Origin: an uncultured Arcobacteraceae bacterium | GTDB lineage: Bacteria; Campylobacterota; Campylobacteria; Campylobacterales; Arcobacteraceae | NCBI GenBank assembly: GCA_964022095.1 | Contig: CAXHZO010000005.1 | Location: 32,001 to 96,000 of the forward strand | DNA: 64,000 nt | Direction of reading: 5' to 3' | Part shown: one piece after another, positions 1 through 64,000 of the stretch | Numbering within the stretch: the first letter of the stretch is position 1 | Layout of the letters: each line of letters opens with the position of its first letter | Program-made: the position numbers and the translations under genes | Notes under the pieces: model-generated | What the model saw: only the letters and a program-made list of their open reading frames with translations | Told to the model about the DNA's origin: nothing | Databases searched by the model: none

Positions 1-1
1 A

Positions 2-787
2 AGACCAACACTAAAAGCCATAGAGTGTGGTAAAAAAATCGCCTTAGCAAATAAAGAATCCCTTGTCGCAGCAGGAAAATTTATCGATCAAAGTAAACTT
101 AGTCCAATTGATTCTGAGCATTTTGGACTATGGTATTTACTTCAAGATAAAAAAATAGATTCTATGTTAGTGACTGCAAGTGGTGGTTCTTTTAGAGATT
201 ATCCACTTGAACAACTTGCAAACGTTTCTATAAAAGAAGCGTTAAATCATCCAAATTGGTCAATGGGAAGTAAAATCACAATTGATAGTGCAACCATGAC
301 AAATAAGATGTTTGAATTACTTGAAGCAAAATGGCTGTTTGATATTACAAAACTAGATGCGATAATTGAGACAAAATCATTAATACATGCACTTATAAAC
401 TTCACAGATGGTAGTACAACTGCACACATTGCAAATGCTTCTATGCAACTTCCAATTGCTTATGCAATTTTAGGAAAGTGTGATGAAGAGGTTTTAAAGC
501 CAGTTGATTTACTAGAAGTTGGAAATTTAGAGTTTAAAAAAATTGAAACTTCAAGATATCCTATTTGGGAATTAAAAGATGAAATTTTACAAAATCCAGA
601 TTTAGGTGTGGTTTTAAATGCTGCAAATGAAGTAGGGGTTTCAAAGTTTTTAAATGGTGAAATTGGATTTTTAGATGTTTCAAAAATTAGTTTAGATGCA
701 ATTAATAAATTTAATAATGTAAATCCAAAAAATATAGAAGATATATTTGCAATAGATAAAGAAGTGAGAAGTTACTGTGAGTCTTGA
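2..787 (+). CDS. dxr: 1-deoxy-D-xylulose-5-phosphate reductoisomerase (5'-truncated by window edge)
   Basis: Frame open from base 2: IALANKESLV, PIDSEH, TASGG, HPNWSMGSKITIDSATM, NAANEV motifs. Confidence 0.96.
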   Translation, partial: RPTLKAIECGKKIALANKESLVAAGKFIDQSKLSPIDSEHFGLWYLLQDKKIDSMLVTASGGSFRDYPLEQLANVSIKEALNHPNWSMGSKITIDSATMTNKMFELLEAKWLFDITKLDAIIETKSLIHALINFTDGSTTAHIANASMQLPIAYAILGKCDEEVLKPVDLLEVGNLEFKKIETSRYPIWELKDEILQNPDLGVVLNAANEVGVSKFLNGEIGFLDVSKISLDAINKFNNVNPKNIEDIFAIDKEVRSYCES

Positions 788-1061
788 TATGTTAATTCCC
801 TTTGGAATTTTGCTAATTTTAGTAGTTTATTTAATTTACACAAGAAGTAAATTTGAAAAAGACACAGTAAAAGTTTATGAAGAAAAATTTACTCAATGGC
901 AAAAACATAGTAAAATAACTAAAGAAAAAGAATCAAAAAAAGATCTAGTAGGCTTAGTTTTTAAAAAAGATTATAAAGTTAGTATTGAACTTCTTGATGA
1001 TAGTGCAAGAAATGCATTAGAAAAAGGGAAGTTTGACATAGGAAATCTAAAGGATAACTAA
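777..1061 (+). CDS. hypothetical protein with N-terminal membrane anchor
   Basis: 94-aa ORF overlapping dxr stop; hydrophobic N-terminus. Confidence 0.75.
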   Translation: MSLDMLIPFGILLILVVYLIYTRSKFEKDTVKVYEEKFTQWQKHSKITKEKESKKDLVGLVFKKDYKVSIELLDDSARNALEKGKFDIGNLKDN

Positions 1062-1486
1062 TGAGATATTTAGTTTTAATTTTCATTTTCATATCTTTGT
1101 TAGATGCAAAAATCTATAGAGATAGTAATAAAGATGTTGTTTTAGATGATACAAGATCTTTAATGTGGCAAGATGATGTTGATAATATTAAGTTATTGAA
1201 AACACATCAAGATGCACAAGAGTATTGCGAGCAGTTAAACCTTGCAGGATATACTGATTGGCGGTTACCTACAATAGAAGAGTATGAGACAATTGTTTAT
1301 AAAAAAAATACAAAAACAAATATAAACTTTGCATTTAGATATAACCTAAGAGATGGCTATTGGGCTTCTAAAGCTCATTGGAGAACACTTTGGTTTTATG
1401 CTGATTATATGTTTTTTGTAAGTGGAACACCATATTATGATAGTAGACATAAATTAAAATATGTTAGATGTATAAGGGGAAAGTAG
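1061..1486 (+). CDS. DUF1566/Lcl-domain secreted protein
   Basis: Signal peptide, LMWQ, A..YC..L.LAGY.DWRLPT, C-terminal VRCIR. Confidence 0.85.
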   Translation: MRYLVLIFIFISLLDAKIYRDSNKDVVLDDTRSLMWQDDVDNIKLLKTHQDAQEYCEQLNLAGYTDWRLPTIEEYETIVYKKNTKTNINFAFRYNLRDGYWASKAHWRTLWFYADYMFFVSGTPYYDSRHKLKYVRCIRGK

Positions 1487-1487
1487 T

Positions 1488-2066
1488 TTGAATAAAAGAG
1501 TTTTAATATTACATGGTTTAGGTGGCAGTGATTATCCTCATTGGCAATCACAATTAGCAATGGATTTAATAAAAGAAAATTGGATTGTATCATTTCCTGC
1601 CATGCCAAATAGAGATAATCCAAATTTAGATGAGTGGAAAGATACTTTAAAAAAAGAGATAGAACATTTTAAACCAAATATGGTTGTATGTCACTCTTTA
1701 GGAAATGTTTTATGGTTTCATACTTGTGATGAACTTGATATAAAACTTGATAAGTTAATGCTAGTAGCACCAGTTAGCATGGATAGAGTAGTTCAAGCTG
1801 CAAGTAGTTTTTATCCATATCCTATTCCAAAAGATTTAAAATCTAAAGAAGCTATTATGGCAGCATCTACAAATGATCCTTATATAACAGTTGAAGAGGC
1901 AATTAGATTACAATCAAAATTAAATATTGGTATGAAAATCATGGAAGATGCAGGACATATAAATGCAGCTTCTGGATTTGGAAAACTTGATTGTGCTTTT
2001 GATTGGCTAAAGCGTGAAGAAGAGTGTGAAATTAATGAAGAGTTAAATGATGGAGAAGAGTCTTGA
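1488..2066 (+). CDS. RBBP9/YdeN-family alpha/beta hydrolase
   Basis: [16 protein letters not shown] nucleophile motif, STNDPY, AGHIN. Confidence 0.88.
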
Positions 2067-3064
2067 TTTTATCAATTGAGTCAAGTTGTGATGATAGCTC
2101 AATTGCTATTACTGATATAAATACAAATGAATTAATTTATCATAAAAAAATATCTCAAGAATTACAACATAGTGTTTATGGTGGTGTAGTTCCTGAACTT
2201 GCTGCAAGATTACATGTTGAAGCTCTTCCAAAAATCTTAGAAGAGTGCCAAGAGTATTTTCCTAAATTAAAAGCAATTGCTGTTACAAATGCTCCAGGAC
2301 TTAGTGTAACACTAATGGAAGGTGTAACTATGGCAAAAGCTTTAGCTATTAGTTTAAAGCTTCCATTAATTGCAGTTAATCATTTAAAAGGTCATATTTA
2401 TTCACTTTTTATTGAAAAAGATGAAGTATTACCTATGAGTGTTCTTTTGGTTTCAGGTGGACATACACAAATTATTGAAGCAAATAGTTTAAATGATATG
2501 AAAGTTATTGCAAGTACTATTGATGATAGTTTTGGTGAGAGTTTTGATAAAGTTTCAAAAATGCTAGGACTTGGATACCCTGGTGGTCCAGTTGTTCAAG
2601 AGTATGGTTTAAAAGGTGATGAAAATAGATTTGATTTGCCAATTCCATTAAGACAAAGTCCAAAAATTGAGTTTAGTTACTCTGGACTTAAAAATGCAGT
2701 TAGAATGCAAATTCAAAAGCTTGAAGAATCTGAATTTGGAATAACTGAGCAAGACAAATATGATATTTGTGCCTCTTTTCAAAAAACAGCAGTTGCTCAT
2801 ATTATGCAAAAATTAAAAAAACAATTTAAAATTAATGTTCCAAAGAATCTAGCAATTGTAGGTGGAGCTAGTGCTAATATTCACTTAAGAGGTCAAATCG
2901 AAGAGCTTTGTGAGAAACACAATACAAAATTATATCTTAGTGAATTAAAGTACTGTTCTGATAATGCAGCAATGATCGGAAGAGTTGCAGTTGAACAATT
3001 CAAATTAAATGATTTTGTAAATGTTGATGAAATTGATATTCAAACAAGATTAAAAGGATTTTAA
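2063..3064 (+). CDS. tsaD: tRNA N6-threonylcarbamoyltransferase
   Basis: [38 protein letters not shown]. Confidence 0.97.
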
Positions 3065-3409
3065 ATGGCTGGCTTAGCAGATATGTTATCTCAAAATTTA
3101 GGGGCTAATTTAGATGGTGACAAGTTTGAAACAAGTAAAGAAGATAAAAAGAAAAAATCTTCTAATGACATTATTCCAAAAAATCAACACCAATTAGTTT
3201 TTACTTTTGAAAAAAGAAAAGGTAAACCTGTAACACTTGTGGGTAGATTTTATTTAAGTGATAGTGATAAAAAAGATGTACTAAAATTACTAAAGAAAAA
3301 ACTTGCTTGTGGTGGAAGTATAAAAGAAGAGTGGATAGAACTACAAGGTGATGTAAAAGATAAAATTAAAGATGTTTTATCAAAAGAGAATTGGAAATTT
3401 AAAAACTAG
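3065..3409 (+). CDS. SUI1/YciH-family translation initiation factor
   Basis: RKGKPVT, LKKKLACGGS, IELQGD. Confidence 0.88.
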   Translation: MAGLADMLSQNLGANLDGDKFETSKEDKKKKSSNDIIPKNQHQLVFTFEKRKGKPVTLVGRFYLSDSDKKDVLKLLKKKLACGGSIKEEWIELQGDVKDKIKDVLSKENWKFKN

Positions 3410-3426
3410 ATTATCAGGAGAATATT

Positions 3427-4812
3427 ATGCAGAAGCTTTTTGATGAGGTAAATTCATTAGATAAAAGATGTTATGAAAAGTTTGCTTTAAGTGAAGACAT
3501 TTTAATGGAACATGCAGCAAATGGTATGTGTGAATATATTCAAGATAATTATGATGATAAAGAATCTATTTTAATAGTTTGTGGTAGTGGAAATAATGGT
3601 GCAGATGGAATAGCTCTAGCAAGACTTTTATATAATAGATATGATGTAAATTTATATCTTTCAAATAATCCAAAGTCACAAATGGCAAAACTTCAATATA
3701 AAAGAGCTCAAGCCCTTGGTGTAAAAGAAGTAAGTGAAGTTTTTGAAGCTGATATTATAGTTGATTGTCTTTTTGGAACAGGTTTAAATAAAGATTTAAA
3801 AAGTGATGCTGTAAAACTAGTTGATAGTTTAAATGATTTTGATAGTGTAAAAATTTCATGTGATATACCAAGTGGAGTTAGTAATGTTGGTCATGTAAGT
3901 ACAACGGCTTTTTATGCCGATATTACTTTAACAATGGGTGCTCTTAAAACATTTTTATATACTGATAATGCAAAAGACTATTTAGGAAAAGTAAAAGTAA
4001 TAAATCTTGGAGTACAAAGAGAAGTATATGAAACAAACACAACAAAGTTTTTACTTCAAAAAAAAGATATAAATTTACCCCATAGAAAACAAAAAAACTC
4101 TCACAAGGGAACTTATGGACATCTAAATGTAGTTGCAGGTTGTAAAAAAGGTGCAGGAATAATTGCAGCTAAAGCAGCCTTTGGATTTGGAGCTGGGCTA
4201 GTAAGTGTAGTTTGTCATGAAAATCTTGATTTGCCTTATCATATTATGCAAACACACTTTTTAACTAGAAATTGTACTGCAATTGCAATTGGAATGGGAC
4301 TTGGTAAGTATGAAACAGCAGAGATTAGAGAAATACTAAAAAAAGATATACCAAAAATTATTGATGCAGATTTGTTTTATGATGAAATTGTAATAGAAAG
4401 TTTTGAAACAGATGTTGTTTTAACTCCTCATCCAAAAGAGTTTGTAGCTTTATTAAAACTTTGTGAAATTGCTGATATTAGCATAGAAGAATTACAATCA
4501 AATAGATTTTTATATGTAGAGAAGTTTTGTAAAAAATATCCAAAAACAGTGTTACTTTTAAAAGGTGCAAATGTATTAATAGGGCAAGGAGAATATATCT
4601 TTGTAAATAGATATGGAAGTCCAGTTTTAAGTAAAGGTGGAAGTGGTGATGTTTTAGCAGGACTTGTTGCATCATTACTTGCTCAAGGATACTTACCTCT
4701 AGATGCAGCAATTACAGCAAGTTTAGCACATACTTTAGCTGCTAGAAAGTATAGTAAAAATAATTACTCTTTAATTCCAGCAGATTTAGTAGAGGAGGTT
4801 AGAAAATTATGA
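3427..4812 (+). CDS. nnr: bifunctional NAD(P)H-hydrate epimerase/dehydratase (Nnr/YjeF)
   Basis: LMEHAA, GSGNNGADG, DIPSG, HKGTYG, TPHPKEF, GGSGDVLAG. Confidence 0.93.
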   Translation: MQKLFDEVNSLDKRCYEKFALSEDILMEHAANGMCEYIQDNYDDKESILIVCGSGNNGADGIALARLLYNRYDVNLYLSNNPKSQMAKLQYKRAQALGVKEVSEVFEADIIVDCLFGTGLNKDLKSDAVKLVDSLNDFDSVKISCDIPSGVSNVGHVSTTAFYADITLTMGALKTFLYTDNAKDYLGKVKVINLGVQREVYETNTTKFLLQKKDINLPHRKQKNSHKGTYGHLNVVAGCKKGAGIIAAKAAFGFGAGLVSVVCHENLDLPYHIMQTHFLTRNCTAIAIGMGLGKYETAEIREILKKDIPKIIDADLFYDEIVIESFETDVVLTPHPKEFVALLKLCEIADISIEELQSNRFLYVEKFCKKYPKTVLLLKGANVLIGQGEYIFVNRYGSPVLSKGGSGDVLAGLVASLLAQGYLPLDAAITASLAHTLAARKYSKNNYSLIPADLVEEVRKL

Positions 4813-5120
4813 CACCTGTAATTATTCAAACAACTTGTGGCTCTAAAATAGAGGCTAAAAATATTGCAAAAAGACTTATAGATGAAAAACTTGCAGCTTG
4901 TATTCAAATGAGTGAAATTGAGTCTATGTACTCTTGGAAAGATGAATTTTGTTGTGATAATGAGACAATTTTATCCATAAAAACATCAAAAGAAAATTTT
5001 AAAAAAGTAAAAAGCAAAATCAAAGAATTACATAGTTATGATGTGCCTGAAATTATTCAAATAGATATTACAGACATTAGTAAAAAATATTTAAAATTTA
5101 TGGAGGATAATACAATATGA
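4809..5120 (+). CDS. cutA: divalent-cation tolerance protein CutA
   Basis: [21 protein letters not shown]. Confidence 0.93.
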
Positions 5121-5896
5121 ATGAAATTTTAAAAGTTGGAAATTATAAATTTAATAGTAGATTAATTGTTGGAAGTGGAAAATATAAAGACTTTCAAACA
5201 ACTAAAGATGCAACATTAGCAAGTGGAAGTGAATTAATCACTGTTGCTATTAGAAGAGTAAATATAACAAATCCAAATGAAGAGAACCTATTAGATTATT
5301 TTAAAGATACAAATGTAAAACTTTTACCAAATAGTGCAGGGTGTTTTACAGCTGAGGAAGCTATTACAACATTTAGACTTATGAGAGAAGCAACGGGTAT
5401 TGATTTAATCAAATTAGAAGTTATTGGGGATGCACAAAAAACACTTTACCCAGATGTAATTGAAACTGTAAAAGCTTGTGAAGTTCTAAAAAAAGAAGGC
5501 TTTACAATTATGGCTTATACTAGTGATGATCCAATTGTTGCTAAAAGATTAGAAGAAGCAGGTGCTGATGCAATTATGCCTTTAGCTGCTCCTATTGGCT
5601 CAGGGCTTGGTATTCAAAATCCATATAACATTGCATTTATTAAAGATGCTGTAAATGTTCCTGTGATTGTAGATGCAGGTCTAGGTTGTGCAAGTGATGC
5701 AGCAGCAGCTATGGAATTAGGTGCTGATGGAATTTTAGCAAATACAGCAATTGCACAAGCTCAAGATCCAATGGCAATGGCTGAAGCTTTTAAACACGCA
5801 ACAATTGCTGGAAGACTAGGTTATAAAGCGGGAAGAATCCCTAAAAAACCTTATGCAACAGCAAGTTCTCCTGTGGATGGATTGATTCAATTTTAA
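5117..5896 (+). CDS. thiG: thiazole synthase
   Basis: [37 protein letters not shown]. Confidence 0.97.
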
Positions 5897-5945
5897 TATT
5901 TAAAAAGAAAATTTAGGATTTTCCTTCATTTTCTTTTAAATAACC

Positions 5946-5974
5946 TTGACAAATCAATTAAAATTTTGTATAAT
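5946..5974 (+). promoter_or_regulatory. sigma70 promoter of tRNA operon
   Basis: TTGACA (5946-5951), 17 bp, TATAAT (5969-5974), just upstream of tRNA-Pro. Confidence 0.85.
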
Positions 5975-6006
5975 TCCGTCCACTTTTTAAATAAAGTAAA
6001 CATTGT

Positions 6007-6084
6007 CGGGGCGTAGCGCAGTCTGGTTAGCGCACCTGGTTTGGGACCAGGGGGCCGGAGGTTCGAATCCTCTCGCCCCGACCA
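6007..6084 (+). tRNA. tRNA-Pro(TGG)
   Basis: CGGGGCG acceptor stem, anticodon loop TTTGGGA, GTTCGAATC, encoded CCA. Confidence 0.96.
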
Positions 6085-6098
6085 TTTATTTTTTTGAC

Positions 6099-6176
6099 GG
6101 TAGGTATAGCTCAGTTGGTTAGAGCATCTGGTTGTGGTTCAGAGGGTCGTGGGTTCGAATCCCATTACTTACCCCA
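6099..6176 (+). tRNA. tRNA-His(GTG)
   Basis: Anticodon loop TTGTGGT, G-1, C discriminator, CCA. Confidence 0.95.
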
Positions 6177-6193
6177 TTTTTTTATTTTTTAGT

Positions 6194-6270
<77 letters not shown>

Positions 6271-6273
6271 CTT

Positions 6274-6358
6274 GCGGATGTGGTGAAATTGGTAGACACG
6301 CCAGACTTAGGATCTGGTGCCTCACGGTGTGGAGGTTCGAGTCCTCTCATCCGCACCA
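6274..6358 (+). tRNA. tRNA-Leu(TAG)
   Basis: CCAGA-CTTAGGA-TCTGG anticodon arm, long variable arm, CCA. Confidence 0.95.
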
Positions 6359-6410
6359 CTTTATATATGTCAATTTTAAGTTTAAAATTGGTATTATATA
6401 TTTTATAAAA

Positions 6411-6487
6411 GCGGGAGTAGCTCAGTTGGCTAGAGCTTCTGCCTTCCAAGCAGATTGTCGCGAGTTCGAGTCTCGTCTCCCGCTCCA
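6411..6487 (+). tRNA. tRNA-Gly(TCC), copy 1
   Basis: TCTGC-CTTCCAA-GCAGA anticodon arm, CCA. Confidence 0.95.
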
Positions 6488-6489
6488 TT

Positions 6490-6542
6490 AAAAAAGCCTT
6501 ATATAAGAAGTTTAATTTAACTTTTTGTGTAAGGCTTTTTTT
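6490..6542 (+). terminator. long hairpin with T-tract inside the tRNA cluster
   Basis: AAAAAAGCCTTATATAAGAAGTT ... AACTTTTTGTGTAAGGCTTTTTT inverted repeat with G:U pairs. Confidence 0.6.
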
Positions 6543-6560
6543 AGCCTTATTTTTTCAAAT

Positions 6561-6637
<77 letters not shown>

Positions 6638-6642
6638 TTAGA

Positions 6643-6719
6643 GCGGGAGTAGCTCAGTTGGCTAGAGCTTCTGCCTTCCAAGCAGATTGTCGCGAGTTCG
6701 AGTCTCGTCTCCCGCTCCA
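6643..6719 (+). tRNA. tRNA-Gly(TCC), copy 2
   Basis: Identical to 6411-6487. Confidence 0.95.
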
Positions 6720-6736
6720 CTTTTTAAAACTAAAAA

Positions 6737-7441
6737 TCAAATTTCTTTTAACCATCGTTCTAGAAAATCTAATCTAGAGTATTCTTTAGCTCCCAAATCA
6801 AACTTATATTGCATATAAGGTTGTCCTAAATTCCAAAATGAGTAATTATTCTGTTTTAAATATAGTCCAAGTAAAACTAATTGAAGTTTTCCCCAATTTT
6901 TATATGTTTTTTCTTTTGAACTAAATCCAGTTAAAGAAGTATATGTTGAACCAATTTTATATCCAATTTCTCCTGCAATTAATTCATTTGTATTTTTATC
7001 ATATAGTTCAATACTCAAAATCTCAAATCCATTTTCAAAATTCTCTTCAAAAAGTTCTTTTATTAATTTTTTATATTTATCTCTTAACCAGTTGTTTTTA
7101 TGGTATTGATCTAGTTTTTCAAGAACTAAGTCTATATTAGTATTAATAGTAAATTCGTGTCTATTTTTATTTATAAGTTTTTTAATAGATTTACTAATAA
7201 TTAAGTCTTCAAAGTCTAATAGGGCATATTCAAATTGCATCTCAGGTAATAAATAGAAAGTTTCATTAAGAGTAACACTTGTGGAAATAAATCCACAAGA
7301 TGCTAAGTATATATAAAACTCTTTTGAAAAGTCATCACATATGTAATAGTTTGTCTCTTCATTAGCATAAATATAGTTATATAAGATATCTTTGTTTTTT
7401 AAATCTTCATATGTAATTTGATATATTATTTCATTTGACAT
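6737..7441 (-). CDS. Leu/Phe-tRNA--protein transferase-like (Aat-like, GNAT fold) protein
   Basis: ISKSIKK, SIELYD..ELIAGEIGY.IG..Y.SLTGFS, GKLQL, LGAKEYSR.DF. Confidence 0.7.
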   Translation of the reverse strand: MSNEIIYQITYEDLKNKDILYNYIYANEETNYYICDDFSKEFYIYLASCGFISTSVTLNETFYLLPEMQFEYALLDFEDLIISKSIKKLINKNRHEFTINTNIDLVLEKLDQYHKNNWLRDKYKKLIKELFEENFENGFEILSIELYDKNTNELIAGEIGYKIGSTYTSLTGFSSKEKTYKNWGKLQLVLLGLYLKQNNYSFWNLGQPYMQYKFDLGAKEYSRLDFLERWLKEI

Positions 7442-7476
7442 AATTAACTTTTTTGTAAATTTAAGTTGATTATATC

Positions 7477-7983
7477 TTATCTTCTTTGATGATTATCTGA
7501 CCTTTTATATTTTTTGTATTTATTATTATGTTTTCTATAATTTTTTTTGTATTCTCTTTTTTCATAATAATGTCCATATATTGGTTGATTAACATATCTA
7601 TATTTATGCTTTTTATTCCAATTATTTACTTTATGATGTCTATATGTTCTATAATGCCCATGGCTTTTTCTAAAATTTCCTCTTTTATGCACTCTATCAT
7701 AGTAGGTATATCTATTATCAAATAAGAAATAGATATTATTAAAGAAATATCCCCTTCTATCAAAATAACCATAATAATAGCCATAGTCATCATAGTATCC
7801 ATGTCTGTTGTAATTGAAGTTCTTATATGCATTGTGTGCTCTATGATCATCACTTCTAATTCCAAGATCTAAATATCCTGAATTTCCTATTGGCGCTGAG
7901 ATTCTAACTCCTATTGAAGTGTTTGCACTTGAATATGAAAAGAGAGTAAATACTGCAATTGTAGTTAATAAAATCTTTTTCAT
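7477..7983 (-). CDS. secreted Tyr/His/Arg/Lys-rich low-complexity protein
   Basis: MKK signal peptide with AxA-like site, SD AAGGA upstream, YYDDYGYYYGY and basic His-rich C-terminus. Confidence 0.8.
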   Translation of the reverse strand: MKKILLTTIAVFTLFSYSSANTSIGVRISAPIGNSGYLDLGIRSDDHRAHNAYKNFNYNRHGYYDDYGYYYGYFDRRGYFFNNIYFLFDNRYTYYDRVHKRGNFRKSHGHYRTYRHHKVNNWNKKHKYRYVNQPIYGHYYEKREYKKNYRKHNNKYKKYKRSDNHQRR

Positions 7984-8075
7984 TTTTTATCCTTTTTATT
8001 ATTATTGAAATTATAAATCTTCAGTGTGAATAAATCGTGTTTTAATTATAATCTCTACAAATTAAAGGGATATAT

Positions 8076-10853
8076 TTGAATAGTTTAATTACAAATAATC
8101 AATCAACAAACTTTTATAATCAATTAACCCAATTACTAAATCAGTGTGATAGTTTTATATTTAATGTAGCATTTATAAACTATAGCGGAGTGCAATTACT
8201 TCTTGATAGTTTAGAAAGTTTAAACAGCAAAAATATAAAAGGTAAAATACTAACTTCAACCTATCTATCTTTTACTCAACCAAAAGCCTTAGAAAAATTA
8301 AAAGAGTATAAAAATATTGAATTAAAAATCTTTGATTGTGATAGCCAAAATATGGGTTTTCACTCAAAATCATATATTTTTGAATGTAAAAATGACTATA
8401 AAATTATAGTTGGCTCTTCAAATATAACTGCAAGTGCCTTTAAAACAAATATAGAATGGAATGTAAAAACAATAAATAATAAAGAAGACTCCTTTGTAAA
8501 ATCTATTATTAGTGAATTTACAAAATTGTGGGATAAATCAATTTATGTAGATGATGAGTTTATTGAAAAATACAATAGTTTTTATAAGGATATAAAAAAA
8601 AGTAGCAAAAGTTTTAGTTTTAATAAAAGTGTAAAAACAAACTTTATGCAAGAAAATGCTTTAAAAAACTTAAGTAATTTAAGAAAAAAGAATCAATCAA
8701 AAGCTTTAGTAATAGCTGCAACAGGTAGTGGAAAAACATATTTAAGTGCCTTTGATATTAAACAGTTTAAGGCAAAAAGCGTGCTTTTTTTGGTTCATAG
8801 AGAAAATATTTTGATTTCTGCAAAAAAGAGTTTTGAATCGATAATAAATGATAAAACAATGGGTTTATATACAGGAAATAAAAAGCAATTAAATAGTGAT
8901 TATATCTTTTCTACAATTCAAACTATGAGTCAAAATTATGAAACTTTTGATAAAAAAGAGTTTGATTATATAGTAATAGATGAAGCCCATCATGTTACAA
9001 GTCCTAGTTATAAAAAAGTAGTAGAGTTTTTTACTCCAAAATTCTTATTGGGTTTAACGGCAACTACAAATAGAACAGATGGTGAGAGTATATATGAAGT
9101 ATTTGATGAAAATATTGCTTGTGATATCAGATTAAATGATGCATTAGAGCATAAGTTGGTAACGCCATTTCACTATTTTGGTATAAATGATATAAGTGTA
9201 GATTTACAAGAATTAGATTTAACAAAAATTGATGAACTTGCAAGGGTTTTACAAGTAAATAGAAGAGTAGATTTTATACTTGAAAAAATGAATCACTACA
9301 GTTTTAGTGGTACAAAAAGAAAAGCATTAGCTTTTTGTGTATCAAAAGAGCATGCAAAATACATGAGTGAAAAGTTTAATGAAAAAGGTATAAACAGTCT
9401 TTATCTCACTAGTGAAGAATCAATTCAATACAGAGAAGAATCAATTATAAAACTTCAAGATGAAAATGAAACTTTAGAGGTTATATTTAGTGTTGATATA
9501 TTTAATGAAGGTGTAGATATTCCATCAGTAAATACCGTTTTAATGTTAAGGCCAACAAACTCATCAATTGTTTTTGCTCAGCAGTTAGGTAGAGGATTAA
9601 GAAAATATAAGAATAAAGAGTTTTTAACGGTTTTAGATTTTATTGGTAATCATACAAAAGCTTACTTAGTTGTTTTAGCATTAATTGGGGATAAAAAAAT
9701 TGATAAAGAGAGTTTAAAAATCTCAATAGCTAATAACTTTGCAAATATTTCAAATGCATTTATTAATTTAGATGAAATCACTAAAAAAAGAGTGTTAGAA
9801 CAAATTAATAGTGAAAACTTTAGTGCAATAAAATATTTGAAAGAACAGTATTTAGAATTTAAGATATTTTTAGAAAATAAAACTCCAAAAATGGTAGATT
9901 ATTTTAAGTATGATGAATTTATTGATCCTATGAATTTTATTAAACACTCAAAATCATATATAGAGTTTTTAGCAAAAGTAGAGAAAAATGAAAAATTCAA
10001 AACTATAATAAAAGATGAACTTTTTTTAAAGGCAATTAGGTTTATTGAATATTTGCTTCCAATAAAAAGAGTTTATGAGTTTGTTGTTTTAAAAGAGCTG
10101 TTATTTCATAATAGTATAAATTTAAATGAGATTAAAATCAAATTAGAAAAATACTTAGACTTTGTTGATGAAAAAACAATAGAACACTGTTTTAAATATT
10201 TAGCATTTGAGTTTTTTGATAGTGGACAAAAAAATAGATATTTAAAACTTGTAAATCTAGAAAAACAAAAAATTATAAGAACAAAAGAGTTTGAATTACT
10301 ACTTTTAAATAATGAGTATAAAGCTATCTTTGAAGATAGTATAAGTTATGGTTTACTTCACTATGAGCAAAAGTTTTCTTTTAAAAACTATGGAATGCCA
10401 TTTTTAAAACTATATGAAAAATATAATATGCTAAATATTGCTCAGTTGTGTAATTTTCCTAAAATACATAGCTCTTTTAGGGGAAGTGGATTTTTAAAAT
10501 ATGAAAATGACTTCTTTTTATTTATCAATTTAAATAAAGAAAAGTTTTCAAAATCTTCCCACTATGAAAATGCATTTTTATCAAAAGATACATTTACTTA
10601 TCAAAGTAAACCTAGCATGAGTAAAGATAAAGGTGATGGTCAAAGGTTATGTAAAAATAAAGAATATGGGGTGAAATTACATATTTTTGTAAGAAAGTTT
10701 GTTCAAGTTGATAAAATAACGCAAGGTTTTATTTATTTGGGATTAGCAAATTGTATTAAATATTGGGACGATAAACCTATTTTCATTCACTTAAAATTAG
10801 AAAATGAATTAAGTGATGAGTTATATGAAGAGTTTACTAAAGTAGTTGATTAG
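8076..10853 (+). CDS. PLD(HKD)-nuclease / SF2 DEAH helicase / probable DUF3427 fusion
   Basis: FHSKSY...GSSNIT (PLD), ATGSGKT, IDEAHH, FNEGVDIP, QQLGRGLR; C-terminal Y.N.F...TFTYQS...LHIFVRK...FIYLG. Confidence 0.88.
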   Translation: MNSLITNNQSTNFYNQLTQLLNQCDSFIFNVAFINYSGVQLLLDSLESLNSKNIKGKILTSTYLSFTQPKALEKLKEYKNIELKIFDCDSQNMGFHSKSYIFECKNDYKIIVGSSNITASAFKTNIEWNVKTINNKEDSFVKSIISEFTKLWDKSIYVDDEFIEKYNSFYKDIKKSSKSFSFNKSVKTNFMQENALKNLSNLRKKNQSKALVIAATGSGKTYLSAFDIKQFKAKSVLFLVHRENILISAKKSFESIINDKTMGLYTGNKKQLNSDYIFSTIQTMSQNYETFDKKEFDYIVIDEAHHVTSPSYKKVVEFFTPKFLLGLTATTNRTDGESIYEVFDENIACDIRLNDALEHKLVTPFHYFGINDISVDLQELDLTKIDELARVLQVNRRVDFILEKMNHYSFSGTKRKALAFCVSKEHAKYMSEKFNEKGINSLYLTSEESIQYREESIIKLQDENETLEVIFSVDIFNEGVDIPSVNTVLMLRPTNSSIVFAQQLGRGLRKYKNKEFLTVLDFIGNHTKAYLVVLALIGDKKIDKESLKISIANNFANISNAFINLDEITKKRVLEQINSENFSAIKYLKEQYLEFKIFLENKTPKMVDYFKYDEFIDPMNFIKHSKSYIEFLAKVEKNEKFKTIIKDELFLKAIRFIEYLLPIKRVYEFVVLKELLFHNSINLNEIKIKLEKYLDFVDEKTIEHCFKYLAFEFFDSGQKNRYLKLVNLEKQKIIRTKEFELLLLNNEYKAIFEDSISYGLLHYEQKFSFKNYGMPFLKLYEKYNMLNIAQLCNFPKIHSSFRGSGFLKYENDFFLFINLNKEKFSKSSHYENAFLSKDTFTYQSKPSMSKDKGDGQRLCKNKEYGVKLHIFVRKFVQVDKITQGFIYLGLANCIKYWDDKPIFIHLKLENELSDELYEEFTKVVD

Positions 10854-10854
10854 T

Positions 10855-11052
10855 TTATGTTTTTAGTTGGATATTATTATCTTTATCTACATAAAAAGGA
10901 ATGTTGTTTTTTTCTAAAAGATTTGTCATTGTAAGTAGCTCTTTTGATAAATAAAAATCTGATATATTATTTTTTTTGTAGAATATATTTTTCTTTTCAT
11001 TATAATTAAAATAAAGTAGTTTAATTTCTTTAACATCAATAGACATAATCAC
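10855..11052 (-). CDS. small hypothetical protein
   Basis: 65-aa ORF; SD GGGAG before in-frame ATG at 11046; upstream -10 TATGAT. Confidence 0.6.
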   Translation of the reverse strand: MIMSIDVKEIKLLYFNYNEKKNIFYKKNNISDFYLSKELLTMTNLLEKNNIPFYVDKDNNIQLKT

Positions 11053-11107
11053 TCCCTTTTTAAAATCATATCTAAAGAGTGTCTCAGAAATTGCTCAATT
11101 TTTTATT

Positions 11108-12088
11108 TTATAAAAATACTCCATTTACTATATAGTACCTAATCAAGTAAAAAGAGCATATTAGGGTAAATAATAATATAAATATATTAGACAGTTTGTA
11201 TAAATAAGGAATTTCTTTATTTATGAAATATTTTGTAAAAAAGTTTGAAATACCAAAAAATACACCAAAAAATAGTGAAATCCAGACAAAATAACCTATA
11301 TAATTGTACTCTTTTTGAAGCATACAAAAAGGACATTGGTGTGTTGGAAGTTCATAAATATAGGTAGAGAAAAAGTATGTAACTGCATAATAAGCTATAT
11401 ATAAAAACATTAATGATGAGATAAAACTTACTATGGCTTTTTTCTGTATATTTGAAATCAATATTAATACAAATAGTAAGTAAAACAATATTAAAAGAGA
11501 TAAAATTGATAAATCAAAGGGGATTTTACTTCCTATACTATTTACTCCAAAAATCACAGAACAACACATTACTGGAGTTTGTGTTGAGATATTTGTTAAA
11601 TATAATATATCTAGAATAATCTCTATTGTAATTAAAATAAATAATGCAACAAATAAAAGATATTTTTTCTTTGTATAAGGATAAGTTTTTGCTTTTAGAT
11701 CAAGGGAATTTATAATAAGCCAAACCCCTATAATAAATATGATAAAGACTTTTAATGCCAGATTTACCTCTCCATATTCATTTGCACCCACTATTCCAGC
11801 AGCACACATAGCCCCAGGAACAATATTAGATAACAAGTCTAAGCTATAAGTAAAATAAGGAAATAGTATTAGTTTGACTATTAATACAAAAGATATTATT
11901 AATATTACAAGGTAAGATCTTTTTTCTAATTTATATTGTAATGAAGTAGTTTTATTAAAATCCCAATTTTTTAAAATCCCAATTGAATTATAAAAAGCAA
12001 TAGCAAGTAAAGCATAAAGTACAAACTGTGAAAATAAATATATGATTATATTATTTGATAATAAAATACTACTCACAGATTTTTCCAT
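11108..12088 (-). CDS. polytopic membrane protein with Cys/His motifs
   Basis: About 8 hydrophobic segments; GAMCAAG, VMCCS, PTHQCPFC; true start may be GTG at 12076. Confidence 0.8.
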   Translation of the reverse strand: MEKSVSSILLSNNIIIYLFSQFVLYALLAIAFYNSIGILKNWDFNKTTSLQYKLEKRSYLVILIISFVLIVKLILFPYFTYSLDLLSNIVPGAMCAAGIVGANEYGEVNLALKVFIIFIIGVWLIINSLDLKAKTYPYTKKKYLLFVALFILITIEIILDILYLTNISTQTPVMCCSVIFGVNSIGSKIPFDLSILSLLILFYLLFVLILISNIQKKAIVSFISSLMFLYIAYYAVTYFFSTYIYELPTHQCPFCMLQKEYNYIGYFVWISLFFGVFFGISNFFTKYFINKEIPYLYKLSNIFILLFTLICSFYLIRYYIVNGVFL

Positions 12089-12740
12089 CTTTTATATTTA
12101 TTATATTATCAACAAAATCTAAATTATCAAAAATTGGATCATGGGTTGCTACAATTATTGTTTTATTCAATTTTTTCAAATCTTTTAATACTTCTATAAA
12201 TTTTTTTGAGTTTTCTAAATCTAAGTTTGCAGTTGGTTCATCGCATAAAATAATATCAGGATTATTTACTAGTGCTCTTGCTATTGCACATCTTTGTTTC
12301 TCTCCACCTGATAAGTTATATACTAGTTCATTTTTTTTATGTGAGATGTTTGCTAATTGTAACGCTCTTTGTACTTTTTCATTTAATTGTCTTGTAGTAT
12401 AGTTTTGAGTAACAAGTGGTATAGATACATTTTGTTGTACATTTAATTCATTAAATAAATTGTATGATTGAAAAATAAATCCTATTTTATTTGCTCTAAA
12501 GTTTGAAGCATGAATATCTGGAAGCTTAGCTATTGATTCTTTATTAATAATCAATTCTCCACTTGTAGGTTTACTAAGTGTTGCTAGTATTGCTAATAGT
12601 GTTGATTTTCCACTACCACTAATACCTTTTAAAATTACGCAAGAGTTTGCTTTGACTTCAAGATTAATATTTTTTAAAGCATGAAACTCATTTTTTTTAT
12701 TTTCATTAAATATTTTATTTAAATTTACAATTTTTATCAT
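12069..12740 (-). CDS. LolD/MacB-type ABC transporter ATP-binding protein
   Basis: GISGSGKST, LSGGEKQR, ILCDEPTANLD, ATHD. Confidence 0.93.
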   Translation of the reverse strand: MIKIVNLNKIFNENKKNEFHALKNINLEVKANSCVILKGISGSGKSTLLAILATLSKPTSGELIINKESIAKLPDIHASNFRANKIGFIFQSYNLFNELNVQQNVSIPLVTQNYTTRQLNEKVQRALQLANISHKKNELVYNLSGGEKQRCAIARALVNNPDIILCDEPTANLDLENSKKFIEVLKDLKKLNKTIIVATHDPIFDNLDFVDNIINIKDGKICE

Positions 12741-13915
12741 TTCATACTCTCACTTGCATCAATAATACTTGTCTTCCAAACAGGAATTAAAACAGCACTA
12801 ATAAATGGAATTATAAAAAATAAAAACAACATAGTAATAGTTGTAAAATCAATATTTGGAATAAAACTAACACTATTTTCAAGATTTTGAAACCCTAAGA
12901 AAATTGAACTTAATAGTGGAGCATTTAGAATAAAAACAAAAACAAATGCAATTATTACACCAATTAAAAATGCAAAAACACCAACTGTTAGATTTTCTAG
13001 CATTTTCAATTTTATAATATCTTTTATGCTCCAACCAACTGCTTTTAAAATACCTATTTCTTTTTTATCACTAGAGTTTATCATCGAGTATCTTTGGTAC
13101 AAAATTAAAATAAATGTAAACATAACACTTATAAAAATAGTTAAAAAGAAACCACCTTTGTAGTTAAACATATTTTCATATGCTTTTCTTATGTCATCTT
13201 TTTGAATTATTCTTATATTTGATTCTTTTAGTATTAATTCTGTTTTTATATTTTCTCTTTCAAGTTCATTTGGGACATTTAAAACGATATCTGTTGCCAT
13301 ATCTTCGTTAATATTTAGAATCTCTTTTGCTAAACTTATATCCATAATTATTAAATCATTTGCAATTAAATTAAACTCTTCTGGAAGAGTTTTAAATACT
13401 TTTATCTTTTTTGTATCTAGATTTTCAAGTCTAAAGACAAACTCATTTTTATAGTGATATTTATCAAAAATCTTTTTTACACCATTGCCTATAATCATAG
13501 AATCATTTTCTAAAAAAATTGATATATCAAGTTTATCTAATAGTTTTTGTAACTCTTTATTTGTGTTTTTCTCAAAAAGATCAATTCCAACAATTGTAAA
13601 GCTTACATCAGCAAATTTAAAATGGTATTGCCCGTATACTCTTTGTTGTGTTTGTGTAACTCCATTTATTGAAGAGAATTTATCAATCCATGATATTGGA
13701 ATATCAACAACTTTTCCAGCATTTAGTCTTTGAATTGTGAAATCTGCTTGGGAATCAAGGGTTGAATAAATCTCTTTTTTTAAACTAGTAGAAATAAACA
13801 TTACTGAACTGATTAAAAATACAATAGCTATAGAGATAAAAAATATTGCTAAATGTTTTGATTTATGTTTTATTAAAAGTAAAAATAGAAAATTAAAAAA
13901 GATACTATTTTTCAT
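12737..13915 (-). CDS. FtsX/MacB-family ABC permease
   Basis: One N-terminal TM, large periplasmic domain, KEIGILKAVGWS, three C-terminal TMs. Confidence 0.9.
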   Translation of the reverse strand: MKNSIFFNFLFLLLIKHKSKHLAIFFISIAIVFLISSVMFISTSLKKEIYSTLDSQADFTIQRLNAGKVVDIPISWIDKFSSINGVTQTQQRVYGQYHFKFADVSFTIVGIDLFEKNTNKELQKLLDKLDISIFLENDSMIIGNGVKKIFDKYHYKNEFVFRLENLDTKKIKVFKTLPEEFNLIANDLIIMDISLAKEILNINEDMATDIVLNVPNELERENIKTELILKESNIRIIQKDDIRKAYENMFNYKGGFFLTIFISVMFTFILILYQRYSMINSSDKKEIGILKAVGWSIKDIIKLKMLENLTVGVFAFLIGVIIAFVFVFILNAPLLSSIFLGFQNLENSVSFIPNIDFTTITMLFLFFIIPFISAVLIPVWKTSIIDASESMK

Positions 13916-14153
13916 ACACAAAATCCATATAACTAATATCTTTTTGACCTATAAATACAGTCTGAGAAGAATCTTTATACTCTTTTATTTTTGCTTCCCA
14001 AAAAGATGTTGAGTATGATATGTTAGGTAGTTTTGTTACGTTACTAATTAAAGATATATTACTATTTTGTTTTGTATAAAAAAATATAAAAAAACAAAAT
14101 ACTAAAATTAAAAAAACAAAACTAGAAATAAATGTTTTTGATAAAGTAGTAAT
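13905..14153 (-). CDS. 82-aa membrane-anchored protein with apparent ATT start (not in ORF track)
   Basis: SD AGGAG 6 nt before ATT; frame open to TAG at 13905-13907, overlapping the permease start; (M)TTLSKTFISSFVFLILVFCFFIFFY...YMDFVYEK. Confidence 0.65.
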   Translation of the reverse strand: MTTLSKTFISSFVFLILVFCFFIFFYTKQNSNISLISNVTKLPNISYSTSFWEAKIKEYKDSSQTVFIGQKDISYMDFVYEK

Positions 14154-14211
14154 TTTAAACTCCTATTTTAAGTATATGTATTTTATCTAGGAAGTATTAA
14201 TCTTTCGTTAA

Positions 14212-14559
14212 TTAGTTTTTCTTTCCATACTCTATTTTCTCACCATTTTTGTCAACTAAAGGGTATTTTATTTCATTTAATATCATTTTATCAAAAATCG
14301 CTTTTTCTAAATCTATATCGAGTTTTATGCACATTCTTATTAGGTAAATTGCAATATCAGCAATTTCTTGTTTTGCATGTTCTTTTTTATCATTATCTAA
14401 ATTAGCTGCTTGCTCTAGGTTTAGCCATTGAAAAATTTCTACTAATTCTGATGCTTCAACACTTAAAGCCATAGATAAGTTTTTAGGGTTATGAAACTCT
14501 TCCCAATTTCTCTCATTTGAGAAATTTAAAATTCTTTCTTTTATTTTTTCAATATTCAT
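14212..14559 (-). CDS. MazG-like nucleotide pyrophosphohydrolase
   Basis: ERNWEEFHNPKNL, EASELVEIFQW, EIADI, KYP; SD AAGGA before ATG 14559. Confidence 0.9.
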   Translation of the reverse strand: MNIEKIKERILNFSNERNWEEFHNPKNLSMALSVEASELVEIFQWLNLEQAANLDNDKKEHAKQEIADIAIYLIRMCIKLDIDLEKAIFDKMILNEIKYPLVDKNGEKIEYGKKN

Positions 14560-14670
14560 ATGCTTATCCTTTTTTCTCACTAGCGCGTATTATACAGTTA
14601 TTATAAAGGCTCTAATATATAATATATATTAAAAAGTATATAATTGCCCAATTTTTCAGGAGATAAAATC

Positions 14671-15030
14671 ATGCCAAATAAAAATCAAATTTTAGAATTA
14701 AAAGATACTTTAATTCAAAGAAGAGAAACAATCTTATCAAATATCAATAGTAGTAGAGATAGTATTGATGATATTAAAAATCAAGAGATCAATGACGAAC
14801 TAGATTATGCGGAACTAGTTAGTGATTCTTTTACTCAAGGTATGATTGCAAATCATCAAATAGATGAGTTAAAACAAATAGATGAAGCAATTAAAAAAAT
14901 TGCTGATGAAACTTATGGTAAATGTGATATGTGTGGTGTAAACATACCTATTGGAAGGCTAAAAGCTAAACCATTTGCAAAGTTTTGTACAGAGTGTAGA
15001 GAAGTATATGAAAAAGAGAATAAAAATTGA
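14671..15030 (+). CDS. dksA: DksA/TraR C4-type zinc-finger RNA polymerase-binding protein
   Basis: DELDYA coiled-coil tip, YGKCDMCG..IP.GRLKA.PFA.FCTEC; SD AGGAG. Confidence 0.88.
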   Translation: MPNKNQILELKDTLIQRRETILSNINSSRDSIDDIKNQEINDELDYAELVSDSFTQGMIANHQIDELKQIDEAIKKIADETYGKCDMCGVNIPIGRLKAKPFAKFCTECREVYEKENKN

Positions 15031-16025
15031 TACAAAGAGTATATCCAAACAACAAAAAACTACATTTTAATTTTGAACAAAATGAAAATGATTTTTTTGT
15101 TGAAGAACAAGCTATACCTTTTTCAAATAAAGGTAGCTTTTTAATTTTAAAAGTAAAAAAGACAAACTCTGATACTTGGGAATTAATAGATAGACTCGCT
15201 AAGTTTTTAGGTGTTTATACAAATGAGATTGGTTATGCAGGCTTAAAAGATAAGCATGCAACAACTATTCAGTATATATCTATTCCTAAAAAGTATTCAA
15301 AAGAGATTAGAAACTTTAGGCATAAAAAAATAGAAATTTTAGATACTTGCTTGCACTCAAGTAAGTTAAATATTGGTGATTTAAAAGGTAATAGATTTAA
15401 GATTAATTTATTTAATGTTGGTTTTGAAGATTTAAATCATATACAAAAACTTATAAAAAAGATTTCAAAAAAAGGTATGCCTAATTATTTTGGATATCAA
15501 AGATTTGGAAAAGATGCTCAAGAGAATATTTTAAAAGCTAAAGAGATAATATATGAAGATGGGCTAATGAAAGATAGAAAAGTAGAGAAAATGTTAATAT
15601 CTGCATATCAAAGTACTTTTTTTAATGATTGGCTTGTTGAAAGGTTAAAACCATCTTTAGATGAATTTAAATTTTTAGATGGTGACGTTTTCTTCGATAT
15701 TTTAAAAGATAAGCTATTTACTCCTAAAGCAATAAATTCAAAAGTATTACAAGACTTTGAAAATAAAAATATTTCACCAACTGGATTACTTCCTGGTAGA
15801 AAAGTATTTAAAGCTATTGGAAAAGCAAGAGAGATAGAAAGCCAATTTGATGATTCATATATTAAAGAAAAAGGTTACAGAAGGGAAGCGATTGTATTTC
15901 CTAGTAATATAAACTGTTCATATGATAAAGATAAAAAAATGGCTACTTTAGATTTTATTTTGCCAAAAGGATCTTACGCAACAGTATTAATTGAATACCT
16001 TGCAAATAGAAATTTTAATAGCTAA
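15027..16025 (+). CDS. truD: tRNA pseudouridine(13) synthase
   Basis: DFFVEE, GYAGLKDKHA, GNRF, PNYFGYQRFG, LPKGSYAT. Confidence 0.95.
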   Translation: MIQRVYPNNKKLHFNFEQNENDFFVEEQAIPFSNKGSFLILKVKKTNSDTWELIDRLAKFLGVYTNEIGYAGLKDKHATTIQYISIPKKYSKEIRNFRHKKIEILDTCLHSSKLNIGDLKGNRFKINLFNVGFEDLNHIQKLIKKISKKGMPNYFGYQRFGKDAQENILKAKEIIYEDGLMKDRKVEKMLISAYQSTFFNDWLVERLKPSLDEFKFLDGDVFFDILKDKLFTPKAINSKVLQDFENKNISPTGLLPGRKVFKAIGKAREIESQFDDSYIKEKGYRREAIVFPSNINCSYDKDKKMATLDFILPKGSYATVLIEYLANRNFNS

Positions 16026-16039
16026 TTTAGCTATTAAAA

Positions 16040-17020
16040 TTATGGTAGAGTATAAACTTTGTTGTTATAAACTTTGTTATCTAAAACTATAAGTCTCTCT
16101 TGGCTATCAAAATCAAAATCATAAACTTTTTTTGATGTAAAGTCATTATTCAATTTTATAATAAACTCTTGAGATTCAATTGCATATAAAGAATCAGTAT
16201 ATGCTAAAGAGTGAATTTTAGAGTATTTGAATTTTGTTTTTACAATCTCTTCTAAACTTGGAGTTAGTTTTATGATTTGACCATCAATTGTCGCAATAAA
16301 TACTTCTTTGTCATGAACTAAAATATCTCTAAGTTCATAATCTTTTGCAAGTATTTGCTCTGGTGAAATAGATACAATTTTATTAGGAGTTGCAACAACA
16401 AGTGTTTGAAGCTCTTTTATTACACTTAAGTAAATAATATTATTAAACTCACCATCAGGATCAACTGAAATGTTTTTTACAGATTGATTAGTCTTTTTTG
16501 ATACAATAATTACTTTACCATTTAGTGTTGGAAATAGTATTAAATTACCCATAAAATGAGGGTTTGTAACTCTTGTATCATTTGCTAAAGATATAGGTTG
16601 ATACTCTTTAAATAGAGTTTTATTATTTGCCATATCTATTAATTCAACAGTATTATTTGAATATACTAATGCTAATCTATCATCTTTTAGTGAAGCTGCA
16701 ATAACAACATCTCCAATTGTAAGTTCTTCGTCTCCAACTAATATTTTGTCTTTGTAATTAGTTGCAATAACTTTTCCTTGAGCACTTACATTTAAAAAAT
16801 CGAAATTCTCTGGAAGTTTAAATTTACTAATTCCATCTTTTGTAATTATTTGACCATTTTCTAAAGTTGCACCAACTCTATTCATAGATTTAATATCAGC
16901 TGGCAAAGACTCTTTTTCAACTTTTAATTGACCTTCTGTATCTTCTGGTTCAAAATATTTTTTTGTAGAACAACCAGTTAGAAATAGAATTAAAGATAAT
17001 GAAATTAATAGATATTTCAT
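16040..17020 (-). CDS. outer-membrane lipoprotein, probable beta-propeller (BamB/PQQ-like position)
   Basis: Lipobox LTGC; repeated beta-rich units (PTLNGKV, ATIDGQI); follows YfgM-like gene. Confidence 0.7.
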   Translation of the reverse strand: MKYLLISLSLILFLTGCSTKKYFEPEDTEGQLKVEKESLPADIKSMNRVGATLENGQIITKDGISKFKLPENFDFLNVSAQGKVIATNYKDKILVGDEELTIGDVVIAASLKDDRLALVYSNNTVELIDMANNKTLFKEYQPISLANDTRVTNPHFMGNLILFPTLNGKVIIVSKKTNQSVKNISVDPDGEFNNIIYLSVIKELQTLVVATPNKIVSISPEQILAKDYELRDILVHDKEVFIATIDGQIIKLTPSLEEIVKTKFKYSKIHSLAYTDSLYAIESQEFIIKLNNDFTSKKVYDFDFDSQERLIVLDNKVYNNKVYTLP

Positions 17021-17030
17021 AAGTTTTTCC

Positions 17031-17612
17031 TTATTTTGTTACTAAATAGTGATTTAGTAAATTTGCTAAGTCGTTAGCTTTTGATGTTTGAGGAATTAAG
17101 TTTAATGCAGTTTTTGCTTCTTCATATTTCCCCTCATTTGCTAAAAGTAAAGCTTTATTAAAAATGGCGAACTCTTTTAGTAAGAAATCACTCTCCATTG
17201 AAACAGAATTAAGTTGTGATATATTTTTTTCTTTTACAGCTTCTTGATAAGTTGATAACTCTTTTAAAAATGGAACATTAACTTTTACTATTTCACCTTT
17301 TTGTTTTGCTGCTAAATATGTAGCAATATTGTATAGACTTGTATTAGTATCTTTTAATTTTGTTAATGCATCTTTATCTGCAGGGTTTTTTAGTATTTTT
17401 TCAAATGCTAAATTAGCTTCTAATTTATTTGTTTCATCCATATTACTTTTAACAAATAGAGCAATTATAGCGATAACTAAAATAGCAATAAGTCCTAAAA
17501 TTAATGTTTTATATTTTTTGTAAAACCTTTCAACTTTAACAAAACCTTCAAGAAATTTCTCTTCACTGTTTAGTTCTTGTTTTACGTAGTCAACATTCTC
17601 TTTTAAACTCAT
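17031..17612 (-). CDS. YfgM-like membrane-anchored TPR protein
   Basis: Single TM followed by helical TPR-like C-terminus. Confidence 0.7.
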   Translation of the reverse strand: MSLKENVDYVKQELNSEEKFLEGFVKVERFYKKYKTLILGLIAILVIAIIALFVKSNMDETNKLEANLAFEKILKNPADKDALTKLKDTNTSLYNIATYLAAKQKGEIVKVNVPFLKELSTYQEAVKEKNISQLNSVSMESDFLLKEFAIFNKALLLANEGKYEEAKTALNLIPQTSKANDLANLLNHYLVTK

Positions 17613-17726
17613 ATTTTTTTGCCTTTTATTAAATTAGTTGATATGTTACAAAATTTTTTATAAAATCTTACTTTTATAAACTTTTTAGTAGAATATATCT
17701 TTATAAATTCAAGAGGTTATTATTAC

Positions 17727-19019
17727 ATGAAAAAATTACTACTAGCTTCATCTATTGCACTTTTATTATCTCAATCTTTATTTGCAAAAGAAGAAGTTCA
17801 AGAAGAACAAACAAGATTCGAATCATTATCAAAATTAACAAAAGTTATTGGAACTGTTGAAAAATATTATGTAGATGATATTAAACTTCAAGAGATTGTT
17901 GATAAAGCTTTAAAAGGTTTAATGCAAGAGCTTGATGCACACTCTAGCTTTTTAGATAAAAAGTCTTCAAAAGAGATGAGTATTCAAACTAAAGGTGAGT
18001 TTGGTGGCTTAGGTATTACTGTTGGTATGAGAGATGGCGCTTTAACTGTTATTTCCCCAATTGATGATACTCCAGCATTTGAAGCAGGGATAAAGTCATC
18101 AGATATTATCTTGAAAATCGATGATAAGGCTACTTTAAACATGACTTTAGATGAAGCTGTATCTTTAATGAGAGGTAAGCCAAATACTGATATTTATTTA
18201 ACTATTGTTAGAAAAGGTAATAACAAACCTTTAAAAATTAAAATTACAAGAGATATTATTAAAATTCAATCTGTATTTGCTAAAAAGATTGAAGATGAAA
18301 ACTTATTATACTTAAGAGTTTCTAGTTTTGATAGTAAGGTAACAGCTGGATTAGAAGATGCTATTGAAAATAACCCAAAAGTAGATGGAATTATTTTAGA
18401 CCTAAGAAACAATCCAGGGGGATTATTATCTCAAGCTATTGGAGTAACTGATTTATTTGTTGATAAGGGTGTTATTGTTTCTCAAAAAGGAAAAGATCAA
18501 GATAGCGAAGAAAAATTTGAAGCTACTAGTAGAGCTACAATGAGTAAAAAGCCATTAGTTGTTTTAGTAAACGGCGGATCTGCTTCAGCTTCAGAAATTG
18601 TAAGTGGTGCACTTCAAGATCATAAAAGAGCCATTCTTATTGGACAAAAAACTTTTGGTAAAGGTTCAGTGCAAGCGGTACTTCCAATTGATAATAATAG
18701 AACAGAAAATATTAAATTAACAATTGCAAAATATTACTTACCAAGTGGTAGAACAATCCAAGCAACGGGAGTAACTCCAGATATTATAGCAGCTGCAGGA
18801 AAAGTAACTGTTGAAGAAAATAACGAGTTTAAAATCAAAGAAGCTGACCTTAAAAAGCATTTAGAAGTTGAGCTTGAAAAAGTTGATGGTGAAAAAGCGC
18901 AAGAAAAAAAGATTGAAAAAGAGAATAAAAAAATCATTACAAAAGATGATGTTTTAGAAGACAATCAATTAAATACTTCAATTGCAATTTTAAAAAGTTT
19001 AATAATAATGAATAAATAA
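17727..19019 (+). CDS. ctpA: S41 carboxyl-terminal processing protease
   Basis: GEFGGLGI (PDZ), LDLRNNPGGLL, SASASEI, TFGKGSVQ. Confidence 0.94.
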   Translation: MKKLLLASSIALLLSQSLFAKEEVQEEQTRFESLSKLTKVIGTVEKYYVDDIKLQEIVDKALKGLMQELDAHSSFLDKKSSKEMSIQTKGEFGGLGITVGMRDGALTVISPIDDTPAFEAGIKSSDIILKIDDKATLNMTLDEAVSLMRGKPNTDIYLTIVRKGNNKPLKIKITRDIIKIQSVFAKKIEDENLLYLRVSSFDSKVTAGLEDAIENNPKVDGIILDLRNNPGGLLSQAIGVTDLFVDKGVIVSQKGKDQDSEEKFEATSRATMSKKPLVVLVNGGSASASEIVSGALQDHKRAILIGQKTFGKGSVQAVLPIDNNRTENIKLTIAKYYLPSGRTIQATGVTPDIIAAAGKVTVEENNEFKIKEADLKKHLEVELEKVDGEKAQEKKIEKENKKIITKDDVLEDNQLNTSIAILKSLIIMNK

Positions 19020-19030
19020 TAGGAGACTAA

Positions 19031-19984
19031 ATGAATATAAGCAAAATCGTTGAGCTTGGTTTATGGCCAGAATCAAAAAAAACTACTACTCAAAAAGGTA
19101 TAGCAGAACTTGAAGATCAAGGTTATAACTTATTTTATATTGGGAAAAATGCTGACCTATATACTTGTCCAGGTGATGAGGCTAAAGTTTTATTAGTTAG
19201 AAGTGATAGATGTTCAGTTTTTGATATTCCTTTAAATTTAGAAATAGAAGGAAAAGGTGTTTCTCAAACAGCTATTTCTAATAATGGTGCAGCGTTTGCT
19301 AAAGAGTCAGGAATTAAAACAGCAATTTTAGATGAAACTATAAATAGTAGTTTAAGTATTGCTCCAAGATGTCAGTTTATGGAACTTTGTAAACCTTTAG
19401 AAGCTGAAATTGATGGTGATGTTGTTCAGTTTGAGTTTATTTTTAGAAACTACCTAACTGGTTCATTATATGATGCTTGTCAAAATGGAAATGATCCTTA
19501 TGGTTTAGAACTAACTTCTGATTTACCACAATGGCACAAATTTGAAACACCAATTTTTACTCCAACTACAAAAGGGATTAAAGATGAACCTTTAAACTCA
19601 GCAGTTGTTAGAAAACAGTTCCCTGAAATTATTTCAAGTATGGAAAAACTATTTAAAGATTACACACAATTTGCATTAGATAATGGAATTGTAATAGTTG
19701 ATACTAAATTTGAAATATTCATTAATTCAAAAGGTGAATGGGTTTTAGGTGACGAAGTTTTAACTCCAGAGAGTTCAAGATTTATTTCAAAAGAGGATTT
19801 TGATTCACAAAATTATATCTCAATGGATAAACAAATCTTAAGAGATTTTGGTAAGTCTGAAAACTGGAAAGAAAAAGCAAAAGCTTTAGCAGCTGGTGAA
19901 AAACTAGAGGTAAATGTTCCACAAGAAATCAAAGATAAAATTTTAAGTGGTTATACAACTATTTTAAATAGATTAAGTAAATAA
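19031..19984 (+). CDS. purC: SAICAR synthase (long form)
   Basis: SDRCSVFD, RNYLTGS, IFTPTTK, DTKFE, DEVLTPESSRF, DKQILRD; next to purSQ. Confidence 0.9.
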   Translation: MNISKIVELGLWPESKKTTTQKGIAELEDQGYNLFYIGKNADLYTCPGDEAKVLLVRSDRCSVFDIPLNLEIEGKGVSQTAISNNGAAFAKESGIKTAILDETINSSLSIAPRCQFMELCKPLEAEIDGDVVQFEFIFRNYLTGSLYDACQNGNDPYGLELTSDLPQWHKFETPIFTPTTKGIKDEPLNSAVVRKQFPEIISSMEKLFKDYTQFALDNGIVIVDTKFEIFINSKGEWVLGDEVLTPESSRFISKEDFDSQNYISMDKQILRDFGKSENWKEKAKALAAGEKLEVNVPQEIKDKILSGYTTILNRLSK

Positions 19985-20051
19985 AAAACTATATCTAAAT
20001 TGCTAAGGCATTTTTAGATATAATCGCAAAAATATTAATTGAAGGTAATAA

Positions 20052-20297
20052 ATGAAAGCAATAGTAAATGTAGCATTAAAACAAGGTGTACTTGATGATC
20101 AAGGTAAAGCAACTCACCACGCATTAGATACTTTAGGTTTTAAAGATGTTGTAAAAGATGTGAGAATTGGTAAACAAATCATTCTTGAACTTAACTCAAC
20201 TAATGAAACTGAAGCAAAAGATGAAGTAGTTAAAATGTGTGAAAAGTTATTAGCTAATACAGTTATTGAAGATTACGATATAGAAATAGTAGGTTAA
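20052..20297 (+). CDS. purS: FGAM synthase subunit PurS
   Basis: LKQGVLDDQG, VRIGK, LLANTVIEDY. Confidence 0.96.
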   Translation: MKAIVNVALKQGVLDDQGKATHHALDTLGFKDVVKDVRIGKQIILELNSTNETEAKDEVVKMCEKLLANTVIEDYDIEIVG

Positions 20298-20298
20298 T

Positions 20299-20970
20299 AT
20301 GAAAATTGCAGTATTACAATTTCCTGGAACAAACTGTGAATATGATACAAAGTATGCATTTGAAAAAATTGGTGCTGATGTTGAAATTATATGGCATAAA
20401 GAGAAAAATATTCCTGCAGATACAGATTTACTAGTTATCCCTGGTGGTTTCTCTTATGGTGATTACTTAAGAAGTGGTGCAATTGCTAGATTTGCAAATA
20501 TTATGAACTCTGTTCAAGAATATGCTGCAAATGGAGGTAAGGTACTAGGAATTTGTAATGGATTTCAAATTCTTTTAGAAGCTGGTTTATTACCTGGAGC
20601 TATGAAAAGAAATGATTCTTTACACTTTATTTCAAAATATAACAACTTAAAAGTAATGTCAAATGATAACTCATTTTTATCTTTAATGAAAAAAGAGGAA
20701 GTAGTAAATATTCCAGTTGCACATCATGATGGAAACTACTTTATTGATAGTAAAGGCTTAAGACAGTTAGAAGAGAATGATCAAATTCTTTTAAAATACT
20801 GTGATGAAGAAGGAACTGTTGAAAACTTAAATGGTTCAGTTTCAAATATTGCAGGAATTTGTAATAAAGAGAAAAATGTATTTGGTTTAATGCCTCACCC
20901 AGAAAGAGCTATGGAAGAACTTTTAGGATGTGATGATGGAGTTAGAATGCTAAAAGGTTTCTTACAATAA
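20299..20970 (+). CDS. purQ: FGAM synthase glutaminase subunit
   Basis: FPGTNC, GGFSYGDYLRSG, GICNGFQIL, MPHPER. Confidence 0.97.
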   Translation: MKIAVLQFPGTNCEYDTKYAFEKIGADVEIIWHKEKNIPADTDLLVIPGGFSYGDYLRSGAIARFANIMNSVQEYAANGGKVLGICNGFQILLEAGLLPGAMKRNDSLHFISKYNNLKVMSNDNSFLSLMKKEEVVNIPVAHHDGNYFIDSKGLRQLEENDQILLKYCDEEGTVENLNGSVSNIAGICNKEKNVFGLMPHPERAMEELLGCDDGVRMLKGFLQ

Positions 20971-21004
20971 AGAGATAGGTAACTATCTCTTTAGAAGTTT
21001 AGTT

Positions 21005-22075
21005 ATGAAAAAACTAGCAATATCAATAATTTTATTTAATATTTTTTTATCATTAAATCTATTTGCTGCTAAAAATTTATATGTATCTTACAAAAATGTT
21101 CCCTCAAAAGTTTATAAAAATCAAAGATTTGAAGTTGTTGTAAAAGCTTTAATTACAACAAATAGTTTTGATTATCTATCAAGCTCATTTTCAAAATCAA
21201 AAAATGTGAAACTGCTAAACCCAAAAAGTAAATGGGATAAGATATCAAATGATGTTTATGAAAATAGGTACATATTTAAAGTTGGAGAAGGTAGTTTTAC
21301 TTTACCTAGAATTAGTGTTAAATTAATAAAAAACTCAAGTGCAATTGATGTAAGTACATTAGGCTCACCTTCAATTAGTTACTCAAATATAGCTGTTGGT
21401 GATGGTAGATTCTCAGGTGTGATCGCAGATGATTTTGTACTAAAAGCTTATAAAACAAAACAGTATAACAATAATGATGCTTTAACAATAATTGATGTTG
21501 AAGGTGTAAACTCAAATTTAGAAAATTTTAAGATCAAAGATATTCAAGAACAAGGCATATCAGATTTAAAAGATGAATTCACTAATCAAAATCTTGTGTA
21601 CTATTTTGTAACTCCAGTTCATCAAAAAAAGATGGTTATTACTTATTATAATTCAAAACTAAAAAGTTTTAAAGATGTTACAATTCCTTTAGTTTTACAA
21701 AATGAATTAGTAAGTACTCAAACAGATCTTAATCCAAATGATTCAAGCTTTGAAAAATACAAAAAAATTGCAGTTGTAGTTTTATTTTTAATTGCACTTG
21801 CTTTATATATTTGGAAAAGAAAAAAGTTTTTATTAGTAATTGCAGTAATTCTATTTATTATAAGTGCAATATATTTAATGCCAAATCAAACAGGAATTGT
21901 GAAAAAAGATTCATATATTTATATATTACCAACAAAAAATTCTACAATTTTCTTTAAACTAGATAATTCTCAAAAAGTTGAAAAACTACAAGAGAGAAAT
22001 GGTTTTATAAAAGTTATAGGTATTGATAATAAGTTTATAGGATGGGTGAAGGAAGATAGCTTTGGCAAGAATTAG
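21005..22075 (+). CDS. exported BatD-like protein with C-terminal SH3-like domain
   Basis: Signal peptide, two C-proximal TMs, ILPTKNST...IGWVK. Confidence 0.65.
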   Translation: MKKLAISIILFNIFLSLNLFAAKNLYVSYKNVPSKVYKNQRFEVVVKALITTNSFDYLSSSFSKSKNVKLLNPKSKWDKISNDVYENRYIFKVGEGSFTLPRISVKLIKNSSAIDVSTLGSPSISYSNIAVGDGRFSGVIADDFVLKAYKTKQYNNNDALTIIDVEGVNSNLENFKIKDIQEQGISDLKDEFTNQNLVYYFVTPVHQKKMVITYYNSKLKSFKDVTIPLVLQNELVSTQTDLNPNDSSFEKYKKIAVVVLFLIALALYIWKRKKFLLVIAVILFIISAIYLMPNQTGIVKKDSYIYILPTKNSTIFFKLDNSQKVEKLQERNGFIKVIGIDNKFIGWVKEDSFGKN

Positions 22076-22748
22076 AGGAATAATACTTTTTATACAATTT
22101 ACTATTACAGTTGCAATTACAGTTGTATGTATGTATTTATTTAGAAACCATACTCACAAAGTAATAAAAATTTGGATGACTTTCCAAATGAAAGTTTTAG
22201 GTATAAAACTTCAAACTGAAGGTAAGTTAGATGAGTCCTGTGATATGGTTCTTATGAATCATCAATCGTTACTTGATATTATTGTTATGGAGTACATCCA
22301 TTCAAGAGATTTAGCTTGGGTTGCAAAAAAAGAGATTGCAGATTTATTTTTCTTTGGACACATTATTAAAGCACCTAGAATGATTAGTATAGATAGAGAA
22401 AACAAAGCTGGAATTATTACTTTAATAAAAGAAACACGAGATAGACTTGATAAAGGTAGACCAATTGCAATGTTCCCTGAAGGAACAAGAAGTGATGGTA
22501 CAAAAATGCTTAAGTTTAAAGCTGGTGCTAAAATGGTTGCTAATAAACATAAACTAAAAGTACAACCAGTAGTTATTTTTAATACTAGAAATATTGTGGA
22601 TTCTAAAGCTTTAAAAGCAAATCCAGGTGTTGTAAAGGTTGTATTTTTAGATCCAATACAAGCTGATAAATCAACTGATTGGTTTGAACAAACAGAAATT
22701 AAAATGAACGAAGTCTTCAATAAAGAGTATAAAAACTATGTCTCTTAG
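22062..22748 (+). CDS. plsC: 1-acyl-sn-glycerol-3-phosphate acyltransferase
   Basis: NHQSLLDI, IDR, FPEGTRS. Confidence 0.92.
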   Translation: MARIRGIILFIQFTITVAITVVCMYLFRNHTHKVIKIWMTFQMKVLGIKLQTEGKLDESCDMVLMNHQSLLDIIVMEYIHSRDLAWVAKKEIADLFFFGHIIKAPRMISIDRENKAGIITLIKETRDRLDKGRPIAMFPEGTRSDGTKMLKFKAGAKMVANKHKLKVQPVVIFNTRNIVDSKALKANPGVVKVVFLDPIQADKSTDWFEQTEIKMNEVFNKEYKNYVS

Positions 22749-23124
22749 TTGGCAAACACTATTAGCAATTGGGCTTGGAGGATTTCTAGGTGCAGTTGCA
22801 AGGGCATATAGTGTTCATCTATCTAATAAATACATACCTTTAGAGTTTCCAGTTGGAATTTTAATTGTAAATTTAATTGGCTCATTTATAATTGGCTTAT
22901 TATTTGCTTATTTTGCACATGTTACAGTTGGTGCAAATATAAAAGCTTTTTTAACTACAGGTTTTTTAGGAGCTTTAACTACATATTCAACATTTGCTAT
23001 TGAGTCATATTTACTATTTGGAACATCTATTTATTTAGCAATTACAAATATGGCATTAAACTTATTTGGTACTATTATTGCTGCTGGTAGTGGCTATAAA
23101 TTAGTACAATTTTTTCTAAAATAA
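22738..23124 (+). CDS. crcB: fluoride efflux channel Fluc
   Basis: GGFLGAVAR, GFLGALTTYSTF. Confidence 0.95.
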   Translation: MSLSWQTLLAIGLGGFLGAVARAYSVHLSNKYIPLEFPVGILIVNLIGSFIIGLLFAYFAHVTVGANIKAFLTTGFLGALTTYSTFAIESYLLFGTSIYLAITNMALNLFGTIIAAGSGYKLVQFFLK

Positions 23125-23191
23125 ATCACAAAAATTTTTTTAAGCATTAAGTAGTTATAATATTTGTTAAAAATTATAACAAGGATGTCTC

Positions 23192-23422
23192 ATGGGTATG
23201 CCAGGCGGTATGGAATGGATTTTAATTGCATTAGTAGTATTATTACTATTTGGTGGTAAGAAAATACCAGAATTAGCAAAAGGTTTAGGTTCAGGGATTA
23301 AGAACTTCAAAAAAGCAGTTAAAGATGATGAAGAAGAAGTAGCTGAAAATAAAAAAGCAGACGAATTAGAGAAAAAAGCTGAAACTACTGAATCTGAAAA
23401 AAACGACACTAAAACAGTATAA
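23192..23422 (+). CDS. tatA: Tat translocase TatA/E
   Basis: [24 protein letters not shown]. Confidence 0.96.
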
Positions 23423-23431
23423 GAGAAGAGA

Positions 23432-25021
23432 TTGCAAAATTTAGTTAAAAATTATATTGAAGAAATATTAGAAACTAGTGTAGTTTTAGAAAAACCAAAA
23501 GATATCTCTTTTGGTCACTACGCTACTCCTGTAGCATTCTCTTTAGCAAAAGAGTTTAGAAAATCTCCAATGATTATTGCAGATGAGTTAGCTTCGAAAT
23601 TTGCTGATTCTACAATGTTTGAAAAAGTTGAAGCTGTTAAAGGCTTTATTAACTTTAAACTATCAAACTCTTTTTTAGAAAGTTTAGTAAATGACTCATT
23701 AAGTAATGAATCAACTTTTGCTAAAGGTGAAAAAAAAGATGAGAAAATTCTTTTAGAATATGTATCTGCAAACCCTACTGGTCCTTTACATATAGGACAC
23801 GCAAGGGGAGCGATAAATGGTGATAGCATTGCAAGAGTTGGAAAACATTTAGGTTATGATATTACTACAGAGTATTATGTAAATGATGCTGGTGCTCAAA
23901 TGGATTTATTAGGTCTTTCTGTATCTTTAGCAGCTAGAGACTTTATTTTAAATGAAGACGTTGACTATCCTGAAACATACTATAGAGGTGATTACTTAAT
24001 TGATATTGCAAAAGTAGTTATTGAAAAATTTGGTCAAGATATTATTTATGATGAATCAAAATATAAAGAGATTGCTTTTTTTGCAAAAGATTTAGTAATG
24101 GACATTATTGTTAAAGATTTAAAAGATTTAGGAGTAGAGTTTGATAACTTCGTTTCTGAAAAGTCTTTATATGATAAATGGGATGAAATAAAAACTATTT
24201 TAGAAAACAACGGTTCATTATATGAAAAAGATGAAAAGATTTTCTTAAGATCAACAGAACATGGAGATGACTCAGATAGAGTTGTAGTTAGAGATAATGG
24301 AATTCCTACATATTTAGCAGGTGATATTATTTACCATAAAAATAAATATGATAGATCATATGATAAGTATATAAATATTTGGGGTGCAGATCACCATGGA
24401 TATATCTCAAGAGTAAAAGCTGCAATTAAATTTTGTGGAAATGATTCAGATAAATTAGAAGTACTTTTATCTCAAATGGTTCAGTTACTAAAAGGTGGAG
24501 AACCTTATAAAATGAGTAAAAGAGCTGGTAATGTGATTTTAATGTCTGATGTTACAGAAGAGATTGGTCCTGATGCATTAAGATTTATCTTTTTAACAAG
24601 AAAGAGTGATACTCATTTAGAGTTTGATATTGATATGCTTAAAAATCAAGATTCATCAAATCCAATTTTTTATATAAATTATGCACATGCTAGAATTAAT
24701 CAAGTATTTAAAAAAGCTGAATTAAACTTAGATGATGTAATGAATGAAAACTTTGAGAATCTTAACCAAGATGGTTTAAATTTAGTTTATGAGTCATTGT
24801 TATTACAATCTGTTTTACATGAAGCATTTTCAAAAAGAGAAATGCAAAAAGTAACTGAATATTTAAATTCACTTGCATCTTCTGTGCATAAATTCTATAA
24901 TGAATATAAAGTTATAGGTAGTGATGAACAAAATCAATACTTAAAAGTTTTAAGTATGGCAGCACTTAGTATTAGAACAGGTTTAAATATTTTAGGAATA
25001 AAAGCTAAGGAGGTTATGTAA
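23432..25021 (+). CDS. argS: arginine--tRNA ligase
   Basis: EYVSANPTGPLHIGH, WGADHHGY, KMSKRAG, YINYAHAR. Confidence 0.97.
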   Translation: MQNLVKNYIEEILETSVVLEKPKDISFGHYATPVAFSLAKEFRKSPMIIADELASKFADSTMFEKVEAVKGFINFKLSNSFLESLVNDSLSNESTFAKGEKKDEKILLEYVSANPTGPLHIGHARGAINGDSIARVGKHLGYDITTEYYVNDAGAQMDLLGLSVSLAARDFILNEDVDYPETYYRGDYLIDIAKVVIEKFGQDIIYDESKYKEIAFFAKDLVMDIIVKDLKDLGVEFDNFVSEKSLYDKWDEIKTILENNGSLYEKDEKIFLRSTEHGDDSDRVVVRDNGIPTYLAGDIIYHKNKYDRSYDKYINIWGADHHGYISRVKAAIKFCGNDSDKLEVLLSQMVQLLKGGEPYKMSKRAGNVILMSDVTEEIGPDALRFIFLTRKSDTHLEFDIDMLKNQDSSNPIFYINYAHARINQVFKKAELNLDDVMNENFENLNQDGLNLVYESLLLQSVLHEAFSKREMQKVTEYLNSLASSVHKFYNEYKVIGSDEQNQYLKVLSMAALSIRTGLNILGIKAKEVM

Positions 25022-25140
25022 TGAAATGGGCAATAATTATATTAGCATTAATCGTAGGATACGCAATTTGGACAGGTAATATGGGTGGTGCTCAAGATGC
25101 AGCAGCCAATTATAATAAAGTATTAAGACCAGGGCAGTAA
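25021..25140 (+). CDS. 39-aa small membrane protein (not in ORF track)
   Basis: TAATG overlap with argS stop, SD AAGGAGG, MKWAIIILALIVGYAIWTGNMGGAQDAAANYNKVLRPGQ. Confidence 0.75.
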   Translation: MKWAIIILALIVGYAIWTGNMGGAQDAAANYNKVLRPGQ

Positions 25141-25143
25141 AGT

Positions 25144-25473
25144 TTAACTTTCTGCTCTGTTATTTAATTGACTTAAAAAATCTTCTATAGTGTATTTTTT
25201 TCTATGACCTTCACTCATTAAGTGAATAAATACATCACCTAAATCACAAATAGTCCAGTTGTCATCTTCTTCAACTCTAACAAACTCTTCACCCATAGGT
25301 TTTAAATCGTTCTTTAAATAAGTTAATAACGCAATACCATGCTTAGGGTTTAAAGTTGTTGCTATAACAACATAATCAACAATATAATCTTTGTCTCTTA
25401 CATCAATTATTTCAATATCTTCAGCTTTCTTATCATCTAAAATGTCTCTAATCTTTTCTATTCTTTTATCCAA
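25144..25473 (-). CDS. rsfS: ribosome silencing factor
   Basis: DDKKAEDI, W.ICDLGDVFIHLM, Y.IE; downstream of nadD. Confidence 0.92.
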   Translation of the reverse strand: MDKRIEKIRDILDDKKAEDIEIIDVRDKDYIVDYVVIATTLNPKHGIALLTYLKNDLKPMGEEFVRVEEDDNWTICDLGDVFIHLMSEGHRKKYTIEDFLSQLNNRAES

Positions 25474-25485
25474 AAGTTTTTACCT

Positions 25486-26031
25486 TTATTTGTTTTGTTT
25501 TTCAAGATCTAAAATCTCATTTTTTATCTCACTAGGAATGAAGTCTAAATCAAGTTTTTCTCTTAACTGAGAAGAACTTATATTTATATCAATATTTAGT
25601 GTTTGAAACTCTTTTGCTTTTTCTAAATTATAACCATTTCTAGTCGCAACTACAAACTCAACTAGTGTTTTTAACTCTTCTATATTGCTCCATTTATCTA
25701 AATGCTCTAAATTATCAGCACCAATTATAAAATATATTTTTGATGCATTGAATTTTTCTTTTAGATATTTTACTGTTTCAATGGAGTATGTGGCTTTGTT
25801 TTTTCTGATTTCATAGTCACAAACTTCAACATTAGTAAAGTTTTTAAAAACTTTTTTTAATAGTTCAAATCTAGTTTCTGGTTCAATTTTAAAGCTATTT
25901 TTAAAAGGGTTTAAATATGTAGGAACTACAAAAATTTTTTCTATTTGTAGCTTCTGTAATGCATTATTTACAATAGCCACATGTGCTAAATGAATAGGAT
26001 CAAAACTGCCACCAAATATCGCAATATGCAC
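25486..26031 (-). CDS. nadD: nicotinate-nucleotide adenylyltransferase
   Basis: FGGSFDPIHLAH, IIGAD, ISSSQLR. Confidence 0.95.
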   Translation of the reverse strand: MHIAIFGGSFDPIHLAHVAIVNNALQKLQIEKIFVVPTYLNPFKNSFKIEPETRFELLKKVFKNFTNVEVCDYEIRKNKATYSIETVKYLKEKFNASKIYFIIGADNLEHLDKWSNIEELKTLVEFVVATRNGYNLEKAKEFQTLNIDINISSSQLREKLDLDFIPSEIKNEILDLEKQNK

Positions 26032-26122
26032 TTACTTAAAACCTTTATGAATATACTTAAATAATATTATAGCAATTTTTGGATAAAATATCTACCATTA
26101 GATTTACAATAAAGGGAAAAAA

Positions 26123-27118
26123 ATGGCTGTTAAGGTTGCAATAAACGGTTTAGGAAGAATTGGAAGATGTGTTGCAAAGATTGTTGCAAGTAAAGAGGAA
26201 GTGGAATTAGTTGCAGTAAATGCAAGTGGTAGTGAAGAAATGCTTCAATATAACCTTAGATATGACACAGTTCATGGTCCTAGACAAGATATTAAAGTTG
26301 AAGATGGATACTTACATATTGGTAATGATAAAGCAAAAATTATTAGTGAAAGAGATCCAGCAAAAATCGACTTTGCTTCTTTAGGAGCTGAAGTAGTTTA
26401 TGAATGTACAGGAGCATTTTTAACTCAAGAGTCTGTACAAGCATACATTGATAATGGAATTAAAAAAGTTGTAATGAGTGCACCTGCAAAAGATGATACT
26501 CCAACATTTGTATTAGGTGCAAATGAAGATACATATGCAGGTCAAGCAATTGTTTCAAATGCTTCTTGTACAACAAATGGTTTAGCACCAGTTGCTAGAG
26601 TACTTGATGATGCTTTTGGAATTGAAAAAGGTTTAATGACTACAATTCACTCTTATACTTCATCTCAACCAATCTTAGATGGTAAAGACAAAAAAGATCC
26701 AAGAAAAGGAAGAGCAGGAGCTACAAACTTAATTCCAGCAAGTACAGGTGCAGCTAAAGCAATTGGAAAAGTAATGCCTCACTTAAATGGAAAATTAAAT
26801 GGTCAAGCAATTAGAGTTCCAACTCCAAATGTTTCTTTAGTTGATTTAACAGTTACTTTAAGCAAAGAGGTTTCTTTAGAAGAAGTGATCGCTGAGTTTA
26901 GAAATGCTGCAGAAGGTAAACTAAAAGGAATTTTAGGTGTTGATGAAGAAGGTAGAGTTAGTTCAGACTTCATAGGTGAGTCTTTATCTACAGTTGTTCC
27001 AGTTGATACAATTCAAGTTATTGAAGGAAATATGGTAAAAGTACTTTCATGGTATGACAATGAGTGGGGATACTCTACAAGACTTGTAGAAATGGGTATT
27101 CACATAGCAAGTAAATAA
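26123..27118 (+). CDS. gap: glyceraldehyde-3-phosphate dehydrogenase
   Basis: INGLGRIGR, SNASCTTN, WYDNEWGYS. Confidence 0.97.
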   Translation: MAVKVAINGLGRIGRCVAKIVASKEEVELVAVNASGSEEMLQYNLRYDTVHGPRQDIKVEDGYLHIGNDKAKIISERDPAKIDFASLGAEVVYECTGAFLTQESVQAYIDNGIKKVVMSAPAKDDTPTFVLGANEDTYAGQAIVSNASCTTNGLAPVARVLDDAFGIEKGLMTTIHSYTSSQPILDGKDKKDPRKGRAGATNLIPASTGAAKAIGKVMPHLNGKLNGQAIRVPTPNVSLVDLTVTLSKEVSLEEVIAEFRNAAEGKLKGILGVDEEGRVSSDFIGESLSTVVPVDTIQVIEGNMVKVLSWYDNEWGYSTRLVEMGIHIASK

Positions 27119-27137
27119 TTTTAATTAAGGAAGCAAT

Positions 27138-28334
27138 TTGAAATTACAAGAGATTAAAAATATTGATATAACTGGTAAAAAAGTTTTTATTAGATGTGAC
27201 TTTAACGTACCAATGGATGAGTATAGAAATATCACTGATGATAGAAGAATTAGAAGTGCGTTAAATACAATTAGATACTGTATTGACAATGATTGTTCTA
27301 TTATTTTAGCATCACATTTTGGTAGACCAAAAAATGGTTTTGAAGATGAATTCTCTTTAAAACCAATTGCAAAAAGATTACATACTTTATTAAAACAAGA
27401 GATTAAAATGGCTCCTGGAATTGTAGATGAAGAGTCTTTAAAAATGGCTAGTGAACTACAAACAGGTGATATTTTATTATTAGAAAATATGAGATTTGAT
27501 GAAGGTGAAACAAAAAACAATGAAGAGTTAAGTGCTAAATTGGCTTCTATGGCTGATGTTTATATTAATGATGCATTTGGTGTTTCTCATAGAGCTCATT
27601 CATCTGTTGAAGGTATTGCACAACATTTTGATATTGAACATAAAGCAGCTGGATTTTTATTAGCAAAAGAGATTAAATTTTTCCATCATATTGTTCATAA
27701 TCCAAAAAGACCATTTGTATCAATTGTAGGTGGTTCAAAAGTTTCTGGAAAACTAGAAGCACTTTATAATCTTGTACCAAAAGTAGATAAAATCTTAATT
27801 GGTGGAGGAATGGCATTTACATTTTTAAAAGCATTAGGTCATGAAGTTGGTAATTCATTAGTTGAAGAAGAATTAATTCCTGAAGCTATTAAAATCATGG
27901 ATGAAGCAAAAGAACTAGGTGTTAAACTTTATTTACCAGTTGATGTTGTTGTTGCTGAAGCTTTCGATTCAGAAGCAATTGCAAAACACGTAACAGTTCA
28001 AGAAATGCCTAAAAATTGGATGGGGTTAGATATTGGACCTGCCTCAGCTCAACTTTTCTCATTAGCATTAAGAGATGCAAATACAATTTTATGGAATGGA
28101 CCAATGGGTGTTTATGAAATGGATAAGTTTGCAAAAGGAAGTACTAAAATTTCTCATGCAGTTGCAAGTTCATTTGCTACAACTGTTGTTGGTGGTGGAG
28201 ATACTGCTGACTTAGTTAGAGTAACTGGTGATGAAGATGAGATGACATTTATTTCTACTGGTGGTGGAGCTTCTTTAGAGCTAATTGAAGGTAAAGTATT
28301 ACCAGGTGTTAAAGCACTAATTATAGAGGAATAA
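27138..28334 (+). CDS. pgk: phosphoglycerate kinase
   Basis: [29 protein letters not shown]. Confidence 0.97.
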
Positions 28335-28339
28335 TATTT

Positions 28340-29988
<1,649 letters not shown>

Positions 29989-30061
29989 ATTGTTATAAAA
30001 AGTTTTAAATTTGAATTTTCAGAATTTAGATTTAAAATTTTAAATAGAGTATAGGAAAAAA

Positions 30062-31270
30062 ATGAATATTAATTTTAAAGAGTTAGCAAATAAATATCAA
30101 ACACCATACTATGTGTATGATTTTGACCATATTACAAATCAATATAATGAATTAAAAGGTGCATTTAAAGCAAGAAAATCTTTAATTGCATATGCTGTAA
30201 AAGCAAATTCAAATTTATCAGTTATTAAACACTTAGCTAGTTTAGGTGCAGGGGCTGATTGTGTAAGTATTGGTGAAGTAAGAAGAGCATTAAAAGTTGG
30301 AATTGCTCCTTATAAAATCATTTTCTCAGGTGTTGGAAAGATTGATTCAGAAATTAAAGAAGCTTTAGAACTTGGTATTTTAATGATAAATGTTGAGTCA
30401 GATGCAGAGTTAAATAGAGTTGAAACAATAGCAAAACAGTTAGATGTAGTAGCAAGAATATCAATTAGAGTTAATCCAAATATTGACCCTCAAACACATC
30501 CTTATATTTCAACTGGATTACATGAAAATAAATTTGGCGTTGATATTGATACAGCAAAAAGAATGTACATCCAATGTAAAAACTCTGATAATTTAGAGCC
30601 TCAAGGAATTCATTGTCATATTGGTTCTCAATTAACTCAATTAGAGCCTATTAAAGAGTCAATAAAAATTGTTGCAGATTTAGTTAGAAATTTAAAAGCA
30701 ATTAAAATTGAGTTATCGTTTATTGATGTTGGTGGAGGACTTGGTATTGTTTATGATGATGAAAAACTTATTGATACAAATGAGTACGCACAATCTATTT
30801 TAGAAAATATGTTTGGTTTAGATATTACAGTAGTTTGTGAGCCAGGAAGATTCTTAGTAGGAAATTCTGGAGTATTTGTAAGTAAAGTTTTATATGAAAA
30901 AGTAAATGGAAACAAAAGATTTGTTATTGTTGATGGAGCTATGAATGACTTAATTAGACCGTCATTATATGATGCATATCACAAAATCGAAGTACTAAAT
31001 GATAACAAAGATATAAGTGACTGTAATTTAGTTGGGCCTGTTTGTGAAAGTGGTGACTTCTTTGCAAAAAACATTGAACTTCCTAAAACTGAGCATAATG
31101 ATTTAGTTGCTGTTTACAGTGCTGGTGCATACTGTTTTACAATGGCAAGTAACTATAATACAAGAGGGAAAGTAGCAGAAATTGCTTATGAAGATGGAAA
31201 AGATAGATTAATTAGAAAAAGAGAAAACTTTGAAGATTTAATCGCTTTAGAAGAAGAATTTATAAAATAA
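30062..31270 (+). CDS. lysA: diaminopimelate decarboxylase
   Basis: YAVKANS, HCHIGSQ, EPGR, GPVCESGD, MASNYN. Confidence 0.96.
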   Translation: MNINFKELANKYQTPYYVYDFDHITNQYNELKGAFKARKSLIAYAVKANSNLSVIKHLASLGAGADCVSIGEVRRALKVGIAPYKIIFSGVGKIDSEIKEALELGILMINVESDAELNRVETIAKQLDVVARISIRVNPNIDPQTHPYISTGLHENKFGVDIDTAKRMYIQCKNSDNLEPQGIHCHIGSQLTQLEPIKESIKIVADLVRNLKAIKIELSFIDVGGGLGIVYDDEKLIDTNEYAQSILENMFGLDITVVCEPGRFLVGNSGVFVSKVLYEKVNGNKRFVIVDGAMNDLIRPSLYDAYHKIEVLNDNKDISDCNLVGPVCESGDFFAKNIELPKTEHNDLVAVYSAGAYCFTMASNYNTRGKVAEIAYEDGKDRLIRKRENFEDLIALEEEFIK

Positions 31271-31283
31271 TTAAAGGCATTTA

Positions 31284-32360
31284 ATGAGTGAAGATGGATT
31301 ATTAGATCTTAGAAATAAGCTTGACAGTATTGATAATGAATTATTACAATTAATTAATGAAAGAATGCAAATTGTTCATCAAGTAGGTGCACTTAAAGCA
31401 AAAAGTGGTGGTGCTATTTATAGACCTGAGCGAGAAAAAGCTATTATTGATAGACTTGAGAAATTAAACCAAGATAATAATGGCTCACTAAATAGAAGTG
31501 CAATTGAAGCACTTTTTTTAGAAATATTTGCAATTTCTAGAAATATAGAATTACCTGAAAATGTTGCATACTTAGGACCTGAAGGAAGCTTTACACATCA
31601 AGCTGCTGAAGGTAGATTTGGGGCAATGAGTTCATATATTTCAGTTGCTTCTATTAAAGGAATATTTAGAGAAGTAAGTACAAAAAAAGCGAGATTTGGA
31701 GTGGTTCCTATTGAGAACTCTTCAAATGGAATTGTTACAGATACAATTAATTGTTTAAGTAAATACAATCTAAAAATTATTGCTGAAGTAGTACTTGATA
31801 TTCATCATACTTTAGCAACTAACTGTGATAAAATCTCTGATATTAAAAGAATTTACTCAAAAGATATTGCTTTTGAACAGTGTAGAAAGTTTTTAGGAAA
31901 TGTTGGATTAGATGAAGTTGAGCAAATTCCAATTGAATCTACAACAAAAGCTGCGAAAATAGCAGTAAAAGAAGAAGGAAGTGCAGCCATTTGTCCTCAT
32001 GTAGGTGCAAAACTACACAATCTTCCAATTTTATTTGAAAATATTGAAGATACAGATAACAATAAAACAAGATTTTTTATAATTAGTGATTTTGAAAATG
32101 CTCAAAGTGGAAATGATAAAACATCAATTTTAGTTACATTCCCAGATAAACAGGGTGCTTTATTTGATTTCTTAAAAGATTTCAATGAAGCTGGAATTAA
32201 CTTGACAAAAATTAAATCACATATTGTTGAAGGTCATTCTATTTTCTTTATTGATTTTGATGGCCATAAAAATGATGAAAATGTTAAAAATGTCCTACTA
32301 AAACACAGTGAAAGTGTTAAAGTATTAGGATCATATGTAAAAGAAATAAATGATATTTAG
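31284..32360 (+). CDS. pheA: chorismate mutase / prephenate dehydratase
   Basis: N-terminal CM domain (LRNKLDSID, RPERE), YLGPEGSFT, PIENSSNG, NKTRF, ACT domain. Confidence 0.95.
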   Translation: MSEDGLLDLRNKLDSIDNELLQLINERMQIVHQVGALKAKSGGAIYRPEREKAIIDRLEKLNQDNNGSLNRSAIEALFLEIFAISRNIELPENVAYLGPEGSFTHQAAEGRFGAMSSYISVASIKGIFREVSTKKARFGVVPIENSSNGIVTDTINCLSKYNLKIIAEVVLDIHHTLATNCDKISDIKRIYSKDIAFEQCRKFLGNVGLDEVEQIPIESTTKAAKIAVKEEGSAAICPHVGAKLHNLPILFENIEDTDNNKTRFFIISDFENAQSGNDKTSILVTFPDKQGALFDFLKDFNEAGINLTKIKSHIVEGHSIFFIDFDGHKNDENVKNVLLKHSESVKVLGSYVKEINDI

Positions 32361-32369
32361 GAAAAATAG

Positions 32370-33476
32370 ATGAAATTTAATGAAGTTTTAGAAAATGTTA
32401 CAACATATGAAGCTGGAAAACCAATTGAACTTGTTGTAAGAGAATATGGAGTAAATCCAAAAGATATTATAAAATTAGCTTCAAATGAGAATCCTTATGG
32501 AACATCTCCAAAGGTTACTTCAAAAATTAAAGAGATTGCAGGAAATATGTTTATTTATCCTGATGATTCAATGTACGAATTAAAAGAAGCACTTGCAAAT
32601 AAATTTGAAGTAGAAAGCCAAAATGTAATAATTGGTTCTGGAAGTGATCAGATATTAGAGTTTTGTGTTCATGCAAAATGTGATAGTTCTTCAAAAATTC
32701 TTATGGCAAAAACTACATTTGCTATGTATGAAATTTATGGAAAACAAACAGGTTCACAAATAATTAAAACACAATCTGATACTCATAATTTAGAGCAATT
32801 CTCAGCTTTATATAAAGAGCATGGAGCAGATGTTATTTTCTTATGTTTACCAAATAATCCATTAGGTGAATGTTTAAATAAAGACGATGTATATAAATTT
32901 TTAGAAACAATTGATAGTGAAACACTAGTAGTTGTTGATGGAGCTTATCAAGAGTATGCTTCATATAAAGATGAAAAGAAAAAAATTGTACCAAAAGATT
33001 TAATTGAAAAATTTCCTAATACTATTTATTTAGGAACATTTTCAAAGGCATATGCACTTGGTGGAATGAGAGTTGGATACGGTATTGGCCAAGCTGATGT
33101 TATAAAGACTTTATATAAATTAAGAGCTCCATTTAATATCACAACTTTAACTTTAGCCGCAGCAATTGAAGCTTTAAAAGATGAAGAGTTTGTAAATGAT
33201 TGTATATCTAAAAACTTTGAAGAGATGAAAAGATATGAACAGTATGCAAAAGATAAAGGGTTTGGATATATTGATTCATATACAAACTTTATTACAATAA
33301 AATTTGAAGATAAGTTTATATCAAAAGAAGTTGCTCAAGAGTTACTTCAAAGAGGTGTAATTGTAAGAGATTTAACTGGATATGGAGTAAATGCAATTAG
33401 AATTACAATTGGTAGTACTGAACAAAATACAAAAGTATTCGAACAACTAGATACTGTATTAGAAAAATTGAAATAA
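32370..33476 (+). CDS. hisC: histidinol-phosphate aminotransferase
   Basis: [33 protein letters not shown]. Confidence 0.95.
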
Positions 33477-33485
33477 AGAATTAAT

Positions 33486-35297
33486 ATGCAAATAGATGTA
33501 AAAGGCAAATCTCAAAAAGAATTAGAACAACTTTCACAAGATATTAGAAATAGAATCATTGATGTTGTATCAAGAAAAGGTGGTCACTTTTCTTCGACAT
33601 TAGGTGCAGTTGAACTAACTATTGGTATGCATTATGTATTTGATGCATACAAAGACCCTTTTATATTTGATGTATCTCACCAATGTTATCCACATAAATT
33701 ATTAACTGGAAGATGGGAAGAGTTTGAATCAATAAGACAGTTTAATGGCTTAAGTGGATTTACAAAACCAAATGAAAGTGATGCTGATTATTTTGTAGCA
33801 GGGCATAGTTCTACTTCTATTTCACTTGCTGTAGGAGCTGCTAAATCAATTAGACTTAAAAAAGAAGATAGAACACCTGTTGTTATGATAGGTGATGGTT
33901 CTATGACTGCCGGAATGGTTTATGAAGCTTTAAATGAACTTGGAGATATTAAATTTCCAGTTGTAATTATTTTAAATGATAATGAAATGTCAATTGCAAA
34001 ACCAATTGGAGCAATTTCAAAATATTTATCAAAAATACTTGCTGGAAAATCATACCAAAGTTTTAAAGGTAAAGTTGATAAATTTATTAAAAATAACATG
34101 CCAGAGGGTACTACATACATAGCTAAAAGAATGGAAGAAGCTATGAAACTAATCACTCCTGGAATTTTATTTGAAGAGATGGGAATTGATTATATTGGTC
34201 CTATTGATGGACATGACATTGAAGAGGTTATTGATACATTAGAGATTGCAAAATCTATGAATAAGCCAGTAATTGTTCATGCAAGAACTGTAAAAGGTAA
34301 AGGTTATAAAATTGCTGAAGGTCAACATGAGTGTTGGCATGGAGTAGGACCTTTTAATGTTGAAGATGGCGCTTTTGTAAAAAAAGTTGCTCCTAAAGCA
34401 GCAACAGCAGTATATGCAGATGCTTTAATAAGTTTAGCTTGTAAATATGACAATGTTGTTGGAGTAACAGCAGCAATGCCAAGTGGTACAGGAATAAATA
34501 AACTTATGGATAAGTTTCCTGATAGATTCTGGGATGTTGCAATCGCAGAGCAACATGCGGTAACTTCAATGGCAGCTATGGCTAAAGAGGGTTTTAAACC
34601 CTTTATTACACTATATTCTACATTTTTACAAAGAGGTTTTGACCAAATTATCCATGATGTATGTATTATGGATTTACCAGTTGTATTTGCAATGGATAGA
34701 GCAGGAATTGTAGGAAATGATGGAGAAACTCACCAAGGTGCATTTGATATTTCATATCTAAGGTTTATTCCAAATATGATTTTATTTGCACCAAGAGACG
34801 ATGAAACTTTAGAATTAGCTTTAGAGTTTGCATACACTTTAACAAGTCCAAGTGCAATTAGATATCCAAGAGGTGCATTTGCACAACTTGAGTTTGAATC
34901 AACACAGTTTACTTTAGGGAAAGCAGAACTTTTAAAAGAAGGTAGTAGTAATAAACTATTTATTGGATATGGAGCAGGTGTTAGTAGAGCCATACAAACT
35001 CAAGAGCTTCATGATGAAGATATAGCAATACTTGATTTAAGGTTTGTAAAACCAATTGATAAAGAGTGTTTAGTGCAGTTATCTAAGAAGTATGATAATT
35101 GGTATGTATTTAGTGATTCACAAAAACAAAGTGGTGTAGGAAGTGCAATTTTAGAAGCTTTAAATGAAGAGAATATTCATAATATAAGCTTGACTTCATT
35201 TGAGTATGAAGATGCCTTTATAGATCATGGTGATACAAAAATAGTAGAGGAATCTTTAGGCTTACATCCTGAACAATTAGTTAAAAGAGTAATCTAG
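33486..35297 (+). CDS. dxs: 1-deoxy-D-xylulose-5-phosphate synthase
   Basis: GGHFSS, DVSHQ, GHSSTSIS, GDGS...ND, IAEQHA, DGETHQG. Confidence 0.97.
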   Translation: MQIDVKGKSQKELEQLSQDIRNRIIDVVSRKGGHFSSTLGAVELTIGMHYVFDAYKDPFIFDVSHQCYPHKLLTGRWEEFESIRQFNGLSGFTKPNESDADYFVAGHSSTSISLAVGAAKSIRLKKEDRTPVVMIGDGSMTAGMVYEALNELGDIKFPVVIILNDNEMSIAKPIGAISKYLSKILAGKSYQSFKGKVDKFIKNNMPEGTTYIAKRMEEAMKLITPGILFEEMGIDYIGPIDGHDIEEVIDTLEIAKSMNKPVIVHARTVKGKGYKIAEGQHECWHGVGPFNVEDGAFVKKVAPKAATAVYADALISLACKYDNVVGVTAAMPSGTGINKLMDKFPDRFWDVAIAEQHAVTSMAAMAKEGFKPFITLYSTFLQRGFDQIIHDVCIMDLPVVFAMDRAGIVGNDGETHQGAFDISYLRFIPNMILFAPRDDETLELALEFAYTLTSPSAIRYPRGAFAQLEFESTQFTLGKAELLKEGSSNKLFIGYGAGVSRAIQTQELHDEDIAILDLRFVKPIDKECLVQLSKKYDNWYVFSDSQKQSGVGSAILEALNEENIHNISLTSFEYEDAFIDHGDTKIVEESLGLHPEQLVKRVI

Positions 35298-35764
35298 TGA
35301 ATACCTTTACAAAATTACTACAAAACTCTTCAAAAGAAGAGATATTATCTATTTTAGATAAAAAACTTAAAAATAGTGATGAACCAGATTTTTGGAAAGA
35401 AAAAGTTGTGCCATATACAAATGCAATACTTTCTGTATTGTTCCCATTAAAGCAACAAAACTTATTATTTAATCCAGAAGGTAAAAAAGTAGATAAATTA
35501 GATAGCGAACTATTTTTTAGATGGGCTGATTTAGTTTGCTTAAGAACTTTGGCTTTTATAATAGAGCAAAGTAATGAAAAAAAACAATTACTTAGAACAG
35601 AGTATGAAAATGTAACTTATGAAACTATCGATTTAGAAGAATTAGGAAGTTACTTAGCTTCTAATAGAATTAATTTGATTGATGAAGATAACTTGGATTT
35701 TCCTATGGCTACATATAATTTTCATACAGCAATAATTACCATAATTAAAAAACTTCTCAACTAA
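35297..35764 (+). CDS. hypothetical protein
   Basis: 155-aa ORF coupled to dxs stop. Confidence 0.75.
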   Translation: MNTFTKLLQNSSKEEILSILDKKLKNSDEPDFWKEKVVPYTNAILSVLFPLKQQNLLFNPEGKKVDKLDSELFFRWADLVCLRTLAFIIEQSNEKKQLLRTEYENVTYETIDLEELGSYLASNRINLIDEDNLDFPMATYNFHTAIITIIKKLLN

Positions 35765-35958
35765 TTATAATTAAAAATTATATTTTATTTAAGATAAAAG
35801 TTATCCTATTAAAATCCCAAAAAATCGTATTTAAGATATTTATAGTCCTATTAATTATAACTTTTACTTATTAATAAATATAAAATATCAACAAAAATTA
35901 ATTTTTCTTTAATAATCTTTATCCTAAACTATATATAGATACAAATAAAGGAGAATGT

Positions 35959-36984
35959 ATGAAATTAGTAGTTTCGTTAGCAGTATGTATAATAGGTGCA
36001 AGTTCAATGTTTGCAAATTCTTCATTAATTCAAAAAGCAAAAAATAGTGGATTAGAAGCAATTCCATCTTCAAAAGAAGGAATTATGAAATTAATTGATG
36101 ATAAAAATGATCCAATAACAAAAGAGAAAGTTGAGTTAGGTAAGAAGTTATATTTTGATCCTAGAATTTCAAAAAGTGGACTTATTTCTTGTAATACATG
36201 TCATAATTTAGGTTTAGGTGGTGCAGATGGAATTCCTGCAGCTATTGGTCATGGTTGGACAGTAAATCCACATCATTTAAACTCGCCTACTGTATATAAT
36301 TCAGTATTTTTTAAAGCACAGTTTTGGGATGGAAGAAGCCCTCACTTAGCAGATCAAGCCCAAGGTCCAGTTCAAGCAGGTCCAGAAATGGCTGCACCTC
36401 CAAAATTAGTTGAAGATAGAATTAACTCAATTGCTGAATATGTAACTGAGTTTAAAGGTGCATATGGGAATGATGTAAAAATTGATTTTGAAAAAATTAC
36501 TGCTACTATTGCAACATTTGAAAAAACTTTAGTTACTCCATCAAGATTTGATAAGTTTTTAAATGGTGATGAAAATGCATTAAGTAAAGAAGAAAAAGAT
36601 GGATTAGTAACATTTATTGATAAAGGATGTACTGCATGTCATTCAGGTATTGCATTAGGTGGAACAATGCAGCCATTTGAAATAGCTGCAAAATATAAAT
36701 TTACAGATGTAGGTGATTTTAAAGGTGATAAAAATGGAATGGTAAAAACTCCGACACTTAGAAATATCACAGAAACAGCACCATATTTTCACAATGGTCA
36801 AATCTGGTCATTAAGCAAAGCAGTAAAAGAGATGGGTTCTACTCAATTAGGAATTGAGATTAATGATAGTGATGCAGCTAAGATAGTAACTTTCTTAAAA
36901 GCATTAAAAGGTGATAAGCCTGAAATTATCTATCCTCAATTACCTGAGTCTTCGATCACTACTCCAAAACCATCAGCTAAATAG
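35959..36984 (+). CDS. di-haem cytochrome c peroxidase
   Basis: Signal peptide, SCNTCH and GCTACH haem motifs, QFWDGR, PTLRNI..TAPYFHNG. Confidence 0.95.
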   Translation: MKLVVSLAVCIIGASSMFANSSLIQKAKNSGLEAIPSSKEGIMKLIDDKNDPITKEKVELGKKLYFDPRISKSGLISCNTCHNLGLGGADGIPAAIGHGWTVNPHHLNSPTVYNSVFFKAQFWDGRSPHLADQAQGPVQAGPEMAAPPKLVEDRINSIAEYVTEFKGAYGNDVKIDFEKITATIATFEKTLVTPSRFDKFLNGDENALSKEEKDGLVTFIDKGCTACHSGIALGGTMQPFEIAAKYKFTDVGDFKGDKNGMVKTPTLRNITETAPYFHNGQIWSLSKAVKEMGSTQLGIEINDSDAAKIVTFLKALKGDKPEIIYPQLPESSITTPKPSAK

Positions 36985-36986
36985 TA

Positions 36987-37013
36987 AATCTAAGAGGATA
37001 TTCCTCTTAGATT
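36987..37013. terminator. hairpin after peroxidase gene
   Basis: AATCTAAGAGGA-TAT-TCCTCTTAGATT perfect inverted repeat. Confidence 0.65.
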
Positions 37014-37055
37014 AATATCATTTTAATTTTCTAATATAAATAAAAAGGTAGAATT

Positions 37056-38159
37056 TTGGATATGAATAAATCAAATTTAAAACGAGAAAAAGCAAAAGCT
37101 GCAATAGTAAATCTATTTATAGGTGATGCTTTATCAATGCCTGTTCACTGGTTTTATAACCGCTTTGATATTTTAAAAGCTTTTCCACCTTCTGGAATTA
37201 CAAAAATGCAAGCTGCTCCTTTTTTTCATCCAAGTTCAATAATGAATTTGCACTCTACTAAAAGTGGTGGAAGAAAAAATGAGAAAAATATATCGCAAAA
37301 AGAAGTGGTAGGTGATGTTATACTTAAAGGTAAGAGTCATTTATGGGGAAAAGCTAATATTCATTATCATCATGAAATGAAAGCAGGTGAGAATACTTTA
37401 AATGCTTGGTGCGCTAAATGGCTTATGGAAAGTTTAGTAAAACAAGAGGAATACAATTGTAAAGATTGGGCAGAAGAGTATATTGATTTGATGACCTCTT
37501 CAACACCCAAGCATCCAGATACTTACGCTGAGAGTTATCATAGAGAGTTTTTTGCTAATTACTCAAATGGTAAAGAGGTATTAAAATGTGGTGGCGTAAC
37601 TCATGATACTCCTTCAATGGGAGCACTTGTTAGTGTAGGTGTTTTGGCATTGAGCTTGTTTTCTTTTAAATCTTTAGATGAAGTAATTAAAACTTGTCAA
37701 GAACATGTATTTTTAACTCATCCTGATGAAGGCCTAATGTATGTAGTAAAAAGCTATGTTATTTTATTGCATAACTTGCTTAATAATGATTCAGATTTAG
37801 TAATACTTAATGAAATAAATACGGCAGCAAGTGTAATTCCTAAAACTAAAATATTTAAACTAATAAGCCAAAATAAAGAAGATTCTTATGTTTTAGGACA
37901 AAAATATTCACTTGCATGTTATATTACAGATTCTTGGCCAAGTGTTTGTTATTTGGCATGTAAATATTATAAAGATCCTAAAAAAGCTCTACTTATTAAT
38001 ACAAACCTAGGTGGAGAAAATGCTCATAGAGGTTCGGTTTTAGGAACTATAGTTGGTTTAGCCTCAAATAAATTTGATGAAGATTTATATAAGAGCTTAG
38101 AACAACACAAGAACTTAGAGTTATTAATCAATCAATGGCTTGATAAGTTTTATCCATAA
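37056..38159 (+). CDS. ADP-ribosylglycohydrolase-family protein
   Basis: GDALSMPVHW, AGENTLN, LTH, NTNLGGENAHRGSVLG. Confidence 0.82.
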   Translation: MDMNKSNLKREKAKAAIVNLFIGDALSMPVHWFYNRFDILKAFPPSGITKMQAAPFFHPSSIMNLHSTKSGGRKNEKNISQKEVVGDVILKGKSHLWGKANIHYHHEMKAGENTLNAWCAKWLMESLVKQEEYNCKDWAEEYIDLMTSSTPKHPDTYAESYHREFFANYSNGKEVLKCGGVTHDTPSMGALVSVGVLALSLFSFKSLDEVIKTCQEHVFLTHPDEGLMYVVKSYVILLHNLLNNDSDLVILNEINTAASVIPKTKIFKLISQNKEDSYVLGQKYSLACYITDSWPSVCYLACKYYKDPKKALLINTNLGGENAHRGSVLGTIVGLASNKFDEDLYKSLEQHKNLELLINQWLDKFYP

Positions 38160-38697
38160 AAACTTTTAATTTCTCAGCACAAAGGCCCATAGCTGTACTT
38201 TCATAACCTTTTACACTTTTGATATAAGGCTTACAAAAACCTTCAACCATAATCGCACCTGCTTTTCCAAAGCACTCACCTGATTTTATATAGTTTTCTA
38301 TATCATTATTTTCAAATTTTTCAAATAAATATGTAGTGATTGAAATATCAATTAGCTCTTTATTTTTTGATTTATAAATCATACAAGTAATAACTGAAGT
38401 TTCACTTCCACTTTGAAGTTTTAGCATTCTTCTTGCATCTTTTTCATCTTTTGCTTTTCTTAGAAGCTTGCCATTTGATGTAACAACACTATCTGAAACT
38501 AACAAAGGCATATCTTCAACACCATATTTTTTGTATAGTTCATCAAATTTTCCTTTTGTGGCCTCATAACAAAAGCTTTTTGGATCAGTTGTTTTTATAG
38601 AATCTTCATCAAAGTTACCACCATTTTGTATAAAGTTAATTCCAAATTGTGTTAATATTTTTGCTCTTGTTGATGAGTTTGAACCTAGTCTGATCAA
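38128..38697 (-). CDS. maf: Maf nucleoside-triphosphate pyrophosphatase
   Basis: LGSNSSTR, FDED, SDSVV, GKAGA, MGL. Confidence 0.92.
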   Translation of the reverse strand: MIRLGSNSSTRAKILTQFGINFIQNGGNFDEDSIKTTDPKSFCYEATKGKFDELYKKYGVEDMPLLVSDSVVTSNGKLLRKAKDEKDARRMLKLQSGSETSVITCMIYKSKNKELIDISITTYLFEKFENNDIENYIKSGECFGKAGAIMVEGFCKPYIKSVKGYESTAMGLCAEKLKVFMDKTYQAID

Positions 38698-38777
38698 GTT
38701 AAACCTTTTTTATTTAAATAATACTCTATTAGTATATAATAGAGCTTTAAAAATTGAATATTTTATAGGATTAAATA

Positions 38778-39728
38778 ATGAACATAGTTGTAATAGGTGT
38801 AGGTGGAATAGGTGCTTTTTATGGAATGATTTTACATGATGTAGGATGTAATGTAAAATTTATAGCTAGAGGGGAAAACTTAGAATATCTTAAAAACAAT
38901 AAAATGAAACTAAGTCATCCAAATTATACTATTGAAGATAAAATTGATACATATAATCTTGATGAGTTTATAACTAATCATAGGCCTGAATATATAGATG
39001 CCATATTAATTGCTACAAAGGGAATGAGTACAGAGCCTATCTCCCAAAAGCTTGCCTTATGGACTAAAAATGCAAATTCAATACCTTATTATATTTCACT
39101 TCAAAATGGTGTTGACAATGAAAATATTATGGAAGAGTATTATAATAAAGAGTATGTTATAGGTGGACTTACAAGACTTATTGTATCTCATACAGTAGGA
39201 CTTGGACATGTTCATTGTGAGGGAGGAGTTGAAACTTTAATAGGAGCAGTAAATCCAAATGAAGTAAATAGTAGATTTTTAGAAAACTTAAAAACTGTTT
39301 TAGATAAAACTCAAACAAGAACTATCATATGTGAAAACATAAAGTTAGAGCTTTGGAATAAACTTATAGTTAATAATGGTGTAAATGCAATATGTGCCTT
39401 ACTAGAAGAAGAATCAGGTCCTTTAATGAAAAATGAAAAAACTTCAAAACTTATCTATGGACTTATGAGTGAAGCAGCACTTGCTTCAAATGCTGCTGGA
39501 GTTAATCTTACTCAAGAAGATGCAGATAAAATGTTTGAACTTTATACAAAATTTCAGTCTGTAAAACCCTCTATGTGGCTTGATAAAGAGAATAATAGAG
39601 ATTTAGAATTAGAGCAAATTTGTGGTGTTGTTATAAAAAATTGTGAAAAACAAGGACTTGATGCTCCTTATACTAGAACTATTTCTACGCTTTTAGAGTT
39701 TACATACAATAGACAAAGAAATAAATAA
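38778..39728 (+). CDS. ketopantoate reductase (PanE/ApbA)-family protein, copy 1
   Basis: GVGGIG, LQNGV, WNKLIVN, KPSMWLD, ELE. Confidence 0.88.
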   Translation: MNIVVIGVGGIGAFYGMILHDVGCNVKFIARGENLEYLKNNKMKLSHPNYTIEDKIDTYNLDEFITNHRPEYIDAILIATKGMSTEPISQKLALWTKNANSIPYYISLQNGVDNENIMEEYYNKEYVIGGLTRLIVSHTVGLGHVHCEGGVETLIGAVNPNEVNSRFLENLKTVLDKTQTRTIICENIKLELWNKLIVNNGVNAICALLEEESGPLMKNEKTSKLIYGLMSEAALASNAAGVNLTQEDADKMFELYTKFQSVKPSMWLDKENNRDLELEQICGVVIKNCEKQGLDAPYTRTISTLLEFTYNRQRNK

Positions 39729-39808
39729 AACTAAAAATCGCAAAAAATCGCTTGATTTTTTAAGTTAGTATTTCATAGATATAATTAGTCATAAGAAAAA
39801 GGAATTTA

Positions 39809-40339
39809 ATGAATAAAACAGTTGTATATCAAGGTGTTGAGGGAGCATATTCTCATCTTGCAAGTAGTAAACTTTTTCTTAACTCAAAATTTATTGCATC
39901 TGATTCTTTTTTAGAATCAATGCAATTAGTAGAGCAAGGTAAGGCAGACTTTGGAGTAATCCCAATAGAAAACTCATCAGCTGGTAGAGTTGAAGATATT
40001 TATAGGCTTGTTTCTAAATATAATAGATGAGTATTTTTATCTAATAAAGCATATATAACATCTCTTATATTTAGTATGAGAAATATACCAGTAGCACTTT
40101 ATAAAGCTCTTGGTGCTTTTGCTACTAATGGAATAGATTTAATCAAAATAGAGAGTTATTCAGGTATTGGAAGTATGTATTCAACTCAGTTTCATGTGGA
40201 TTTATATGGTCATACGGATGAAAAAAGACTGCAATTAGCCCTTGATGAGCTGAGGTTTTTTGTGGAAGAATTGAAAGTTATTGGTGTTTATGAAAGGCAT
40301 GAGTATAGAGATAAAATGTGTGAGTTAAACCATTTATAA
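39809..40339 (+). pseudogene. prephenate dehydratase remnant (internal deletion and in-frame TGA)
   Basis: N-terminal YQGVEGAYSH..PIENSSAGRV joined almost directly to ACT domain RNIPVALYKALGAFATNG..KIESY; the two ORFs share a frame separated by TGA at 40028-40030; middle of the catalytic domain is missing. Confidence 0.8.
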
Positions 40340-40361
40340 AATGAAGCAATAGCTTCATTTT
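40338..40361. terminator. bidirectional terminator between convergent genes
   Basis: AAAATGAAGC-AATA-GCTTCATTTT. Confidence 0.65.
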
Positions 40362-41427
40362 ATTTGTTGATATACTCAACTATAATATCTCCCATTTGAG
40401 AAGTACTTAAAACTTCTTTTGCATCAAAAGATGATAAATCTTTAGTTCTATAGCCATCTTTTAGTACATTTTTAATAGCTTCTTGTATTATATTTGAAGA
40501 TTCTTCTTCATTTAGTGAATATTTAAGCATCATTGCAGCACTCTCAATTGTAGCTATTGGATTGGCTATTCCAAGACCTGCAATATCAGGAGCTGAACCA
40601 TGAATAGGTTCATAAACAGCTGTTTTATTTCCAGTTGAAGCACTAGGAAGAAGACCAATTGAACCTACAACCATTGAAGCTGTATCACTTAAAATATCTC
40701 CAAAAATATTTCCTGTAACTATTACATCAAATTGTTTTGGGTTTCGCACTAATTGCATAGCTGCATTATCAACATACATATGAGAAAGTTCAACTTCAGG
40801 ATACTCTTTTGATAACTCAATCATAGTTGACCTCCAAAGTTGAGATACCTCTAAAACATTTGATTTATCAACAGAGCATAATCTCTTATCTCTTTTCATG
40901 GCTAGTTCAAAAGCAGTTTTTCCGATTCTTTGGATTTCTTCTTTTGTATAAACCATAGTATTAAAAGCTTTTTGTCCATCATTTTGCCTTGGTTCACCAA
41001 AATATATACCACCAATTAACTCTCTTATAACCATAATATCACAGCCTTTTATGATCTCAGGCTTTAGTGTTGAGGCATTTGTAAGTTCATCATAAACAAT
41101 GGCAGGTCGTAAGTTTGCAAATACTCCTAACTCTTCTCTAAACTTTAAAAGCCCAGATTCAGGTCTTAGATGTCTAGGTAAGTTATCCCATTTCTCACCA
41201 CCAATAGCACCAAATAAACAAGCATGAGATTTTAAAACCCCATCAACTGTCTCTTTTGGAAGAGGGTGACCTATTTTATCAATGGCTACTCCACCCATTA
41301 GATACTCTTTATATTCTAAATTGAAGCCACACTTTTTACTAATGGCATCTAATACTTTCACAGCTTCATTTATAATTTCAACGCCAATTCCATCACCTTT
41401 GATTAATGATATATTATAATTTTTCAC
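40360..41427 (-). CDS. leuB: 3-isopropylmalate dehydrogenase
   Basis: [57 protein letters not shown]. Confidence 0.93.
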
Positions 41428-41438
41428 ATATTCTCCTT

Positions 41439-42233
41439 TTATATTGCACTTTGAACCACACCCGCATCAGCTCTTAAAACTGCACCATTTGTAGCACTTG
41501 ATATTGGACTTGCTGTATAAACAATCATATTTGATACCTCATCTACTTCTGTAAATCTTTTAAGTAGTGATGTTGGTCGTATATTTTTAAAGAACTCTTC
41601 TTGCATTTGCTCAAAAGTGAAGTTCATTTGTTTTGCATAATCATATAAAAAAGTAGTAACACCCTCTGATTTTGTAGGTCCTATGATGATAGAGTTTGAA
41701 GTTACATTGGTGCCAGCTGTAAGCTCAGCTATTCCTCTAGCGATTGATAATTGTGCAGTTTTACTCATACCATAGTGAATCATCTCTTTTGGTATTTGAT
41801 ACGCTGATTCACTTGAAATAAAGATAATTCTTCCCCAATTTTGCTTTAGCATAGAAGGTAAGTAAGATTGAGATAGTCTTACTCCACTCATTACATTTGT
41901 ATTAAACATACTAAGCCAATCTTCTTCCTCTAAACTTGTAAACTCTTTTGTCTCAAAAATTCCAAGGTTATTGATTAGAATATCTACTTTTGATAGTTGT
42001 TTTATTAATTTATCGCAGCCTTCTTTACTTGAAAGGTCAGCAACTATTCCTTCAACTTTTGCATTTTTGTTATAAGATTTTATTTTTTTGATAGATTCTT
42101 GAACATTTTGTTCATCTCGACCATTTATATATACATAAGCACCCTCATCACATAATTTTTTAGCTGTTGCAAAACCAACGCCTAAAGTTGAACCTGTAAC
42201 AAGAGCAGTTTTATTTTGTAGTTTTAAATCCAT
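41439..42233 (-). CDS. short-chain dehydrogenase/reductase
   Basis: [28 protein letters not shown]. Confidence 0.92.
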
Positions 42234-42261
42234 ACTAATACTCCTTTATAAAAATAAAGGC

Positions 42262-42293
42262 ATCTTAGTAGAATTTAATCGTATTATTATCGC
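42262..42293 (-). promoter_or_regulatory. GCGAT-box promoter of SDR-leuB
   Basis: Minus strand GCGAT-AATAAT-ACGAT-TAAATTCTAC-TAAGAT. Confidence 0.75.
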
Positions 42294-42300
42294 AGTTTAT

Positions 42301-43059
42301 TTAAAACAGTTCTATTTTATATCCTGAGTTATTTTGATTTACTATTAAGTCTTTATGTATTTTACTTCTAAGTCTAAATAAAACAGACCTAAAAGCAGCA
42401 TATCCAGCTGGTTCATCTTGCCAAATTGCATACTCCATTTGTTCTTGGGATACAAATTGCCCAGCACTTCTACAAAGTAAATCAATAATCTTTTTCTCTT
42501 TAGAAGTTAGTTTTATAGGTTCATCTCCATAATATAAAACTTCTACTTCTTTATCATAAAGATAACCATATTTAAGTTGTATTGTTCTATGATTTTGTTC
42601 TTTATTTAAAGATAATTGATGCTCTAAAGTTTTGTTTATATTTTCAACAGCATCTAGTTTTTTAATTTTTTCATTATCTTCTTTTGCTTTACTAAGAGCC
42701 ACTTCAATAGCAGCATGTAAGCTTTGTTTTTTATATGGTTTGATTATATATCCATATGCTAAAGTTTGAGAAGCTTCTTTTATAGTTTTTATTTCTGAAT
42801 TTGCAGTTAGAAAAACCACAGGTACCTCAGGAATTGAGTTTTTTAACTCTTTTGCAAGCTCAATTCCAGTAGTTGGTCCTTTTAGGTAAATATCCATCAA
42901 AATTAAGTCAGGTTTAGCACCTTTTTCTAATAAAGCTATAGTTTTACATCTATTTGGAGCAACACCACAAACTTTATATCCTAATTCATGTAGTGTTTCT
43001 TTTAGATTTAGTGCAATTATTGATTCATCTTCAACAATTAAAATTTCAATTTTGCTCAT
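42301..43059 (-). CDS. response regulator, receiver plus OmpR/PhoB-type winged-helix DNA-binding domain
   Basis: IVEDE, LMDIYL (phosphoacceptor Asp), LTA, KP; C-terminal IKLTSKEKKIIDLL...IW...LFRLRSKI...GYKI. Confidence 0.92.
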   Translation of the reverse strand: MSKIEILIVEDESIIALNLKETLHELGYKVCGVAPNRCKTIALLEKGAKPDLILMDIYLKGPTTGIELAKELKNSIPEVPVVFLTANSEIKTIKEASQTLAYGYIIKPYKKQSLHAAIEVALSKAKEDNEKIKKLDAVENINKTLEHQLSLNKEQNHRTIQLKYGYLYDKEVEVLYYGDEPIKLTSKEKKIIDLLCRSAGQFVSQEQMEYAIWQDEPAGYAAFRSVLFRLRSKIHKDLIVNQNNSGYKIELF

Positions 43060-43061
43060 TA

Positions 43062-44357
43062 TTATTCTCCCTCATCCTTAGAAAAAATTATATTACACTC
43101 TAAACCATTATTATTCTTAAACTCTATAGTTCCATCTAGTTGATCTTCAATAATTGAGTGAATAAGTTGCATTCCAATTGAATCACTTTTATATAGCGAG
43201 TCAATGTCATCTAATCCATCTCCATTATCACGAATTTTTACGTGGATCTGTTCATCTACTTTTTTCATATGAATACATAATAAATTATCTCTATCTTCTT
43301 TAAATGCATATTTTAAAGCATTTACACAAAGTTCATGTAGAACCATTCCTATTTGTATACATCTATTTGTAGAAAAACTCAAATTATCAATGTGTACATC
43401 TACATTTAATGTTGTGTTTTGTGAAATATATAACTCTTTTATATCATCAACAAGTCTTTTTATATAATTTTTAAGATTTATATATGCTAGGTTTTCACCT
43501 AAATATAAAAACTCATGAACTAAAGCCATAGTATGAATTCTACTTCTACTTTGTTGTAAGATATAAATCATATCTTTATCTTTTGTTCGTCGCTCTTGCA
43601 TATTTAGTAGTGATGATATTATTTCCATATTGTTTTTTACTCTATGATGAATCTCTTTTAGTAATATGTCTTTTTCTTCAACTGACTTTTGTAATTCTTG
43701 ATTCATTTTAGTGATTTTTGTTCTGTATTCTTGTCTTTGTGTCATATCTCTTGAAAAAGCACAAATATATTCATTTCCATTATGTGTAAAACCATGACCT
43801 GAAACTTCCACAGGAAAAATTGTTCCATCCTTTCTAATTTGTGTAGTTTCTAATCTCCAATTTTTATGATGGTAGATATTGTACATACACTCTTTTGCAG
43901 TCTCCCTATCAAAATTTGGGTCCATATCTTCTAAATACATATGATTTAAAAACTCATCTTTACTTCTTCCTATCATCTTACAAGCAGCTTCATTTACATA
44001 AATGAATTTTGCATCTAATGTAAACCAGTATATAGCATCAATAGAGTTGTTCAATGCAAACTCATAAGGAACAAGCCTTTCTTTATCTTTATCTTTTAAC
44101 TCTTTGTATGAACCCTCAATTCTTGAAACAACTTTTTGCATATGATTTAACATGATAAATAAAATTATTCCAGTTACTATTAAAAATATAATTCCAAAAG
44201 TGAAAGGCCCTTCTTGGCTTAGTGAATGATACTTTGAAAACTCACTTACAAGTCTATCAATAAACAAAATACCAACAGCTCCTATTAGTATATATGTTAA
44301 TGAAAACTTTGTTGGTATGGATTTATTATTTAAAATATAGTTCTTAACTCTTCCCAT
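43062..44357 (-). CDS. membrane PAS-domain sensor histidine kinase, HisKA_2 family
   Basis: Two TMs, PAS (YVNEAACKMIG, RKDGTIFPVEV), EIHHRVKNN H-box, ELCVNALKYAF, DNGDG, G box; ATG at 44357 preferred over GTG at 44411. Confidence 0.92.
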   Translation of the reverse strand: MGRVKNYILNNKSIPTKFSLTYILIGAVGILFIDRLVSEFSKYHSLSQEGPFTFGIIFLIVTGIILFIMLNHMQKVVSRIEGSYKELKDKDKERLVPYEFALNNSIDAIYWFTLDAKFIYVNEAACKMIGRSKDEFLNHMYLEDMDPNFDRETAKECMYNIYHHKNWRLETTQIRKDGTIFPVEVSGHGFTHNGNEYICAFSRDMTQRQEYRTKITKMNQELQKSVEEKDILLKEIHHRVKNNMEIISSLLNMQERRTKDKDMIYILQQSRSRIHTMALVHEFLYLGENLAYINLKNYIKRLVDDIKELYISQNTTLNVDVHIDNLSFSTNRCIQIGMVLHELCVNALKYAFKEDRDNLLCIHMKKVDEQIHVKIRDNGDGLDDIDSLYKSDSIGMQLIHSIIEDQLDGTIEFKNNNGLECNIIFSKDEGE

Positions 44358-44419
44358 TTTACTGCTCTTATTATAGATTTGAAAAATTATATCATAAATA
44401 AAAATATTCACTAATAACT

Positions 44420-44451
44420 GCGATAATTTTGCGATTTTTTTCCATTAAGAT
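44420..44451 (+). promoter_or_regulatory. GCGAT-box promoter of dmpKLMNOP
   Basis: GCGAT-AATTTT-GCGAT-TTTTTTCCAT-TAAGAT. Confidence 0.8.
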
Positions 44452-44493
44452 TCAAATTGAATTAAAAATTCATAATTGAAAAAGGTAGGTGTT

Positions 44494-44742
44494 ATGGCTA
44501 ATGAATCACCGTTTGAAAGAAAATATGTACATATTACTGATGTTAAATCAAACGATTTAGTTGAGTTTGATTTCTCTATAGGTGATCCATGTATGTATGT
44601 TGAACTTGCATTGCCGAAAAAGCAATTTGATGAGTTTTGTAAAAGAAATGCAGTTAAGCATTTAACAAGAGATCAAGAAATTGATGTGGAAAACGACAAG
44701 CATAAGTGGCAGTATGGTGTTGTTGGAACACTAAGTAAATAA
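44494..44742 (+). CDS. dmpK: phenol hydroxylase assembly subunit P0
   Basis: VEFDFSIGDP..YVEL.LP...F.EFC; first gene of the cluster; ATG at 44494. Confidence 0.92.
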   Translation: MANESPFERKYVHITDVKSNDLVEFDFSIGDPCMYVELALPKKQFDEFCKRNAVKHLTRDQEIDVENDKHKWQYGVVGTLSK

Positions 44743-44755
44743 AGGAGTTGAAAAT

Positions 44756-45751
44756 ATGTCTTTAGATATAAAAAGTATAGATATTAAGCCAAAAAGAGAA
44801 ACTTTTGGACACGTGGAAAGAAGAATTGGTGAAGGTAAGATGGCTTCAAGATATGAAGAGGCAACATTTGATATTCAGCCAGTTGCAAACTTTCATTATA
44901 GACCTTATGCAAATCCAGAGTTTGAGTTATATGATCAAAATAAAACTAGCATTAAAATGGAAGACTGGTATAAGTTTTTAGACCCAAGACAATACCACTA
45001 TGCTTCATATGTAACAGCAAGAGCAAAACAACAAGAAGTTGCAGAACAAAACTTTGTTTTTGTAGAAAAAAGAAATATGTTAGATGTAATGCCAGGAGAT
45101 ATAAAACAAGAAATCTTGAATTATGTTTTACCACTTAGACACTATGAGTGGGGAGCAAATATGAATAACCTTCAATTATGTTCAGAAGGATATGGTGCAG
45201 CTATTACAAATGCTTATATGTTCCATGCAGAAGATAGATTAGGTAATGCTCAATATCTTACAAGAATTGGATTATTACTTAGTGAAAATGAACCTGCTGT
45301 TTTAGATAATGCAAAAGATAAATGGTTAAATGATGAAGCATGGCAGCCACTTAGAAAAGCAATGGAAGATAGCTTTGTTTTACAAGATTGGTTTGAGCTT
45401 CATATAGCGCAAAATGTGATTTTCGATGGTTTTATTCATCCTTTAGTATTTGATAAGTACGAGCAAGAACTAAACCAAAGAGGTGGAACTGCTCAAACTA
45501 TGATGACAGAGTTTATCACATCTTGGAATGATGAATCTGCTAGATGGATTGATATGACAGTTAAAGTAGCAGCTTTAGAACGTGATGAAAATAAAGAGTT
45601 ATTAAATCAATGGTGTAAAAAGTATATTGATATTGCAAGTAATGCAGCCCTAGCAATTGCTAAAAATATAGTTAATAATCCAGAAGAAACAGTTAATAAC
45701 ATACAAGAGCAATTAGTGGCAAGATTAAATAAAAATGGTTTAAACCTATAG
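44756..45751 (+). CDS. dmpL: phenol hydroxylase beta subunit P1
   Basis: ASRYEEAT.DIQP..NFHYRP, DPRQY.Y, PLRH..WGANMNN, DWFEL. Confidence 0.94.
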   Translation: MSLDIKSIDIKPKRETFGHVERRIGEGKMASRYEEATFDIQPVANFHYRPYANPEFELYDQNKTSIKMEDWYKFLDPRQYHYASYVTARAKQQEVAEQNFVFVEKRNMLDVMPGDIKQEILNYVLPLRHYEWGANMNNLQLCSEGYGAAITNAYMFHAEDRLGNAQYLTRIGLLLSENEPAVLDNAKDKWLNDEAWQPLRKAMEDSFVLQDWFELHIAQNVIFDGFIHPLVFDKYEQELNQRGGTAQTMMTEFITSWNDESARWIDMTVKVAALERDENKELLNQWCKKYIDIASNAALAIAKNIVNNPEETVNNIQEQLVARLNKNGLNL

Positions 45752-45759
45752 GAGAAAGA

Positions 45760-46029
45760 ATGTCAAAGGTATTTTTAGCACTTCAAGCAGTAGATGAAAC
45801 AAGAGCTATTATTGAAGCTATACAAGAAGATAATGAAAATGTTGAGGTTGAACCACAGCCTGCCATGGTAAAAATCTCAGCTGAGAAAAAAATGGTAATA
45901 AATGCTCAAACTGTATCTGACAAATTAGGTAGAGATTGGGATCCACAAGAGTTACAGTTAGTTTTAATTTCACTAGCTGGAAATGTTGATGAAGATTATG
46001 ACCACTTTACAATTTATTGGGAAAATTAG
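45760..46029 (+). CDS. dmpM: phenol hydroxylase regulatory subunit P2 (MmoB/DmpM)
   Basis: R.IIEAI.EDN, QPAMVKI, LISLAGNVDED. Confidence 0.95.
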   Translation: MSKVFLALQAVDETRAIIEAIQEDNENVEVEPQPAMVKISAEKKMVINAQTVSDKLGRDWDPQELQLVLISLAGNVDEDYDHFTIYWEN

Positions 46030-46040
46030 GAGAAAATATT

Positions 46041-47561
46041 ATGACTATGAGTACACAAAAAAGAAAAAAACGTCTAAATATGAAAGACAAATATAAGTAT
46101 ATGACAAGACTTGGTTGGGAAACTACATATCAAGATATGGATGATGTTTTCCCTGAAGATAAATTTGAGGGTATAAAAATTCATGATTGGGAAGCTTGGG
46201 AAGATCCATTTAGAATGACAATGGATGCTTATTGGAAATACCAAGGTGAAAAAGATAAGAAACTATATGCAATTATTGATGCTTTTGCTCAAAATAATGG
46301 ACAAAAAAATATTTCAGATGCAAGATATGTATCCGCATTAAAACTGTTTTTAACAGGTGTTTCACCTTTAGAATATCAAGCACATAGAGGTTTTGCAAAT
46401 ATTGCAAGAGCTTTTAGAGGTGATGGTCCAAGAGTTGCATGTCAAATGCAAGCTATTGATGAGTTAAGACATGTTCAAACACAAATTCATACTTTAAGCC
46501 ATTATAACAAATACTTTAATGGTTTTTCAGAGTGGGCACATTGGCATGATAATGTATGGTACTTATCTGTTCCTAAATCATTCTTTGATGATGCAAGAGC
46601 AGCAGGTCCTTTTGAGTTTATTATTGCTATTGGATTCTCATTTGAGTATGTATTAACTAATCTATTATTTGTACCGTTTATGAGTGGTGCAGCTTATAAT
46701 GGAGATATGGCAACAGTTACATTTGGATTCTCAGCTCAAAGTGATGAGGCAAGACATATGACTTTAGGTTTACAAGCTATCAAGTTCTTATTAGAGCAAG
46801 ACCCTGCAAATGTTCCTATTGTTCAAAAGTGGATTGATAAGTGGACTTGGAGAGGTTATAAAGTTTTAGGACTAGTATCTGCAATGATGGATTATATGTT
46901 ACCTGATTCACCACAGTCTTGGAAAGAAGCTTGGGAATTATATTTTGAGCAAAATACAGTTGCACTATTTAAAGATTTAGAAAGATATGGAATTACAGTT
47001 CCAGATTGTGCAGCAACAATAAAAGCTGAAAAAGAGCATATTTCTCATCAAGTTTGGATGACACTATATACTCATAATGCAGCAGCACCTTTCCATACGT
47101 GGATTCCAGATGAGAAAAAAATGGATTGGTTAAGCGAAAAGTATCCTGAAACTTTCGATAAATATTACAGACCAGTTTATGAACACTGGAATAAGTTAGA
47201 AAAAGAAGGTACGAGATACTACTCTGAAATGCTTCCTCAGTTATGTCAAACTTGTCAGTTACCAATGTTAGCAACAGAAGTTGAAAAAGGTGAACCAACT
47301 CAAATTGCACATAGACATACTATGTACAATAATGAGAGATTCCATTTCTGTTCAGATCATTGTCAAGATATTTTTGAAAATGAACCTGAAAAGTATATTC
47401 AATCTTGGTTACCAGTTCATCAAATCTTCCAAGGAAACTGTGGAGGTGCTACACTTCCAGAAGTACTTAAATGGTATAAGGTTGAATTTGGACAAGATAA
47501 TCTTGATTATGTAGGTTCTCAGGATCAAAAAATGTGGAAAGAATGGAAGGGAGAAGCATAA
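46041..47561 (+). CDS. dmpN: phenol hydroxylase di-iron alpha subunit P3
   Basis: IDELRH and QSDEARH di-iron motifs, WEDPFR, YHS-like HFCSDHC; SD AGGAG before ATG 46041. Confidence 0.97.
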   Translation: MTMSTQKRKKRLNMKDKYKYMTRLGWETTYQDMDDVFPEDKFEGIKIHDWEAWEDPFRMTMDAYWKYQGEKDKKLYAIIDAFAQNNGQKNISDARYVSALKLFLTGVSPLEYQAHRGFANIARAFRGDGPRVACQMQAIDELRHVQTQIHTLSHYNKYFNGFSEWAHWHDNVWYLSVPKSFFDDARAAGPFEFIIAIGFSFEYVLTNLLFVPFMSGAAYNGDMATVTFGFSAQSDEARHMTLGLQAIKFLLEQDPANVPIVQKWIDKWTWRGYKVLGLVSAMMDYMLPDSPQSWKEAWELYFEQNTVALFKDLERYGITVPDCAATIKAEKEHISHQVWMTLYTHNAAAPFHTWIPDEKKMDWLSEKYPETFDKYYRPVYEHWNKLEKEGTRYYSEMLPQLCQTCQLPMLATEVEKGEPTQIAHRHTMYNNERFHFCSDHCQDIFENEPEKYIQSWLPVHQIFQGNCGGATLPEVLKWYKVEFGQDNLDYVGSQDQKMWKEWKGEA

Positions 47562-47923
47562 TGGCAATTGTAAGTAAAGGTGAATATCCAGTAATTATGA
47601 TGGATAGTGTAGATAAGTTTCATGGTAACCAATTAGTATATGTAGGTTGGGATAAACATAAGTTAATCAATTCAGCGATGGCTTTTCCTTTACCACCACA
47701 AATGCCTTTTAAGGCATTAGTGCATGAAGTAATGCCAGGTTGTTATAAAGATCATCCAGATTTTGAAAAAGTTGTATGGGATGATTCTGTTATTTGGAGA
47801 TTAAACGGTGAAGAGTTTACTCCTGATTTTGAAAAATCTCTTGAAGATAATGGAATTGATCATAAGTCATTAGTTAGATTTGAAACACCAAATCTAACAG
47901 GAATTAACGGAGTAGGAATGTGA
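47561..47923 (+). CDS. dmpO: phenol hydroxylase gamma subunit P4
   Basis: YVGWDKH, PP.MPF, HPDF, PDFEKSL.DNGI.HKS. Confidence 0.94.
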   Translation: MAIVSKGEYPVIMMDSVDKFHGNQLVYVGWDKHKLINSAMAFPLPPQMPFKALVHEVMPGCYKDHPDFEKVVWDDSVIWRLNGEEFTPDFEKSLEDNGIDHKSLVRFETPNLTGINGVGM

Positions 47924-48978
47924 GTTATCAAGTAGAAATAGAACCAACAGGAGATGTAGTAGAAGTTCAAGATGGTCAAACTATTCTTGATGCTGCATTA
48001 AGACAGGGGGTATATATTCCCCATGCGTGCTCTCATGGTTTATGTGGTACTTGTAAGGTAGAGATATTAGAAGGTGAAGTTGACTATGGTGCAGCTTCTC
48101 CTTTTGCCCTTATGGATATGGAAAAAGATGAGGGAAAATGTCTTGCTTGTACTGCTACACCAATGGAAGATTGTGCTATAGAAGCTGATGTTGATGAAGA
48201 TCCAGATGCTAAATCAATACCTGTAAAAGATTTTATGGGAACAGTTGTTGAGGTGAAGGATTTAACACCTAGAATAAAAGGTATTTTTATAGAATTAGAT
48301 GAAGAGATTGAGTTTCAAGCAGGTCAATATGTACAATATCATGTACCAGGATTTGAAGAACCAAGAGCATTTTCTTTATGTAACTCTTCAAATGATAAAA
48401 AAATTGTAGAGTTAAATATTTCTTTAGTTCCAGATGGAGAAGCAACTCCATGGATTCATAAAAATGTAAAAGTTGGTGCAAGAAGAAAAGTATCAGGACC
48501 TTATGGAAGATTTTTTGTAAGAGAATCTGCTCAAAAACCTATGATTTTCTTTGCAGGTGGTTCAGGTCTTTCAAGTCCAAAATCTATGATTTTAGAGCAG
48601 CTTGAAAATGGAAGTAAACAAGAAATAACACTTTTTCATGGTGCTAGAAATGAAGAAGAGTTATATTATGCAGATTTATTTAGAGACTTAGAGCAAAAGC
48701 ATGAGAACTTTACATATGTACCTGTTTTATCCGATGAAGATACTCCTTCTTGGGAAGGGAAAAAAGGTTTTGTAAATGATGCTGCAAAAGAAGTTTTTGA
48801 AAATGACTTCTCTGGAAAAAAAGCATATCTTTGTGGACCTCCACCTATGATAGATGCTTGTATTACAACATTAATGAGAGGAAGACTTTACGAAAAAGAT
48901 ATTTATACTGAAAAGTTCTTCTCAAAAGCTGACTTAAATGCTGAAAATCAGCGTTCCCCTTTATTTAAATCAATTTAA
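47920..48978 (+). CDS. dmpP: phenol hydroxylase reductase P5 (2Fe-2S/FAD/NADH)
   Basis: CSHGLCGTC...LAC, RAFS, AGGSGLS, YLCGPP, RSPLFK. Confidence 0.96.
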   Translation: MSYQVEIEPTGDVVEVQDGQTILDAALRQGVYIPHACSHGLCGTCKVEILEGEVDYGAASPFALMDMEKDEGKCLACTATPMEDCAIEADVDEDPDAKSIPVKDFMGTVVEVKDLTPRIKGIFIELDEEIEFQAGQYVQYHVPGFEEPRAFSLCNSSNDKKIVELNISLVPDGEATPWIHKNVKVGARRKVSGPYGRFFVRESAQKPMIFFAGGSGLSSPKSMILEQLENGSKQEITLFHGARNEEELYYADLFRDLEQKHENFTYVPVLSDEDTPSWEGKKGFVNDAAKEVFENDFSGKKAYLCGPPPMIDACITTLMRGRLYEKDIYTEKFFSKADLNAENQRSPLFKSI

Positions 48979-48999
48979 AATTTTTAAAAAGTAGTTTTT

Positions 49000-49031
49000 G
49001 CGATTTTTCTGCGAAACTATTTCTGTAAAGT
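49000..49031 (+). promoter_or_regulatory. GCGAT-box internal promoter of the meta-cleavage genes
   Basis: GCGAT-TTTTCT-GCGAA-ACTATTTCTG-TAAAGT. Confidence 0.72.
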
Positions 49032-49076
49032 TAAAAAGTCAAAAAGCTATGACTTTTAAATAAAAAAGGGGATGTT

Positions 49077-49397
49077 TTGAAATATGAAATCTTCGTAAAA
49101 GATAAAGACAAAACTAAAACTTGTCTTGAATCTAAACATCTTATGGATGGTTTATATGTATATGATAATCTAGTTCCAAAGGGTTGTCATAATGGTGCCT
49201 GTGGACTTTGTAAGGTTAAAGTTCATAGAGGAGACTACAAAAAATGCAAAATGAATAGAAAACACATCTCATGTGAAGAAGAGAGTGCAGATATTCTTTT
49301 AGCTTGTAAGACATTTCCTAGAAGTGATATGGAAATAGAATTTATACGTAGAGACTTATCTAAAGAAAAATCCCAAGTTTATGTACTTGGTAATTAA
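49077..49397 (+). CDS. dmpQ: XylT/DmpQ-type 2Fe-2S ferredoxin (C23O reactivation)
   Basis: GCHNGACGLCKV, MNRKH, LAC..PRSD; directly before C23O. Confidence 0.88.
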   Translation: MKYEIFVKDKDKTKTCLESKHLMDGLYVYDNLVPKGCHNGACGLCKVKVHRGDYKKCKMNRKHISCEEESADILLACKTFPRSDMEIEFIRRDLSKEKSQVYVLGN

Positions 49398-49414
49398 ATA
49401 ATTAGGAGAAAGTA

Positions 49415-50362
49415 ATGAGCAGTATTATGAGATTAGGTCATGTTGATATTAATGTATTAGATATTAATGAATCAAGAGACTATTATGAAAATATTATGGG
49501 TATGGAAGTTACAAGAGAAGACTCTGATGGAACACTTTATTTAAAGTGCTGGGATGAATGGGATAAATACAGTCTTATTTTAAGACCTAGTGAAGAAGCA
49601 ACATATAATAAGGTTGCGTATAAAGTAGAAAAAGATTCTGATATAGATGATTTTAAAGAAAAAATCGAAAAATATGGAATAAAAACAGAGATTTTAGAAG
49701 CTGGAACTATTCCTGAATGTGGAAGGGTATTAAAGTTTATATCTCCAAGTGAGCATGAATTTAATTTATATGCTGAAAAAACATTTGTAGGTAAAAAAGT
49801 AGGTCACACTAATCCTGCACCTTGGCCAATTGATGGAAAAGGTATCAAAGCTCACTGGATTGATCATATTTTATTAATGACTCAAGGTCCTGAAAAATTA
49901 ATGGAAGCTACTAAGTTCTTTGAAGAAGTATTTGATATGAAATTAGCAGAGCAAGTTTGTGTAGGACCTGAGGGCTCAGTTCAGGCTGCAACATGGTTAA
50001 GTGCTGGAAACACTCCTCATGATTTAGCTTTTGTTGCTGGAGCAGAAACTGGTATGCATCATTTTGCATTTTTCTTAGATGGTTGGAATGATATTTTAAG
50101 ATCAGCAGATGTTATGGCTATGAATAATGTTAAGTTAGATGTTACTCCTCAAAGACATGGTATTACAAGAGGTGAGACTATTTATTTCTTTGACCCATCA
50201 GGACATAGACTTGAGACATTTGCAGGTCTAGGTTATGCAGTTTGTAAAGATATGCCAACAGTTACTTGGACAGAAGATGAACTATGGAGAGGTATTTTCT
50301 ATCATACAGGTCAAGAAAATGGTGCATTTACAACTGCATATACATTATCAGCTTATAAATAA
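49415..50362 (+). CDS. dmpB: catechol 2,3-dioxygenase
   Basis: MRLGHV, YLKCWDEWD, DH, PHDLAF, HHFAF, RHGITRGETIYFFDPSG. Confidence 0.95.
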   Translation: MSSIMRLGHVDINVLDINESRDYYENIMGMEVTREDSDGTLYLKCWDEWDKYSLILRPSEEATYNKVAYKVEKDSDIDDFKEKIEKYGIKTEILEAGTIPECGRVLKFISPSEHEFNLYAEKTFVGKKVGHTNPAPWPIDGKGIKAHWIDHILLMTQGPEKLMEATKFFEEVFDMKLAEQVCVGPEGSVQAATWLSAGNTPHDLAFVAGAETGMHHFAFFLDGWNDILRSADVMAMNNVKLDVTPQRHGITRGETIYFFDPSGHRLETFAGLGYAVCKDMPTVTWTEDELWRGIFYHTGQENGAFTTAYTLSAYK

Positions 50363-50384
50363 AAGAAAAATTTAGGAATTTAAA

Positions 50385-50813
50385 ATGTTGACAAAAACAT
50401 CAAGAGATTTGACAAGTCAAACAGCTTTAAAGCTTTGTGAGTTATCAATTGAAAAGGCTAATGAATTAAATATAAAAATAAATGTAAGTGTTACAGATTC
50501 AAAAGGGATTGAACTTGCATTTATAAGAATGGATGATTCTTTTATTCATTCAAGTCAAATAGCAAAAGATAAGGCTTATACAAGTGCAAGTTTTGGTTTT
50601 AACTCAGATATATGGACTCAAGTTTTCAAAAGTGAACCTCATTTAGAACAAGGTTTTTCTAATAGAGATAGATTAATACCTTTTGGTGGAGGGCTTACTA
50701 TTTTTGAAAATGAAGAAAAAGTTGGAGCCATTGGTGTTTCAGGCGGAACTGAACAAGAAGATATTATTTGCGCGAAGTATGCAATAGAAAGGATAGGATT
50801 AAATAATGAATAA
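50385..50813 (+). CDS. GlcG/HbpS-family haem-binding protein
   Basis: AFIRMD, DKAYTSASFG, GAIGVSGG..QED. Confidence 0.88.
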   Translation: MLTKTSRDLTSQTALKLCELSIEKANELNIKINVSVTDSKGIELAFIRMDDSFIHSSQIAKDKAYTSASFGFNSDIWTQVFKSEPHLEQGFSNRDRLIPFGGGLTIFENEEKVGAIGVSGGTEQEDIICAKYAIERIGLNNE

Positions 50814-52263
50814 AGTACAACACTATATTAACGGACAATTTTTAGATTCATCTTGTGGGGAGTTTTTTGAGAATATCAACCCTATGAATGGTCAAGTATT
50901 ATCTCAAGTAGCCCTAGGACGAGAAGATGAAGTGAATGCAGCAGTTGCAGCAGCTAAAGCAGCTCTTACTGGTGAATGGGGTCAAATGAAATTAAATGAC
51001 AGAATTGCAATGATGTATGAAATTGCTGAGGAAATTGATAGAAGATTTGATGATTTCTTAGAAGCTGAATGTTTAGATACAGGTAAACCTTATTCTATTG
51101 CAAGACATATTGATATCCCAAGAGGTGCTGCAAATTTTAAAGTATTTGCAGACACTATGAAATCTGTTGCAGATGAAGCTTATAGAATGGATACACCTGA
51201 TGGAAAAGTAGCTATGAATTATTCTATGAGAAAACCTAAGGGGGTTATTGGTGTAATTTCTCCATGGAATTTACCATTACTTTTAATGACTTGGAAAGTT
51301 GGTCCTGCAATGGCTTGTGGAAATACAGTAGTTGTGAAACCATCACAAGTTACACCAACAACAACATCTTTACTTGGTGAAGTAATGTCAAAAGTTGGTG
51401 TTCCTTCTGGTGCATATAATGTAGTACAAGGAAAAGGTTCAATTACTGGAAATTTATTAACAGCTCATAAAGATGTAGATGCTTTAACTTTTACAGGTGA
51501 GACAAAAACAGGTGAGATGATTATGAAAGCTTGTTCTCATGGTGTTAGAGATGTATCCTTAGAGCTTGGTGGAAAAAACCCAGCTATTGTTTTTGCTGAT
51601 TGTGATATGGATAAGGCAATTGCTGAGACTACAAGATCGTGTTTTGCTAACTCTGGTCAAGTTTGTTTAGGAACTGAAAGAGTTTATGTTCAAAGAGAAA
51701 TTTTTGATGAATTTGTATCAAAACTAAAAGAGTCAGCTTTAAAACTAAAACTTGGAATTCATAATGATGAATCAGTTGATATGGGGCCAGTAGTTAGTGC
51801 TGCTCATAGAGATAAAGTATTAGAGTTTTATGACATAGCTAAAAAAGAGGGTGCAAATGTAATTTTAGGTGGAGGTGCTCCTAAAATGGAAGGTGATTTA
51901 GCAAATGGATTCTTTGTTGAACCTACTATTTGGACTGGTCTTCCTGAAGATGCAACAGTTGTAAAACAAGAAGTATTTGGACCTTGTTGTCATATTGCAC
52001 CTTTTGATAGTGAAGAAGAAGTTATTAAAATGGCTAATGATACAGATTATGGACTAGCATCTACAATATTTACAGAAAATTTAGATAAGGCTCATAGAGT
52101 AGCTTCACAAATTGACTCAGGAATTGTATGGATTAATTCATGGTTCTTAAGAGATTTAAGAACACCATTTGGTGGAATGAAAGGTTCTGGTATCGGAAGA
52201 GAGGGTGGTCACCACTCATTAGAGTTCTATACTGAACTTAAAAACGTATGTATAAAAATGTAA
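50806..52263 (+). CDS. dmpC: 2-hydroxymuconic semialdehyde dehydrogenase
   Basis: DIPRGAANF, PWNLPLLLMTWK, ELGGKN, GQVCLGTER, WFLRDLRTPFGG. Confidence 0.96.
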   Translation: MNKVQHYINGQFLDSSCGEFFENINPMNGQVLSQVALGREDEVNAAVAAAKAALTGEWGQMKLNDRIAMMYEIAEEIDRRFDDFLEAECLDTGKPYSIARHIDIPRGAANFKVFADTMKSVADEAYRMDTPDGKVAMNYSMRKPKGVIGVISPWNLPLLLMTWKVGPAMACGNTVVVKPSQVTPTTTSLLGEVMSKVGVPSGAYNVVQGKGSITGNLLTAHKDVDALTFTGETKTGEMIMKACSHGVRDVSLELGGKNPAIVFADCDMDKAIAETTRSCFANSGQVCLGTERVYVQREIFDEFVSKLKESALKLKLGIHNDESVDMGPVVSAAHRDKVLEFYDIAKKEGANVILGGGAPKMEGDLANGFFVEPTIWTGLPEDATVVKQEVFGPCCHIAPFDSEEEVIKMANDTDYGLASTIFTENLDKAHRVASQIDSGIVWINSWFLRDLRTPFGGMKGSGIGREGGHHSLEFYTELKNVCIKM

Positions 52264-52272
52264 GGGTGTAAT

Positions 52273-53067
52273 ATGTCAATGACTCAAGAAAAAATTGAAA
52301 AGTATGGAAATGAATTGTATGAGGCTTTAAAAGGAAACTATACAATTGAGCCTATTTCAAATAGAGAACCTGATTCTACAATTGAAGATGCTTATGCTAT
52401 TCAACATCACTTTTTAAAAAGAAGAATGGAAGATGATGGAAGTAAAATTATTGGTAAAAAAATTGGTGTTACATCAAAGGTTGTTATGGACATGTTAGGT
52501 GTTCATCAACCTGATTTTGGTTACCTTTTATCAGATATGATTTACTCTGATGGTGATGTAATAAATGTAACAAGTGGAATGATTCAGCCAAAAGCAGAGG
52601 GTGAAATAGCCTTTGTTTTAAAAGAAGATTTATGTGGACCAGGAGTTACAGCTGCTGATGTTATTAAAGCAACAAAATTTGTAATGCCTTGTTTTGAAAT
52701 AGTTGATTCAAGAATCAAAGATTGGAAAATTAAAATCCAAGATACAGTTGCTGATAACGCTTCATGTGGATATATGGTATTTGGAGGACAAAGTGTATCT
52801 CCTTTAGATGTTGATTTAACAACTTGTGGAATAACTTTAGAGAGAAATGGTGAGTTATTACATACAGGAGCAGGTGCAGCAGCTCTTGGTAGTCCTGTAA
52901 ATGCAGTAGTTTGGCTTGCAAATAAACTTGGAGAGTTTGGTGTATCGCTAAAAGCAGGTGAGGTTATTTTATCAGGGGCTTTATGTGCAATGGTAGATAT
53001 AAAACCAGGTGATAATATGACTGCAAGTATTGGTGGCGTTGGTTCTGCCTCAATCAGATTTGAATAA
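52273..53067 (+). CDS. dmpE: 2-oxopent-4-enoate hydratase
   Basis: GKKIGVTS, QPDFG, PKAEGE, DTVADNAS. Confidence 0.93.
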   Translation: MSMTQEKIEKYGNELYEALKGNYTIEPISNREPDSTIEDAYAIQHHFLKRRMEDDGSKIIGKKIGVTSKVVMDMLGVHQPDFGYLLSDMIYSDGDVINVTSGMIQPKAEGEIAFVLKEDLCGPGVTAADVIKATKFVMPCFEIVDSRIKDWKIKIQDTVADNASCGYMVFGGQSVSPLDVDLTTCGITLERNGELLHTGAGAAALGSPVNAVVWLANKLGEFGVSLKAGEVILSGALCAMVDIKPGDNMTASIGGVGSASIRFE

Positions 53068-53079
53068 AAGGTAAATACA

Positions 53080-53964
53080 ATGGAAAAAATAAATTGTGCA
53101 TTAATTGGGTCTGGAAATATTGGAACAGACCTAATGTATAAACTAAAAAGAAGTGAAATATTAAATCCTTTATGGATGGTTGGTATTGACCCTGAGTCTG
53201 ATGGTTTATTAAGAGCTAAAGAAGATGGTATGAAAACAACAGCCGAAGGTGTTGATGGATTACTTCCTTTTATTAAAGAAGATGGTGTAAAGATTGCATT
53301 TGATGCAACATCAGCTTATGTTCATGGTGAAAATAATAAAAAGTTAGCGGAACTTGGAGTTCAAGTTATTGATTTAACTCCTGCTGCAATAGGACCATTT
53401 TGTGTGCCATCAGTTAATATGGAAGAGCTACTTGCTCAAAATACTCAAAATGTAAATATGGTTACTTGTGGTGGGCAAGCTACTATTCCTATGATTGCCG
53501 CTGTATCAAAAGTTCAGGAAGTTGAATATGCAGAAATTGTAGCAACAGCAGCTTCTAAGTCAGCAGGTCCAGGAACTCGTGCTAATATTGATGAGTTTAC
53601 TGAAACTACAAAACTTGGAATAGAGCAAGTAGGTGGTGCTAAAAAAGGTAAAGCAATTATTATTTTAAATCCTGCAGAACCACCTTTAATGATGAGAGAT
53701 ACAATTCATTGTTTAACAAGTGAAAAACCTGATGAAGAAGCTATTACTAAATCAATCCATGAAATGGTTGAAACTATGCAAGAGTTTATTCCAGGGTATG
53801 TGTTAAAAAATGGACCAGTTTTTGATGGTAATAAAATCTCTATTTGGTTAGAAATTGAAGGTTTGGGGGATTATTTGCCTAAGTATGCAGGTAACCTAGA
53901 CATTATTACAGCAGCAGCAACAAATATTGCAGAACAAATGGCTAAAAAGATTAAAGGAGCATAA
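53080..53964 (+). CDS. dmpF: acylating acetaldehyde dehydrogenase
   Basis: [39 protein letters not shown]. Confidence 0.96.
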
Positions 53965-53965
53965 G

Positions 53966-54994
53966 ATGGATTTACAAGGTAAAAAAATAAAAATTCATGA
54001 TATGTCTTTAAGAGATGGAATGCACTCAATTAGACATCAATTTTCACTTGAAGAGATGACAAATATGTCAACAGCAATGGATAAAGCAGGTGTTCCTTTT
54101 ATTGAAGTTACTCATGGAGATGGACTTGGTGGTTCATCACTTAACTATGGATGGGGAAGACATACTGATGAAGAGTGGTTAGATGCAGTAGTGCCAAATA
54201 TGACACAAGCTAAAATCTCAGCTCTTTTACTTCCAGGAATCGGTATTGTAAAAGATTTAGAAAAAGCTGTTGATCATGGTATTTCTATGGTTAGAGTAGC
54301 AACTCATTGTACGGAAGCTGATTGTTCAGCCCAACATATAAAAGCTGCTAAATCAATGGGACTTGATACAGTTGGATTTTTAATGATGGCTCATATGGTT
54401 GATGAAAAAAGATTAGTTGAGGAAGCTTCTAAAATGGTTTCTTATGGAGCTACTACTATTTATGCAACTGATTCAGCTGGCTACTTACTTCCTGATATGG
54501 TAAGTTCTAGAATTAAAGCATTAAAAGCAGAGTTTGGTGATGAAATTGAACTTGGTTTCCATGGGCACAATAATTTATCAATGGGTGTTGCAAACTCTTT
54601 AGCTGCTATTGAAGCAGGTGCTACACGAATTGATGCTTCACTTGCAGGTTTTGGAGCAGGTTCTGGAAACACTGCAACTGAAGTATTAGTTGCTGTTTGT
54701 AATAGAATGGGTGTTGATACAGGTGTTAATCTTGAAGCTATTGAAGATGCAGCTGAGGATATTGCACTTCCTATTATGGGTAAACCTACAAGAATCTCAA
54801 GGGATTCTATTACTTTAGGTTATGCAGGTGTTTATTCATCATTTTTACTATTTGCTAGACGAGCAGAAGAAAAGTATGGAATAGATGCAAGATCTTTACT
54901 TGTTGAATTAGGTAGAAGAGGAATGATTGGTGGTCAAGAGGATATGATTGATGATTGTGCTATGGAATTAGCTAAACAAAAAGGATTATTATAA
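53966..54994 (+). CDS. dmpG: 4-hydroxy-2-oxovalerate aldolase
   Basis: [45 protein letters not shown] at 53966 after SD AGGAG. Confidence 0.96.
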
Positions 54995-55782
54995 TGGCAT
55001 TAGATAAAGCAACAATAGAAAAACTTGCAAAGCATTGTGAAGATGCAGAATTGCAAGCTTATGAGATTACAAAAATTACTGATGATTACCCAGAAATGAC
55101 ATATGAAGATGCATATGATATTCAATGGACTGCAAGGGCTGCTAAGGAAGCAAGAGGTCATAAAATAGTTGGTATGAAAATGGGGCTTACTTCACAGGCT
55201 AAAATGAAACAAATGGGAGTTCCAAATCCTTGTTATGGATATCTTGCTGATTACTTTGCATATGGTGATGGGGCAGAAATACCATATGACGAATTAATTC
55301 ATCCAAAAGTTGAAGCTGAAATTGCTTTTGTATTAAAAGATGATTTAAGTGGTCCGGGATGTCATATAGGTGATGTATTAGCTGCTACTGATTTTGTAAT
55401 GCCTGCTGTTGAGATTATTGATTCAAGATATAAGGATTTTAAATTTGATTTAAAATCTGTAATTGCTGATAACTCTTCATCTTCTAGATATGTAAGTGGT
55501 GGTATGGCAAAAAAAGCTAATGAAGTTGATTTAAAAACTTTAGGTGTCGTAATGGAAATAAATGGTGAAGTTGTACAACTTGGAGCAGGAGCTGCAGTTC
55601 TTGGTCATCCAGCAACTGCTATTGCAATGCTTGCAAATATGATGAGTGAACGAGGTGAGGTTTTAAAGGCTGGATCTTATATCTTAAGTGGAGCAATTAC
55701 AGCTGCAACTACTGTTAATAAAGGTGATAATGTAACTGTTAAGTTTCAAGATTTAGGAACTTTATCATTTAAATTTGTATAG
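54994..55782 (+). CDS. dmpH: 4-oxalocrotonate decarboxylase
   Basis: KMGLTS.AKMKQMGV, IHPKVEAE, FKFDLKSVIADN. Confidence 0.94.
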   Translation: MALDKATIEKLAKHCEDAELQAYEITKITDDYPEMTYEDAYDIQWTARAAKEARGHKIVGMKMGLTSQAKMKQMGVPNPCYGYLADYFAYGDGAEIPYDELIHPKVEAEIAFVLKDDLSGPGCHIGDVLAATDFVMPAVEIIDSRYKDFKFDLKSVIADNSSSSRYVSGGMAKKANEVDLKTLGVVMEINGEVVQLGAGAAVLGHPATAIAMLANMMSERGEVLKAGSYILSGAITAATTVNKGDNVTVKFQDLGTLSFKFV

Positions 55783-55790
55783 AAAATAAG

Positions 55791-55937
55791 AGCAACTTAT
55801 TGCTTTTAAAAAATGGGATATTTTAAGGACAACTTGTTGTCCCTTTAGGGTTTGCTTCTTTAAAGATGGCTTTGCCATCTTGTTAAAAGAAGTTAAATAT
55901 GTAAGGTCCCTTAAAAAATGGGACATTTTTTAAGGAG
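55791..55937 (+). repeat. intercistronic cluster of hairpins with a duplicated ~24-bp unit
   Basis: TTAAAAAATGGGA(T/C)ATTTT..AAGGA at 55806-55829 and 55911-55936; palindromes AGCAA/TTGCT, GGACAA/TTGTCC, AAGATGGC/GCCATCTT. Confidence 0.75.
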
Positions 55938-55943
55938 TATATT

Positions 55944-56135
55944 ATGCCAATAGCAACTATAAATATAATCGAAGGCAGATCTGATGAGCAAAAAGAGAAG
56001 CTTATAGAAAAAGTAACTCAAGCAATTCACGAAGCTATAGATGCACCAAAACAAAATGTTAGAGTGATTTTAAATGAAATGCCAAAACAACATTTTGGAA
56101 TAGGTGGAGAAAGTGTAAAAAAGATGGGGCGATAA
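55944..56135 (+). CDS. dmpI: 4-oxalocrotonate tautomerase
   Basis: Catalytic Pro1, EGRS.EQK, VRV, HFGIGG. Confidence 0.95.
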   Translation: MPIATINIIEGRSDEQKEKLIEKVTQAIHEAIDAPKQNVRVILNEMPKQHFGIGGESVKKMGR

Positions 56136-56136
56136 A

Positions 56137-57144
56137 GTGTTAAAATTAAGTGTATTAGACCAATCTCCAATTCATGATGGAAAAGAAGCAAAGCAAGGCT
56201 TATTTGATACTATTGAATTAGCAAAATCTTGTGAAGACTTAGGTTATTATAGATATTTATTAGCAGAACATCATGATACACCTGGCTATGCTTCTTGTGC
56301 CCCTGAGATTATGGTTAGTGCAGTTGCTTCAAATGCTTCAAAAATTAGAGTTGGTAGTGGTGGAGTTATGCTAAATCACTATAGCTCTTTTAAAGTAGCA
56401 GAGACTTTTAATACACTTAATGCTTTATACGATAATAGGATTGATTTAGGTGTAGGAAGAGCTAGTGGCGGAAGTTTTTTAGCTACTAGAGCTTTGCATT
56501 CAAATCAAAGTGATTATTCAAAAAAAGTTTATGAAACAATAAATTATTTAGATAAAACAGTTCCTTTAAATTCTTCATTTAGTGGATTGACTTTATCCCC
56601 AGTTCAAGAAAATAGTACTCCTGTGTATTTACTAGGTTCTAGTAATTCAAGTTCTTCTTTAGCAGGAGTTTTAGGTGCAGGTTTTATCTTAGCACTATTT
56701 ATAGGAACACATGAAAGAAATTCTTCAATAATACAAGAGTATAAAAAAACATTTAATAAAAGTCATAATTTTAAAAAGCCAAAAGCTAGTATTGCAGTTG
56801 CTTGTATTGTTGCAAAGGATAAAGAAGAAGCAAGATATATAGCAAGTACACATACTTATTGGAAGTTACAAGCTTTCAGACAGCCTACAAGGGATGATTT
56901 ACAAAGCCCACAAGCAGTTCAAGAACTAATAAAAGATTTAAGCCTTGAAGATAGACAATATTATGAAGAAACAATGAATACCATGATATTGGGTAATGCA
57001 AAAGAGTGTAAAGAAGAAATAGAGAAATTAGCTTTAGAATATGAAGTTGATGAGGTAATTATTGTGAATGTGACTTATTCTTTTGAGCATAGAAAAAGAT
57101 CATATGAACTTTTAGCAAAAGAGTTTGATTTAAATAAGGAGTAA
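56137..57144 (+). CDS. luciferase-like (LLM) flavin-dependent oxidoreductase
   Basis: LSVLDQSP, AEHH, RVGSGGVML.HYS..KVAE, RIDLGVGRA. Confidence 0.9.
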   Translation: MLKLSVLDQSPIHDGKEAKQGLFDTIELAKSCEDLGYYRYLLAEHHDTPGYASCAPEIMVSAVASNASKIRVGSGGVMLNHYSSFKVAETFNTLNALYDNRIDLGVGRASGGSFLATRALHSNQSDYSKKVYETINYLDKTVPLNSSFSGLTLSPVQENSTPVYLLGSSNSSSSLAGVLGAGFILALFIGTHERNSSIIQEYKKTFNKSHNFKKPKASIAVACIVAKDKEEARYIASTHTYWKLQAFRQPTRDDLQSPQAVQELIKDLSLEDRQYYEETMNTMILGNAKECKEEIEKLALEYEVDEVIIVNVTYSFEHRKRSYELLAKEFDLNKE

Positions 57145-57146
57145 AA

Positions 57147-57965
57147 ATGTCAAATCCAGAAATAGCAAATAGTATTAATACGGGTAATTATAATACTAAC
57201 TATCATGATTTAGGTGAGGGTGAAGTAGTTTTATTTATCCATGGTTCAGGACCAGGGGTTTCAGCCTTTGCAAACTGGAGATTAACAATGCCCCAGCTTG
57301 CAAAAAACTTTAGAGTAATAGCTCCTGATATGGTAGGCTTTGGTTATAGTGATAGACCTAATGATATTACTTATAGTATGGATGTATGGGTAGAGCAAGC
57401 TATTAATTTAATGGATGCTTTAAAAATAGAAGAATTTAATATCGTTGGTAACTCTTTTGGTGGAGGCTTGGCTTTATGTTTAGCTATAAAATATCCAAAT
57501 AGAGTGAATAAAATGGTATTAATGGGTGCAATGGGTGTTGATTTTGAAATAACAGCTGGACTTGATCAAGCATGGGGATATACTCCAAGTATAGAAAACA
57601 TGAAAGCTTTATTAGATACATTTGCATATAGTAGAGAACTAGTAACAGATGATTTAGCAAAAATGAGATATGAAGCTAGTATTAGACCTGGATTTCAAGA
57701 ATCATTTAGTTCAATGTTTCCCGAACCAAGACAAAATAGTGTAAAATCAATGGCAAGTGATGAAAAAGAAATAGCTTCTATTGATAAAGATGTTTTAATT
57801 ATCCATGGTAGAGATGATAAGGTGATTCCTTTTGAAAACTCAATTAGATTGCATAATCTAATAGAAAAGTCACAATTACATGGTTTTGGACAATGTGGAC
57901 ATTGGTCTCAAATAGAACATAAGGATAGATTTAATAAACTACTTGAAGATTTCTTTTTAGAATAG
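57147..57965 (+). CDS. dmpD: 2-hydroxymuconic semialdehyde hydrolase
   Basis: HGSGPGV.A.ANW, GNSFGG, HGRDD, CGHW.QIEH. Confidence 0.93.
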   Translation: MSNPEIANSINTGNYNTNYHDLGEGEVVLFIHGSGPGVSAFANWRLTMPQLAKNFRVIAPDMVGFGYSDRPNDITYSMDVWVEQAINLMDALKIEEFNIVGNSFGGGLALCLAIKYPNRVNKMVLMGAMGVDFEITAGLDQAWGYTPSIENMKALLDTFAYSRELVTDDLAKMRYEASIRPGFQESFSSMFPEPRQNSVKSMASDEKEIASIDKDVLIIHGRDDKVIPFENSIRLHNLIEKSQLHGFGQCGHWSQIEHKDRFNKLLEDFFLE

Positions 57966-57973
57966 GAGTAGAT

Positions 57974-58912
57974 ATGAACTTTTTAATTTTAGGTACAGGT
58001 GGAATAGGCGCATTTTACGGAGCAAGATTATTAAGTTCATCAAATAAAGTTACATTTGTCGCAAGGAGTTTGCACTTAGAAGCTATAAGAAAAAATGGCT
58101 TACAAGTGCAACATCCTGATTTTTCCTTCTCTCAAAAAGTAGATGTATCACAACTACAAGATATAGACTTCACTTCTTTAAATATTGATGTAATAATTCT
58201 AACTACAAAATCAAATACAACTAAAATAATAGCAAAAGAGCTTTCTTTTAAACTAGATACATTAAAAGACAAACCATATATTTTATCTTTACAAAATGGT
58301 GTTGAGAATGAGAAATTTTTATGTGAATATTTTCAAAAAGATAAAATAATAGGTGGACTAACTAGAAAAATAGGTGCTCATATTATAAAACCCTCTTTTA
58401 TAGAAGCCACAGGTAAAGTAGAAACTCTAATAGGTGCAATTTCCCAAACTAAAGAAAACACAGCTTTTTTAAAGAAGTTAAATAAAAGTATAAATGAAGC
58501 TGGTATTTTATGTGAAGTTGTTGATGATATAAATAAAGAGCTTTGGAAAAAACTTATTATAAACAATGGAGTAAATGCTATTTGTGCTTTACTCAAAATT
58601 AAAACTGGTGTTTTAATGAATAATGAAAAACTTTCATCTTTAGTTTATAGTCTAATGAAAGAGACTCAAAGTGCTGCAAAAGCTTGTAGTATAGAAATTA
58701 CTAACAATGAACTAAGTCAAATGTATGAGTTAATTAAAAATTTTGACTCAATTAAACCCTCAATGCTAGTTGATAGAGAGTTTAAAAGAGAATTAGAAAT
58801 AGATGAAATCTGTAATGTAGTAATAAACTATAATAAAATGCAAAATATAGATAGCCCTTATACTAAATCAATCTCTTATTTACTTGATTTTGTGTATAAA
58901 AATGAAAAATAA
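57974..58912 (+). CDS. ketopantoate reductase (PanE/ApbA)-family protein, copy 2
   Basis: GTGGIG, LQNGV, WKKLIINNGVNAICALL, KPSMLVD, ELEID. Confidence 0.88.
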   Translation: MNFLILGTGGIGAFYGARLLSSSNKVTFVARSLHLEAIRKNGLQVQHPDFSFSQKVDVSQLQDIDFTSLNIDVIILTTKSNTTKIIAKELSFKLDTLKDKPYILSLQNGVENEKFLCEYFQKDKIIGGLTRKIGAHIIKPSFIEATGKVETLIGAISQTKENTAFLKKLNKSINEAGILCEVVDDINKELWKKLIINNGVNAICALLKIKTGVLMNNEKLSSLVYSLMKETQSAAKACSIEITNNELSQMYELIKNFDSIKPSMLVDREFKRELEIDEICNVVINYNKMQNIDSPYTKSISYLLDFVYKNEK

Positions 58913-58920
58913 AACTATTT

Positions 58921-58952
58921 GCGATTAATCTGCGATAAGTTTTTATTATTAT
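58921..58952 (+). promoter_or_regulatory. GCGAT-box promoter upstream of an ORF-free structured segment
   Basis: GCGAT-TAATCT-GCGAT-AAGTTTTTAT-TATTAT. Confidence 0.72.
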
Positions 58953-58958
58953 TACCTT

Positions 58959-59146
58959 TGAAATAGGTGCAAGTGATATATTTATTTTTGAAGTTGTAGT
59001 ACCTATTATGTTTTTTGCTTTTAAACTTATAAATGCTTTCTTTTTATCACTTACAACTTCAAAGCGACTTATATGAAGTTTCTCCTTTCATAAAAAAATG
59101 ATTTAGACATAAATACGGCATTTTATATGCCGTATGCCCTTATTTT
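58959..59146 (+). ncRNA. candidate sRNA (or long structured leader) with anti-SD loop
   Basis: Own motif promoter, no credible ORF, several inverted repeats, loop GTTTCTCCT, 3' hairpin ATACGGCAT/ATGCCGTAT; ends approximate. Confidence 0.5.
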
Positions 59147-59160
59147 AACTTATAAAAAGT

Positions 59161-59192
59161 GCGATAATTTTGCGATTTAATTTAATTAAAAT
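59161..59192 (+). promoter_or_regulatory. GCGAT-box promoter of porin gene
   Basis: GCGAT-AATTTT-GCGAT-TTAATTTAAT-TAAAAT; first 16 bp identical to the dmpK site. Confidence 0.8.
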
Positions 59193-59267
59193 CTTTAATG
59201 TAGAGTACCAACTATATATTGCGCGTGTATGGTAGTCTAGAAAATTTCGAAATCTTGGAGAGATAAA

Positions 59268-60434
59268 ATGAAAAAAATTACAAAATTAAGTATGGCTGTA
59301 TGTTTACTACTTAGTAGTTCAGTTTTTGCTGATACTTTAGAAGAAGCATTTTCTAATTCAAAAGTAAAGGGTGAATTAAAAGCACAATACTTTGATAAGC
59401 AAAGTCCATTAGATGGTAAAAACGATAATATTTTTGTTATAGGTGGAAATATAAATATCGTAACGGGTTCTTTTTATGGATTAAATGCAGGAGTTACATT
59501 TCAAGCTTCACATGTAGTAGATAGATCTATTGAGGCAACAAATGATTTTGCTAACACAATGGATGCATCAGGTGCTGTAATGTCTGAATCATATTTAGCA
59601 TATACTTTAAATAATACAACATTAAAAGTTGGTAGACAGTATATTACAACTCCTTTAGTTGCAGGATCTGGGTCTAGAATGATTAAAGAGTCTTTTGAAG
59701 GTGTTACTTTAACAAATACAGATTTAGCTGATACAACTATAGTTGCTGCATATGCAAATAAGTTCCAAGGAAGAACAGATGGTGCTGAAAACCCAGGTGA
59801 GTTTGATAAGTATGAAGATGGAGCATATACTTTATATCTGAAAAACAACTCTATTGAAAACTTGACACTACAAGGTCAGTATTTAGATGTAGATGGAAGT
59901 ACTGCAAATACTGATAAAAATGCTTTATATATAGATGGTGTTTATGATGCTAGTATTGCAAAAGTTTCACTACAAGTAATTGATTCTACAAATGATAGTA
60001 ATGCTAAGTCTGATGGTAGATTATATGGGGCTAAAGTTAGTGGAAATATAGGAATGGTTAATTTAACAGGATTATATACAAGTACTACTGATGATGGTGA
60101 TGTATTTGTTGGTGCTGGAAATGGTGCTGATTCTGGTTATACAGCTTTACCAATTCATGGTGGAAGTGTAACATATAAAGCAAACACAGATACAATGGTT
60201 GCTGTTGCAGCTACACAATTAGCAGGGGCTACTGTTGTTGCGTATATAGGACAAGTAAAATCACCTGATAATAATAACTTAGGTGGTTCAGATAAGATTG
60301 ATGCTTATGGTGGATTTGTACAGTATGCATTTAATAAAAATTTCTCAACAAAAGTTATGTATGAAAACGCTTCATTTAGCGATACTTTAAAAGATTCAAA
60401 TGCTTTAAGAGTTTATACTTCATATAAATTTTAG
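59268..60434 (+). CDS. outer-membrane porin (Campylobacterota OprD/MOMP-like)
   Basis: Signal peptide, ADTLEEAF..SKVKGE, LKVGRQYI.TPL, C-terminal RVYTSYKF. Confidence 0.88.
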   Translation: MKKITKLSMAVCLLLSSSVFADTLEEAFSNSKVKGELKAQYFDKQSPLDGKNDNIFVIGGNINIVTGSFYGLNAGVTFQASHVVDRSIEATNDFANTMDASGAVMSESYLAYTLNNTTLKVGRQYITTPLVAGSGSRMIKESFEGVTLTNTDLADTTIVAAYANKFQGRTDGAENPGEFDKYEDGAYTLYLKNNSIENLTLQGQYLDVDGSTANTDKNALYIDGVYDASIAKVSLQVIDSTNDSNAKSDGRLYGAKVSGNIGMVNLTGLYTSTTDDGDVFVGAGNGADSGYTALPIHGGSVTYKANTDTMVAVAATQLAGATVVAYIGQVKSPDNNNLGGSDKIDAYGGFVQYAFNKNFSTKVMYENASFSDTLKDSNALRVYTSYKF

Positions 60435-60463
60435 TAATTTAGTATAGTATAAAAGCTGTTTTT

Positions 60464-60495
60464 AAGGGTTCAAGTATATACTTGAACCCTTTTTT
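60464..60495 (+). terminator. rho-independent terminator after porin
   Basis: AAGGGTTCAAGTATATACTTGAACCCTT perfect palindrome followed by T run. Confidence 0.85.
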
Positions 60496-60524
60496 AATTT
60501 AAATTTTTTTCAAAAGAAGTTATT

Positions 60525-61412
60525 ATGCAGTATTATATTTTATTAGTTTTAGCAGTACTTTTTTGGTCAGGTAACTTTATTGCCGGTAGATTTATTTCAA
60601 CTGATATTGAACCTATGGAGTTGTCTTTTTATAGATGGCTATTTGTTTTAGTATTATTATCTCCATTATTTATAATCTATTATAAAAATATTTTAAAAGT
60701 TTTAAAAAAGCAGTATTTGATCCTAATAGTTCTTGGTGCCTTAGGGGTTGCTTCTTTTAATACTTTTTTATATTATGGTTTACAAACAACAACGGCTACA
60801 AATGCACTTCTGATAAACTCTTCAACTCCAATTTTTATAATTGTATTTTCAGCAATTATATTAAAAGTATCAATAAGTAAAATTCAATTATTTGGAATTT
60901 TTTTATCAACATTTGGAGTGATATTTCTAATAATCAAAGGTGATTTAAATCATTTAGCAGACTTGACTTTTGAAAAAGGTGATTTATGGATTATAAGTTC
61001 TAGTATTGTTTGGGCATTATATTCTGTATTATTAAAATTTAAACCAAAAGAATTAGGTGGATTTGAATTTTTAATAGTAACAACTTTTATTGGGGTAGTA
61101 ATTTTATGTTTTGCTTTTTATGCTCAAGGATATAGCTTTTCATTACAGTTTGCATCAAATGAAAAACTATTATATGCAATGATCTATATAGTGATATTTC
61201 CTTCAATTTTATCATTTTATTTTTGGAATATATCAACACCACAAGTTGGAGCAAATAAAGCTGGGCAATTTGCACATATAATGCCAATTTCAGGTGCAAT
61301 TCTTGCTTATTTTATTTTAGACGAAAGAATGCATTTTTATCATTTTATTGGAATTATATTAATTTTTACTGGTATATATTTATCGATTTTTTATAAACGA
61401 AAAGTTTTTTAA
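60525..61412 (+). CDS. DMT/EamA-family transporter
   Basis: About 10 TMs, FWSGNF, GLQTTTATNA, GDLW, GANKAG.F. Confidence 0.9.
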   Translation: MQYYILLVLAVLFWSGNFIAGRFISTDIEPMELSFYRWLFVLVLLSPLFIIYYKNILKVLKKQYLILIVLGALGVASFNTFLYYGLQTTTATNALLINSSTPIFIIVFSAIILKVSISKIQLFGIFLSTFGVIFLIIKGDLNHLADLTFEKGDLWIISSSIVWALYSVLLKFKPKELGGFEFLIVTTFIGVVILCFAFYAQGYSFSLQFASNEKLLYAMIYIVIFPSILSFYFWNISTPQVGANKAGQFAHIMPISGAILAYFILDERMHFYHFIGIILIFTGIYLSIFYKRKVF

Positions 61413-61414
61413 TC

Positions 61415-62695
61415 ATGCAAGCAGTTTCAGGTTTATTAATTTTTTCATCTTTTTTAACAACATTGTATGCTTATTTTTTCAATAATGAATTATTACTTTT
61501 AGCAGGCGCTTTAGCTTGGAGTGCTTTTATAATTTTGTTTATGTCGTTAAAGAGTAAAAAACTATTGATAATACTGTTTATTTTAAGTTTGTCTGCTTTG
61601 TTTTTTTCATATGCAAATGCATATGAAATTAACTTTTATAAGCTTTTTACAGTTAATCAATATCTATTAACCCTTTTAATAGGAGTGGGCTTTTTAAGAC
61701 TTATTACAACACCAAAAAAAGAGAATATAAAAAAATCACCTATAGGAAGTAACTCTTTTATAAAAACATATTTGGGAGTTCATTTTTTTGGTTCAGTTAT
61801 AAATATGTCTTCTTTACTTTTAGTTGCAGATAAAATGTACAAAAAAGCTAAACTCACAGATGCACAGTTAGTTCTTTTAACAAGGGCTTTTGGTTCAGAT
61901 GCATATTGGTCTCCATTTTTTGTTGCCTTTGCAGCAGCTATGACCTACGCTCCAAATTTAGATACTCAAGTAATTATGGTAAATGGCTTTATATTATTTT
62001 TAATAGGTTTTGCAATTACATATTTTGAAGTAAAAAAAGATAATAAATTTGATTTAAAGAATTTTAGTGGGTATCCAATTTCACTTGATAGTTTGGTGTT
62101 ACCATTTACTCTTGCTTTTTTAGTTTTAATTACAAACTATTTTATAAAAGATTTAAAAGTTATTGTTTTAATAGCTTTATTTTCTATTATATTAGCATTA
62201 GTTGTATTACCTATAAAAAAAGGTATAAAACAATCATTTGAAATTTTTAAAAATCATATTTTTTATGAATTACCTAAAATGAAAGTTGAGATGTCGTTAT
62301 TTTTGATCGCAGGTATGTTTGGTATATCTATTAGTTCTATTCTTTTTGGCATAGGAGTTGAGCTGCCGTTTGAAAAGTTTGATTGGATAGTTGCTTCAAT
62401 ATTTTTAGCAATTTTTATTATCTTAGGTTTCATAGGAATTCATCCTATTATATCTATTGCTATTGTTGGTGAGTTTTTAAGTAGTGTAAATCATACTCTT
62501 TTTGCAGTTGCATTCTTAATGTCATGGGCAACTACTGTGTCAACATCTATTTTTAGTGGATTAAACTTAACAATTATTTCAAGATATAATTTAGACTCAA
62601 AAAGAGTATTTAAATTAAATATAATATATGCATTTAAAATGTATATTCTATCAGTTGTTTTTTTGTATTTCTTATCAAAATATTTAAATATCTAA
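61415..62695 (+). CDS. polytopic membrane protein, putative transporter
   Basis: About 12 hydrophobic segments, WSPFFVAFA, GIHPII. Confidence 0.75.
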   Translation: MQAVSGLLIFSSFLTTLYAYFFNNELLLLAGALAWSAFIILFMSLKSKKLLIILFILSLSALFFSYANAYEINFYKLFTVNQYLLTLLIGVGFLRLITTPKKENIKKSPIGSNSFIKTYLGVHFFGSVINMSSLLLVADKMYKKAKLTDAQLVLLTRAFGSDAYWSPFFVAFAAAMTYAPNLDTQVIMVNGFILFLIGFAITYFEVKKDNKFDLKNFSGYPISLDSLVLPFTLAFLVLITNYFIKDLKVIVLIALFSIILALVVLPIKKGIKQSFEIFKNHIFYELPKMKVEMSLFLIAGMFGISISSILFGIGVELPFEKFDWIVASIFLAIFIILGFIGIHPIISIAIVGEFLSSVNHTLFAVAFLMSWATTVSTSIFSGLNLTIISRYNLDSKRVFKLNIIYAFKMYILSVVFLYFLSKYLNI

Positions 62696-62737
62696 AAAAA
62701 TCATATTATTCTCATACATTTTAATTAGAATTACAGC

Positions 62738-62817
62738 AATAGGTAAGTGCATCTCGTTTTGTATCCTTTCTGCTTCCTAATTTTGAATAGAAACAAATGC
62801 ATTTACCTTTTATTTTA
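62738..62817 (+). ncRNA. candidate hairpin sRNA / structured leader
   Basis: -10 TAGAAT at 62726-62731; stem AGGTAAGTGCAT/ATGCATTTACCT with C/U-rich loop and following T-tract. Confidence 0.4.
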
Positions 62818-62865
62818 GTTATTAAATGTACAATACTTTTTAAAATTTCTATTAAGTGAACTTCT

Positions 62866-63792
62866 ATGAATCTATTTTTTATTTTACTGGGTAAAATTGC
62901 CCCTTTATATCTGAATATAGCTGCTGGCTACATTTTAACTAGATATTTAAAAGTCAAAAGAGACTATATTGCTTTTATTTTAATTTATATTTTAGGACCA
63001 ATAGTAATATTTTTTGCAACGCTATCTATTGAGATTAATTTACAATTAGTTTTTTTACCATTTTTTGTATTTGTCTTTGGTAGTGCAATTGCTTTTTATA
63101 TATTAAAGAGATATAAAAATGATTGGAATGATGCTAGTATTAATACTTTAGCATTTACTTGTGGTACAGGAAATACAGGCTATTTTGGTATTCCTTTAGC
63201 AATGATTTTATTAACGCCAGAAGCTGCAAATATCTTTATTTTCGCAACAATGGCTTCTTTATTATACGAAAATACTACAGGTTTTTATGTTACTGCAAAA
63301 GGAACTTTCACTGCACGACAATCAATAATAAAAGTAATAAAGCTGCCTTTATTATATGCTTTTATTGCAGGGGTAAGTCTAAATCTTTTAGGTTTTAGAA
63401 CTCCTGAGTTTATTGTTCCACATTTTGAAAACTTCAAATGGGCTTATGGAATACTTGGTATGATGATGTTAGGTATGGGAATGAAAGGCTTTAATCTAAG
63501 TGAAGATTTAGATAAAAAGTATTTAAAAGTAGCCTATTTTTATAAGTTTATTTTTTGGCCAGTAGCAATATTATTGATAATTTTTCTTGATAAGAACTTT
63601 ATTGGCTTTTTAAGTGAAGAAATTTATAAAGTACTGTTTTTATTTTCTGTAGTACCACTTGCTGGGAATACAGTAACTTTAGCAGTATTATTAAAAGCAA
63701 AACCTGAAAAGGCTTCTTTTACTGTTTTATTAAGTACATTAATTTCAGTAATTTATATACCAATAGTTCTTTTAATATATGGAGGATTTTAG
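62866..63792 (+). CDS. AEC (auxin efflux carrier) family transporter
   Basis: GNTGYFGIP, KLPLLYA, PLAGNT..LA, STLIS. Confidence 0.88.
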   Translation: MNLFFILLGKIAPLYLNIAAGYILTRYLKVKRDYIAFILIYILGPIVIFFATLSIEINLQLVFLPFFVFVFGSAIAFYILKRYKNDWNDASINTLAFTCGTGNTGYFGIPLAMILLTPEAANIFIFATMASLLYENTTGFYVTAKGTFTARQSIIKVIKLPLLYAFIAGVSLNLLGFRTPEFIVPHFENFKWAYGILGMMMLGMGMKGFNLSEDLDKKYLKVAYFYKFIFWPVAILLIIFLDKNFIGFLSEEIYKVLFLFSVVPLAGNTVTLAVLLKAKPEKASFTVLLSTLISVIYIPIVLLIYGGF

Positions 63793-63797
63793 AAGAA

Positions 63798-64000
63798 TTA
63801 ATCTTCTAAAACTCTTCTTGAAGTCCAGTATGCTTTTTTATAAAAAGGTTTATTAAGTTTTGTGAACTTTACACCTTTTATAGAAGCATGCATAAATCTA
63901 CCATCTCCCATATAAACACCAACATGTCTATCATATTTTCCTGTTTTAAAGAATACTAAATCACCAAGTTGTAATTGCGATTTATTAATACTTTGACCAC
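63798..64000 (-). CDS. NlpC/P60 (C40) peptidase, 3' part only
   Basis: Minus strand: LQLGDLVFFKTGKYDRHVGVYMGDGRFMHAS...YWTSRRVLED*. Confidence 0.88.
   Translation of the reverse strand, partial: GQSINKSQLQLGDLVFFKTGKYDRHVGVYMGDGRFMHASIKGVKFTKLNKPFYKKAYWTSRRVLED

Follow-up and report, generated by a model that had tools for sequence, protein, structure and literature searches.

A pho-box-like direct repeat at the promoters of a phenol-degradation island in Arcobacteraceae, and its probable reader

Which protein reads the doubled pentamer that precedes the units of a phenol-degradation gene island in this Arcobacteraceae genome? The window, by which we mean the whole 64-kb stretch of DNA analysed here, holds five boxed units together with genes for a response regulator and a sensor kinase, and a preliminary description had taken the repeat for the operator of that regulator. 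We consider it probable that GCGAW-N6-GCGAW is the DNA site of the adjacent regulator or of its Arcobacteraceae-specific family, and our own reading is that it would serve as a pho-box-like class II activator site. The units and their promoters are as follows, with weight-matrix scores given for the promoters.

40360..42233, minus strand: unit 1, SDR oxidoreductase (41439-42233) and leuB-type dehydrogenase (40360-41427); Pfam
42262..42293, minus strand: P(SDR), GCGAT-N6-ACGAT-N10-TAAGAT; 28.8 bits
44420..44451, plus strand: P(dmpK), GCGAT-N6-GCGAT-N10-TAAGAT; 37.9 bits
44476..48978, plus strand: unit 2, multicomponent phenol hydroxylase dmpKLMNOP; Pfam
49000..49031, plus strand: P(fdx-C23O), GCGAT-N6-GCGAA-N10-TAAAGT; 34.2 bits
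49077..58912, plus strand: unit 3, ferredoxin, catechol 2,3-dioxygenase (C23O) and meta-cleavage pathway; Pfam
58921..58952, plus strand: box promoter facing an ORF-free stretch, GCGAT-N6-GCGAT-N10-TATTAT; 34.5 bits
58953..59160, plus strand: ORF-free segment behind this fourth box promoter; ORF scan, folding
59161..59192, plus strand: P(porin), GCGAT-N6-GCGAT-N10-TAAAAT; 36.6 bits
59268..60434, plus strand: unit 5, OprD/Opr-family porin; Pfam OprD 37.6 bits

The leuB-type dehydrogenase reaches 500 bits against TIGR00169 leuB (cut-off 353), and has a box promoter of its own in two related loci (L005 and L028). In unit 2, Pfam recognizes Phenol_hyd_sub, Phenol_Hydrox (twice), MmoB_DmpM, Phenol_monoox, and Fer2 with FAD/NAD binding domains. 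The catechol 2,3-dioxygenase of unit 3 matches TIGR03211 at 391 bits (cut-off 320), and the 3' part of this unit continues after the meta-cleavage genes with a luciferase-like oxidoreductase, a hydrolase and an ApbA-like reductase; none of its internal genes has a box site upstream. The porin scores 73.5 bits against the NCBIfam Opr family porin, under the cut-off of 150. In the cited part of a study of Arcobacter sp. CAB, catechol induces meta-pathway genes (PMC3656443).

All five sites lie at the positions and on the strands given in the preliminary description, each intergenic and co-oriented with its downstream unit, and each with a -10 hexamer (TAAGAT, TAAGAT, TAAAGT, TATTAT and TAAAAT) exactly 10 bp beyond box 2. 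The exact pattern claimed for them, GCGAT-N6-GCGAT-N10-TANNNT, holds at three (44420, 58921 and 59161), but the other two are one base off in box 2, the pairs reading GCGAT-AATAAT-ACGAT at P(SDR) (42293-42262, minus strand) and GCGAT-TTTTCT-GCGAA at P(fdx-C23O) (49000-49031, plus strand). P(SDR) is framed by the regulator stop codon, 7 nt before, and the SDR start codon, 28 nt after; the fourth box promoter begins 9 nt past the stop codon of the ApbA-like gene, and 75 nt separate P(porin) from the porin start codon. P(dmpK) stands back to back with the promoter of the kinase-regulator operon, so that one site is common to both.

The DNA is as poor in CG as had been claimed (304 CG, observed/expected 0.23). 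When up to one mismatch is tolerated across the two boxes, these five sites are the only ones in the 64-kb window, versus 0.21 ± 0.46 expected from 100 dinucleotide-preserving shuffles, none of which gave five; the exact full pattern occurs at three sites versus 0.00 expected. A weight matrix built from the sites of relatives, not from the window, scores the five at 28.8-37.9 bits and the next best window position at 3.7 bits, and the highest score in 300 first-order Markov windows was 19.3 bits, no simulated window reaching 20 bits. A chance origin of the five sites is thus excluded. The housekeeping region had been described as free of such pairs; this holds for 1-38 kb, but a GCGAT pair at the island's edge (39737-39751, minus strand) had been missed. 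This extra pair has a 10-bp period and no -10 at the right distance; a pair of such spacing is absent from the closest relatives (L001 and L003), and the single match in L002 lies elsewhere.

Conservation was followed in 32 Arcobacteraceae loci that had been retrieved by way of the response regulator, and what is measured is therefore the motif given the regulator, not the regulator given the motif. Of the 32, 29 contain one or more sites scoring at least 24 bits. Loci L013, L021 and L032 have no boxes within reach, and their regulators carry the same recognition helix; the L013 locus is cut at a contig end. In 15 unrelated loci (258 kb, 46 kb of it low-GC) no site reaches 10 bits. When same-strand GCGAW pairs are scanned over the window and the 32 loci, a distance of 11 bp is found 71 times, and between 5 and 45 bp no other distance occurs more than three times. 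Of 76 unique sites, 64 have TAnnnT exactly 10 bp past box 2, and T27, A28 and T32, positions that played no part in picking the sites, stand at 0.85, 0.96 and 0.98. Relatives differ from one another in the flanks and in the 6-bp spacer but keep the boxes, the spacing and the -10.

Counted gene by gene, as a site of at least 20 bits within 220 nt upstream of the start, the element precedes operon-first genes: dmpK in 20/20 loci, ferredoxin in 12/12 and SDR in 18/18. It is missing in front of the control genes dmpL (0/20), dmpN (0/22), C23O (0/16), ALDH (0/16), dmpI (0/4), LLM (0/5) and hydrolase (0/2), and in none of 83 internal operon genes, pooled, was a site found; a site in the same orientation is likewise absent upstream of the regulator (0/33) and the kinase (0/29). 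These counts concern the dmpK, ferredoxin and SDR sites, as the fetched loci stop short of the region of the ORF-free segment; the only closer porin homologue among them, 37% identical and in L019, has no boxes. Relatives also carry the element before an Ldh-like gene, ABC-transporter binding proteins and a chemoreceptor, all absent from the window. The five sites are the members seen within 64 kb, and not necessarily the whole regulon that had been proposed. The one-base departures at P(SDR) and P(fdx-C23O) are not noise, because the same variants recur at the promoters of relatives: box 2 is GCGAA in 13/13 ferredoxin promoters and ACGA in 12 of the 19 SDR promoters, the window included in both.

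Between units 1 and 2 lie the genes of the candidate reader and of its kinase, together with their promoter.

42301..43059, minus strand: response regulator, 252 aa; Pfam Response_reg 83 bits, Trans_reg_C 37.4 bits (cut-off 26.2)
43062..44357, minus strand: sensor histidine kinase, 431 aa, likely ATG start at 44357; Pfam, translation
44387..44395, minus strand: extended -10 of the kinase-regulator operon (TGATATAAT on the minus strand); comparison across loci

The regulator comprises a receiver (residues 1-110, phospho-acceptor D56), a long helix (111-155) and an OmpR-type winged helix (159-249) with its recognition helix at residues 219-233. Its AlphaFold model contains the winged helix (pLDDT 85.6), and the best Foldseek matches of the model, regulators of the OmpR/PhoB family in DNA-bound form, are KdpE-DNA, RpaA, DrrB, MtrA and CosR. 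By sequence, no solved relative of the DNA-binding domain was found; the best matches listed all begin in the receiver, none being confined to the winged helix alone. E10, D11, D56, T85 and K107 are invariant in the alignment, and conservation is highest in the recognition helix and wing (mean pairwise identity 0.89, versus an average of 0.66 for the kinase PAS). Only some three residues separate the 45-residue helix from the winged helix in the model, which would be an unusual tether for head-to-tail binding. The kinase consists of two hydrophobic helices, read by eye from the translation as membrane helices and joined by a loop of about 14 residues, followed by PAS, HisKA_2 and the ATPase domain; its reading frame stays open to a GTG at 44411. 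Its best NCBIfam matches, PhyK and LOV kinases, are both under cut-off, and its PDB matches are LOV-type kinases. The earlier assignment to the OmpR/PhoB class therefore suits the Trans_reg_C winged helix and not the rest: the receiver most resembles those of PhyR/ANTAR type and the kinase is HisKA_2/PhyK-like, so that, judged by its domains, the regulator is not a textbook OmpR.

Box 1 of P(dmpK) and the -10 hexamer of the kinase-regulator operon are exactly 28 nt apart. TAnnnT is found at this distance in 28/28 kinase-proximal sites (26 distinct sequences), with a second system in L030 as a 29th case, and 27 of the 28 kinase-operon promoters have the TG extension (TGnTAnnnT). At box promoters a TG at -15/-14 occurs in just 3 of 76, and none of the 60 TTGACA-type promoter matches listed, from 86 found, coincides with a box promoter. 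The fixed back-to-back placement makes autoregulatory feedback probable: a dimer bound at the dmpK boxes would probably also feed back on kinase-regulator synthesis. Winged helix, OmpR/PhoB-type geometry, co-occurrence and 28-nt coupling all speak for the adjacent regulator as reader. The recognition helix is, however, invariant across paralogous regulators coexisting in one genome, each flanked by GCGAW boxes, and the box therefore marks a regulator family and not necessarily the adjacent copy alone, which is broader than the operator first proposed.

We suggest the following mechanism. The membrane-anchored PAS/HisKA_2 kinase would sense a phenolic or aromatic signal and would phosphorylate D56 of the regulator, whose canonical residues are present. 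Two regulator subunits would then occupy the two direct repeats, which stand in for the -35 element 10 bp before a sigma-70-type -10, and would recruit RNA polymerase to promoters that are otherwise presumably weak, because they have neither a -35 nor a TG extension. The site would thereby switch on the SDR and leuB-type unit, dmpKLMNOP, the ferredoxin-C23O-meta unit, the ORF-free transcript and the OprD-like porin. Such a switch would be clean, testable and classical in kind.

As in the dmp operons controlled by DmpR/XylR, a multicomponent phenol hydroxylase is followed here by the meta pathway. DmpR of Pseudomonas is a sigma-54-dependent activator of the NtrC family that binds phenol itself. 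In contrast to such operons, the -10 hexamers of the island promoters are of sigma-70 type; the 64-kb window encodes no Sigma54_activat domain, and there is no -24/-12 match in the promoter gaps. Two-component control of aromatic catabolism, with PAS as the likely effector site, recalls TodS/TodT, StyS/StyR and TmoS/TmoT. There, large double-sensor hybrid kinases (TodS, StyS and TmoS) act with regulators that have NarL/FixJ-type helix-turn-helix outputs (TodT, StyR and TmoT), whereas the regulator of the island has a Trans_reg_C output and its kinase, of 431 aa, has a single PAS and HisKA_2.

The pho box of Escherichia coli likewise lies 10 bp from the -10. In both systems direct repeats of 11-bp period substitute for the -35, a sigma-70 -10 follows at a short, constant distance, and the reader is a winged-helix response regulator; the OmpR/PhoB-type geometry proposed earlier stands. 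The core differs, GCGAW here and CTGTCAT for PhoB, as do the receiver, which is PhyR/ANTAR-like and connected to the winged helix through a helix of 45 residues, the kinase, which unlike PhoR is HisKA_2/PhyK-like with PAS, and the output, which is aromatic catabolism. In the cited part of PMC2648988, PhoB binds two 11-bp direct repeats.

Two systems of the same phylum come closer in setting. As described in the cited portion of PMC7755780, PceS/PceP of Sulfurospirillum governs a regulon for tetrachloroethene respiration: the OmpR-type regulator PceP is likewise encoded inside the catabolic/respiratory island, its direct repeats overlap the -35 at several units of that one island, one site serves both the regulator operon and a unit divergent from it, and differences between sites are proposed to grade expression, a likeness to the boxes here. 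By the same account the repeat reads CTATW-N17-CTATW, and PceS spans the membrane with seven helices and has a domain in the periplasm. Signal and pathway differ from those here; PceP binding was demonstrated by gel shift, and box binding here is predicted from sequence. SulS/SulR of Sulfurimonas (thiosulfate oxidation) is another OmpR-family system of Campylobacterota, in which, according to the cited part of PMC12936845, SulR binds two direct repeats in promoters of neighbouring catabolic operons; its repeat is TTACA-like, as for EnvZ/OmpR, SulS senses in the periplasm, and the pathway is not that of the phenol island.

Might the same regulator at the same site act with the opposite sign? 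The boxes overlap the polymerase position, and would then be a repressor operator that blocks RNA polymerase until a signal removes the regulator. In the cited part of PMC7755780, the -35 is poorly conserved in Campylobacterota promoters in general, which can work without a recognisable one, and a missing -35 is therefore weaker evidence for activation here than in E. coli. We nevertheless regard repression as unlikely: a rigid 10-bp distance is needed by sigma-contacting activators and not for steric repression, the TG extension is found in 3/76 box promoters versus 27/28 for the presumably constitutive kinase promoter, many box-promoter -10 hexamers are imperfect (e.g., TAAGAT and TAAAGT), and PhoB and PceP, as far as the cited parts go, are activators from this same position (PMC2648988, PMC7755780).

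That the boxes are instead read by a factor not encoded nearby, as the -35 element of an alternative sigma or the site of a distant global regulator, seems very doubtful. Site and adjacent protein are tied by sequence comparison, and three loci have the regulator without boxes; yet the doubled pentamer with its 11-bp period (71 versus at most 3) suits a dimer bound in tandem and not the -35 of a sigma factor, the -10 belongs to the sigma-70 type, the 28-nt coupling (28/28) and the boxes in 29/32 regulator loci tie the site to the gene pair, and Pfam finds no other transcription-factor domain among island ORFs of at least 70 aa. To non-regulatory repeats, whether chance, mobile or REP-like elements or a scar of island recombination, we assign a negligible probability: the DNA is AT-rich and repetitive, and the differently spaced pair lies at the island's edge, but shuffles and simulations rule out chance, relatives keep boxes, spacing and -10 while flanks and spacer vary, and the sites stand solely before operon-first genes, co-oriented with them.

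Behind the fourth box promoter, the ORF-free segment (58953..59160) contains no ORF of 23 aa or more, has no Rfam match up to E = 1 and no homologue in the fetched loci, which end before this region. It folds at -40 kcal/mol (z = -3.9), with a terminator-like hairpin at 59113-59135, and could be a structured RNA of about 190 nt or form a long leader on the porin mRNA.

The preliminary description had placed the pattern GCGAT-N6-GCGAT-N10-TAnnnT at five promoters of the phenol and meta-cleavage island. All five sites are real, with coordinates and strands as claimed, although the exact pattern is present at only three of them, the other two each departing from it by one base. A pattern search, with at most one mismatch in the box pair for the last two, locates them at:

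44420, plus strand: exact GCGAT-N6-GCGAT-N10-TANNNT
58921, plus strand: exact GCGAT-N6-GCGAT-N10-TANNNT
59161, plus strand: exact GCGAT-N6-GCGAT-N10-TANNNT
42293, minus strand: one-mismatch site, box 2 is ACGAT
49000, plus strand: one-mismatch site, box 2 is GCGAA

The exact pattern never arose in 100 shuffles. With at most one mismatch in the box pair there are exactly five sites in the window, against 0.21 ± 0.46 expected, and none of 100 shuffles had five. Reading of the sequence places the −10 hexamer exactly 10 bp past box 2 at all five sites and finds every site intergenic and co-oriented with the unit that follows, in agreement with the preliminary description. Scored with a weight matrix built from the sites of related loci, the five reach 28.8–37.9 bits; the next best position in the 64 kb has 3.7 bits, and the maximum over 300 first-order Markov windows is 19.3 bits. 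The observation is real, and the two one-base departures are themselves conserved. CG is indeed scarce in this DNA (304 in the window, a strong depletion at an observed/expected ratio of 0.23), and the dinucleotide GC is over-represented (1.39). One further GCGAT pair, previously overlooked, lies at the island edge, at 39737–39751 (minus strand), 9 nt past the end of the first ApbA-like gene. A spacing scan finds no such 10-bp-period pair in the closest relatives L001 and L003, and a single match elsewhere in L002; given its 10-bp period, its lack of a −10 at the right distance and its absence at that place in L001–L003, the pair was set aside as a relic or chance.

Pfam confirms the earlier gene calls around these sites:

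42301–43059, minus strand: response regulator, 252 aa (Response_reg and Trans_reg_C)
43062–44411, minus strand: PAS/HisKA_2 kinase
44476–48978, plus strand: dmpKLMNOP
ending at 58912, plus strand: ferredoxin, catechol 2,3-dioxygenase (C23O) and meta pathway genes, up to an ApbA-like gene
starting at 59268, plus strand: OprD-like porin
downstream of the regulator, minus strand: SDR gene and Iso_dh-family gene, the latter scoring as leuB with TIGR00169 (500 bits, cut-off 353)

The first 1–36 kb of the window hold housekeeping genes, and a domain scan there revealed neither a further response regulator nor a sigma-54 activator.

Relatives were chosen through the regulator, whose protein sequence was scanned against genome contigs to give 47 loci. 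Thirty-two of these (L001–L032) are from Arcobacteraceae or Campylobacterota, with regulators 67–98% identical to the query (the closest, at 98%, in Arcobacter sp. YIC-310); the remaining fifteen (L033–L047) have the receiver domain alone in common with it. Nearly all of the 32 carry the box pair, with at most one mismatch, at two fixed places, one just upstream of the kinase gene and pointing away from it, the other directly past the regulator stop codon, and have sites further off as well. The window and the 32 loci together gave 88 matches, from which four in coding sequence or without a −10 (L002:13637, L009:14395, L016:978 and L031:1215) were dropped, leaving 84 sites, 76 of them unique. 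Positions that played no part in site picking are highly conserved, namely T at 0, T17 and TTT at 20–22, and within the −10, T27 (0.85), A28 (0.96) and T32 (0.98). TAnnnT stands exactly 10 bp past box 2 in 64 of the 76 unique sites. A downstream ORF of at least 60 aa exists for 73 unique sites, with the first in-frame start within 100 nt in 71 of them. When the spacing is left free, same-strand GCGAW pairs occur 71 times 11 bp apart, and no other distance between 5 and 45 bp has more than three. Conservation does not extend to a third box 11 bp to either side of the pair. An inverted-repeat reading, GCGAA-TAA-TTCGC, fits only 15 cases, which are a minor form of the direct repeat, and was rejected.

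The weight matrix finds one or more sites of at least 24 bits in 29 of the 32 Arcobacteraceae loci; the exceptions are L013, L021 and L032, in which a search by eye for variant boxes found none near the regulator. The fifteen unrelated loci (258 kb, of which only 46 kb are low-GC) contain no site of 10 bits or more. We note that the regulators of L021 and L032, which have the same recognition helix, close a longer operon without boxes nearby, in which ORFs of 700 and 453 aa (preceded in L032 by a 558-aa ORF) are followed by kinase and regulator; in L021, a single doubtful site precedes a hydroxylase subunit gene.

A second comparison starts from genes rather than motifs, to avoid circularity. 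Homologues were collected by tblastn and the 220 nt upstream of each were scored, with the result below.

Table. Loci with a site of at least 20 bits within 220 nt upstream, by gene class. Overlapping loci from one contig cause a few internal genes to be counted twice.
Gene class: loci with site / loci scored
dmpK: 20/20
ferredoxin: 12/12
SDR: 18/18
leuB-type: 2/10
dmpL: 0/20
dmpN: 0/22
C23O: 0/16
ALDH: 0/16
kinase (same orientation): 0/29
regulator: 0/33
dmpI: 0/4
LLM: 0/5
hydrolase: 0/2

The upstream scores by gene class therefore show that the element marks the first genes of operons only. Further genes downstream of it in the relatives are an Ldh-like gene, genes for binding proteins of the Peripla_BP_6 and SBP_bac_3-like kinds, and a chemoreceptor gene. 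The last of these, a methyl-accepting chemotaxis protein gene downstream of a box promoter at L009:10772–12655 (minus strand), suggests from its position that chemotaxis in this genome may be under the same control as aromatic catabolism. The one-base departures in the window are conserved by promoter class: with the window counted, all 13 ferredoxin promoters have GCGAA as box 2, and 12 of 19 SDR promoters have ACGA. The leuB-scoring gene of the window (40360–41427, minus strand) belongs with SDR to the predicted box regulon; in two relatives the leuB-type gene has a box promoter of its own (L005:14441–15511 and L028:1433–2524).

As in the OmpR/PhoB family, a receiver (Response_reg, 83 bits, cut-off 30.2) is followed in the regulator by a winged-helix output domain (Trans_reg_C, 37.4 bits, cut-off 26.2). 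In an alignment of 28 regulators, the phospho-acceptor set E10, D11, D56, T85 and K107 is invariant, and the stretch W213–I239 is almost so. Mean pairwise identity is highest for the recognition helix and wing (0.89), followed by the whole winged helix (0.80), the receiver (0.78) and the linker helix (0.58); in the kinase it is 0.66 for the PAS region and 0.79 for the DHp. The AlphaFold model (pLDDT 85.6) comprises the receiver, one long helix (111–155), and a winged helix (159–249) made of a beta sheet, three helices, the third being 219–233, and a beta hairpin. OmpR/PhoB members have a short flexible linker and dimerise through the α4-β5-α5 face on phosphorylation; the connection predicted here is instead this continuous helix, with pLDDT of 67–78 in its last third. 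In Foldseek, full-length regulators of the OmpR/PhoB family match best (KdpE–DNA, RpaA–DNA, DrrB, PrrA, MtrA and CosR–DNA, E = 5e-14 to 3e-12), and the DNA-bound structures among the best matches are those of KdpE, RpaA, CosR, PmrA and PhoP. Receiver plus helix resembles EutV (Foldseek TM-score 0.53 by query length, 0.68 by target length). By sequence, the winged-helix domain has no significant match among solved structures, the receiver alone matching; the receiver is nearest to PAS-GGDEF, ANTAR and PhyR proteins, and the kinase to PhyK and LOV kinases, all below family cut-offs. Pfam assigns the kinase (431–449 aa) a single PAS domain, HisKA_2 and an ATPase domain; two hydrophobic helices were read by eye from its translation. 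An OmpR-type winged helix, a receiver near PhyR/ANTAR, an EutV-like 45-residue helix and a HisKA_2 kinase of the PhyK kind form an unusual recombination of modules, which bears on how two-component modules recombine.

A search for the regulator family gave 158 matches at E ≤ 0.001 among 239 candidates; in all of the 120 listed of these 158, identity over residues 130–252 is at least 69%. As far as the matches are named, the family is confined to Aliarcobacter, Poseidonibacter, Halarcobacter and Arcobacter, and it bears generic names only in public sources. Its tree separates a dmpK-linked from an Ldh-linked clade (support 98/98) with the same box core in both. Two or three paralogues occur in at least six genomes, often on one contig, and L009 and L030 hold a further regulator copy inside the locus.

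These comparisons lend good support to the earlier proposal that the box is the operator of the adjacent regulator, with the amendment that it marks a regulator family and not one protein, because the paralogues have the reading head and the box in common. We consider it probable that the element is the binding site of this regulator or its family. The predicted mechanism is classical, that of a pho-box-like class II site: two direct repeats with an 11-bp period replace the −35 region, at a fixed distance from a sigma-70-type −10 and co-oriented with the unit downstream, and the phosphorylated regulator would activate transcription from there. PhoB is reported to bind two 11-bp repeats (PMC2648988).

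Several known systems were weighed against this assignment. Dmp-type phenol operons are the textbook case of sigma-54/DmpR control, and DmpR/XylR-type control involves an NtrC-family activator gene nearby and a −24/−12 promoter. Here, no Sigma54_activat domain was found among the 70 window ORFs scanned, and TGGCAC-N5-TTGC with at most two mismatches occurs 37 times where 28.8 ± 5.3 are expected, and never in the five promoter gaps; with no activator domain and −24/−12 matches not above chance, this type of control was rejected. TodST/StySR-type systems have a NarL/FixJ-type output and a double-sensor hybrid kinase, and are ruled out by the Trans_reg_C output and the one-PAS HisKA_2 kinase. Within the phylum, the closest characterised analogues are PceS/PceP of Sulfurospirillum (PMC7755780) and SulS/SulR of Sulfurimonas (PMC12936845). 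The PceS/PceP site is described there as CTATW-N17-CTATW and the kinase as having seven membrane helices (PMC7755780), and orthology is ruled out by the GCGAW-N6-GCGAW boxes and a kinase with two hydrophobic helices by eye. For Arcobacter sp. CAB, catechol is reported to induce expression of the same meta-pathway genes, arranged as in the window, and no regulator is named (PMC3656443). A literature search of openly accessible papers found no two-component regulator of phenol/meta-pathway genes in Arcobacter and no paper on a GCGAT direct repeat. The pho-box-like assignment suggests that dmp-type phenol operons may be run by a sigma-70 two-component switch. What would be unusual here is the receiver/kinase lineage, the long linker helix, a rigid bidirectional promoter module, and the control of a dmp-type pathway by sigma-70 and a two-component system.

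In the window, the promoter module lies between kinase and dmpK. On the kinase side of the kinase-proximal box pair, an opposite-strand TAnnnT is located exactly 28 nt from box 1 in 28 of 28 loci (26 distinct sequences), with a TG extension in 27 of the 28, and the second system in L030 has the same 28-nt geometry. In the window this is:

44395–44387, minus strand: kinase–regulator promoter, extended −10, TGATATAAT

The most likely kinase start is the ATG at 44357. A TG extension is found at only three of the 76 box promoters, and in a search for TTGACA-type promoters, none among the 60 matches listed of 86 coincides with a box promoter. We read the kinase–regulator operon as having a self-sufficient promoter, and the target promoters as weak and activator-dependent; the common boxes probably also feed back on the kinase–regulator promoter. 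Kinase-proximal box pairs and their −10 are kept without a facing gene in L025 and L026 (at ~8600, minus strand) and in L030 (845–849), which fits a role of the boxes at the kinase–regulator promoter itself.

The site at 58921–58952 has no ORF of 23 aa or more downstream. A terminator-like hairpin is present at 59113–59135, and the 193-nt ORF-free stretch folds at −40 kcal/mol (z = −3.9) and has no Rfam match up to E = 1. In blastn, 58953–59160 has no homologue in the 47 loci, which end 10 kb from the regulator, so that this is not evidence of absence. The stretch may be a regulator-dependent small RNA, a long porin leader with a second promoter, or a relic; L030 has the same tandem layout of two box promoters. 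The porin leader (59200–59267) and a leader in L019 (18225–18290, minus strand) both hold ATTGCGCG and AATTTCG elements. The L019 porin is 37% identical to that of the window and is without boxes, and the elements common to both leaders may be a second, independent control element.

A wider picture, taken as one whole, is possible and is offered tentatively: a private Arcobacteraceae two-component family that would form a 'many sensors, one operator' network. PAS/HisKA_2 kinases would pair with regulators in which a long helix joins a PhyR-like receiver to an OmpR-type winged helix, and two or three paralogues with divergent sensor domains would coexist within one aromatic-catabolism supercluster. 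The DNA-reading helix and the GCGAW-N6-GCGAW operator would be the same in all of them, such that different aromatic signals would merge on a common promoter set. Expression would be graded by the conserved weak-box variants GCGAA (ferredoxin) and ACGA (SDR), each system would be hard-wired for feedback via the fixed-geometry back-to-back module, and the regulon would extend to the porin, the chemoreceptor, uptake systems and a regulator-dependent small RNA. For the degradation of phenol and catechol in Arcobacteraceae, the element offers a putative regulatory code that is defined by sequence and directly testable. In genomes and metagenome bins of Arcobacteraceae, the 16-bp putative operator with its fixed −10 could be used to predict genes that respond to aromatics, and it could serve to build phenol-responsive reporters.

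Other features of the window were recorded alongside. The two ApbA-like genes, considered as direct repeats of the island, are only 41% identical and are taken as paralogues, not a duplication scar. Two pieces of 73 and 87 aa (39809–40030 and 40076–40339, plus strand) are read by eye as one broken gene, a second prephenate dehydratase, the 87-aa piece matching no Pfam family; an intact chorismate mutase/prephenate dehydratase lies at 31284–32360. PLD-like nuclease, ResIII/helicase and DUF3427 domains occur in a 925-aa protein encoded at 8076–10853 (plus strand), within the lowest-GC part of the window (0.23–0.25), which may have been acquired as well. A 426-aa protein (61415–62695, plus strand), encoded downstream of the porin and an EamA transporter, matches no Pfam or NCBIfam family and, in the protein atlas, unnamed clusters only. 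The sole match in an Rfam scan of 38000–64000 up to E = 1, a weak CRISPR-DR6 at 61673–61710, was taken as chance (24.6 bits against a gathering score of 39).

The gap between the decarboxylase gene and dmpI (55783–55945) is conserved in seven loci and, in comparison with the regions upstream of dmpI in L018, L019, L020 and L023, contains an AAAAAATGGGAyATTTT..TAAGGA unit twice. Positions 55909–55935 form a perfect 12-bp palindrome; its right arm contains the dmpI ribosome-binding site, and its inner stem GTCCC/GGGAC becomes CTCCC/GGGAG in L020. This gap could hold a translational or mRNA-processing element.

Follow-up and report, generated by a model that had tools for sequence, protein, structure and literature searches.

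A PAS/HisKA_2 sensor kinase and a winged-helix response regulator as probable activators of a phenol/catechol regulon in Arcobacteraceae

[quoted passage not shown] Phenol hydroxylase operons of the dmp, mop and phh type are known targets of DmpR/MopR-type sigma-54 activators, and the dmp-type enzyme is the standard example of control by sigma-54 and a ligand-binding activator; a conserved alternative built on sigma-70 and two components would differ in its logic. It would also illustrate the rewiring of a horizontally mobile catabolic operon to suit a host in which sigma-54 is reportedly missing. An earlier note on this DNA had proposed that a PAS/HisKA_2 kinase and a winged-helix regulator, not DmpR and sigma-54, control the hydroxylase. 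Synteny, a sequence box of fixed geometry, the absence of a nearby sigma-54 promoter or activator and the clustering of kinases by operon all point to such control. A literature search found no published description of this system.

By gene content, the 64-kb stretch of DNA analyzed here (the window) appears to carry a dmp-type cluster, in which K, L, M, N, O and P are followed by a ferredoxin, catechol 2,3-dioxygenase (C23O) and dmpC to dmpI (Table 1). The hydroxylase genes match the Pfam families Phenol_hyd_sub, Phenol_Hydrox (twice), MmoB_DmpM, Phenol_monoox and, together in one protein, Fer2, FAD_binding_6 and NAD_binding_1. DmpN shares 66-69% identity with enzymes from beta- and gammaproteobacteria, and C23O matches the NCBIfam model catechol_2_3 (TIGR03211) with 391 bits, over the cut-off. 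Growth on catechol via meta-cleavage is reported for Arcobacter sp. CAB (PMC3656443). The ORF coordinates bear out the claim that the HK and RR genes are divergent from dmpK, and the arrangement recurs in 12 other loci among the matches listed.

Table 1. Genes and candidate regulatory sites of the cluster, in window coordinates.
Feature	Position	Strand	Description	Basis
SDR gene	41439-42233	-	leuB-like gene 11 bp beyond	
Box 5	42279..42293	-	GCGATAATAATACGA, one mismatch; TAAGAT 11 nt downstream; precedes SDR gene	
RR	42301..43059	-	response regulator, 252 aa	Pfam, alignments, AF2 model
HK	43062..44357	-	sensor histidine kinase, 431 aa	Pfam, homologue alignment, hydropathy, AF2 model
Extended -10 of likely HK-RR promoter	44386..44394	-	TGATATAAT	
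Box 1	44420..44434	+	GCGATAATTTTGCGA; GCGA-N7-GCGA direct repeat, 11-bp period	
dmpKLMNOP	44494..48978	+	six-subunit phenol hydroxylase	Pfam
dmpK	44494-44742	+		
dmpL	44756-45751	+		
dmpM	45760-46029	+		
dmpN	46017-47561	+		
dmpO	47534-47923	+		
dmpP	47920-48978	+		
Box 2	49000..49014	+	GCGATTTTTCTGCGA; -10-like TAAAGT at 49026-49031; precedes ferredoxin-C23O operon	
Meta-cleavage operon	49077..56135	+	ferredoxin, C23O, HbpS-like protein, dmpC, dmpE, dmpF, dmpG, dmpH, dmpI	
dmpI	55944-56135	+		ORF call
Box 3	58921..58935	+	GCGATTAATCTGCGA; TATTAT 11 nt downstream; orphan site	
Box 4	59161..59175	+	GCGATAATTTTGCGA; TAAAAT 11 nt downstream; precedes OprD-like porin	
OprD-like porin	59268-60434	+		Pfam OprD

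Related loci were retrieved by kinase similarity, with one genome per species. Among the matches listed, all 12 loci that carry a kinase of the window's group (L001-L010, L012 and L017) have the pair in divergent orientation to dmp(K)LMNOP, and these loci cover two hydroxylase lineages, with DmpL 70-95% identical in one and about 48% identical in the other. A paralogous pair of 63-65% identity faces an LDH-like/ferredoxin-C23O meta operon in five places among the matches listed (L007, L011, L012, L013 and L016), and one pair in L018 stands at the end of a benABCD-benE operon. When operon types are mapped onto the kinase tree, four changes are needed, the minimum possible; shuffled labels need 10.2 on average, and 0 of 200 shuffles came as low. 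Within Arcobacteraceae, the HK-RR pair is a conserved module whose paralogues lie next to meta-cleavage and benzoate operons. The earlier idea that a two-component system had been recruited to the cluster is therefore upheld as far as control by the adjacent pair is concerned and abandoned as a one-off event in this genome, since relatives conserve the module. Members of the family also lie beside propionate (methylcitrate) genes, and the group C pairs (L014 and L015), which have the same recognition helix, are found downstream of a type I secretion operon. L014 lacks aromatic genes entirely, and the HK-RR family is therefore not exclusively aromatic.

The likeliest start of dmpK is the ATG at 44494, preceded by the ribosome-binding site AAGGTAGG, rather than the TTG at 44476, and with this placement the HK-dmpK intergenic region measures 136 bp, at about 20% GC. 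Box 1 within it is followed by a -10-like TAAGAT (44446-44451), with 59 nt between box and dmpK ATG. All 13 HK-dmpK intergenic regions from the window and related loci, among the matches listed, contain a box. Across the 64-kb window, GCGA-N7-GCGA occurs exactly four times, against 0.00 expected from 100 shuffles; all four copies are on the + strand, within the aromatic cluster and at promoters, and every one has TAnnnT exactly 11 nt downstream. The promoters of these copies and of Box 5 combine this weak -10 with no TG extension and no -35. The same geometry extends to the relatives: 17 related sources with group A, B or D pairs (381 kb) contain 46 boxes among the matches listed, 39 of them with TAnnnT exactly 11 nt 3' of the box and seven without it, as compared with seven boxes, none with that -10, in 30 loci from other phyla (536 kb). 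A TG extension is found at only 4 of 42 unique box promoters.

Of the 11 sources that include the start of the ferredoxin gene, 10 have an exact box upstream of it, among the matches listed; in L008 no exact box was found there. Exact boxes stand ahead of the SDR orthologue in L004, L005, L009, L012 and L017. No ORF of at least 60 aa begins within 332 nt downstream of Box 3, and the single box of the benzoate locus L018 has no downstream gene on its strand. On the kinase side of the intergenic region, the first base of the extended -10 lies exactly 40 nt from that of the box when both are read along the - strand. TGnTAnAAT is kept at this fixed offset in 12 of 13 HK-dmpK intergenic regions, among the matches listed; the pattern yields none in L012. 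A generic scan of 41300-45000 for sigma-70 promoters and terminators returned 17 promoter-like sites, versus 23.5 in shuffles, and 0 terminators.

The absence of an NtrC-family gene from the window and of a sigma-54 box before dmpK, both noted earlier, was confirmed. Pfam was run on 69 window ORFs, spread over 36-64 kb and beyond. Of the 73 ORFs with a length of 90 aa or more, 66 were included (the other seven lie inside longer ORFs or antisense to them), along with dmpK, dmpM and one 87-aa ORF; none matched Sigma54_activat, and no other transcription-factor domains were found among them. Six-frame translation of the window and of 24 related loci (479,797 nt in total) shows no GAFTGA-like motif. 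GG-N10-GC occurs on neither strand of 44358-44494 nor on the + strand of 44195-44494, and TGGCAC-N5-TTGC, with up to two mismatches allowed, has no match in the intergenic region (44358-44493), with 37 matches in the window against 28.1 expected. In Arcobacter butzleri, another member of the family, RpoN and NtrC-family proteins (NtrC/NtrB) are reportedly missing (PMC2147049), which would give a reason for replacing DmpR-type control: if the lineage lacks sigma-54, a DmpR-type activator could not work there, and a two-component design would suit it.

These searches bear on the least probable of the readings we considered, a very unlikely one, in which adjacency is meaningless: another regulator would read the box, or a distant DmpR/sigma-54 system would induce dmp, and the pair would serve some other function. 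Only 64 kb of the genome are in view, the L014 pair has no aromatic neighbors, and the SDR and leuB-like genes by the pair are boxed as well and could be its ancestral target. Against this stand the missing transcription-factor domains, -24/-12 element and GAFTGA motif, each within the scope given above, as well as the 13 of 13 divergent arrangements, among the matches listed, in which the box keeps a fixed phase to both promoters. Moreover, boxes are confined, among the matches listed, to loci holding group A, B or D pairs. Even with one mismatch allowed and a -10 included, none was found in the group C loci (L014, L015) or the Sulfurimonas/Sulfurovum loci (L019-L024).

The longest HK ORF begins with GTG and spans 43062-44411 on the - strand. 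We prefer the ATG at 44357, 18 codons inside this ORF; the database form and 15 of 15 aligned homologues agree on a start at or near it. The resulting protein contains one PAS region, one HisKA_2 and one HATPase, arranged as TM1 (residues ~17-37), a short loop, TM2 (~52-72), PAS (~97-210), the HisKA_2 DHp and the HATPase. Pfam matches are strongest for HisKA_2 (PF07568; 1.9e-25, 89.2 bits against a cut-off of 22.3), followed by PAS_9 (3.1e-12) and PAS (2.4e-11); HWE_HK scores 29.9 bits against 22.8, and HATPase_c, at 26.2 bits, falls marginally below its cut-off of 26.4. Hydrophobic segments are centered at residues 23-32 and 57-68, and the AF2 model (pLDDT 72.9 overall, ~88 across the PAS domain) places helices at 11-43 and 51-103 with a 7-residue loop between them. 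The architecture described in the earlier note (two TMs with a very short loop, one PAS and EIHHRVKNN) is confirmed. All 16 aligned sequences share the H-box EIHHRVKNN, N346 and DNGDG without change. A HisKA_2 DHp with its H-box, followed by an ATPase domain, places HK among the HWE/HisKA_2 kinases. The nearest solved structure found by sequence search of PDB chains is likewise an HWE/HisKA_2 kinase, the LOV kinase 4r3a (2.2e-09), and several HK homologues carry the name PdtaS in JGI.

Either the PAS domain or the TM pair had been suggested as the ligand site. Conservation weakly favors the PAS domain over the TM pair as the HK sensor: the majority fraction across homologues is 0.77 in the PAS domain versus 0.53-0.67 in the TM region, and of the eight fixed differences between group A and group B kinases, four fall in the PAS domain, at residues 110, 116, 125 and 173, and the TMs have none. 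TMs are missing altogether from the Sulfurimonas/Sulfurovum homologues. Which signal the kinase perceives is a separate matter. The pair might act through the box in response to something other than phenol, be it oxygen or redox state via a PAS cofactor, an intermediate such as catechol, or membrane stress via the TMs, and we regard this as a minor but real possibility. PAS domains frequently sense oxygen or redox state via cofactors, those of HisKA_2/HWE kinases commonly bear them, and the nearest solved relatives are LOV blue-light kinases; oxygen or redox sensing would be sensible for oxygenase genes in a microaerophile. In addition, the PAS domains of dmp-facing and meta-facing kinases are very similar, with the four fixed differences only, and the family's further neighbors include the propionate genes and the secretion operon. 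However, NCBIfam LOV-kinase models match HK only far under their cut-offs (69 vs 450 bits), and the TM region is the least conserved part of the kinase. Substrate-specific sensing is favored by the presence of at least two paralogous pairs per genome beside different aromatic operons (L007, L012, and L010/L016 on one contig) and by a kinase tree that tracks operon type.

RR consists of a REC domain, a helix of ~45 residues (111-155) and an OmpR-type winged helix (159-249) with the recognition helix GYAAFRSVLFRLRSK. Pfam detects Response_reg (PF00072; 2.2e-23, 83 bits) and Trans_reg_C (PF00486; 2.8e-09, 37.4 bits against a cut-off of 26.2), and all 20 aligned sequences keep E10, D11, D56, T85 and K107. 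In the AF2 model (pLDDT 85.2), residues 159-249 form a beta-sheet, three helices and a wing, and the interdomain linker is a single unbroken helix, through which RR may dimerize. A receiver with its phosphoacceptor residues and a C-terminal Trans_reg_C winged helix fit the OmpR/PhoB family. None of the NCBIfam OmpR-family equivalogs reached its cut-off, the best NCBIfam match being the PhyR receiver (87.5 vs 240 bits); the best NCBIfam and PDB matches of the RR receiver include PhyR and the PdtaR antiterminator 1s8n. Pfam searches of RR for GerE/LuxR and ANTAR domains gave no match.

Direct repeats with an 11-bp period suit tandem binding by OmpR/PhoB-type regulators, and GCGA-N7-GCGA is probably the operator that RR recognizes. 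The recognition helix is near-invariant in groups A-D and altered in the Sulfurimonas/Sulfurovum homologues, whose loci lack the box. From its place across the -35 region, the box could equally serve repression or activation. OmpR-family proteins can repress from sites overlapping -35, and the box, at about -38 to -24, overlaps the zone contacted by RNA polymerase; RR, phosphorylated or not, could thus block the promoters until an inducer frees them. We consider such a repressor improbable. The box promoters look activator-dependent, with a weak -10, no TG in 38 of 42 and no visible -35, and the kinase promoter, which looks constitutive, does have an extended -10. In sequence geometry, the boxes also equal the pho boxes activated by PhoB, with 11-bp tandem repeats and a TAnnnT 11 nt downstream, the repeats replacing a -35. 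Pho boxes are 11-bp direct repeats that stand in for the -35 upstream of a -10.

For the preferred reading, a two-component activator, we propose the following course. The cytoplasmic PAS domain of the membrane-anchored HK would sense an aromatic inducer, most likely phenol or methylphenols, upon which HK would autophosphorylate at the HisKA_2 H-box and pass the phosphate to D56 of RR. The two GCGA half-sites, which lie a helical turn from each other at about -38 to -24, would then be occupied by two winged-helix domains in a head-to-tail arrangement, and the bound RR would substitute for the -35 and, like PhoB at pho boxes, recruit RNA polymerase. Relative to the divergent kinase promoter, the shared box occupies about -55 to -41, from where it may add positive autoregulation. 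The putative regulon has five promoters, those of dmpKLMNOP, of the operon from ferredoxin and C23O through dmpC to dmpI, of the SDR gene (with the leuB-like gene), of the orphan site and of the OprD-like porin. Counting against this picture, RR paralogues within one genome have a near-identical recognition helix and an identical half-site.

A broader and more tentative idea, which we think could be true but would not bet on, is that aerobic aromatic metabolism in Arcobacteraceae forms one regulon read through GCGA-N7-GCGA, with paralogous kinases whose PAS domains are tuned to phenol, catechol or benzoate and RRs with near-identical helices (a "many sensors, one operator" phosphorelay), in place of the single-protein sigma-54 activators found in Proteobacteria, the lineage itself being without sigma-54. 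Such a regulon would take in phenol hydroxylase and the meta-cleavage of catechol, and probably also uptake proteins, a porin and a chemoreceptor. If it holds, the single-regulon, sigma-70-only design could be moved to common hosts as a phenol biosensor.

The predictions are specific in that they name a defined operator, a promoter geometry and a regulon. Should the PAS domain bind phenols, the system would provide a compact sensor that is independent of sigma-54 and of use in biosensors. The analysis also aids the annotation of metagenomes from oil, sewage and marine settings, where it helps to read the aromatic degradation potential of Arcobacteraceae and how it is controlled. Our literature search found no description of a HisKA_2 kinase paired with an OmpR-type output through a long helix.

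The system shares its layout with DmpR, MopR and XylR of Pseudomonas CF600 and relatives, where a regulator gene is likewise divergent from a six-subunit dmpKLMNOP operon followed by meta-cleavage genes. Unlike there, no AAA+ sigma-54 activator, GAFTGA motif or -24/-12 element is seen here and the promoters look sigma-70-dependent; a single ligand-binding activator is replaced by two components with predicted phosphotransfer. The role of DmpR as sigma-54 activator of the dmp operon is described in PMC4486848.

Aromatic-responsive two-component regulation, to which HK and RR would belong, is itself an already known kind of control. TodS/TodT, TmoS/TmoT and StyS/StyR also govern aromatic catabolic operons as two-component systems, with a PAS domain as the proposed ligand site; the PAS domain of TodS binds toluene. 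In TodS, TmoS and StyS, a large, soluble hybrid kinase combines two sensors, two kinase modules and an internal receiver, and the partner regulator is of the NarL/FixJ type. In Pfam neither a double-sensor hybrid nor a NarL/FixJ regulator is found in HK-RR: the kinase, a membrane-anchored protein of 431 aa, has one PAS domain and a HisKA_2 DHp, and RR has an OmpR-type winged helix. For the styrene system, phosphorylated StyR is reported to activate PstyA (PMC2442086).

With PhoR/PhoB, the pair has in common the winged-helix output and direct repeats of 11-bp period that lie 10-11 nt upstream of the -10 and substitute for the -35. The half-site, however, is GCGA and not that of a pho box, the kinase has HisKA_2 instead of HisKA, and the linker is a ~45-residue helix rather than short and flexible. 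Closer in taxonomy, PceS/PceP of Sulfurospirillum and SulS/SulR of Sulfurimonas are Campylobacterota systems whose OmpR-family regulator, encoded beside its target operons, is reported to bind direct repeats overlapping or upstream of the -35 and to be autoregulated (PMC7755780, PMC12936845). According to these reports, PceS combines seven TM helices with a periplasmic domain, SulS resembles EnvZ and has HisKA, and a PAS domain is named for neither; the operators are CTATW-N17-CTATW and TTACA-type repeats, and the signals are tetrachloroethene and thiosulfate. Finally, PdtaS/PdtaR and the HWE/HisKA_2 kinases that work with PhyR or single-domain receivers resemble the pair in the HisKA_2 DHp and in a similar receiver. 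PdtaR and AmiR also continue from the receiver into a long helix, as RR does. The difference from PdtaS/PdtaR and PhyR lies in the membrane anchor of HK and in the output of RR, which is Trans_reg_C and not ANTAR, an anti-anti-sigma domain or nothing.

[quoted passage not shown] Domain content and gene layout are as the earlier note had described them: the kinase has two hydrophobic helices (~17-37 and ~52-72, by hydropathy and in a predicted model) joined by a very short loop, a PAS domain, and the H-box EIHHRVKNN, which together with the N-box and DNGDG is invariant in 16 of 16 aligned HK sequences. HK almost certainly starts at ATG 44357, giving 431 aa, because an identical database protein has this length and the starts of all 15 aligned homologues are at or close to this position. 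Downstream of dmpKLMNOP lie, in order, genes for a ferredoxin, catechol 2,3-dioxygenase (C23O), an HbpS-like protein and dmpC, E, F, G, H and I, followed by luciferase-like, alpha/beta hydrolase, ApbA-like reductase, OprD-like porin and EamA transporter genes.

To place the pair in context, species-representative genomes were scanned with a kinase alignment as seed, which yielded at least 54 loci, a sample rather than a census. Loci were picked by kinase similarity, and the figures cover operons beside such kinases, not all Arcobacteraceae dmp operons. Window proteins were compared with the retrieved loci by tblastn, and dmpK frames were read directly. Among the loci listed, the nearest relative is L001 from an Arcobacter isolate (kinase 94%, DmpN 97.7% identical), others belonging to Poseidonibacter, Halarcobacter and Aliarcobacter, which places the window in an Arcobacteraceae genome. 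In group A (12 loci, L001-L010, L012 and L017; kinase 63-94%), the pair is divergent from a dmpK-led hydroxylase operon of one of two lineages (DmpL 70-95% identical vs ~48%). Group B (five places, L007, L011, L012, L013 and L016; 63-65%) comprises second pairs facing an LDH-like gene and the ferredoxin-C23O meta-cleavage operon; such a pair shares a genome with a group A pair in L007, L012 and the L010/L016 contig, on which these two loci overlap. The pair stands at the end of a benABCD-benE-MFS operon in group D (L018, from the same MAG as L011; 60%) and after a type I secretion operon in group C (L014 and L015; 63-64%), where L015 additionally has a convergent Rieske-type diiron monooxygenase/meta cluster and the L014 locus contains no aromatic genes. 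Group E (Sulfurimonas/Sulfurovum, L019-L024; 48-52%) has TM-less kinases near methylcitrate-cycle genes and an alcohol dehydrogenase. A maximum-likelihood kinase tree separates group A, with C nested within it, from group B, with D, and the five operon labels require four changes on it, the possible minimum, vs 10.2 in shuffles. As judged from these sequences, the tree shows that kinase and operon type are co-inherited, which is not proof of function because kin share labels.

Further features accompany the pairs of the two remaining groups. In L014 (237-12038) and L015 (244-5770) the pair lies directly 3' of the secretion operon (OEP, C39-ABC, HlyD), preceded in L014 by a gene for a Peptidase_C80-domain protein of 1371 aa. 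The Sulfurimonas/Sulfurovum kinases (~352 aa) in L019 (3183-11285) and L021 (4678-11798) neighbour acyl-CoA synthetase, methylisocitrate-lyase-like, citrate-synthase-like and alcohol dehydrogenase genes, which suggests that these homologues control propionate or alcohol catabolism.

Alignment by eye of 13 HK-dmpK intergenic regions revealed a sole conserved island, a pair of GCGA tetramers with an 11-bp period, in DNA that is otherwise AT-rich. Exact copies of this GCGA-N7-GCGA box number four in the 64-kb window (GC ~30%) against 0.00 expected from 100 shuffles, all on the + strand within the aromatic cluster; a fifth was found by permitting one mismatch and requiring a -10 (see table). In 381 kb from the 17 sources that carry a pair of group A, B or D there are 46 boxes, 39 of them with TAnnnT beginning exactly 11 nt past the box (T, A and T of the -10 in 37, 43 and 44 of 44 unique instances). 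Group C and E loci contain none, and in 30 loci of other phyla, 536 kb in all, there are 7, none with TAnnnT at 11 nt. Of the 11 sources that include the start of the ferredoxin gene, 10 (all but L008) have an exact box ahead of it; for the SDR gene the figure is 5 of 11, the one-mismatch copy in the window making a sixth. Boxes in related loci also lead genes for LDH/MDH-like dehydrogenases, Tat-signal Peripla_BP_6 binding proteins, small SBP_bac_3-like proteins, a chemoreceptor and a leuB-like protein.

Features of the window and its GCGA-N7-GCGA boxes
Feature	Position	Strand	Sequence	-10-like	Content or gene led
Island-like stretch	8076-17612				GC 0.23-0.25
ApbA/PanE-like reductase	38778-39728				
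87-aa ORF	40076-40339				ACT-like
SDR and leuB-like genes	40360-42293				
Box 5	42279-42293	-	GCGATAATAATACGA (1 mismatch)	TAAGAT	SDR, leuB-like
RR	42301-43059	-			252 aa; Response_reg + Trans_reg_C
HK, longest ORF	43062-44411	-			PAS + HisKA_2 + ATPase domain
Box 1	44420-44434	+	GCGATAATTTTGCGA	TAAGAT	dmpK
dmpKLMNOP	44494-48978				divergent from HK-RR
DmpN	46047-47561				
Box 2	49000-49014	+	GCGATTTTTCTGCGA	TAAAGT	ferredoxin-C23O operon
ApbA/PanE-like reductase	57974-58912				
Box 3	58921-58935	+	GCGATTAATCTGCGA	TATTAT	no gene within 332 nt
Stretch at box 3	58921-59160				sole contents: hydrophobic ORF of 22 codons (from 59009), inverted repeat (~59116-59134)
Box 4	59161-59175	+	GCGATAATTTTGCGA	TAAAAT	OprD-like porin

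Some boxes have unexpected company. The leuB-like isopropylmalate dehydrogenase gene begins 11 bp past the SDR gene, a gap that makes their co-transcription probable, and in L009 it has its own exact box; a housekeeping-looking leuB would be odd within an aromatic regulon. A box-led methyl-accepting chemotaxis gene (4HB_MCP + MCPsignal), directly behind the box in L012 (12073-14011) and with a small SBP-like gene in between in L009 (12059-14794), hints that chemotaxis is co-induced with aromatic genes. Box 3 has a good -10 and no ORF of at least 60 aa in the 332 nt that follow; its stretch could be a small RNA, leader peptide or promoter relic.

If the -10 is placed as usual, the box would cover ~-38 to -24, the -35 position; no -35 element is visible at box promoters, and a TG extension occurs at only 4 of 42 unique ones. 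On the opposite, kinase strand, an extended -10 TGnTAnAAT begins exactly 40 nt from the box in 12 of 13 intergenic regions, putting the box at ~-55 to -41 relative to the putative kinase promoter. The picture is of one site at fixed phase, common to a constitutive-looking kinase promoter and apparently activator-dependent catabolic promoters. OmpR/PhoB proteins bind direct repeats of 11-bp period through tandem winged-helix domains, and we take the box-promoter geometry to be that of PhoB at pho boxes. We consider it probable that the pair senses an aromatic inducer and activates sigma-70 promoters via the box: the PAS domain would sense the inducer, HK would phosphorylate D56 of RR, and phosphorylated RR would bind both GCGA half-sites and activate the dmp operon, the meta operon and accessory genes, with positive autoregulation of the pair possible. 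From a box so placed RR might instead repress, which, beside promoters with no visible -35 element, appears highly unlikely.

The predicted HK model (pLDDT 72.9 overall, PAS ~88) has a TM2 helix that extends into PAS, which a long helix connects with DHp; the nearest solved relative by sequence is the LOV-HisKA_2 kinase 4r3a. Conservation reaches 0.77 in the PAS domain and is at its lowest, 0.53-0.67, in the TM region; eight positions are fixed differently between dmp-facing and meta-facing groups, four in PAS (110, 116, 125, 173) and none in the TMs. By inference, these data and the TM-less homologues favour the PAS domain as ligand site; of the two sites that the earlier note had offered, PAS or the TM pair, the former is the likelier. 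With the same wiring, HK might instead answer another signal (oxygen/redox, catechol or membrane stress), which we regard as rather unlikely.

The predicted RR model (pLDDT 85.2) consists of a receiver, a single long helix (111-155) and a winged-helix domain (159-249) in which residues 220-233 form the recognition helix. The receiver is closer to partners of HisKA_2/HWE kinases (PhyR, PdtaR-like 1s8n) than to classical OmpR receivers, and RR therefore looks like a HisKA_2-type phosphotransfer module fused to an OmpR-type output. The recognition helix, GYAAFRSVLFRLRxK, is nearly invariant across groups A-D and differs at several positions in the boxless Sulfurimonas/Sulfurovum loci. This covariation argues weakly for RR reading GCGA; as a counter-observation, the RRs of L014 and L015 (group C) share the helix, yet have no box nearby. 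Least probable among the readings is that adjacency is meaningless, with another regulator reading the box or a distant DmpR inducing dmp. None of the 69 scanned window ORFs has a sigma-54 activator domain, and six-frame reading of the window and 24 related loci (479,797 nt in total) gave no GAFTGA-like motif, in agreement with the earlier claim of no NtrC-family gene in the window. GG-N10-GC, also said to be missing before dmpK, is indeed absent from both strands of the 136-bp intergenic region (~20% GC), which has no near-match to the sigma-54 consensus. The available text of Miller et al. (PMC2147049) reports A. butzleri, a member of this family, to be without RpoN, FliA and NtrC/NtrB-type proteins.

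Other parts of the window yielded separate observations. DmpN matches Arcobacteraceae-named proteins at 69-72% and unnamed ones at up to 84%; its closest named relative beyond these is from Sphingobacterium (79%), nearer than beta-/gammaproteobacterial enzymes (66-69%), which suggests transfer across phyla. The ApbA/PanE-like paralogues flank the aromatic cluster, and one and the same stretch in L001 and L002 matches the 38778-39728 and 57974-58912 copies at ~72-73% and ~43-45%, respectively. For the 87-aa ORF, which is conserved in L001 (92%), the sole similarity is to the prephenate dehydratase encoded in the window, whose C-terminal ACT domain it matches at 32% over 66 aa (pairwise E 3e-05). 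The ORF could encode a free-standing ACT protein or be what remains of a gene at the cluster edge. The lowest-GC stretch of the window, encoding a 925-aa PLD + ResIII helicase + DUF3427 protein, an ABC/FtsX pair, a MazG-like protein and several family-less ORFs, looks like an island, possibly defence-related.

The pair would do the same job as DmpR, yet it lies outside that family, since it has neither of the two defining features tested, an activator domain and a -24/-12 promoter. TodST and StySR are likewise aromatic-associated two-component systems, but neither their hybrid double-sensor kinase nor their NarL-type regulator is present here. By domain content, HK is a HisKA_2 kinase and RR an OmpR/PhoB regulator with an atypical helical linker. 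In the full-text literature (most subscription journals outside scope), we found no description of the pair, its operator or any regulator of Arcobacteraceae phenol or catechol genes, so that the system is, as proposed, apparently undescribed. Catechol meta-cleavage has been shown in Arcobacter sp. CAB, for which the available text mentions no regulator (PMC3656443). Within the phylum, Sulfurospirillum PceSP and Sulfurimonas SulRS are the nearest functional analogues. For each of them, EMSA showed that an OmpR-family regulator whose gene adjoins its target operons binds direct repeats (PMC7755780, PMC12936845); the kinases and operators differ from HK and the GCGA-N7-GCGA box.

Follow-up and report, generated by a model that had tools for sequence, protein, structure and literature searches.

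The 64,000-nucleotide stretch of an uncultured Arcobacteraceae bacterium analysed here (the window) carries a chromosomal catabolic island of about 21 kb, at about 39.7-60.5 kb. We consider it probable that this island serves the O2-dependent oxidation of phenol under two-component control, and that it entered the family long ago and was later exchanged between genera. The cluster is a widespread, recently exchanged island within the Arcobacteraceae; what is newest about it is a two-component switch, so far undescribed, that carries a promoter signature of its own and appears to stand in place of the classical DmpR. A preliminary description had drawn the phenol and meta-cleavage genes at 44494..57965, but the functional unit is larger (Table 1). 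Its assignment of the host to the Arcobacteraceae agrees with the nearest named relatives, which are Arcobacter, Poseidonibacter and Halarcobacter records.

Table 1. Features of the island and its edges, in window positions.
Feature	Position	Strand	Evidence or remark
panE1, panE/ApbA-like reductase	38778..39728	+	Pfam ApbA and ApbA_C
Second prephenate dehydratase, broken, two fragments	39809-40030, 40076-40339	+	Left insert end; Pfam PDT matched on first fragment only
leuB2, second 3-isopropylmalate dehydrogenase	40360..41427	-	TIGR00169, 500 bits (cut-off 353)
Short-chain dehydrogenase (SDR), substrate unassigned	41439..42233	-	Pfam adh_short
Variant box TGCGATAATAA-TACGATTAAAT, TAAGAT	42262..42294	-	Predicted SDR-leuB2 promoter
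Response regulator	42301..43059	-	Pfam Response_reg 83 bits, Trans_reg_C 37.4 bits
Sensor histidine kinase	43062..44357	-	Pfam PAS, HisKA_2, HATPase
Box TGCGATAATTT-TGCGATTTTTT; -10 TAAGAT	44419-44440; 44446-44451	+	Predicted dmpKLMNOP promoter
Six-component diiron phenol hydroxylase (dmpK, L, M, N, O, P)	44494..48978	+	Pfam; DmpN against 2INN
dmpK	44494-44742	+	Pfam Phenol_hyd_sub, 66.9 bits (curated cut-off 25)
dmpL	44756-45751	+	Pfam Phenol_Hydrox, 207.8 bits
dmpM	45760-46029	+	Pfam MmoB_DmpM, 99.5 bits
dmpN	46017-47561	+	Pfam Phenol_Hydrox 244.3 bits, YHS
dmpO	47534-47923	+	Pfam Phenol_monoox, 81.6 bits
dmpP	47920-48978	+	Pfam Fer2, FAD_binding_6, NAD_binding_1
Box TGCGATTTTTC-TGCGAAACTAT; -10 TAAAGT	48999..49031	+	Predicted meta-cleavage operon promoter
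XylT/DmpQ-like [2Fe-2S] ferredoxin	49077-49397	+	Fer2; Cys-X4-Cys-X2-Cys...Cys
Catechol 2,3-dioxygenase (C23O)	49415-50362	+	NCBIfam TIGR03211, 391 bits (cut-off 320)
HbpS-like, dmpC, E, F, G, H, I, MsnO8-type LLM oxidoreductase, CumD-like hydrolase	50385..57965	+	
HbpS-like/DUF336 gene	50385-50813	+	Within cluster
dmpC		+	NCBIfam TIGR03216, 798 bits (cut-off 693)
dmpE		+	NCBIfam TIGR03220, 409.5 bits (cut-off 408.8; margin <1 bit)
dmpF		+	NCBIfam TIGR03215, 462 bits (cut-off 282)
dmpG		+	NCBIfam TIGR03217, 512 bits (cut-off 286)
dmpH		+	NCBIfam TIGR03218, 446 bits (cut-off 351)
dmpI	55944-56135	+	Pfam Tautomerase, 78 bits (cut-off 22); N-terminus Met-Pro
MsnO8-family luciferase-like oxidoreductase	56137-57144	+	Within cluster
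Meta-cleavage-product hydrolase	57147-57965	+	Pfam Abhydrolase_1
panE2, second panE/ApbA-like reductase	57974..58912	+	40% identical to panE1
Box TGCGATTAATC-TGCGATAAGTT; -10 TATTAT	58920..58952	+	Predicted promoter
Box TGCGATAATTT-TGCGATTTAAT; -10 TAAAAT	59160..59192	+	Predicted porin promoter; repeat family D3
Opr-family outer-membrane porin	59268-60434	+	Pfam OprD and NF033923, below cut-off
Terminator hairpin behind porin	60464-60491	+	Right end of island

All genes named in the preliminary description are intact open reading frames on the + strand within 44494-57965, and ORF, Pfam and NCBIfam evidence bears out six hydroxylase subunits, the ferredoxin, C23O and both lower branches. However, the gene list was incomplete, lacking the HbpS-like and MsnO8-family genes, and the hydrolase, although intact, could not be confirmed as DmpD: it reached no NCBIfam equivalog cut-off, and its closest solved relative is CumD (395 bits). 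Each gene of the pathway scores above the threshold of its family, the catalytic motifs of the enzymes line up with those of solved enzymes, C23O matches PDB 5ZNH with 401 bits, and a paralogue check found one copy of the dmp hydroxylase in this genome. DmpN aligns over residues 16-512 with the phenol hydroxylase PHN of Pseudomonas sp. OX1 (PDB 2INN/2INP/3U52; 800 bits against 2INN) and retains both ExxH iron-binding motifs and the Cys-rich region at the C-terminus; the printed alignment gives about 70% identity to a characterised phenol hydroxylase. The two systems differ in host phylum and regulation, and the window's DmpN belongs to a separate Campylobacterota clade.

From homology, the island would let its host oxidise phenol with O2, and probably cresols and other alkylphenols too. 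As to the microaerophily of the host and the low-O2 adaptation of its oxygenases that the preliminary description had suggested, the genome carries two COX1-family oxidase genes. The DmpKLMNOP hydroxylase would yield catechol or methylcatechols, whose ring C23O would open, kept active by the small ferredoxin. The ring-fission product may then pass either through the dehydrogenase, tautomerase and decarboxylase (dmpC, I and H) or through the CumD-like hydrolase, with both branches leading via dmpE, G and F to pyruvate and acetyl-CoA. The porin is a predicted uptake channel and probably admits the substrate. Pseudomonas sp. CF600, whose dmp operon (dmpKLMNOPQBCDEFGHI) is controlled by the sigma-54 activator DmpR, shares with the island the six-component hydroxylase, small ferredoxin, C23O and the hydrolytic and 4-oxalocrotonate branches. 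Unlike CF600, the window has its hydrolase, CumD-like, at the end of the operon, possesses HbpS-like and LLM genes, a linked porin, an SDR and a leuB copy, and carries the cluster on the chromosome of a host with 28% GC.

DmpN is found in 36 of 184 Arcobacteraceae species genomes, spread over 9 of 22 genera, and in none of the 377 other Campylobacterota sampled. The rarity implied by the preliminary description is contradicted by this count and by Arcobacter sp. CAB, a member of the same family whose oxidation of catechol via the same gene order was published in 2013 (Carlstrom et al. 2013, mBio, PMC3656443). According to the accessible text of that paper, CAB grew on catechol with oxygen from chlorite dismutation, formed a yellow 375-nm product and induced these genes; seven of its locus tags (5480, 5500, 5510, 5530, 5540, 5550 and 5570) fit the ten-gene order of the window (C23O, HbpS, dmpC, E, F, G, H, I, LLM, hydrolase). 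The same text reports tests with catechol and not phenol, a word seen there in the reference list only, and makes no mention of phenol hydroxylase, phenol as a substrate, a regulator or distribution in the family. The cluster is therefore common in the family, but our literature search found no description of its breadth there, so that the earlier proviso of a cluster already described as common applies in part.

A quick LG+G4 tree was built from the best 80 of 407 matching stretches, a sample in which lineages breaking the clade may be missing. It places the window's DmpN and all 22 Campylobacterota DmpN in a single clade (SH-aLRT 96), with marine Gammaproteobacteria as its sister group (SH-aLRT 99). 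The GC3 of the dmp genes (0.13-0.22) lies near that of the flanks (0.10-0.17), as the preliminary description had noted of codon style; the closest dmpN genes of Gammaproteobacteria have 0.33-0.78. The single clade and host-like GC3 suggest that entry into the family was old and fit one such event; the module probably came from a marine gammaproteobacterial lineage, with its regulator replaced. For this genome, however, the earlier view of an old acquisition is not supported. Same-genus G001 has an empty site, in which the matches of window positions ~39735 and ~60525 are directly joined, and third-position identity to other-genus G024 is 85-99% in 23 island genes vs 54-71% in 10 flanking genes, which together point to recent exchange within the family. 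The island now appears to move between genera, and this genome likely gained it, by homologous recombination of the flanks. On the right, nucleotide identity to G024 falls from 97.6% for the porin to 71.7% for the next gene, EamA. On the left, panE1 is 93.9% identical to G024 vs 78.6% to G001 (third positions 88% vs 66%), and is a chromosomal gene yet within the exchanged tract. The prephenate dehydratase pieces beside it are 46 nt apart here vs about 390 nt in loci L007 and L023; a paralogue lies at ~31551-31769.

A single ancient acquisition of the cluster, followed only by vertical inheritance and amelioration in this lineage and making it a trait unusual for the group, is highly unlikely. 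The GC3 values and the single DmpN clade (best 80 of 407) agree with such a history, as does the absence of integrase, transposase, tRNA or flanking direct repeats in searches of the island ends, which upholds the earlier report that mobility genes are lacking. The empty site in G001, the contrast in identity to G024, the presence in 36 of 184 genomes and the Arcobacter catechol meta-cleavage in print since 2013 all oppose it. We give almost no credence to a misjoined or misbinned proteobacterial fragment, even though GC, over all 1090 13.5-kb segments of the genome, peaks at the dmp stretch (0.332 vs a mean of 0.278). Its GC3 is host-like, its gammaproteobacterial DmpN relatives are at most 76% identical, the identical site holds the same island in four other genomes, one of them a single contig, and independent metagenome contigs (run X4) span the junction regions at 100% identity. 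An artefact was rejected on these grounds and on the comparison with G024; the flanks keep their gene order in a same-genus genome and in four other-genus genomes, which also answers the earlier concern about chimerism. Transcriptome contigs over the cluster come from a relative, as they are 90-95% identical, and such a library may contain DNA.

Turning to control of the island, the sensor kinase likely starts at the ATG at 44357 and has two predicted transmembrane helices and a single PAS domain; its database homologues are 431 aa long, and among solved structures its best relatives, LOV-HK proteins, reach no better than E = 2e-9. The response regulator comprises a receiver, a long linker (~50 residues) and an OmpR/PhoB-type winged helix, and is the predicted activator of the island promoters. 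With orthologues taken at >=50% identity, the kinase is present in 36/36 DmpN-positive and 0/148 DmpN-negative family genomes, an agreement of 184/184 counted over related, non-independent genomes. Kinase and regulator adjoin dmpK in 19 of 22 Campylobacterota loci and in none of 58 others. In the sister clade, all five loci examined have an activator of XylR_N-V4R-sigma54 type upstream of dmpK. The genome was searched throughout for a DmpR/XylR-type activator and has none, unlike CF600; the XylR_N search was negative in G000, G024 and G188 and positive in 2/2 gammaproteobacterial control genomes. We infer that the sigma-54 DmpR of the sister clade has given way to a divergent PAS-HisKA_2 kinase paired with a regulator of OmpR type, and that the classical activator is not in use here; unlike in CF600, control appears to run through a two-component system and sigma-70-type promoters. 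The membrane-anchored kinase, responding to a putative signal, would phosphorylate the regulator, which would bind a tandem 11-bp repeat, TGCGAw-N5-nGCGAw, occupying the -35 region, with a TAnnnT -10 element 5 nt downstream.

Five such promoters are predicted, for the hydroxylase operon, the meta operon, SDR-leuB2 and, twice, before the porin. Box plus TAnnnT has four exact matches genome-wide, all within the island; the variant copy has one mismatch, in the second half-site, and standard -10 spacing. Across 2.57 Mb there are 4 copies of TGCGA-N6-NGCGA vs about 1.8 expected, always on the + strand, intergenic and within the island; island-less G001 has none and G024 has 4, all in its island, and in G188, G117 and G049 the copies with an AT spacer are concentrated around the dmp genes. 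TAnnnT falls at exactly positions 28-33 in 41 of 45 sites, whereas none of the other offsets among the 32 tested exceeded 8/45. The box precedes dmpK in 22/22 Campylobacterota loci and is absent there from a Sphingobacterium locus, and 12 Campylobacterota loci extend as far as C23O, 10 of which have a homologue of the meta-operon copy. The copy at 58920..58952 is predicted to drive a structured leader or small RNA of ~190 nt, or to be a distal porin promoter; the predicted transcript 58958-59150 had no match in Rfam and folds with z = -3.9.

Promoters activated by PhoB or OmpR (pho box) have two tandem 11-bp direct repeats in place of the -35. The island resembles them in this, in the fixed short distance to a -10 hexamer and in the Trans_reg_C winged helix of its regulator, and departs from them in its TGCGAw half-site, its HisKA_2/HWE rather than HisKA kinase and its unusually long linker. 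TodS/TodT, TmoS/TmoT and StyS/StyR respond to aromatics through large, soluble, double-module HisKA kinases and NarL/FixJ-type regulators. Here too a cytoplasmic-PAS kinase appears to govern an aromatic oxygenase pathway that has no one-component activator, but this kinase is 431 aa long, membrane-anchored and HisKA_2, with one PAS domain, and its partner is of OmpR type.

That the box is real but bound by some other regulator, with the two-component pair serving another task such as SDR-leuB2 only, seems decidedly unlikely. Binding by the adjacent regulator is a prediction, and L016, L018 and L040 have the box with neither two-component gene within 8-10 kb, so that either the regulator can act remotely or another protein binds. 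Many DmpN-positive genomes also have a second paralogous kinase close by (59-65% identity), and assignment of kinase to operon is thus not unique. Against this stand the restriction of the box to the island, its form, typical of an OmpR/PhoB-type site, and the match of kinase to DmpN presence; the island encodes no further DNA-binding protein. Our preferred reading would also be modified, not excluded, if phenol were not the main substrate of these genes, a possible but rather unlikely alternative in which the hydroxylase would chiefly serve other monoaromatics (cresols, alkylphenols, or benzene or toluene via successive hydroxylation), or the island would mainly serve catechol and methylcatechols that other organisms release. 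CumD is a hydrolase of alkyl-substituted ring-fission products, two retained branches suit substituted catechols, catechol use is the only use demonstrated in the family as far as the accessible CAB text goes, and a second diiron monooxygenase lies beside the cluster in L040 and G005. The close match of DmpN to characterised phenol hydroxylase and the presence of all six Dmp-type components, DmpK included, argue for phenol. As to the genes divergent from the operon, the SDR is a conserved member of the module, present in 17 of 22 Campylobacterota loci, and leuB2, which has a native paralogue on contig C7 (82% aa identity), is linked to it in 7/22.

The dmp region is not a chimera, a possibility that the preliminary description had raised. 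The window flanks are syntenic with a genome of the same genus (G001) and with four genomes of another genus in the family, an independent metagenome run has contigs that span gene boundaries with 100% identity, and the third-position GC of the dmp genes (0.13-0.22) is close to that of the flanks (0.10-0.17), compared to 0.33-0.78 in the nearest gammaproteobacterial dmpN genes, which bears out the host-like codon style first noted. The total GC of the dmp stretch is 0.332 against a mean of 0.278, the highest of 1090 genome windows of 13.5 kb. An Arcobacteraceae host was also upheld, as the closest named records for DmpN, which share its neighbouring genes, belong to Arcobacter, Poseidonibacter and Halarcobacter. 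A separate GC peak near 5-7 kb is explained by a cluster of tRNA genes and is unrelated to the island.

Features of the island and its surroundings (window positions)
Feature	Position	Strand	Remark
Seven tRNA genes	6007-6719	+	Pro, His, Arg, Leu, Gly, Arg, Gly
Prephenate dehydratase gene	~31284-32360		native copy
panE1	38778-39728	+	left edge of island
Box-like repeat	39737-39755	-	just after panE1, left island edge
Prephenate dehydratase fragments	39809-40339	+	left island end; two pieces
leuB2 and SDR genes	40360-42233	-
Response regulator gene	42301-43059	-
Sensor kinase gene	43062-44357	-
Box	44419	+	before dmpK
dmp gene row	44494-57965	+	dmpK to hydrolase
Box	48999	+	before ferredoxin-C23O operon
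HbpS-like/DUF336 gene	50385-50813	+	directly after C23O
MsnO8-family gene	56137-57144	+	between dmpI and hydrolase
panE2	57974-58912	+
Box	58920	+	before porin gene; box and -10 span 58920-58952
Candidate transcript	58958-59150	+	~190 nt
Hairpin	59113-59135		directly upstream of porin promoter
Box	59160	+	before porin gene
Porin gene	59268-60434	+

The dmp genes form an unbroken row of intact genes that, by Pfam and NCBIfam, comprises dmpK, L, M, N, O and P, a small plant-type ferredoxin, catechol 2,3-dioxygenase (C23O), an HbpS-like/DUF336 gene, dmpC, E, F, G and H, a tautomerase, an MsnO8-family luciferase-like oxidoreductase and an alpha/beta hydrolase. The complete phenol/meta-cleavage gene set claimed at the outset was therefore recovered with every named gene intact, although the HbpS-like and MsnO8-family genes had been omitted and the unit is larger than first delimited. 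The hydroxylase genes follow the six-gene order of Dmp/PH-type diiron phenol hydroxylases (assembly protein, beta, effector, alpha, gamma and Fer2-FAD-NAD reductase), with all six Pfam families above cut-off. DmpN aligns end to end with the alpha subunit of the phenol hydroxylase (PHN) of Pseudomonas sp. OX1 (800 bits), and its DELRH, SDEARH and intervening Glu positions are identical to those of PHN in the printed alignment, giving the two ExxH motifs and two Glu of a carboxylate-bridged diiron site. C23O scores 391.1 bits against an equivalog cut-off of 320.2 (TIGR03211), has the two-domain vicinal-oxygen-chelate architecture (two Glyoxalase domains and Diox-like_N in Pfam) and retains the His/His/Glu region in alignment with PDB 5ZNH (401 bits). 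The small ferredoxin carries the four-cysteine pattern.

Every pathway enzyme for which NCBIfam holds an equivalog model exceeds the cut-off, including, in bits against cut-off, dmpC (798/693), dmpF (462/282), dmpG (512/286), dmpH (446/351) and dmpE (409.5/408.8), the last by a marginal amount of less than 1 bit. The dmpI tautomerase (63 residues, 78 bits) starts with MPIA, and its Met-Pro start thus supplies the N-terminal Pro. The hydrolase had been called DmpD. A meta-cleavage-product (MCP) hydrolase is indeed present, but it reached no equivalog model (the best was HsaD, 198 vs. 400), and its nearest solved protein is CumD (395 bits); we therefore place it by sequence in the MCP-hydrolase group and name it only as such, without assigning a subtype. 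Taken from its sequence, the region is a real and intact phenol/alkylphenol meta-cleavage island, present in a single copy in the genome, and is very probably functional. The genome encodes two COX1-family oxidases, so aerobic respiration is available to the host. The MsnO8-family gene was seen in 6 of 22 Campylobacterota dmpN loci, many of which stop short of its position, and in none of 58 other loci.

What is new in this island appears to be its control, with DmpR replaced by a lineage-specific two-component system and a private promoter box. An XylR_N-V4R-sigma54 activator precedes dmpK in all five of the sister-clade gammaproteobacterial loci examined. However, the XylR_N domain is absent from the genome of the window and from two further island-bearing family genomes (G024, G188), whereas the same search finds it in both gammaproteobacterial controls. 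With no such activator adjacent to the operon or elsewhere in the genome, and no sigma-54 promoter evident by eye in the 136-bp spacer between the kinase gene and dmpK, DmpR-type control was dropped. Divergent from dmpK lie instead a kinase with two transmembrane helices, one PAS domain, HisKA_2 and HATPase, and a regulator in which a long linker joins the receiver to an OmpR-type winged helix (Pfam domains above cut-offs). The regulator shares the characters of the OmpR/PhoB family: a receiver with Trans_reg_C, a partner kinase, and tandem direct repeats at the predicted target promoters.

This kinase-regulator pair adjoins dmpK in 19 of the 22 Campylobacterota loci and in 0 of the 58 others, and kinase orthologues (at least 50% identity) accompany DmpN in all 36 family genomes that have it and are missing from all 148 that lack it, of which three hold paralogues at 34-38% only. 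Among the best 120 database homologues of the kinase (at least 63% identity), the named ones are all from the Arcobacter group except one MAG, and none carries a functional name. Aromatic sensing by a two-component system of the TodS/TodT type involves a double-PAS sensor with two kinase modules and a NarL/FixJ-type regulator. Unlike TodS/TodT, the window kinase has one PAS and one HisKA_2-HATPase module, and its regulator is OmpR-type. The best solved relatives of the kinase are LOV kinases; however, no LOV-type flavin-binding cysteine motif was seen in its PAS domain, and LOV/flavin sensing was rejected.

In many DmpN-positive genomes (G117, G020, G130, G049, G135, G115 and others), a second kinase, 59-65% identical to the first, lies 6-20 kb from it, and in G117 more boxes stand beside it (645350 and 646461), which suggests a duplicated sensor controlling a neighbouring catabolic unit. 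The leuB2 and SDR genes travel with the regulator module (leuB in 7 and SDR in 17 of the 22 loci) and lie behind a variant box, a one-mismatch copy on the opposite strand before the SDR gene. LeuB2 is 82% identical in amino acids to the native copy on contig C7, and relatives of the SDR (~50% identity) lie near phenol hydroxylases in three betaproteobacterial loci (L021, L024, L032).

A tandem repeat, TGCGAw-N5-nGCGAw, stands upstream of dmpK in the window and in 22 of 22 Campylobacterota loci, and is absent from the Sphingobacterium locus. The simpler pattern TGCGA-N6-NGCGA has four copies in the 2.57-Mb genome, compared to ~1.8 expected from base composition, and all four are intergenic, on the + strand and within the island; as the island is 0.8% of the genome, the chance of three further random sites falling inside it is ~5e-7 by our arithmetic. 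A stricter box pattern matched twice in the window and never in 100 shuffles. Genome-wide, there are no copies in island-less G001 and four in G024, an island-bearing genome of another genus, all within the island; in three further family genomes (G188, G117, G049), those copies whose spacers are AT-rich gather at the dmp region, the remainder being identical copies of one GC-rich repeat. Counting from the start of the box, a -10 hexamer (TAnnnT) falls precisely on positions 28-33 in 41 of the 45 sites (4 from the window, 41 from the 22 loci); at each of the remaining 32 offsets the count is 8 or lower. Promoters under the activation of OmpR/PhoB-type regulators are built in this way: a pair of 11-bp direct repeats stands in for the -35 element, at constant spacing from the -10. 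Because of this likeness, and because the island encodes no DNA-binding protein besides the regulator, we propose that the regulator acts at the box. The adjacent regulator would then activate five promoters, and the Opr-type porin would be a member of its regulon, serving as an uptake channel. Transcription is predicted to begin some 6-8 nt beyond 44451, 49031, 58952 and 59192 on the + strand, and beyond 42262 on the - strand.

A generic promoter and terminator scan was uninformative in this AT-rich DNA (92 sigma-70-like sites vs. 101 +/- 9 in shuffles), and only the terminator after the porin was retained from it. The first of the two boxes before the porin gene, with its -10, would start a short transcript ending at a hairpin. 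This transcript folds better than shuffled sequences (-40 kcal/mol, z = -3.9) and has no Rfam match, nor does any part of 38.6-61.0 kb at E <= 0.1; it may be an island-coregulated small RNA or leader, or the box may merely be a distal porin promoter. The box-like repeat at the left island edge has 10-nt instead of 11-nt spacing, and at the same place locus L023 has an 11-nt-spaced box without a -10 hexamer, so that the window repeat may be a decayed or non-promoter binding site.

The pathway had been presented as exceptional for its host, but DmpN (E <= 1e-50) occurs in 36 of 184 family species genomes, spread over 9 of 22 genera. Across 401 genomes sampled evenly from the phylum, the sole match was the genome of the window itself, with none in the 377 genomes of other families; one MAG record labelled Sulfurospirillum groups by DmpN with an Arcobacter MAG. 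Among isolates, the public records of Arcobacter sp. YIC-310 and YIC-464 and of Poseidonibacter ostreae SJOD-M-6 include the cluster, and kinase matches come from Halarcobacter mediterraneus, Aliarcobacter cibarius and Arcobacter sp. LA11. Nor is the lower pathway new. Arcobacter sp. CAB oxidises catechol, builds up a 375-nm product and induces the genes (Carlstrom et al. 2013, PMC3656443), and seven published locus tags match exactly the ten-gene order from C23O to hydrolase in the window. This is the only experiment in the family that we found; it tested catechol, and the article mentions neither phenol as a substrate nor a phenol hydroxylase. The words aromatic, phenol and catechol are absent from the family-wide comparative-genomics publications examined on Arcobacteraceae, and in the papers found to contain both 'Arcobacter' and 'phenol hydroxylase' the terms are unconnected; elsewhere dmp genes are attributed to Marinobacter, not Arcobacter (PMC6249378), and Arcobacter is viewed as an intermediate consumer or as oil-sensitive (PMC10432169, PMC7284936). 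Our searches of literature outside subscription journals turned up no account of a phenol hydroxylase from Arcobacter, Arcobacteraceae or Campylobacterota, and none of a two-component regulator of a multicomponent phenol hydroxylase. Therefore, given the catechol work of 2013, the lower pathway in an Arcobacter is known, and the literature searched appears to contain no description of the hydroxylase, of how widely the cluster is distributed or of its regulation.

Apart from the possible source samples, nine or more studies contain near-identical DNA (half or more of sampled words matched), in metagenomes of marine, seawater, salt-marsh and aquaculture origin and in two runs labelled as organisms. 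In one seawater transcriptome run, dmpN, O/P, C, E, F, G, H and the porin gene are covered by contigs at 90-95% identity, a weak hint that a relative's copy of the cluster is expressed, since these are contigs only, DNA carry-over is possible and the uncovered parts are uninformative.

Regarding origin, the preliminary description had proposed an old acquisition, and this stands for the family but not for the genome of the window. A rapid maximum-likelihood tree was built from 81 DmpN sequences, namely that of the window and the best 80 among 407 matching stretches. It unites the window, all 22 Campylobacterota rows and a single Sphingobacterium row in one clade (SH-aLRT 96), sister to marine Gammaproteobacteria (joint node 99), with Pseudomonas, Acinetobacter and Betaproteobacteria farther out. 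This topology fits a single old entry of the cluster into the family. The clade splits into two subclades, with 83-99% and 69-72% identity to the DmpN of the window. For the lower-pathway and regulator proteins, similarity is roughly the same in either subclade, which suggests a separate exchange of the hydroxylase module at some time. In the Sphingobacterium locus (L017, Bacteroidota), nested in the clade, the hydroxylase is 77% identical and is joined to catechol 1,2-dioxygenase and muconate cycloisomerase (ortho pathway), which looks like a transfer out of Arcobacteraceae with a different downstream route.

The arrival of the island in the genome of the window appears to be recent. In G001, the match to window ~39735 abuts the match to ~60525, so that 20.8 kb (a broken pheA copy, leuB2, SDR, regulator, kinase, dmp genes, panE2 and porin) is an insertion relative to the closest relative, and the island occupies the same site in four genomes of another genus. 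Compared to G024, identity is 71-85% for ten flanking genes (54-71% at third positions), whereas it reaches 94-99.6% for the 23 genes that run from leuB2 up to and including the porin (85-99% at third positions), with panE1 intermediate (third positions 88%); if there is any difference, the window flanks lie nearer to G001 than to G024. Synonymous near-identity beside saturated flanks is not something that purifying selection can yield, and the sequence comparison therefore indicates that a tract of about 38.7-60.5 kb was recently exchanged between the lineages of the window and G024. Mobility of the integrase type was rejected: as first stated, there is no integrase or transposase in 38.6-61.0 kb, nor a tRNA target or flanking direct repeats, and the island site is identical in two genera. 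For the same reason, the likely route is homologous recombination via the conserved flanks. The island is common in the family, new in its control and spread, and passes between genera without mobility genes.

We can offer a tentative picture, in which our confidence as a whole falls short of even, that the dmp module, on entering the Arcobacteraceae, swapped DmpR for a new class of aromatic switch, and that the resulting self-contained island is now spreading between genera by recombination, making a fifth of the family hidden degraders. A small membrane-anchored PAS-HisKA_2 kinase would sense phenolics directly, and the OmpR-type regulator would read a private 22-bp box fused to the -10 element. 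The regulon would comprise the hydroxylase, the ring-cleavage operon, the uptake porin, the SDR-leuB unit and possibly a small RNA, and the island would work wherever it landed because sensor, operators and porin all travel with it. Coastal water, sediments, aquaculture and wastewater are settings in which Arcobacteraceae bloom, and the family is usually modelled as a user of organic acids and sulfur compounds. If the picture is true, a fifth of this marine family are hidden aerobic phenolic degraders. A catabolic island in ~20% of species would add an aerobic phenol/cresol sink to these habitats. The predicted kinase-regulator-box unit is compact and sigma-54-independent and, if confirmed, would be a new route of phenolic sensing and could serve AT-rich hosts as a biosensor part. 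A further point is that the island is a clean example of a pathway rewired to another regulator type after crossing phyla and then spread without mobility genes.

Second diiron monooxygenases also occur in the family. One adjoins the phenol cluster in locus L040 (2895-6363, - strand; alpha 496 aa, beta 333 aa), and a DmpN paralogue, 27% identical, is found in the family genome G005 (contig C113). These are possibly benzene/toluene monooxygenases, which if true would widen the substrate range of the family.

Finally, of the two prephenate dehydratase pieces at the left end of the island, only the first has the PDT domain, and in L007 and L023, loci of close relatives, the pieces are ~390 nt apart, which suggests a gene intact in those loci and internally deleted in the window. 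These two loci also lack the ferredoxin, and their C23O is 57-59% identical compared to 87-98% for the neighbouring genes, indicating from sequence that the ring-cleavage gene was locally replaced while the rest of the island stayed conserved. The comparison with G024 shows mosaicism of a similar kind: third positions of dmpC and dmpE are 85% identical vs. 94-99% in neighbouring dmp genes.

Follow-up and report, generated by a model that had tools for sequence, protein, structure and literature searches.

In enterobacteria, MicF, which is encoded beside ompC, and OmrA/OmrB are porin-linked small RNAs under the control of OmpR-type regulators. Promoters activated by PhoB and OmpR carry two direct repeats with an 11-bp period in place of the -35 element. 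Small RNAs are also said to arise by exaptation of decayed genes, a route reportedly described by Jose, Gardner and Barquist in 2019. In the Campylobacterota, C/U-rich loops are a feature of two small RNAs, CJnc190 (Campylobacter jejuni) and RepG (Helicobacter pylori), and the paper that treats them remarks that NikS may stem from a degenerate toxin-antitoxin locus (PMC8687705).

The window analysed here is a stretch of 64,000 nt from an uncultured Arcobacteraceae bacterium (contig CAXHZO010000005.1), and all positions given below are window positions unless a gene is named. Its segment 58920-59146 looks like the decayed 5' fragment of an ApbA/PanE-type reductase gene, and may now be a non-coding transcription unit made from the 5' third of such a gene. 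We give an even chance to the reading that the unit yields a structured RNA that is derived from a pseudogene, driven by a response regulator and maintained by selection. Like the exapted small RNAs, it is non-coding and aligns collinearly with the 5' region of a gene of which relatives have an intact copy, and its apparent origin fits the exaptation route; it differs from them in retaining two helices that pre-existed in the coding region of the parent, and its function as an RNA is putative. As with MicF and OmrA/OmrB, the candidate RNA gene adjoins a porin gene with which it is predicted to share a two-component regulator, but it belongs to another phylum, one without Hfq, is unrelated in sequence, and stands in tandem with the porin gene on the same strand instead of being divergent. 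With CJnc190 and RepG it would have in common that it is a stand-alone non-coding unit of an Hfq-less lineage in which a pyrimidine-rich stretch, UUUCUCCUUUC, could cover a G-rich ribosome-binding site. In contrast to those RNAs, to which it has neither a sequence nor an Rfam relation, the unit is about 190 nt long, contains two interleaved helices and appears to be derived from a coding gene.

Genomic setting, relatives and promoter

The phenol/meta-cleavage cluster that precedes the unit encodes a multicomponent phenol hydroxylase, a ferredoxin, catechol 2,3-dioxygenase, the lower pathway, a luciferase-like monooxygenase, an alpha/beta hydrolase and, as its last gene, an intact ApbA/PanE-type reductase (Table 1). 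Upstream of the cluster, and divergent from it, are the genes for a histidine kinase and its partner response regulator, the presumed binder of the TGCGAT direct repeat. The porin gene that follows the unit, and that travels with it, encodes a protein 93% identical to the porin of Arcobacter sp. YIC-464. Every sequence quoted in the original prediction for this locus was found where that prediction had placed it.

Table 1. Positions of the unit, its parts and the neighbouring genes in the window
Feature	Position	Strand	Sequence, basis or remark
OmpR/PhoB-type response regulator	42301..43059	-	receiver + Trans_reg_C; Pfam
Histidine kinase, partner of the regulator	43062..44411	-	PAS + HisKA_2; Pfam
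Phenol/meta-cleavage cluster	44756-58912	+	
ApbA/PanE-type reductase, intact	57974..58912	+	last gene before the unit; Pfam
Box 1	58920-58936	+	TGCGATTAATCTGCGAT; TGCGAT-N5-TGCGAT direct repeat, 11-bp period
-10-like hexamer	58947-58952	+	TATTAT, 10 nt past box 1
Helix A	58962-58970 / 58999-59007	+	AATAGGTGC / GTACCTATT; matching ILGAG codons (GxGxxG motif) / QHPKF codons of the putative parent
Helix B	58971-58978 / 59045-59052	+	AAGTGATA / TATCACTT
Helix C	58987-58998 / 59052-59063	+	TTTGAAGTTGTA / TACAACTTCAAA; matching NGLKLQ codons / KSTST codons of the putative parent
Best conserved single-stranded stretch	59013..59024	+	TTTTGCTTTTAA; exact in the window, L001, L002, L004 and L005, diverged in L003
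Pyrimidine run	59036..59045	+	CTTTCTTTTT; first ten bases of CTTTCTTTTTT, nt 181 of the L013 gene
Small hairpin	59072..59092	+	TATGAA (59072-77) / TTCATA (59087-92), loop GTTTCTCCT (59078-86)
CU run	59079-59089		TTTTCCTTTC of the L013 gene (nt 303) plus one C
Intrinsic-terminator-like hairpin	59113..59135	+	9 bp with 4 G-C pairs, then GCCC, then TTATTTT; end of the unit
Box 2 and -10, porin's own promoter	59160..59192	+	box 59160-59176; TAAAAT 59187-59192
OprD-family porin	59268..60434	+	Pfam, relatives

A search of species-representative genomes by porin alignment gave 55 loci. In five other Arcobacteraceae loci (L001-L005) the orthologous porin is preceded by the same unit, consisting of the box, the -10, about 190 nt without a conserved ORF, and a hairpin with a T tract. 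Together with the window they form a homologue set of six sequences, equivalent to about four independent lineages. All six units occupy the same place, ahead of box 2 and the porin. The whole spacer can be aligned for L001 (83%), L004 (81%) and L003 (73%), and L002 and L005, both metagenome-assembled Poseidonibacter, carry a more diverged form of the unit, that of L005 being cut at its 5' end by a contig edge. The unit accompanies the porin both where an intact ApbA gene lies before it (the window, L001 and L002) and where there is none (L003 and L004). In more distant porin orthologues there is one box and the unit is missing, and a covariance model run on the other 47 of the 55 loci returned no further members apart from matches to ApbA genes. 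In a search of the whole window against Rfam 15, the only hits were seven tRNAs, and the best match within 58880-59300 had an E value of 0.31 and 22.2 bits against a gathering cut-off of 49.9. A repeat or mobile element was rejected as well, as a blastn search of the spacer against the window retrieved nothing beyond the box at 44419 and short matches due to chance.

The original prediction had a full GCGAT-box promoter pointing into the unit, and box 1 with its TATTAT hexamer bears this out. TGCGAT-N5-TGCGAT repeats with at most two mismatches occur five times in the window (42294 on the minus strand; 44419, 48999, 58920 and 59160 on the plus strand), against a mean of 1.04 in shuffled sequences, none of 100 of which reached five. 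All five sites have the same layout, two direct repeats 11 bp apart, no -35 element, and a TAnnnT hexamer exactly 10 nt beyond the second repeat; the promoter of the unit is of the same type as those of the dmp, ferredoxin, SDR and porin genes. A plain sigma-70 scan found nothing on the plus strand, as expected where an activator site replaces the -35 element. Box 1 is present in all five homologues that reach that far. The 10-nt spacing to the -10 recurs in each of the four other loci in which the box is reached (L001, L002, L003 and L004), the hexamer being TATTAT, TATAAT or TAAAAT, and both elements were retained while identity at four-fold degenerate sites of the flanking genes is no more than 0.36-0.78. 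The distance from box 1 to box 2 varies (240, 233, 215, 220 and about 390 nt).

These promoters share with pho-box promoters the replacement of the -35 element by repeats placed 10 nt before the -10, as well as a winged-helix regulator encoded nearby; the E. coli pho box differs from the TGCGAT repeat, and here phenol is the presumed signal, with binding only predicted. The pho-box-like promoter of the unit, with two TGCGAT repeats substituting for the -35 element 10 nt before TATTAT, would be switched on by the OmpR-type regulator of the island, as would the phenol genes and the porin gene. The transcript would begin near 58959 and mostly end at the hairpin at 59113-59135, giving an RNA of about 190 nt. 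From the sequence we infer this start, transcription of the unit, its control by the response regulator, its termination and action in trans, as well as induction by phenol and a regulatory effect.

The claim that the unit lacks a credible ORF withstood the comparison. Apart from the flanking genes, four ORFs of at least 20 aa overlap 58900-59270, all of 20-22 aa: two of 22 aa on the plus strand within the unit, one of 20 aa on the minus strand, and one of 21 aa at 59170-59235, beyond the unit. Both 22-aa ORFs are without a Shine-Dalgarno sequence, and the plus strand of the unit has no GGAG. A small protein was rejected because one of these ORFs loses its start codon in L001 and the other is stopped early in L004. 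No ORF is conserved across the six loci.

The 9-bp hairpin reported ahead of the porin promoter is likewise present, ending before box 2. A terminator scan gave two sites against 0.1 expected, both of them being this hairpin read on the two strands. A hairpin with a T tract on the plus strand is found just ahead of box 2 in all six loci, in four different sequences. In the window the tetranucleotide GCCC separates the stem from the T tract, which is nearer to the stem in L002, L003 and L005; because the T tract is set off in this way, termination in the window may be leaky and read-through is plausible. Neither the distance nor the sequence between helix C and the hairpin is conserved.

Helices and possible targets of the candidate RNA

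The plus strand of the unit folds with a z-score of -3.24, and in the minimum-energy fold the hairpin at 59113-59135 forms independently. An RNA from the minus strand folds better (z -5.03) but was rejected, as the promoter lies on the plus strand, as do the T tracts of L002, L003 and L005. The wobble cells also favour the plus strand by 8 to 2, with eight G.U on that strand against two A.C that would be G.U on the minus strand.

Three interleaved pairs of complementary segments, implying alternative folds or a pseudoknot, had been proposed for the unit. All three are present (helices A, B and C of Table 1), except that helix A is not complementary throughout, having eight Watson-Crick pairs and one G.U. 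Compensatory changes across the six loci uphold helices A and C. Helix B did not fare so well: it is weaker in L001 and missing from both L003 and L002. Together with an alternative helix (58957-65/59056-64), it was rejected as present only in the closest relatives. RNAalifold predicted helix A alone from the four close copies.

When helices A and C were scored as a pseudoknot on a MAFFT alignment of the six sequences, L003 being misaligned in part, pairing was found in 86.5% of 104 cells, and seven of 19 pairs had changed on both sides (four of eight in helix A, three of 11 in helix C). Neither the paired fraction nor the count of double changes was reached by any of 500 shuffles. With the partners slid by 1-3 columns, 36-54% of the cells were paired and zero to two pairs were double-changed. 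A manual register gave 42 of 45 paired cells for helix A and 66 of 78 for helix C, with changes on both sides in six of nine and six of 13 pairs, respectively, the registers of L002 and L003 having been picked by eye for complementarity, which favours structure. For example, helix A reads AGGTGC/GTACCT in the window, AGGTGA/TCGCCT in L003 and CTGGATGC/GCATCCAG in L002, and helix C reads TTTGAAG/CTTCAAA in the window, GTTGAAG/CTTCAAC in L003 and CTGAAG/CTTCAG in L005.

The 5' arm of helix C abuts the 3' arm of helix A with zero linker (58998/58999) and the arms do not overlap, so that A and C, both with covariation, have the topology of an H-type pseudoknot. Since two of the three interleaved helices are compensated, a pseudoknot or alternative folds are plausible. 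Random pairing is common in AT-rich DNA, as the pairing of the slid partners illustrates, and some of the compensatory changes, from G-C to A-T, run in the direction of the mutation bias. Of the checks suggested in the original prediction, the Rfam comparison disclosed no Rfam 15 family, and covariation was seen in helices A and C but not in helix B or in the stem of the small hairpin.

That stem (TATGAA/TTCATA) had been assigned the role of exposing an anti-Shine-Dalgarno loop, a role that its conservation does not sustain: none of the 14 columns of its 5' arm (59064-59077) is invariant. The unit differs in this respect from CJnc190 and RepG, and also in that CUCC is missing from L004 and lies elsewhere in L002 and L005. 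The motif is found in five of the six copies, at two positions, whereas the window has on average 0.27 per 190 nt; the matching segments of the ApbA gene of locus L013 lack it, and that of L014 has CTCC elsewhere. The matches of AGGAGAAA to ribosome-binding sites at 45750, 46028 and 49404 are real but not enriched: there are five sites in all where chance predicts 3.96, and five are reached in 37 of 100 shuffles.

Duplex searches favour no target, in contrast to the situation of CJnc190 and RepG. Duplex energies of the loop region against 72 start regions ranked any strong Shine-Dalgarno site and did not single out the genes of the regulon, and no gene start in the six loci has the complement of the conserved TTTTGCTTTTAAAC. 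Pairing with the start of the neighbouring porin, another point of difference from MicF and OmrA/OmrB, was no better than in shuffled sequences: in the six loci, the RNAduplex value for the whole RNA was equalled by 109, 117, 59, 173, 131 and 29 of 200 shuffles, RNAduplex being a poor tool for target pairing as it ignores accessibility.

Probable origin from an ApbA/PanE-type gene

In addition to the six copies, a covariance model of the core of the unit (R1) matched positions 13120-13311 of L013 (38 bits, E 1e-4) and 15029-15220 of L014 (E 0.0018), in both cases within the first 200 nt of intact ApbA/PanE-type ORFs of 313-320 aa. The same places in L013 and L014 were reached by nhmmer with a sequence-only alignment (A4; E 0.0015 and 0.0046). 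The relic in L002, the copy with the fewest deletions, aligns with the L013 gene with a score of 129.5 (z 5.9; none of 200 shuffles as good) and is collinear with nt 1-330 of that gene, the collinear blocks starting at the start codon; between the first two blocks it retains about 85-100 nt that are deleted in the window type. When 308 windows of 957 nt drawn from five sources were ranked, the top two, on the minus strand, overlap the ApbA genes of L013 and L014 after conversion of offsets. The L002 relic resembles neither the intact ApbA gene next to it (z 0.1) nor that of the window (z -0.4), so the ApbA gene at 57974..58912 is not the parent of the relic.

The window-type relic taken alone is not significantly similar to ApbA genes (z 0.7; 50 of 200 shuffles and 65 of 132 background windows were equally good), and for this reason the link between relic and ApbA runs via L002 and L005. 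A tblastn search with ApbA proteins gave nothing below E 0.008, and a profile of six ApbA genes retrieved only the L002 relic (E 0.011). The gene origin of the window copy is based on transitivity and synteny, and we consider it quite probable. In L003 and L004 the gene for the abhydrolase is followed by the relic, whereas in L013 it is followed by ApbA; the sequence upstream of the ApbA slot in L014 resembles that in L013. The arms of helices A and C match codons of the putative parent (Table 1), and the pyrimidine runs at nt 181 and 303 of the gene recur in order at 59036 and 59079. The reading frame is broken, the longest start-to-stop ORFs on the plus strand being of 21-37 aa. Stops interrupt all three frames in four of the six copies, and in five of the six there are 2 to 12 stops per frame; the L001 copy has one stop-free frame, and the L005 copy is the one cut at the 5' end.

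The probable wreck of an ApbA/PanE-type gene had escaped the original prediction, and the proposed anti-Shine-Dalgarno loop appears to consist of leftover SFPFI codons, AGTTTTCCTTTCAT at nt 303 of the gene having become AGTTTCTCCTTTCAT by the insertion of one C. Helices A and C would also predate the decay: the intact genes of L013 and L014 already contain them as complementarities of 14 bp and 9 bp (-22.6 and -13.8 kcal/mol), and in five other ApbA genes the same helices have energies of -6.8 to -16.7 and -4.8 to -8.9.

Alternative explanations and significance

These observations can also be accommodated if the relic is a functionless remnant of a pseudogene, with box 1 a second regulator site or an upstream promoter (P1) for the porin, the hairpin a terminator of the dmp...abhydrolase(-ApbA) operon, and the helices left over from complementarity in the parent. 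We regard this as unlikely but deserving to be taken seriously, because the gene origin itself is supported, both helices pre-exist in intact genes, the hairpin sits where an operon terminator is needed, and the distant porin orthologues manage with one box and no relic. In addition, no other non-coding stretch nearby is as poorly conserved as the relic, whose window copy is 0.85 identical to that of L001, 0.80 to that of L004 and 0.62 to that of L003, compared with 0.92-0.94 between box 2 and the ATG and 0.88-0.98 in the porin-EamA spacer; the value for L003 is no better than at four-fold sites, which range from 0.36 to 0.71 in the L003 comparisons. What speaks for a selected RNA instead is that the arms have diverged from the L013 gene and from one another and yet still pair, and that deletions in individual lineages removed sequence between the arms but never hit the arms. 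Moreover, a -10-like hexamer 10 nt after box 1 in five of five loci would be needless for a mere binding site, and the variable spacing between box 1 and box 2 means that the helical phasing required for looping is not kept. The retained terminator-like hairpin and the recurrence of CUCC in five of the six relics also speak for selection on the RNA.

Two further explanations concern an RNA of another kind. The unit could be a long structured leader of the porin, in which transcripts from box 1 pass a conditional terminator and alternative folds of helices A, B and C choose between termination and read-through. The porin is always linked to the unit, as its immediate neighbour on the same strand, and both the T tract 4 nt off the stem in the window and the interleaving of the helices would permit such a switch; nevertheless, we find a leader improbable, given that the porin has a complete promoter of its own, with box and -10, past the hairpin in six of six loci, that the 5' arm of the terminator is, by eye, complementary only to its own 3' arm and folds independently, and that the interval between helix C and the hairpin is not conserved. 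A genuine small RNA unrelated to any gene, with a likeness to ApbA due to chance in AT-rich DNA, would explain why the window-type copies alone are not significantly ApbA-like and why tblastn with ApbA proteins remained above E 0.008. It is contradicted by the significance of the L002 alignment, by the overlap of the top two of 308 windows with ApbA, by the covariance model and the sequence profile converging in two genomes on the same 5' region of the ORF, by blocks that are collinear from the start codon on, and by the relic filling the syntenic ApbA slot in L003 and L004, and we consider it very improbable.

In the structured RNA derived from a pseudogene that we favour, the coding frame and the segments between the helices would have been lost during decay while helices A and C survived through compensatory substitutions. 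Their retention by compensation suggests that selection has acted on the structure of the RNA, which would be an H-type pseudoknot or a pair of alternative folds. The product would likely be a small regulatory RNA whose pyrimidine-rich single strands (UUUCUCCUUUC and GCUUUCUUUUU) could pair with G-rich ribosome-binding sites. A more elaborate version, rather doubtful in its full form, has the locus as a small RNA at birth: mRNA structure in the first 250 nt of an ApbA-type coding region would have outlived the gene, the promoter and terminator would have been kept or gained, and CUCC would have been acquired independently twice, resulting in a phenol-responsive pseudoknotted regulator in an Hfq-less phylum. 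Under such a history CUCC would have come from the one-base insertion into the SFPFI codons in the lineage of the window and would have arisen at the other site in L002 and L005.

Among the matches listed in a search of the literature on Arcobacter small RNAs, no such RNA was described, and the available part of PMC6429828 contains nothing on this locus. If the RNA is made and active, it would number among the earliest regulatory RNAs reported from the Arcobacteraceae, and it would illustrate with unusual clarity how the 5' end of a defunct enzyme gene can supply a regulatory RNA, given that relatives still have the parent gene intact. If it is a mere wreck, the locus calls for caution, as a promoter, a terminator, a good folding z-score, an anti-Shine-Dalgarno loop and even apparent covariation can then all sit on a pseudogene fragment. 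Under either reading, phenol catabolism and its porin can be assigned to a testable two-component regulon that is defined by the TGCGAT direct-repeat promoters.

Conserved DNA on either side of the porin gene

Other Arcobacteraceae loci (L001–L005) carry an orthologue of the OprD-family porin gene, preceded by a relic read as the decayed 5' part of an ApbA/PanE-type reductase gene. From box 2, the TGCGAT-N5-TGCGAT direct repeat of the porin's own promoter, to the porin ATG, the window is 92–94% identical to L001, L004 and L003, whereas the porin protein is only 64–68% identical in L004 and L003. Two elements of the 5' UTR, the motif TTTCGAAATCT and a hairpin with the arms TAGAGTACCA and TGGTAGTCTA, recur in diverged versions in L002 and L005. 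Judged by this sequence comparison, the porin mRNA may begin with a conserved leader element encoded by this stretch. On the other side of the gene, the spacer before EamA is 96–98% identical to those of L001 and L003 and contains a strong intrinsic terminator (AAGGGTTCAAG-TATATA-CTTGAACCCTTTTTT); the proteins on either side are 62–68% identical, except for the L001 porin (93%).

Features in the window and at other porin loci
Feature	Locus	Coordinates	Strand	Remark
Seven clustered tRNA genes	window	6007–6716	+	
Second ApbA/PanE-type paralogue	window	38778–39728		outside phenol cluster
Spacer, dmpH-like to luciferase-like gene	window	55783–56136		354 nt
Porin 5' UTR	window	59197–59267		upstream of porin ATG
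Porin-EamA spacer	window	60435–60524		holds intrinsic terminator
Region with an additional box	L013	11200–11457	-	TGCGATAAATTTACGAA, 10 nt, then TATTAT
Intact ApbA gene	L013	12367–13323	-	
Intact ApbA gene	L014	14294–15232	-	

Complementarities within intact ApbA genes

In both L013 and L014, two further porin loci with intact ApbA genes, the first 250 nt of the ApbA coding region contain two interleaved complementarities, one of 14 bp (AATTTTGGGTGCTG/CAGCACCCAAAATT, -22.6 kcal/mol) and one of 9 bp (TTGAAGTTG/CAACTTCAA, -13.8 kcal/mol). Around the middle arms, 45 nt are identical between the two genes, including synonymous sites, and the corresponding pairings are weaker in the five other ApbA genes compared. 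These complementarities may form an mRNA structure inside the coding region.

Distribution of the box

The spacer that separates the dmpH-like gene from the luciferase-like gene is 83% identical to its counterparts in L001 and L004, with lower values at 4-fold sites (0.44–0.78) in the same two comparisons, and contains no box. The box search of the window also found none upstream of the second ApbA/PanE-type paralogue, whose product is 47% identical to the L013 protein. The additional box in L013 lies directly 3' of the last gene of a luciferase-like/abhydrolase/ApbA/Mem_trans operon and is directed into ~240 nt that contain a 27-aa hydrophobic ORF and terminate at a hairpin common to the convergent porin gene.

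A single TGCGAT-like direct repeat is located ~90–170 nt 5' of the porin start in L006, L007, L008, L013, L014 and L022, where the porin orthologues are 38–56% identical and no relic is present upstream of the porin genes. The occurrence of a single box without the relic at such diverged orthologues shows that the box-porin pairing predates the phenol island and extends beyond it.
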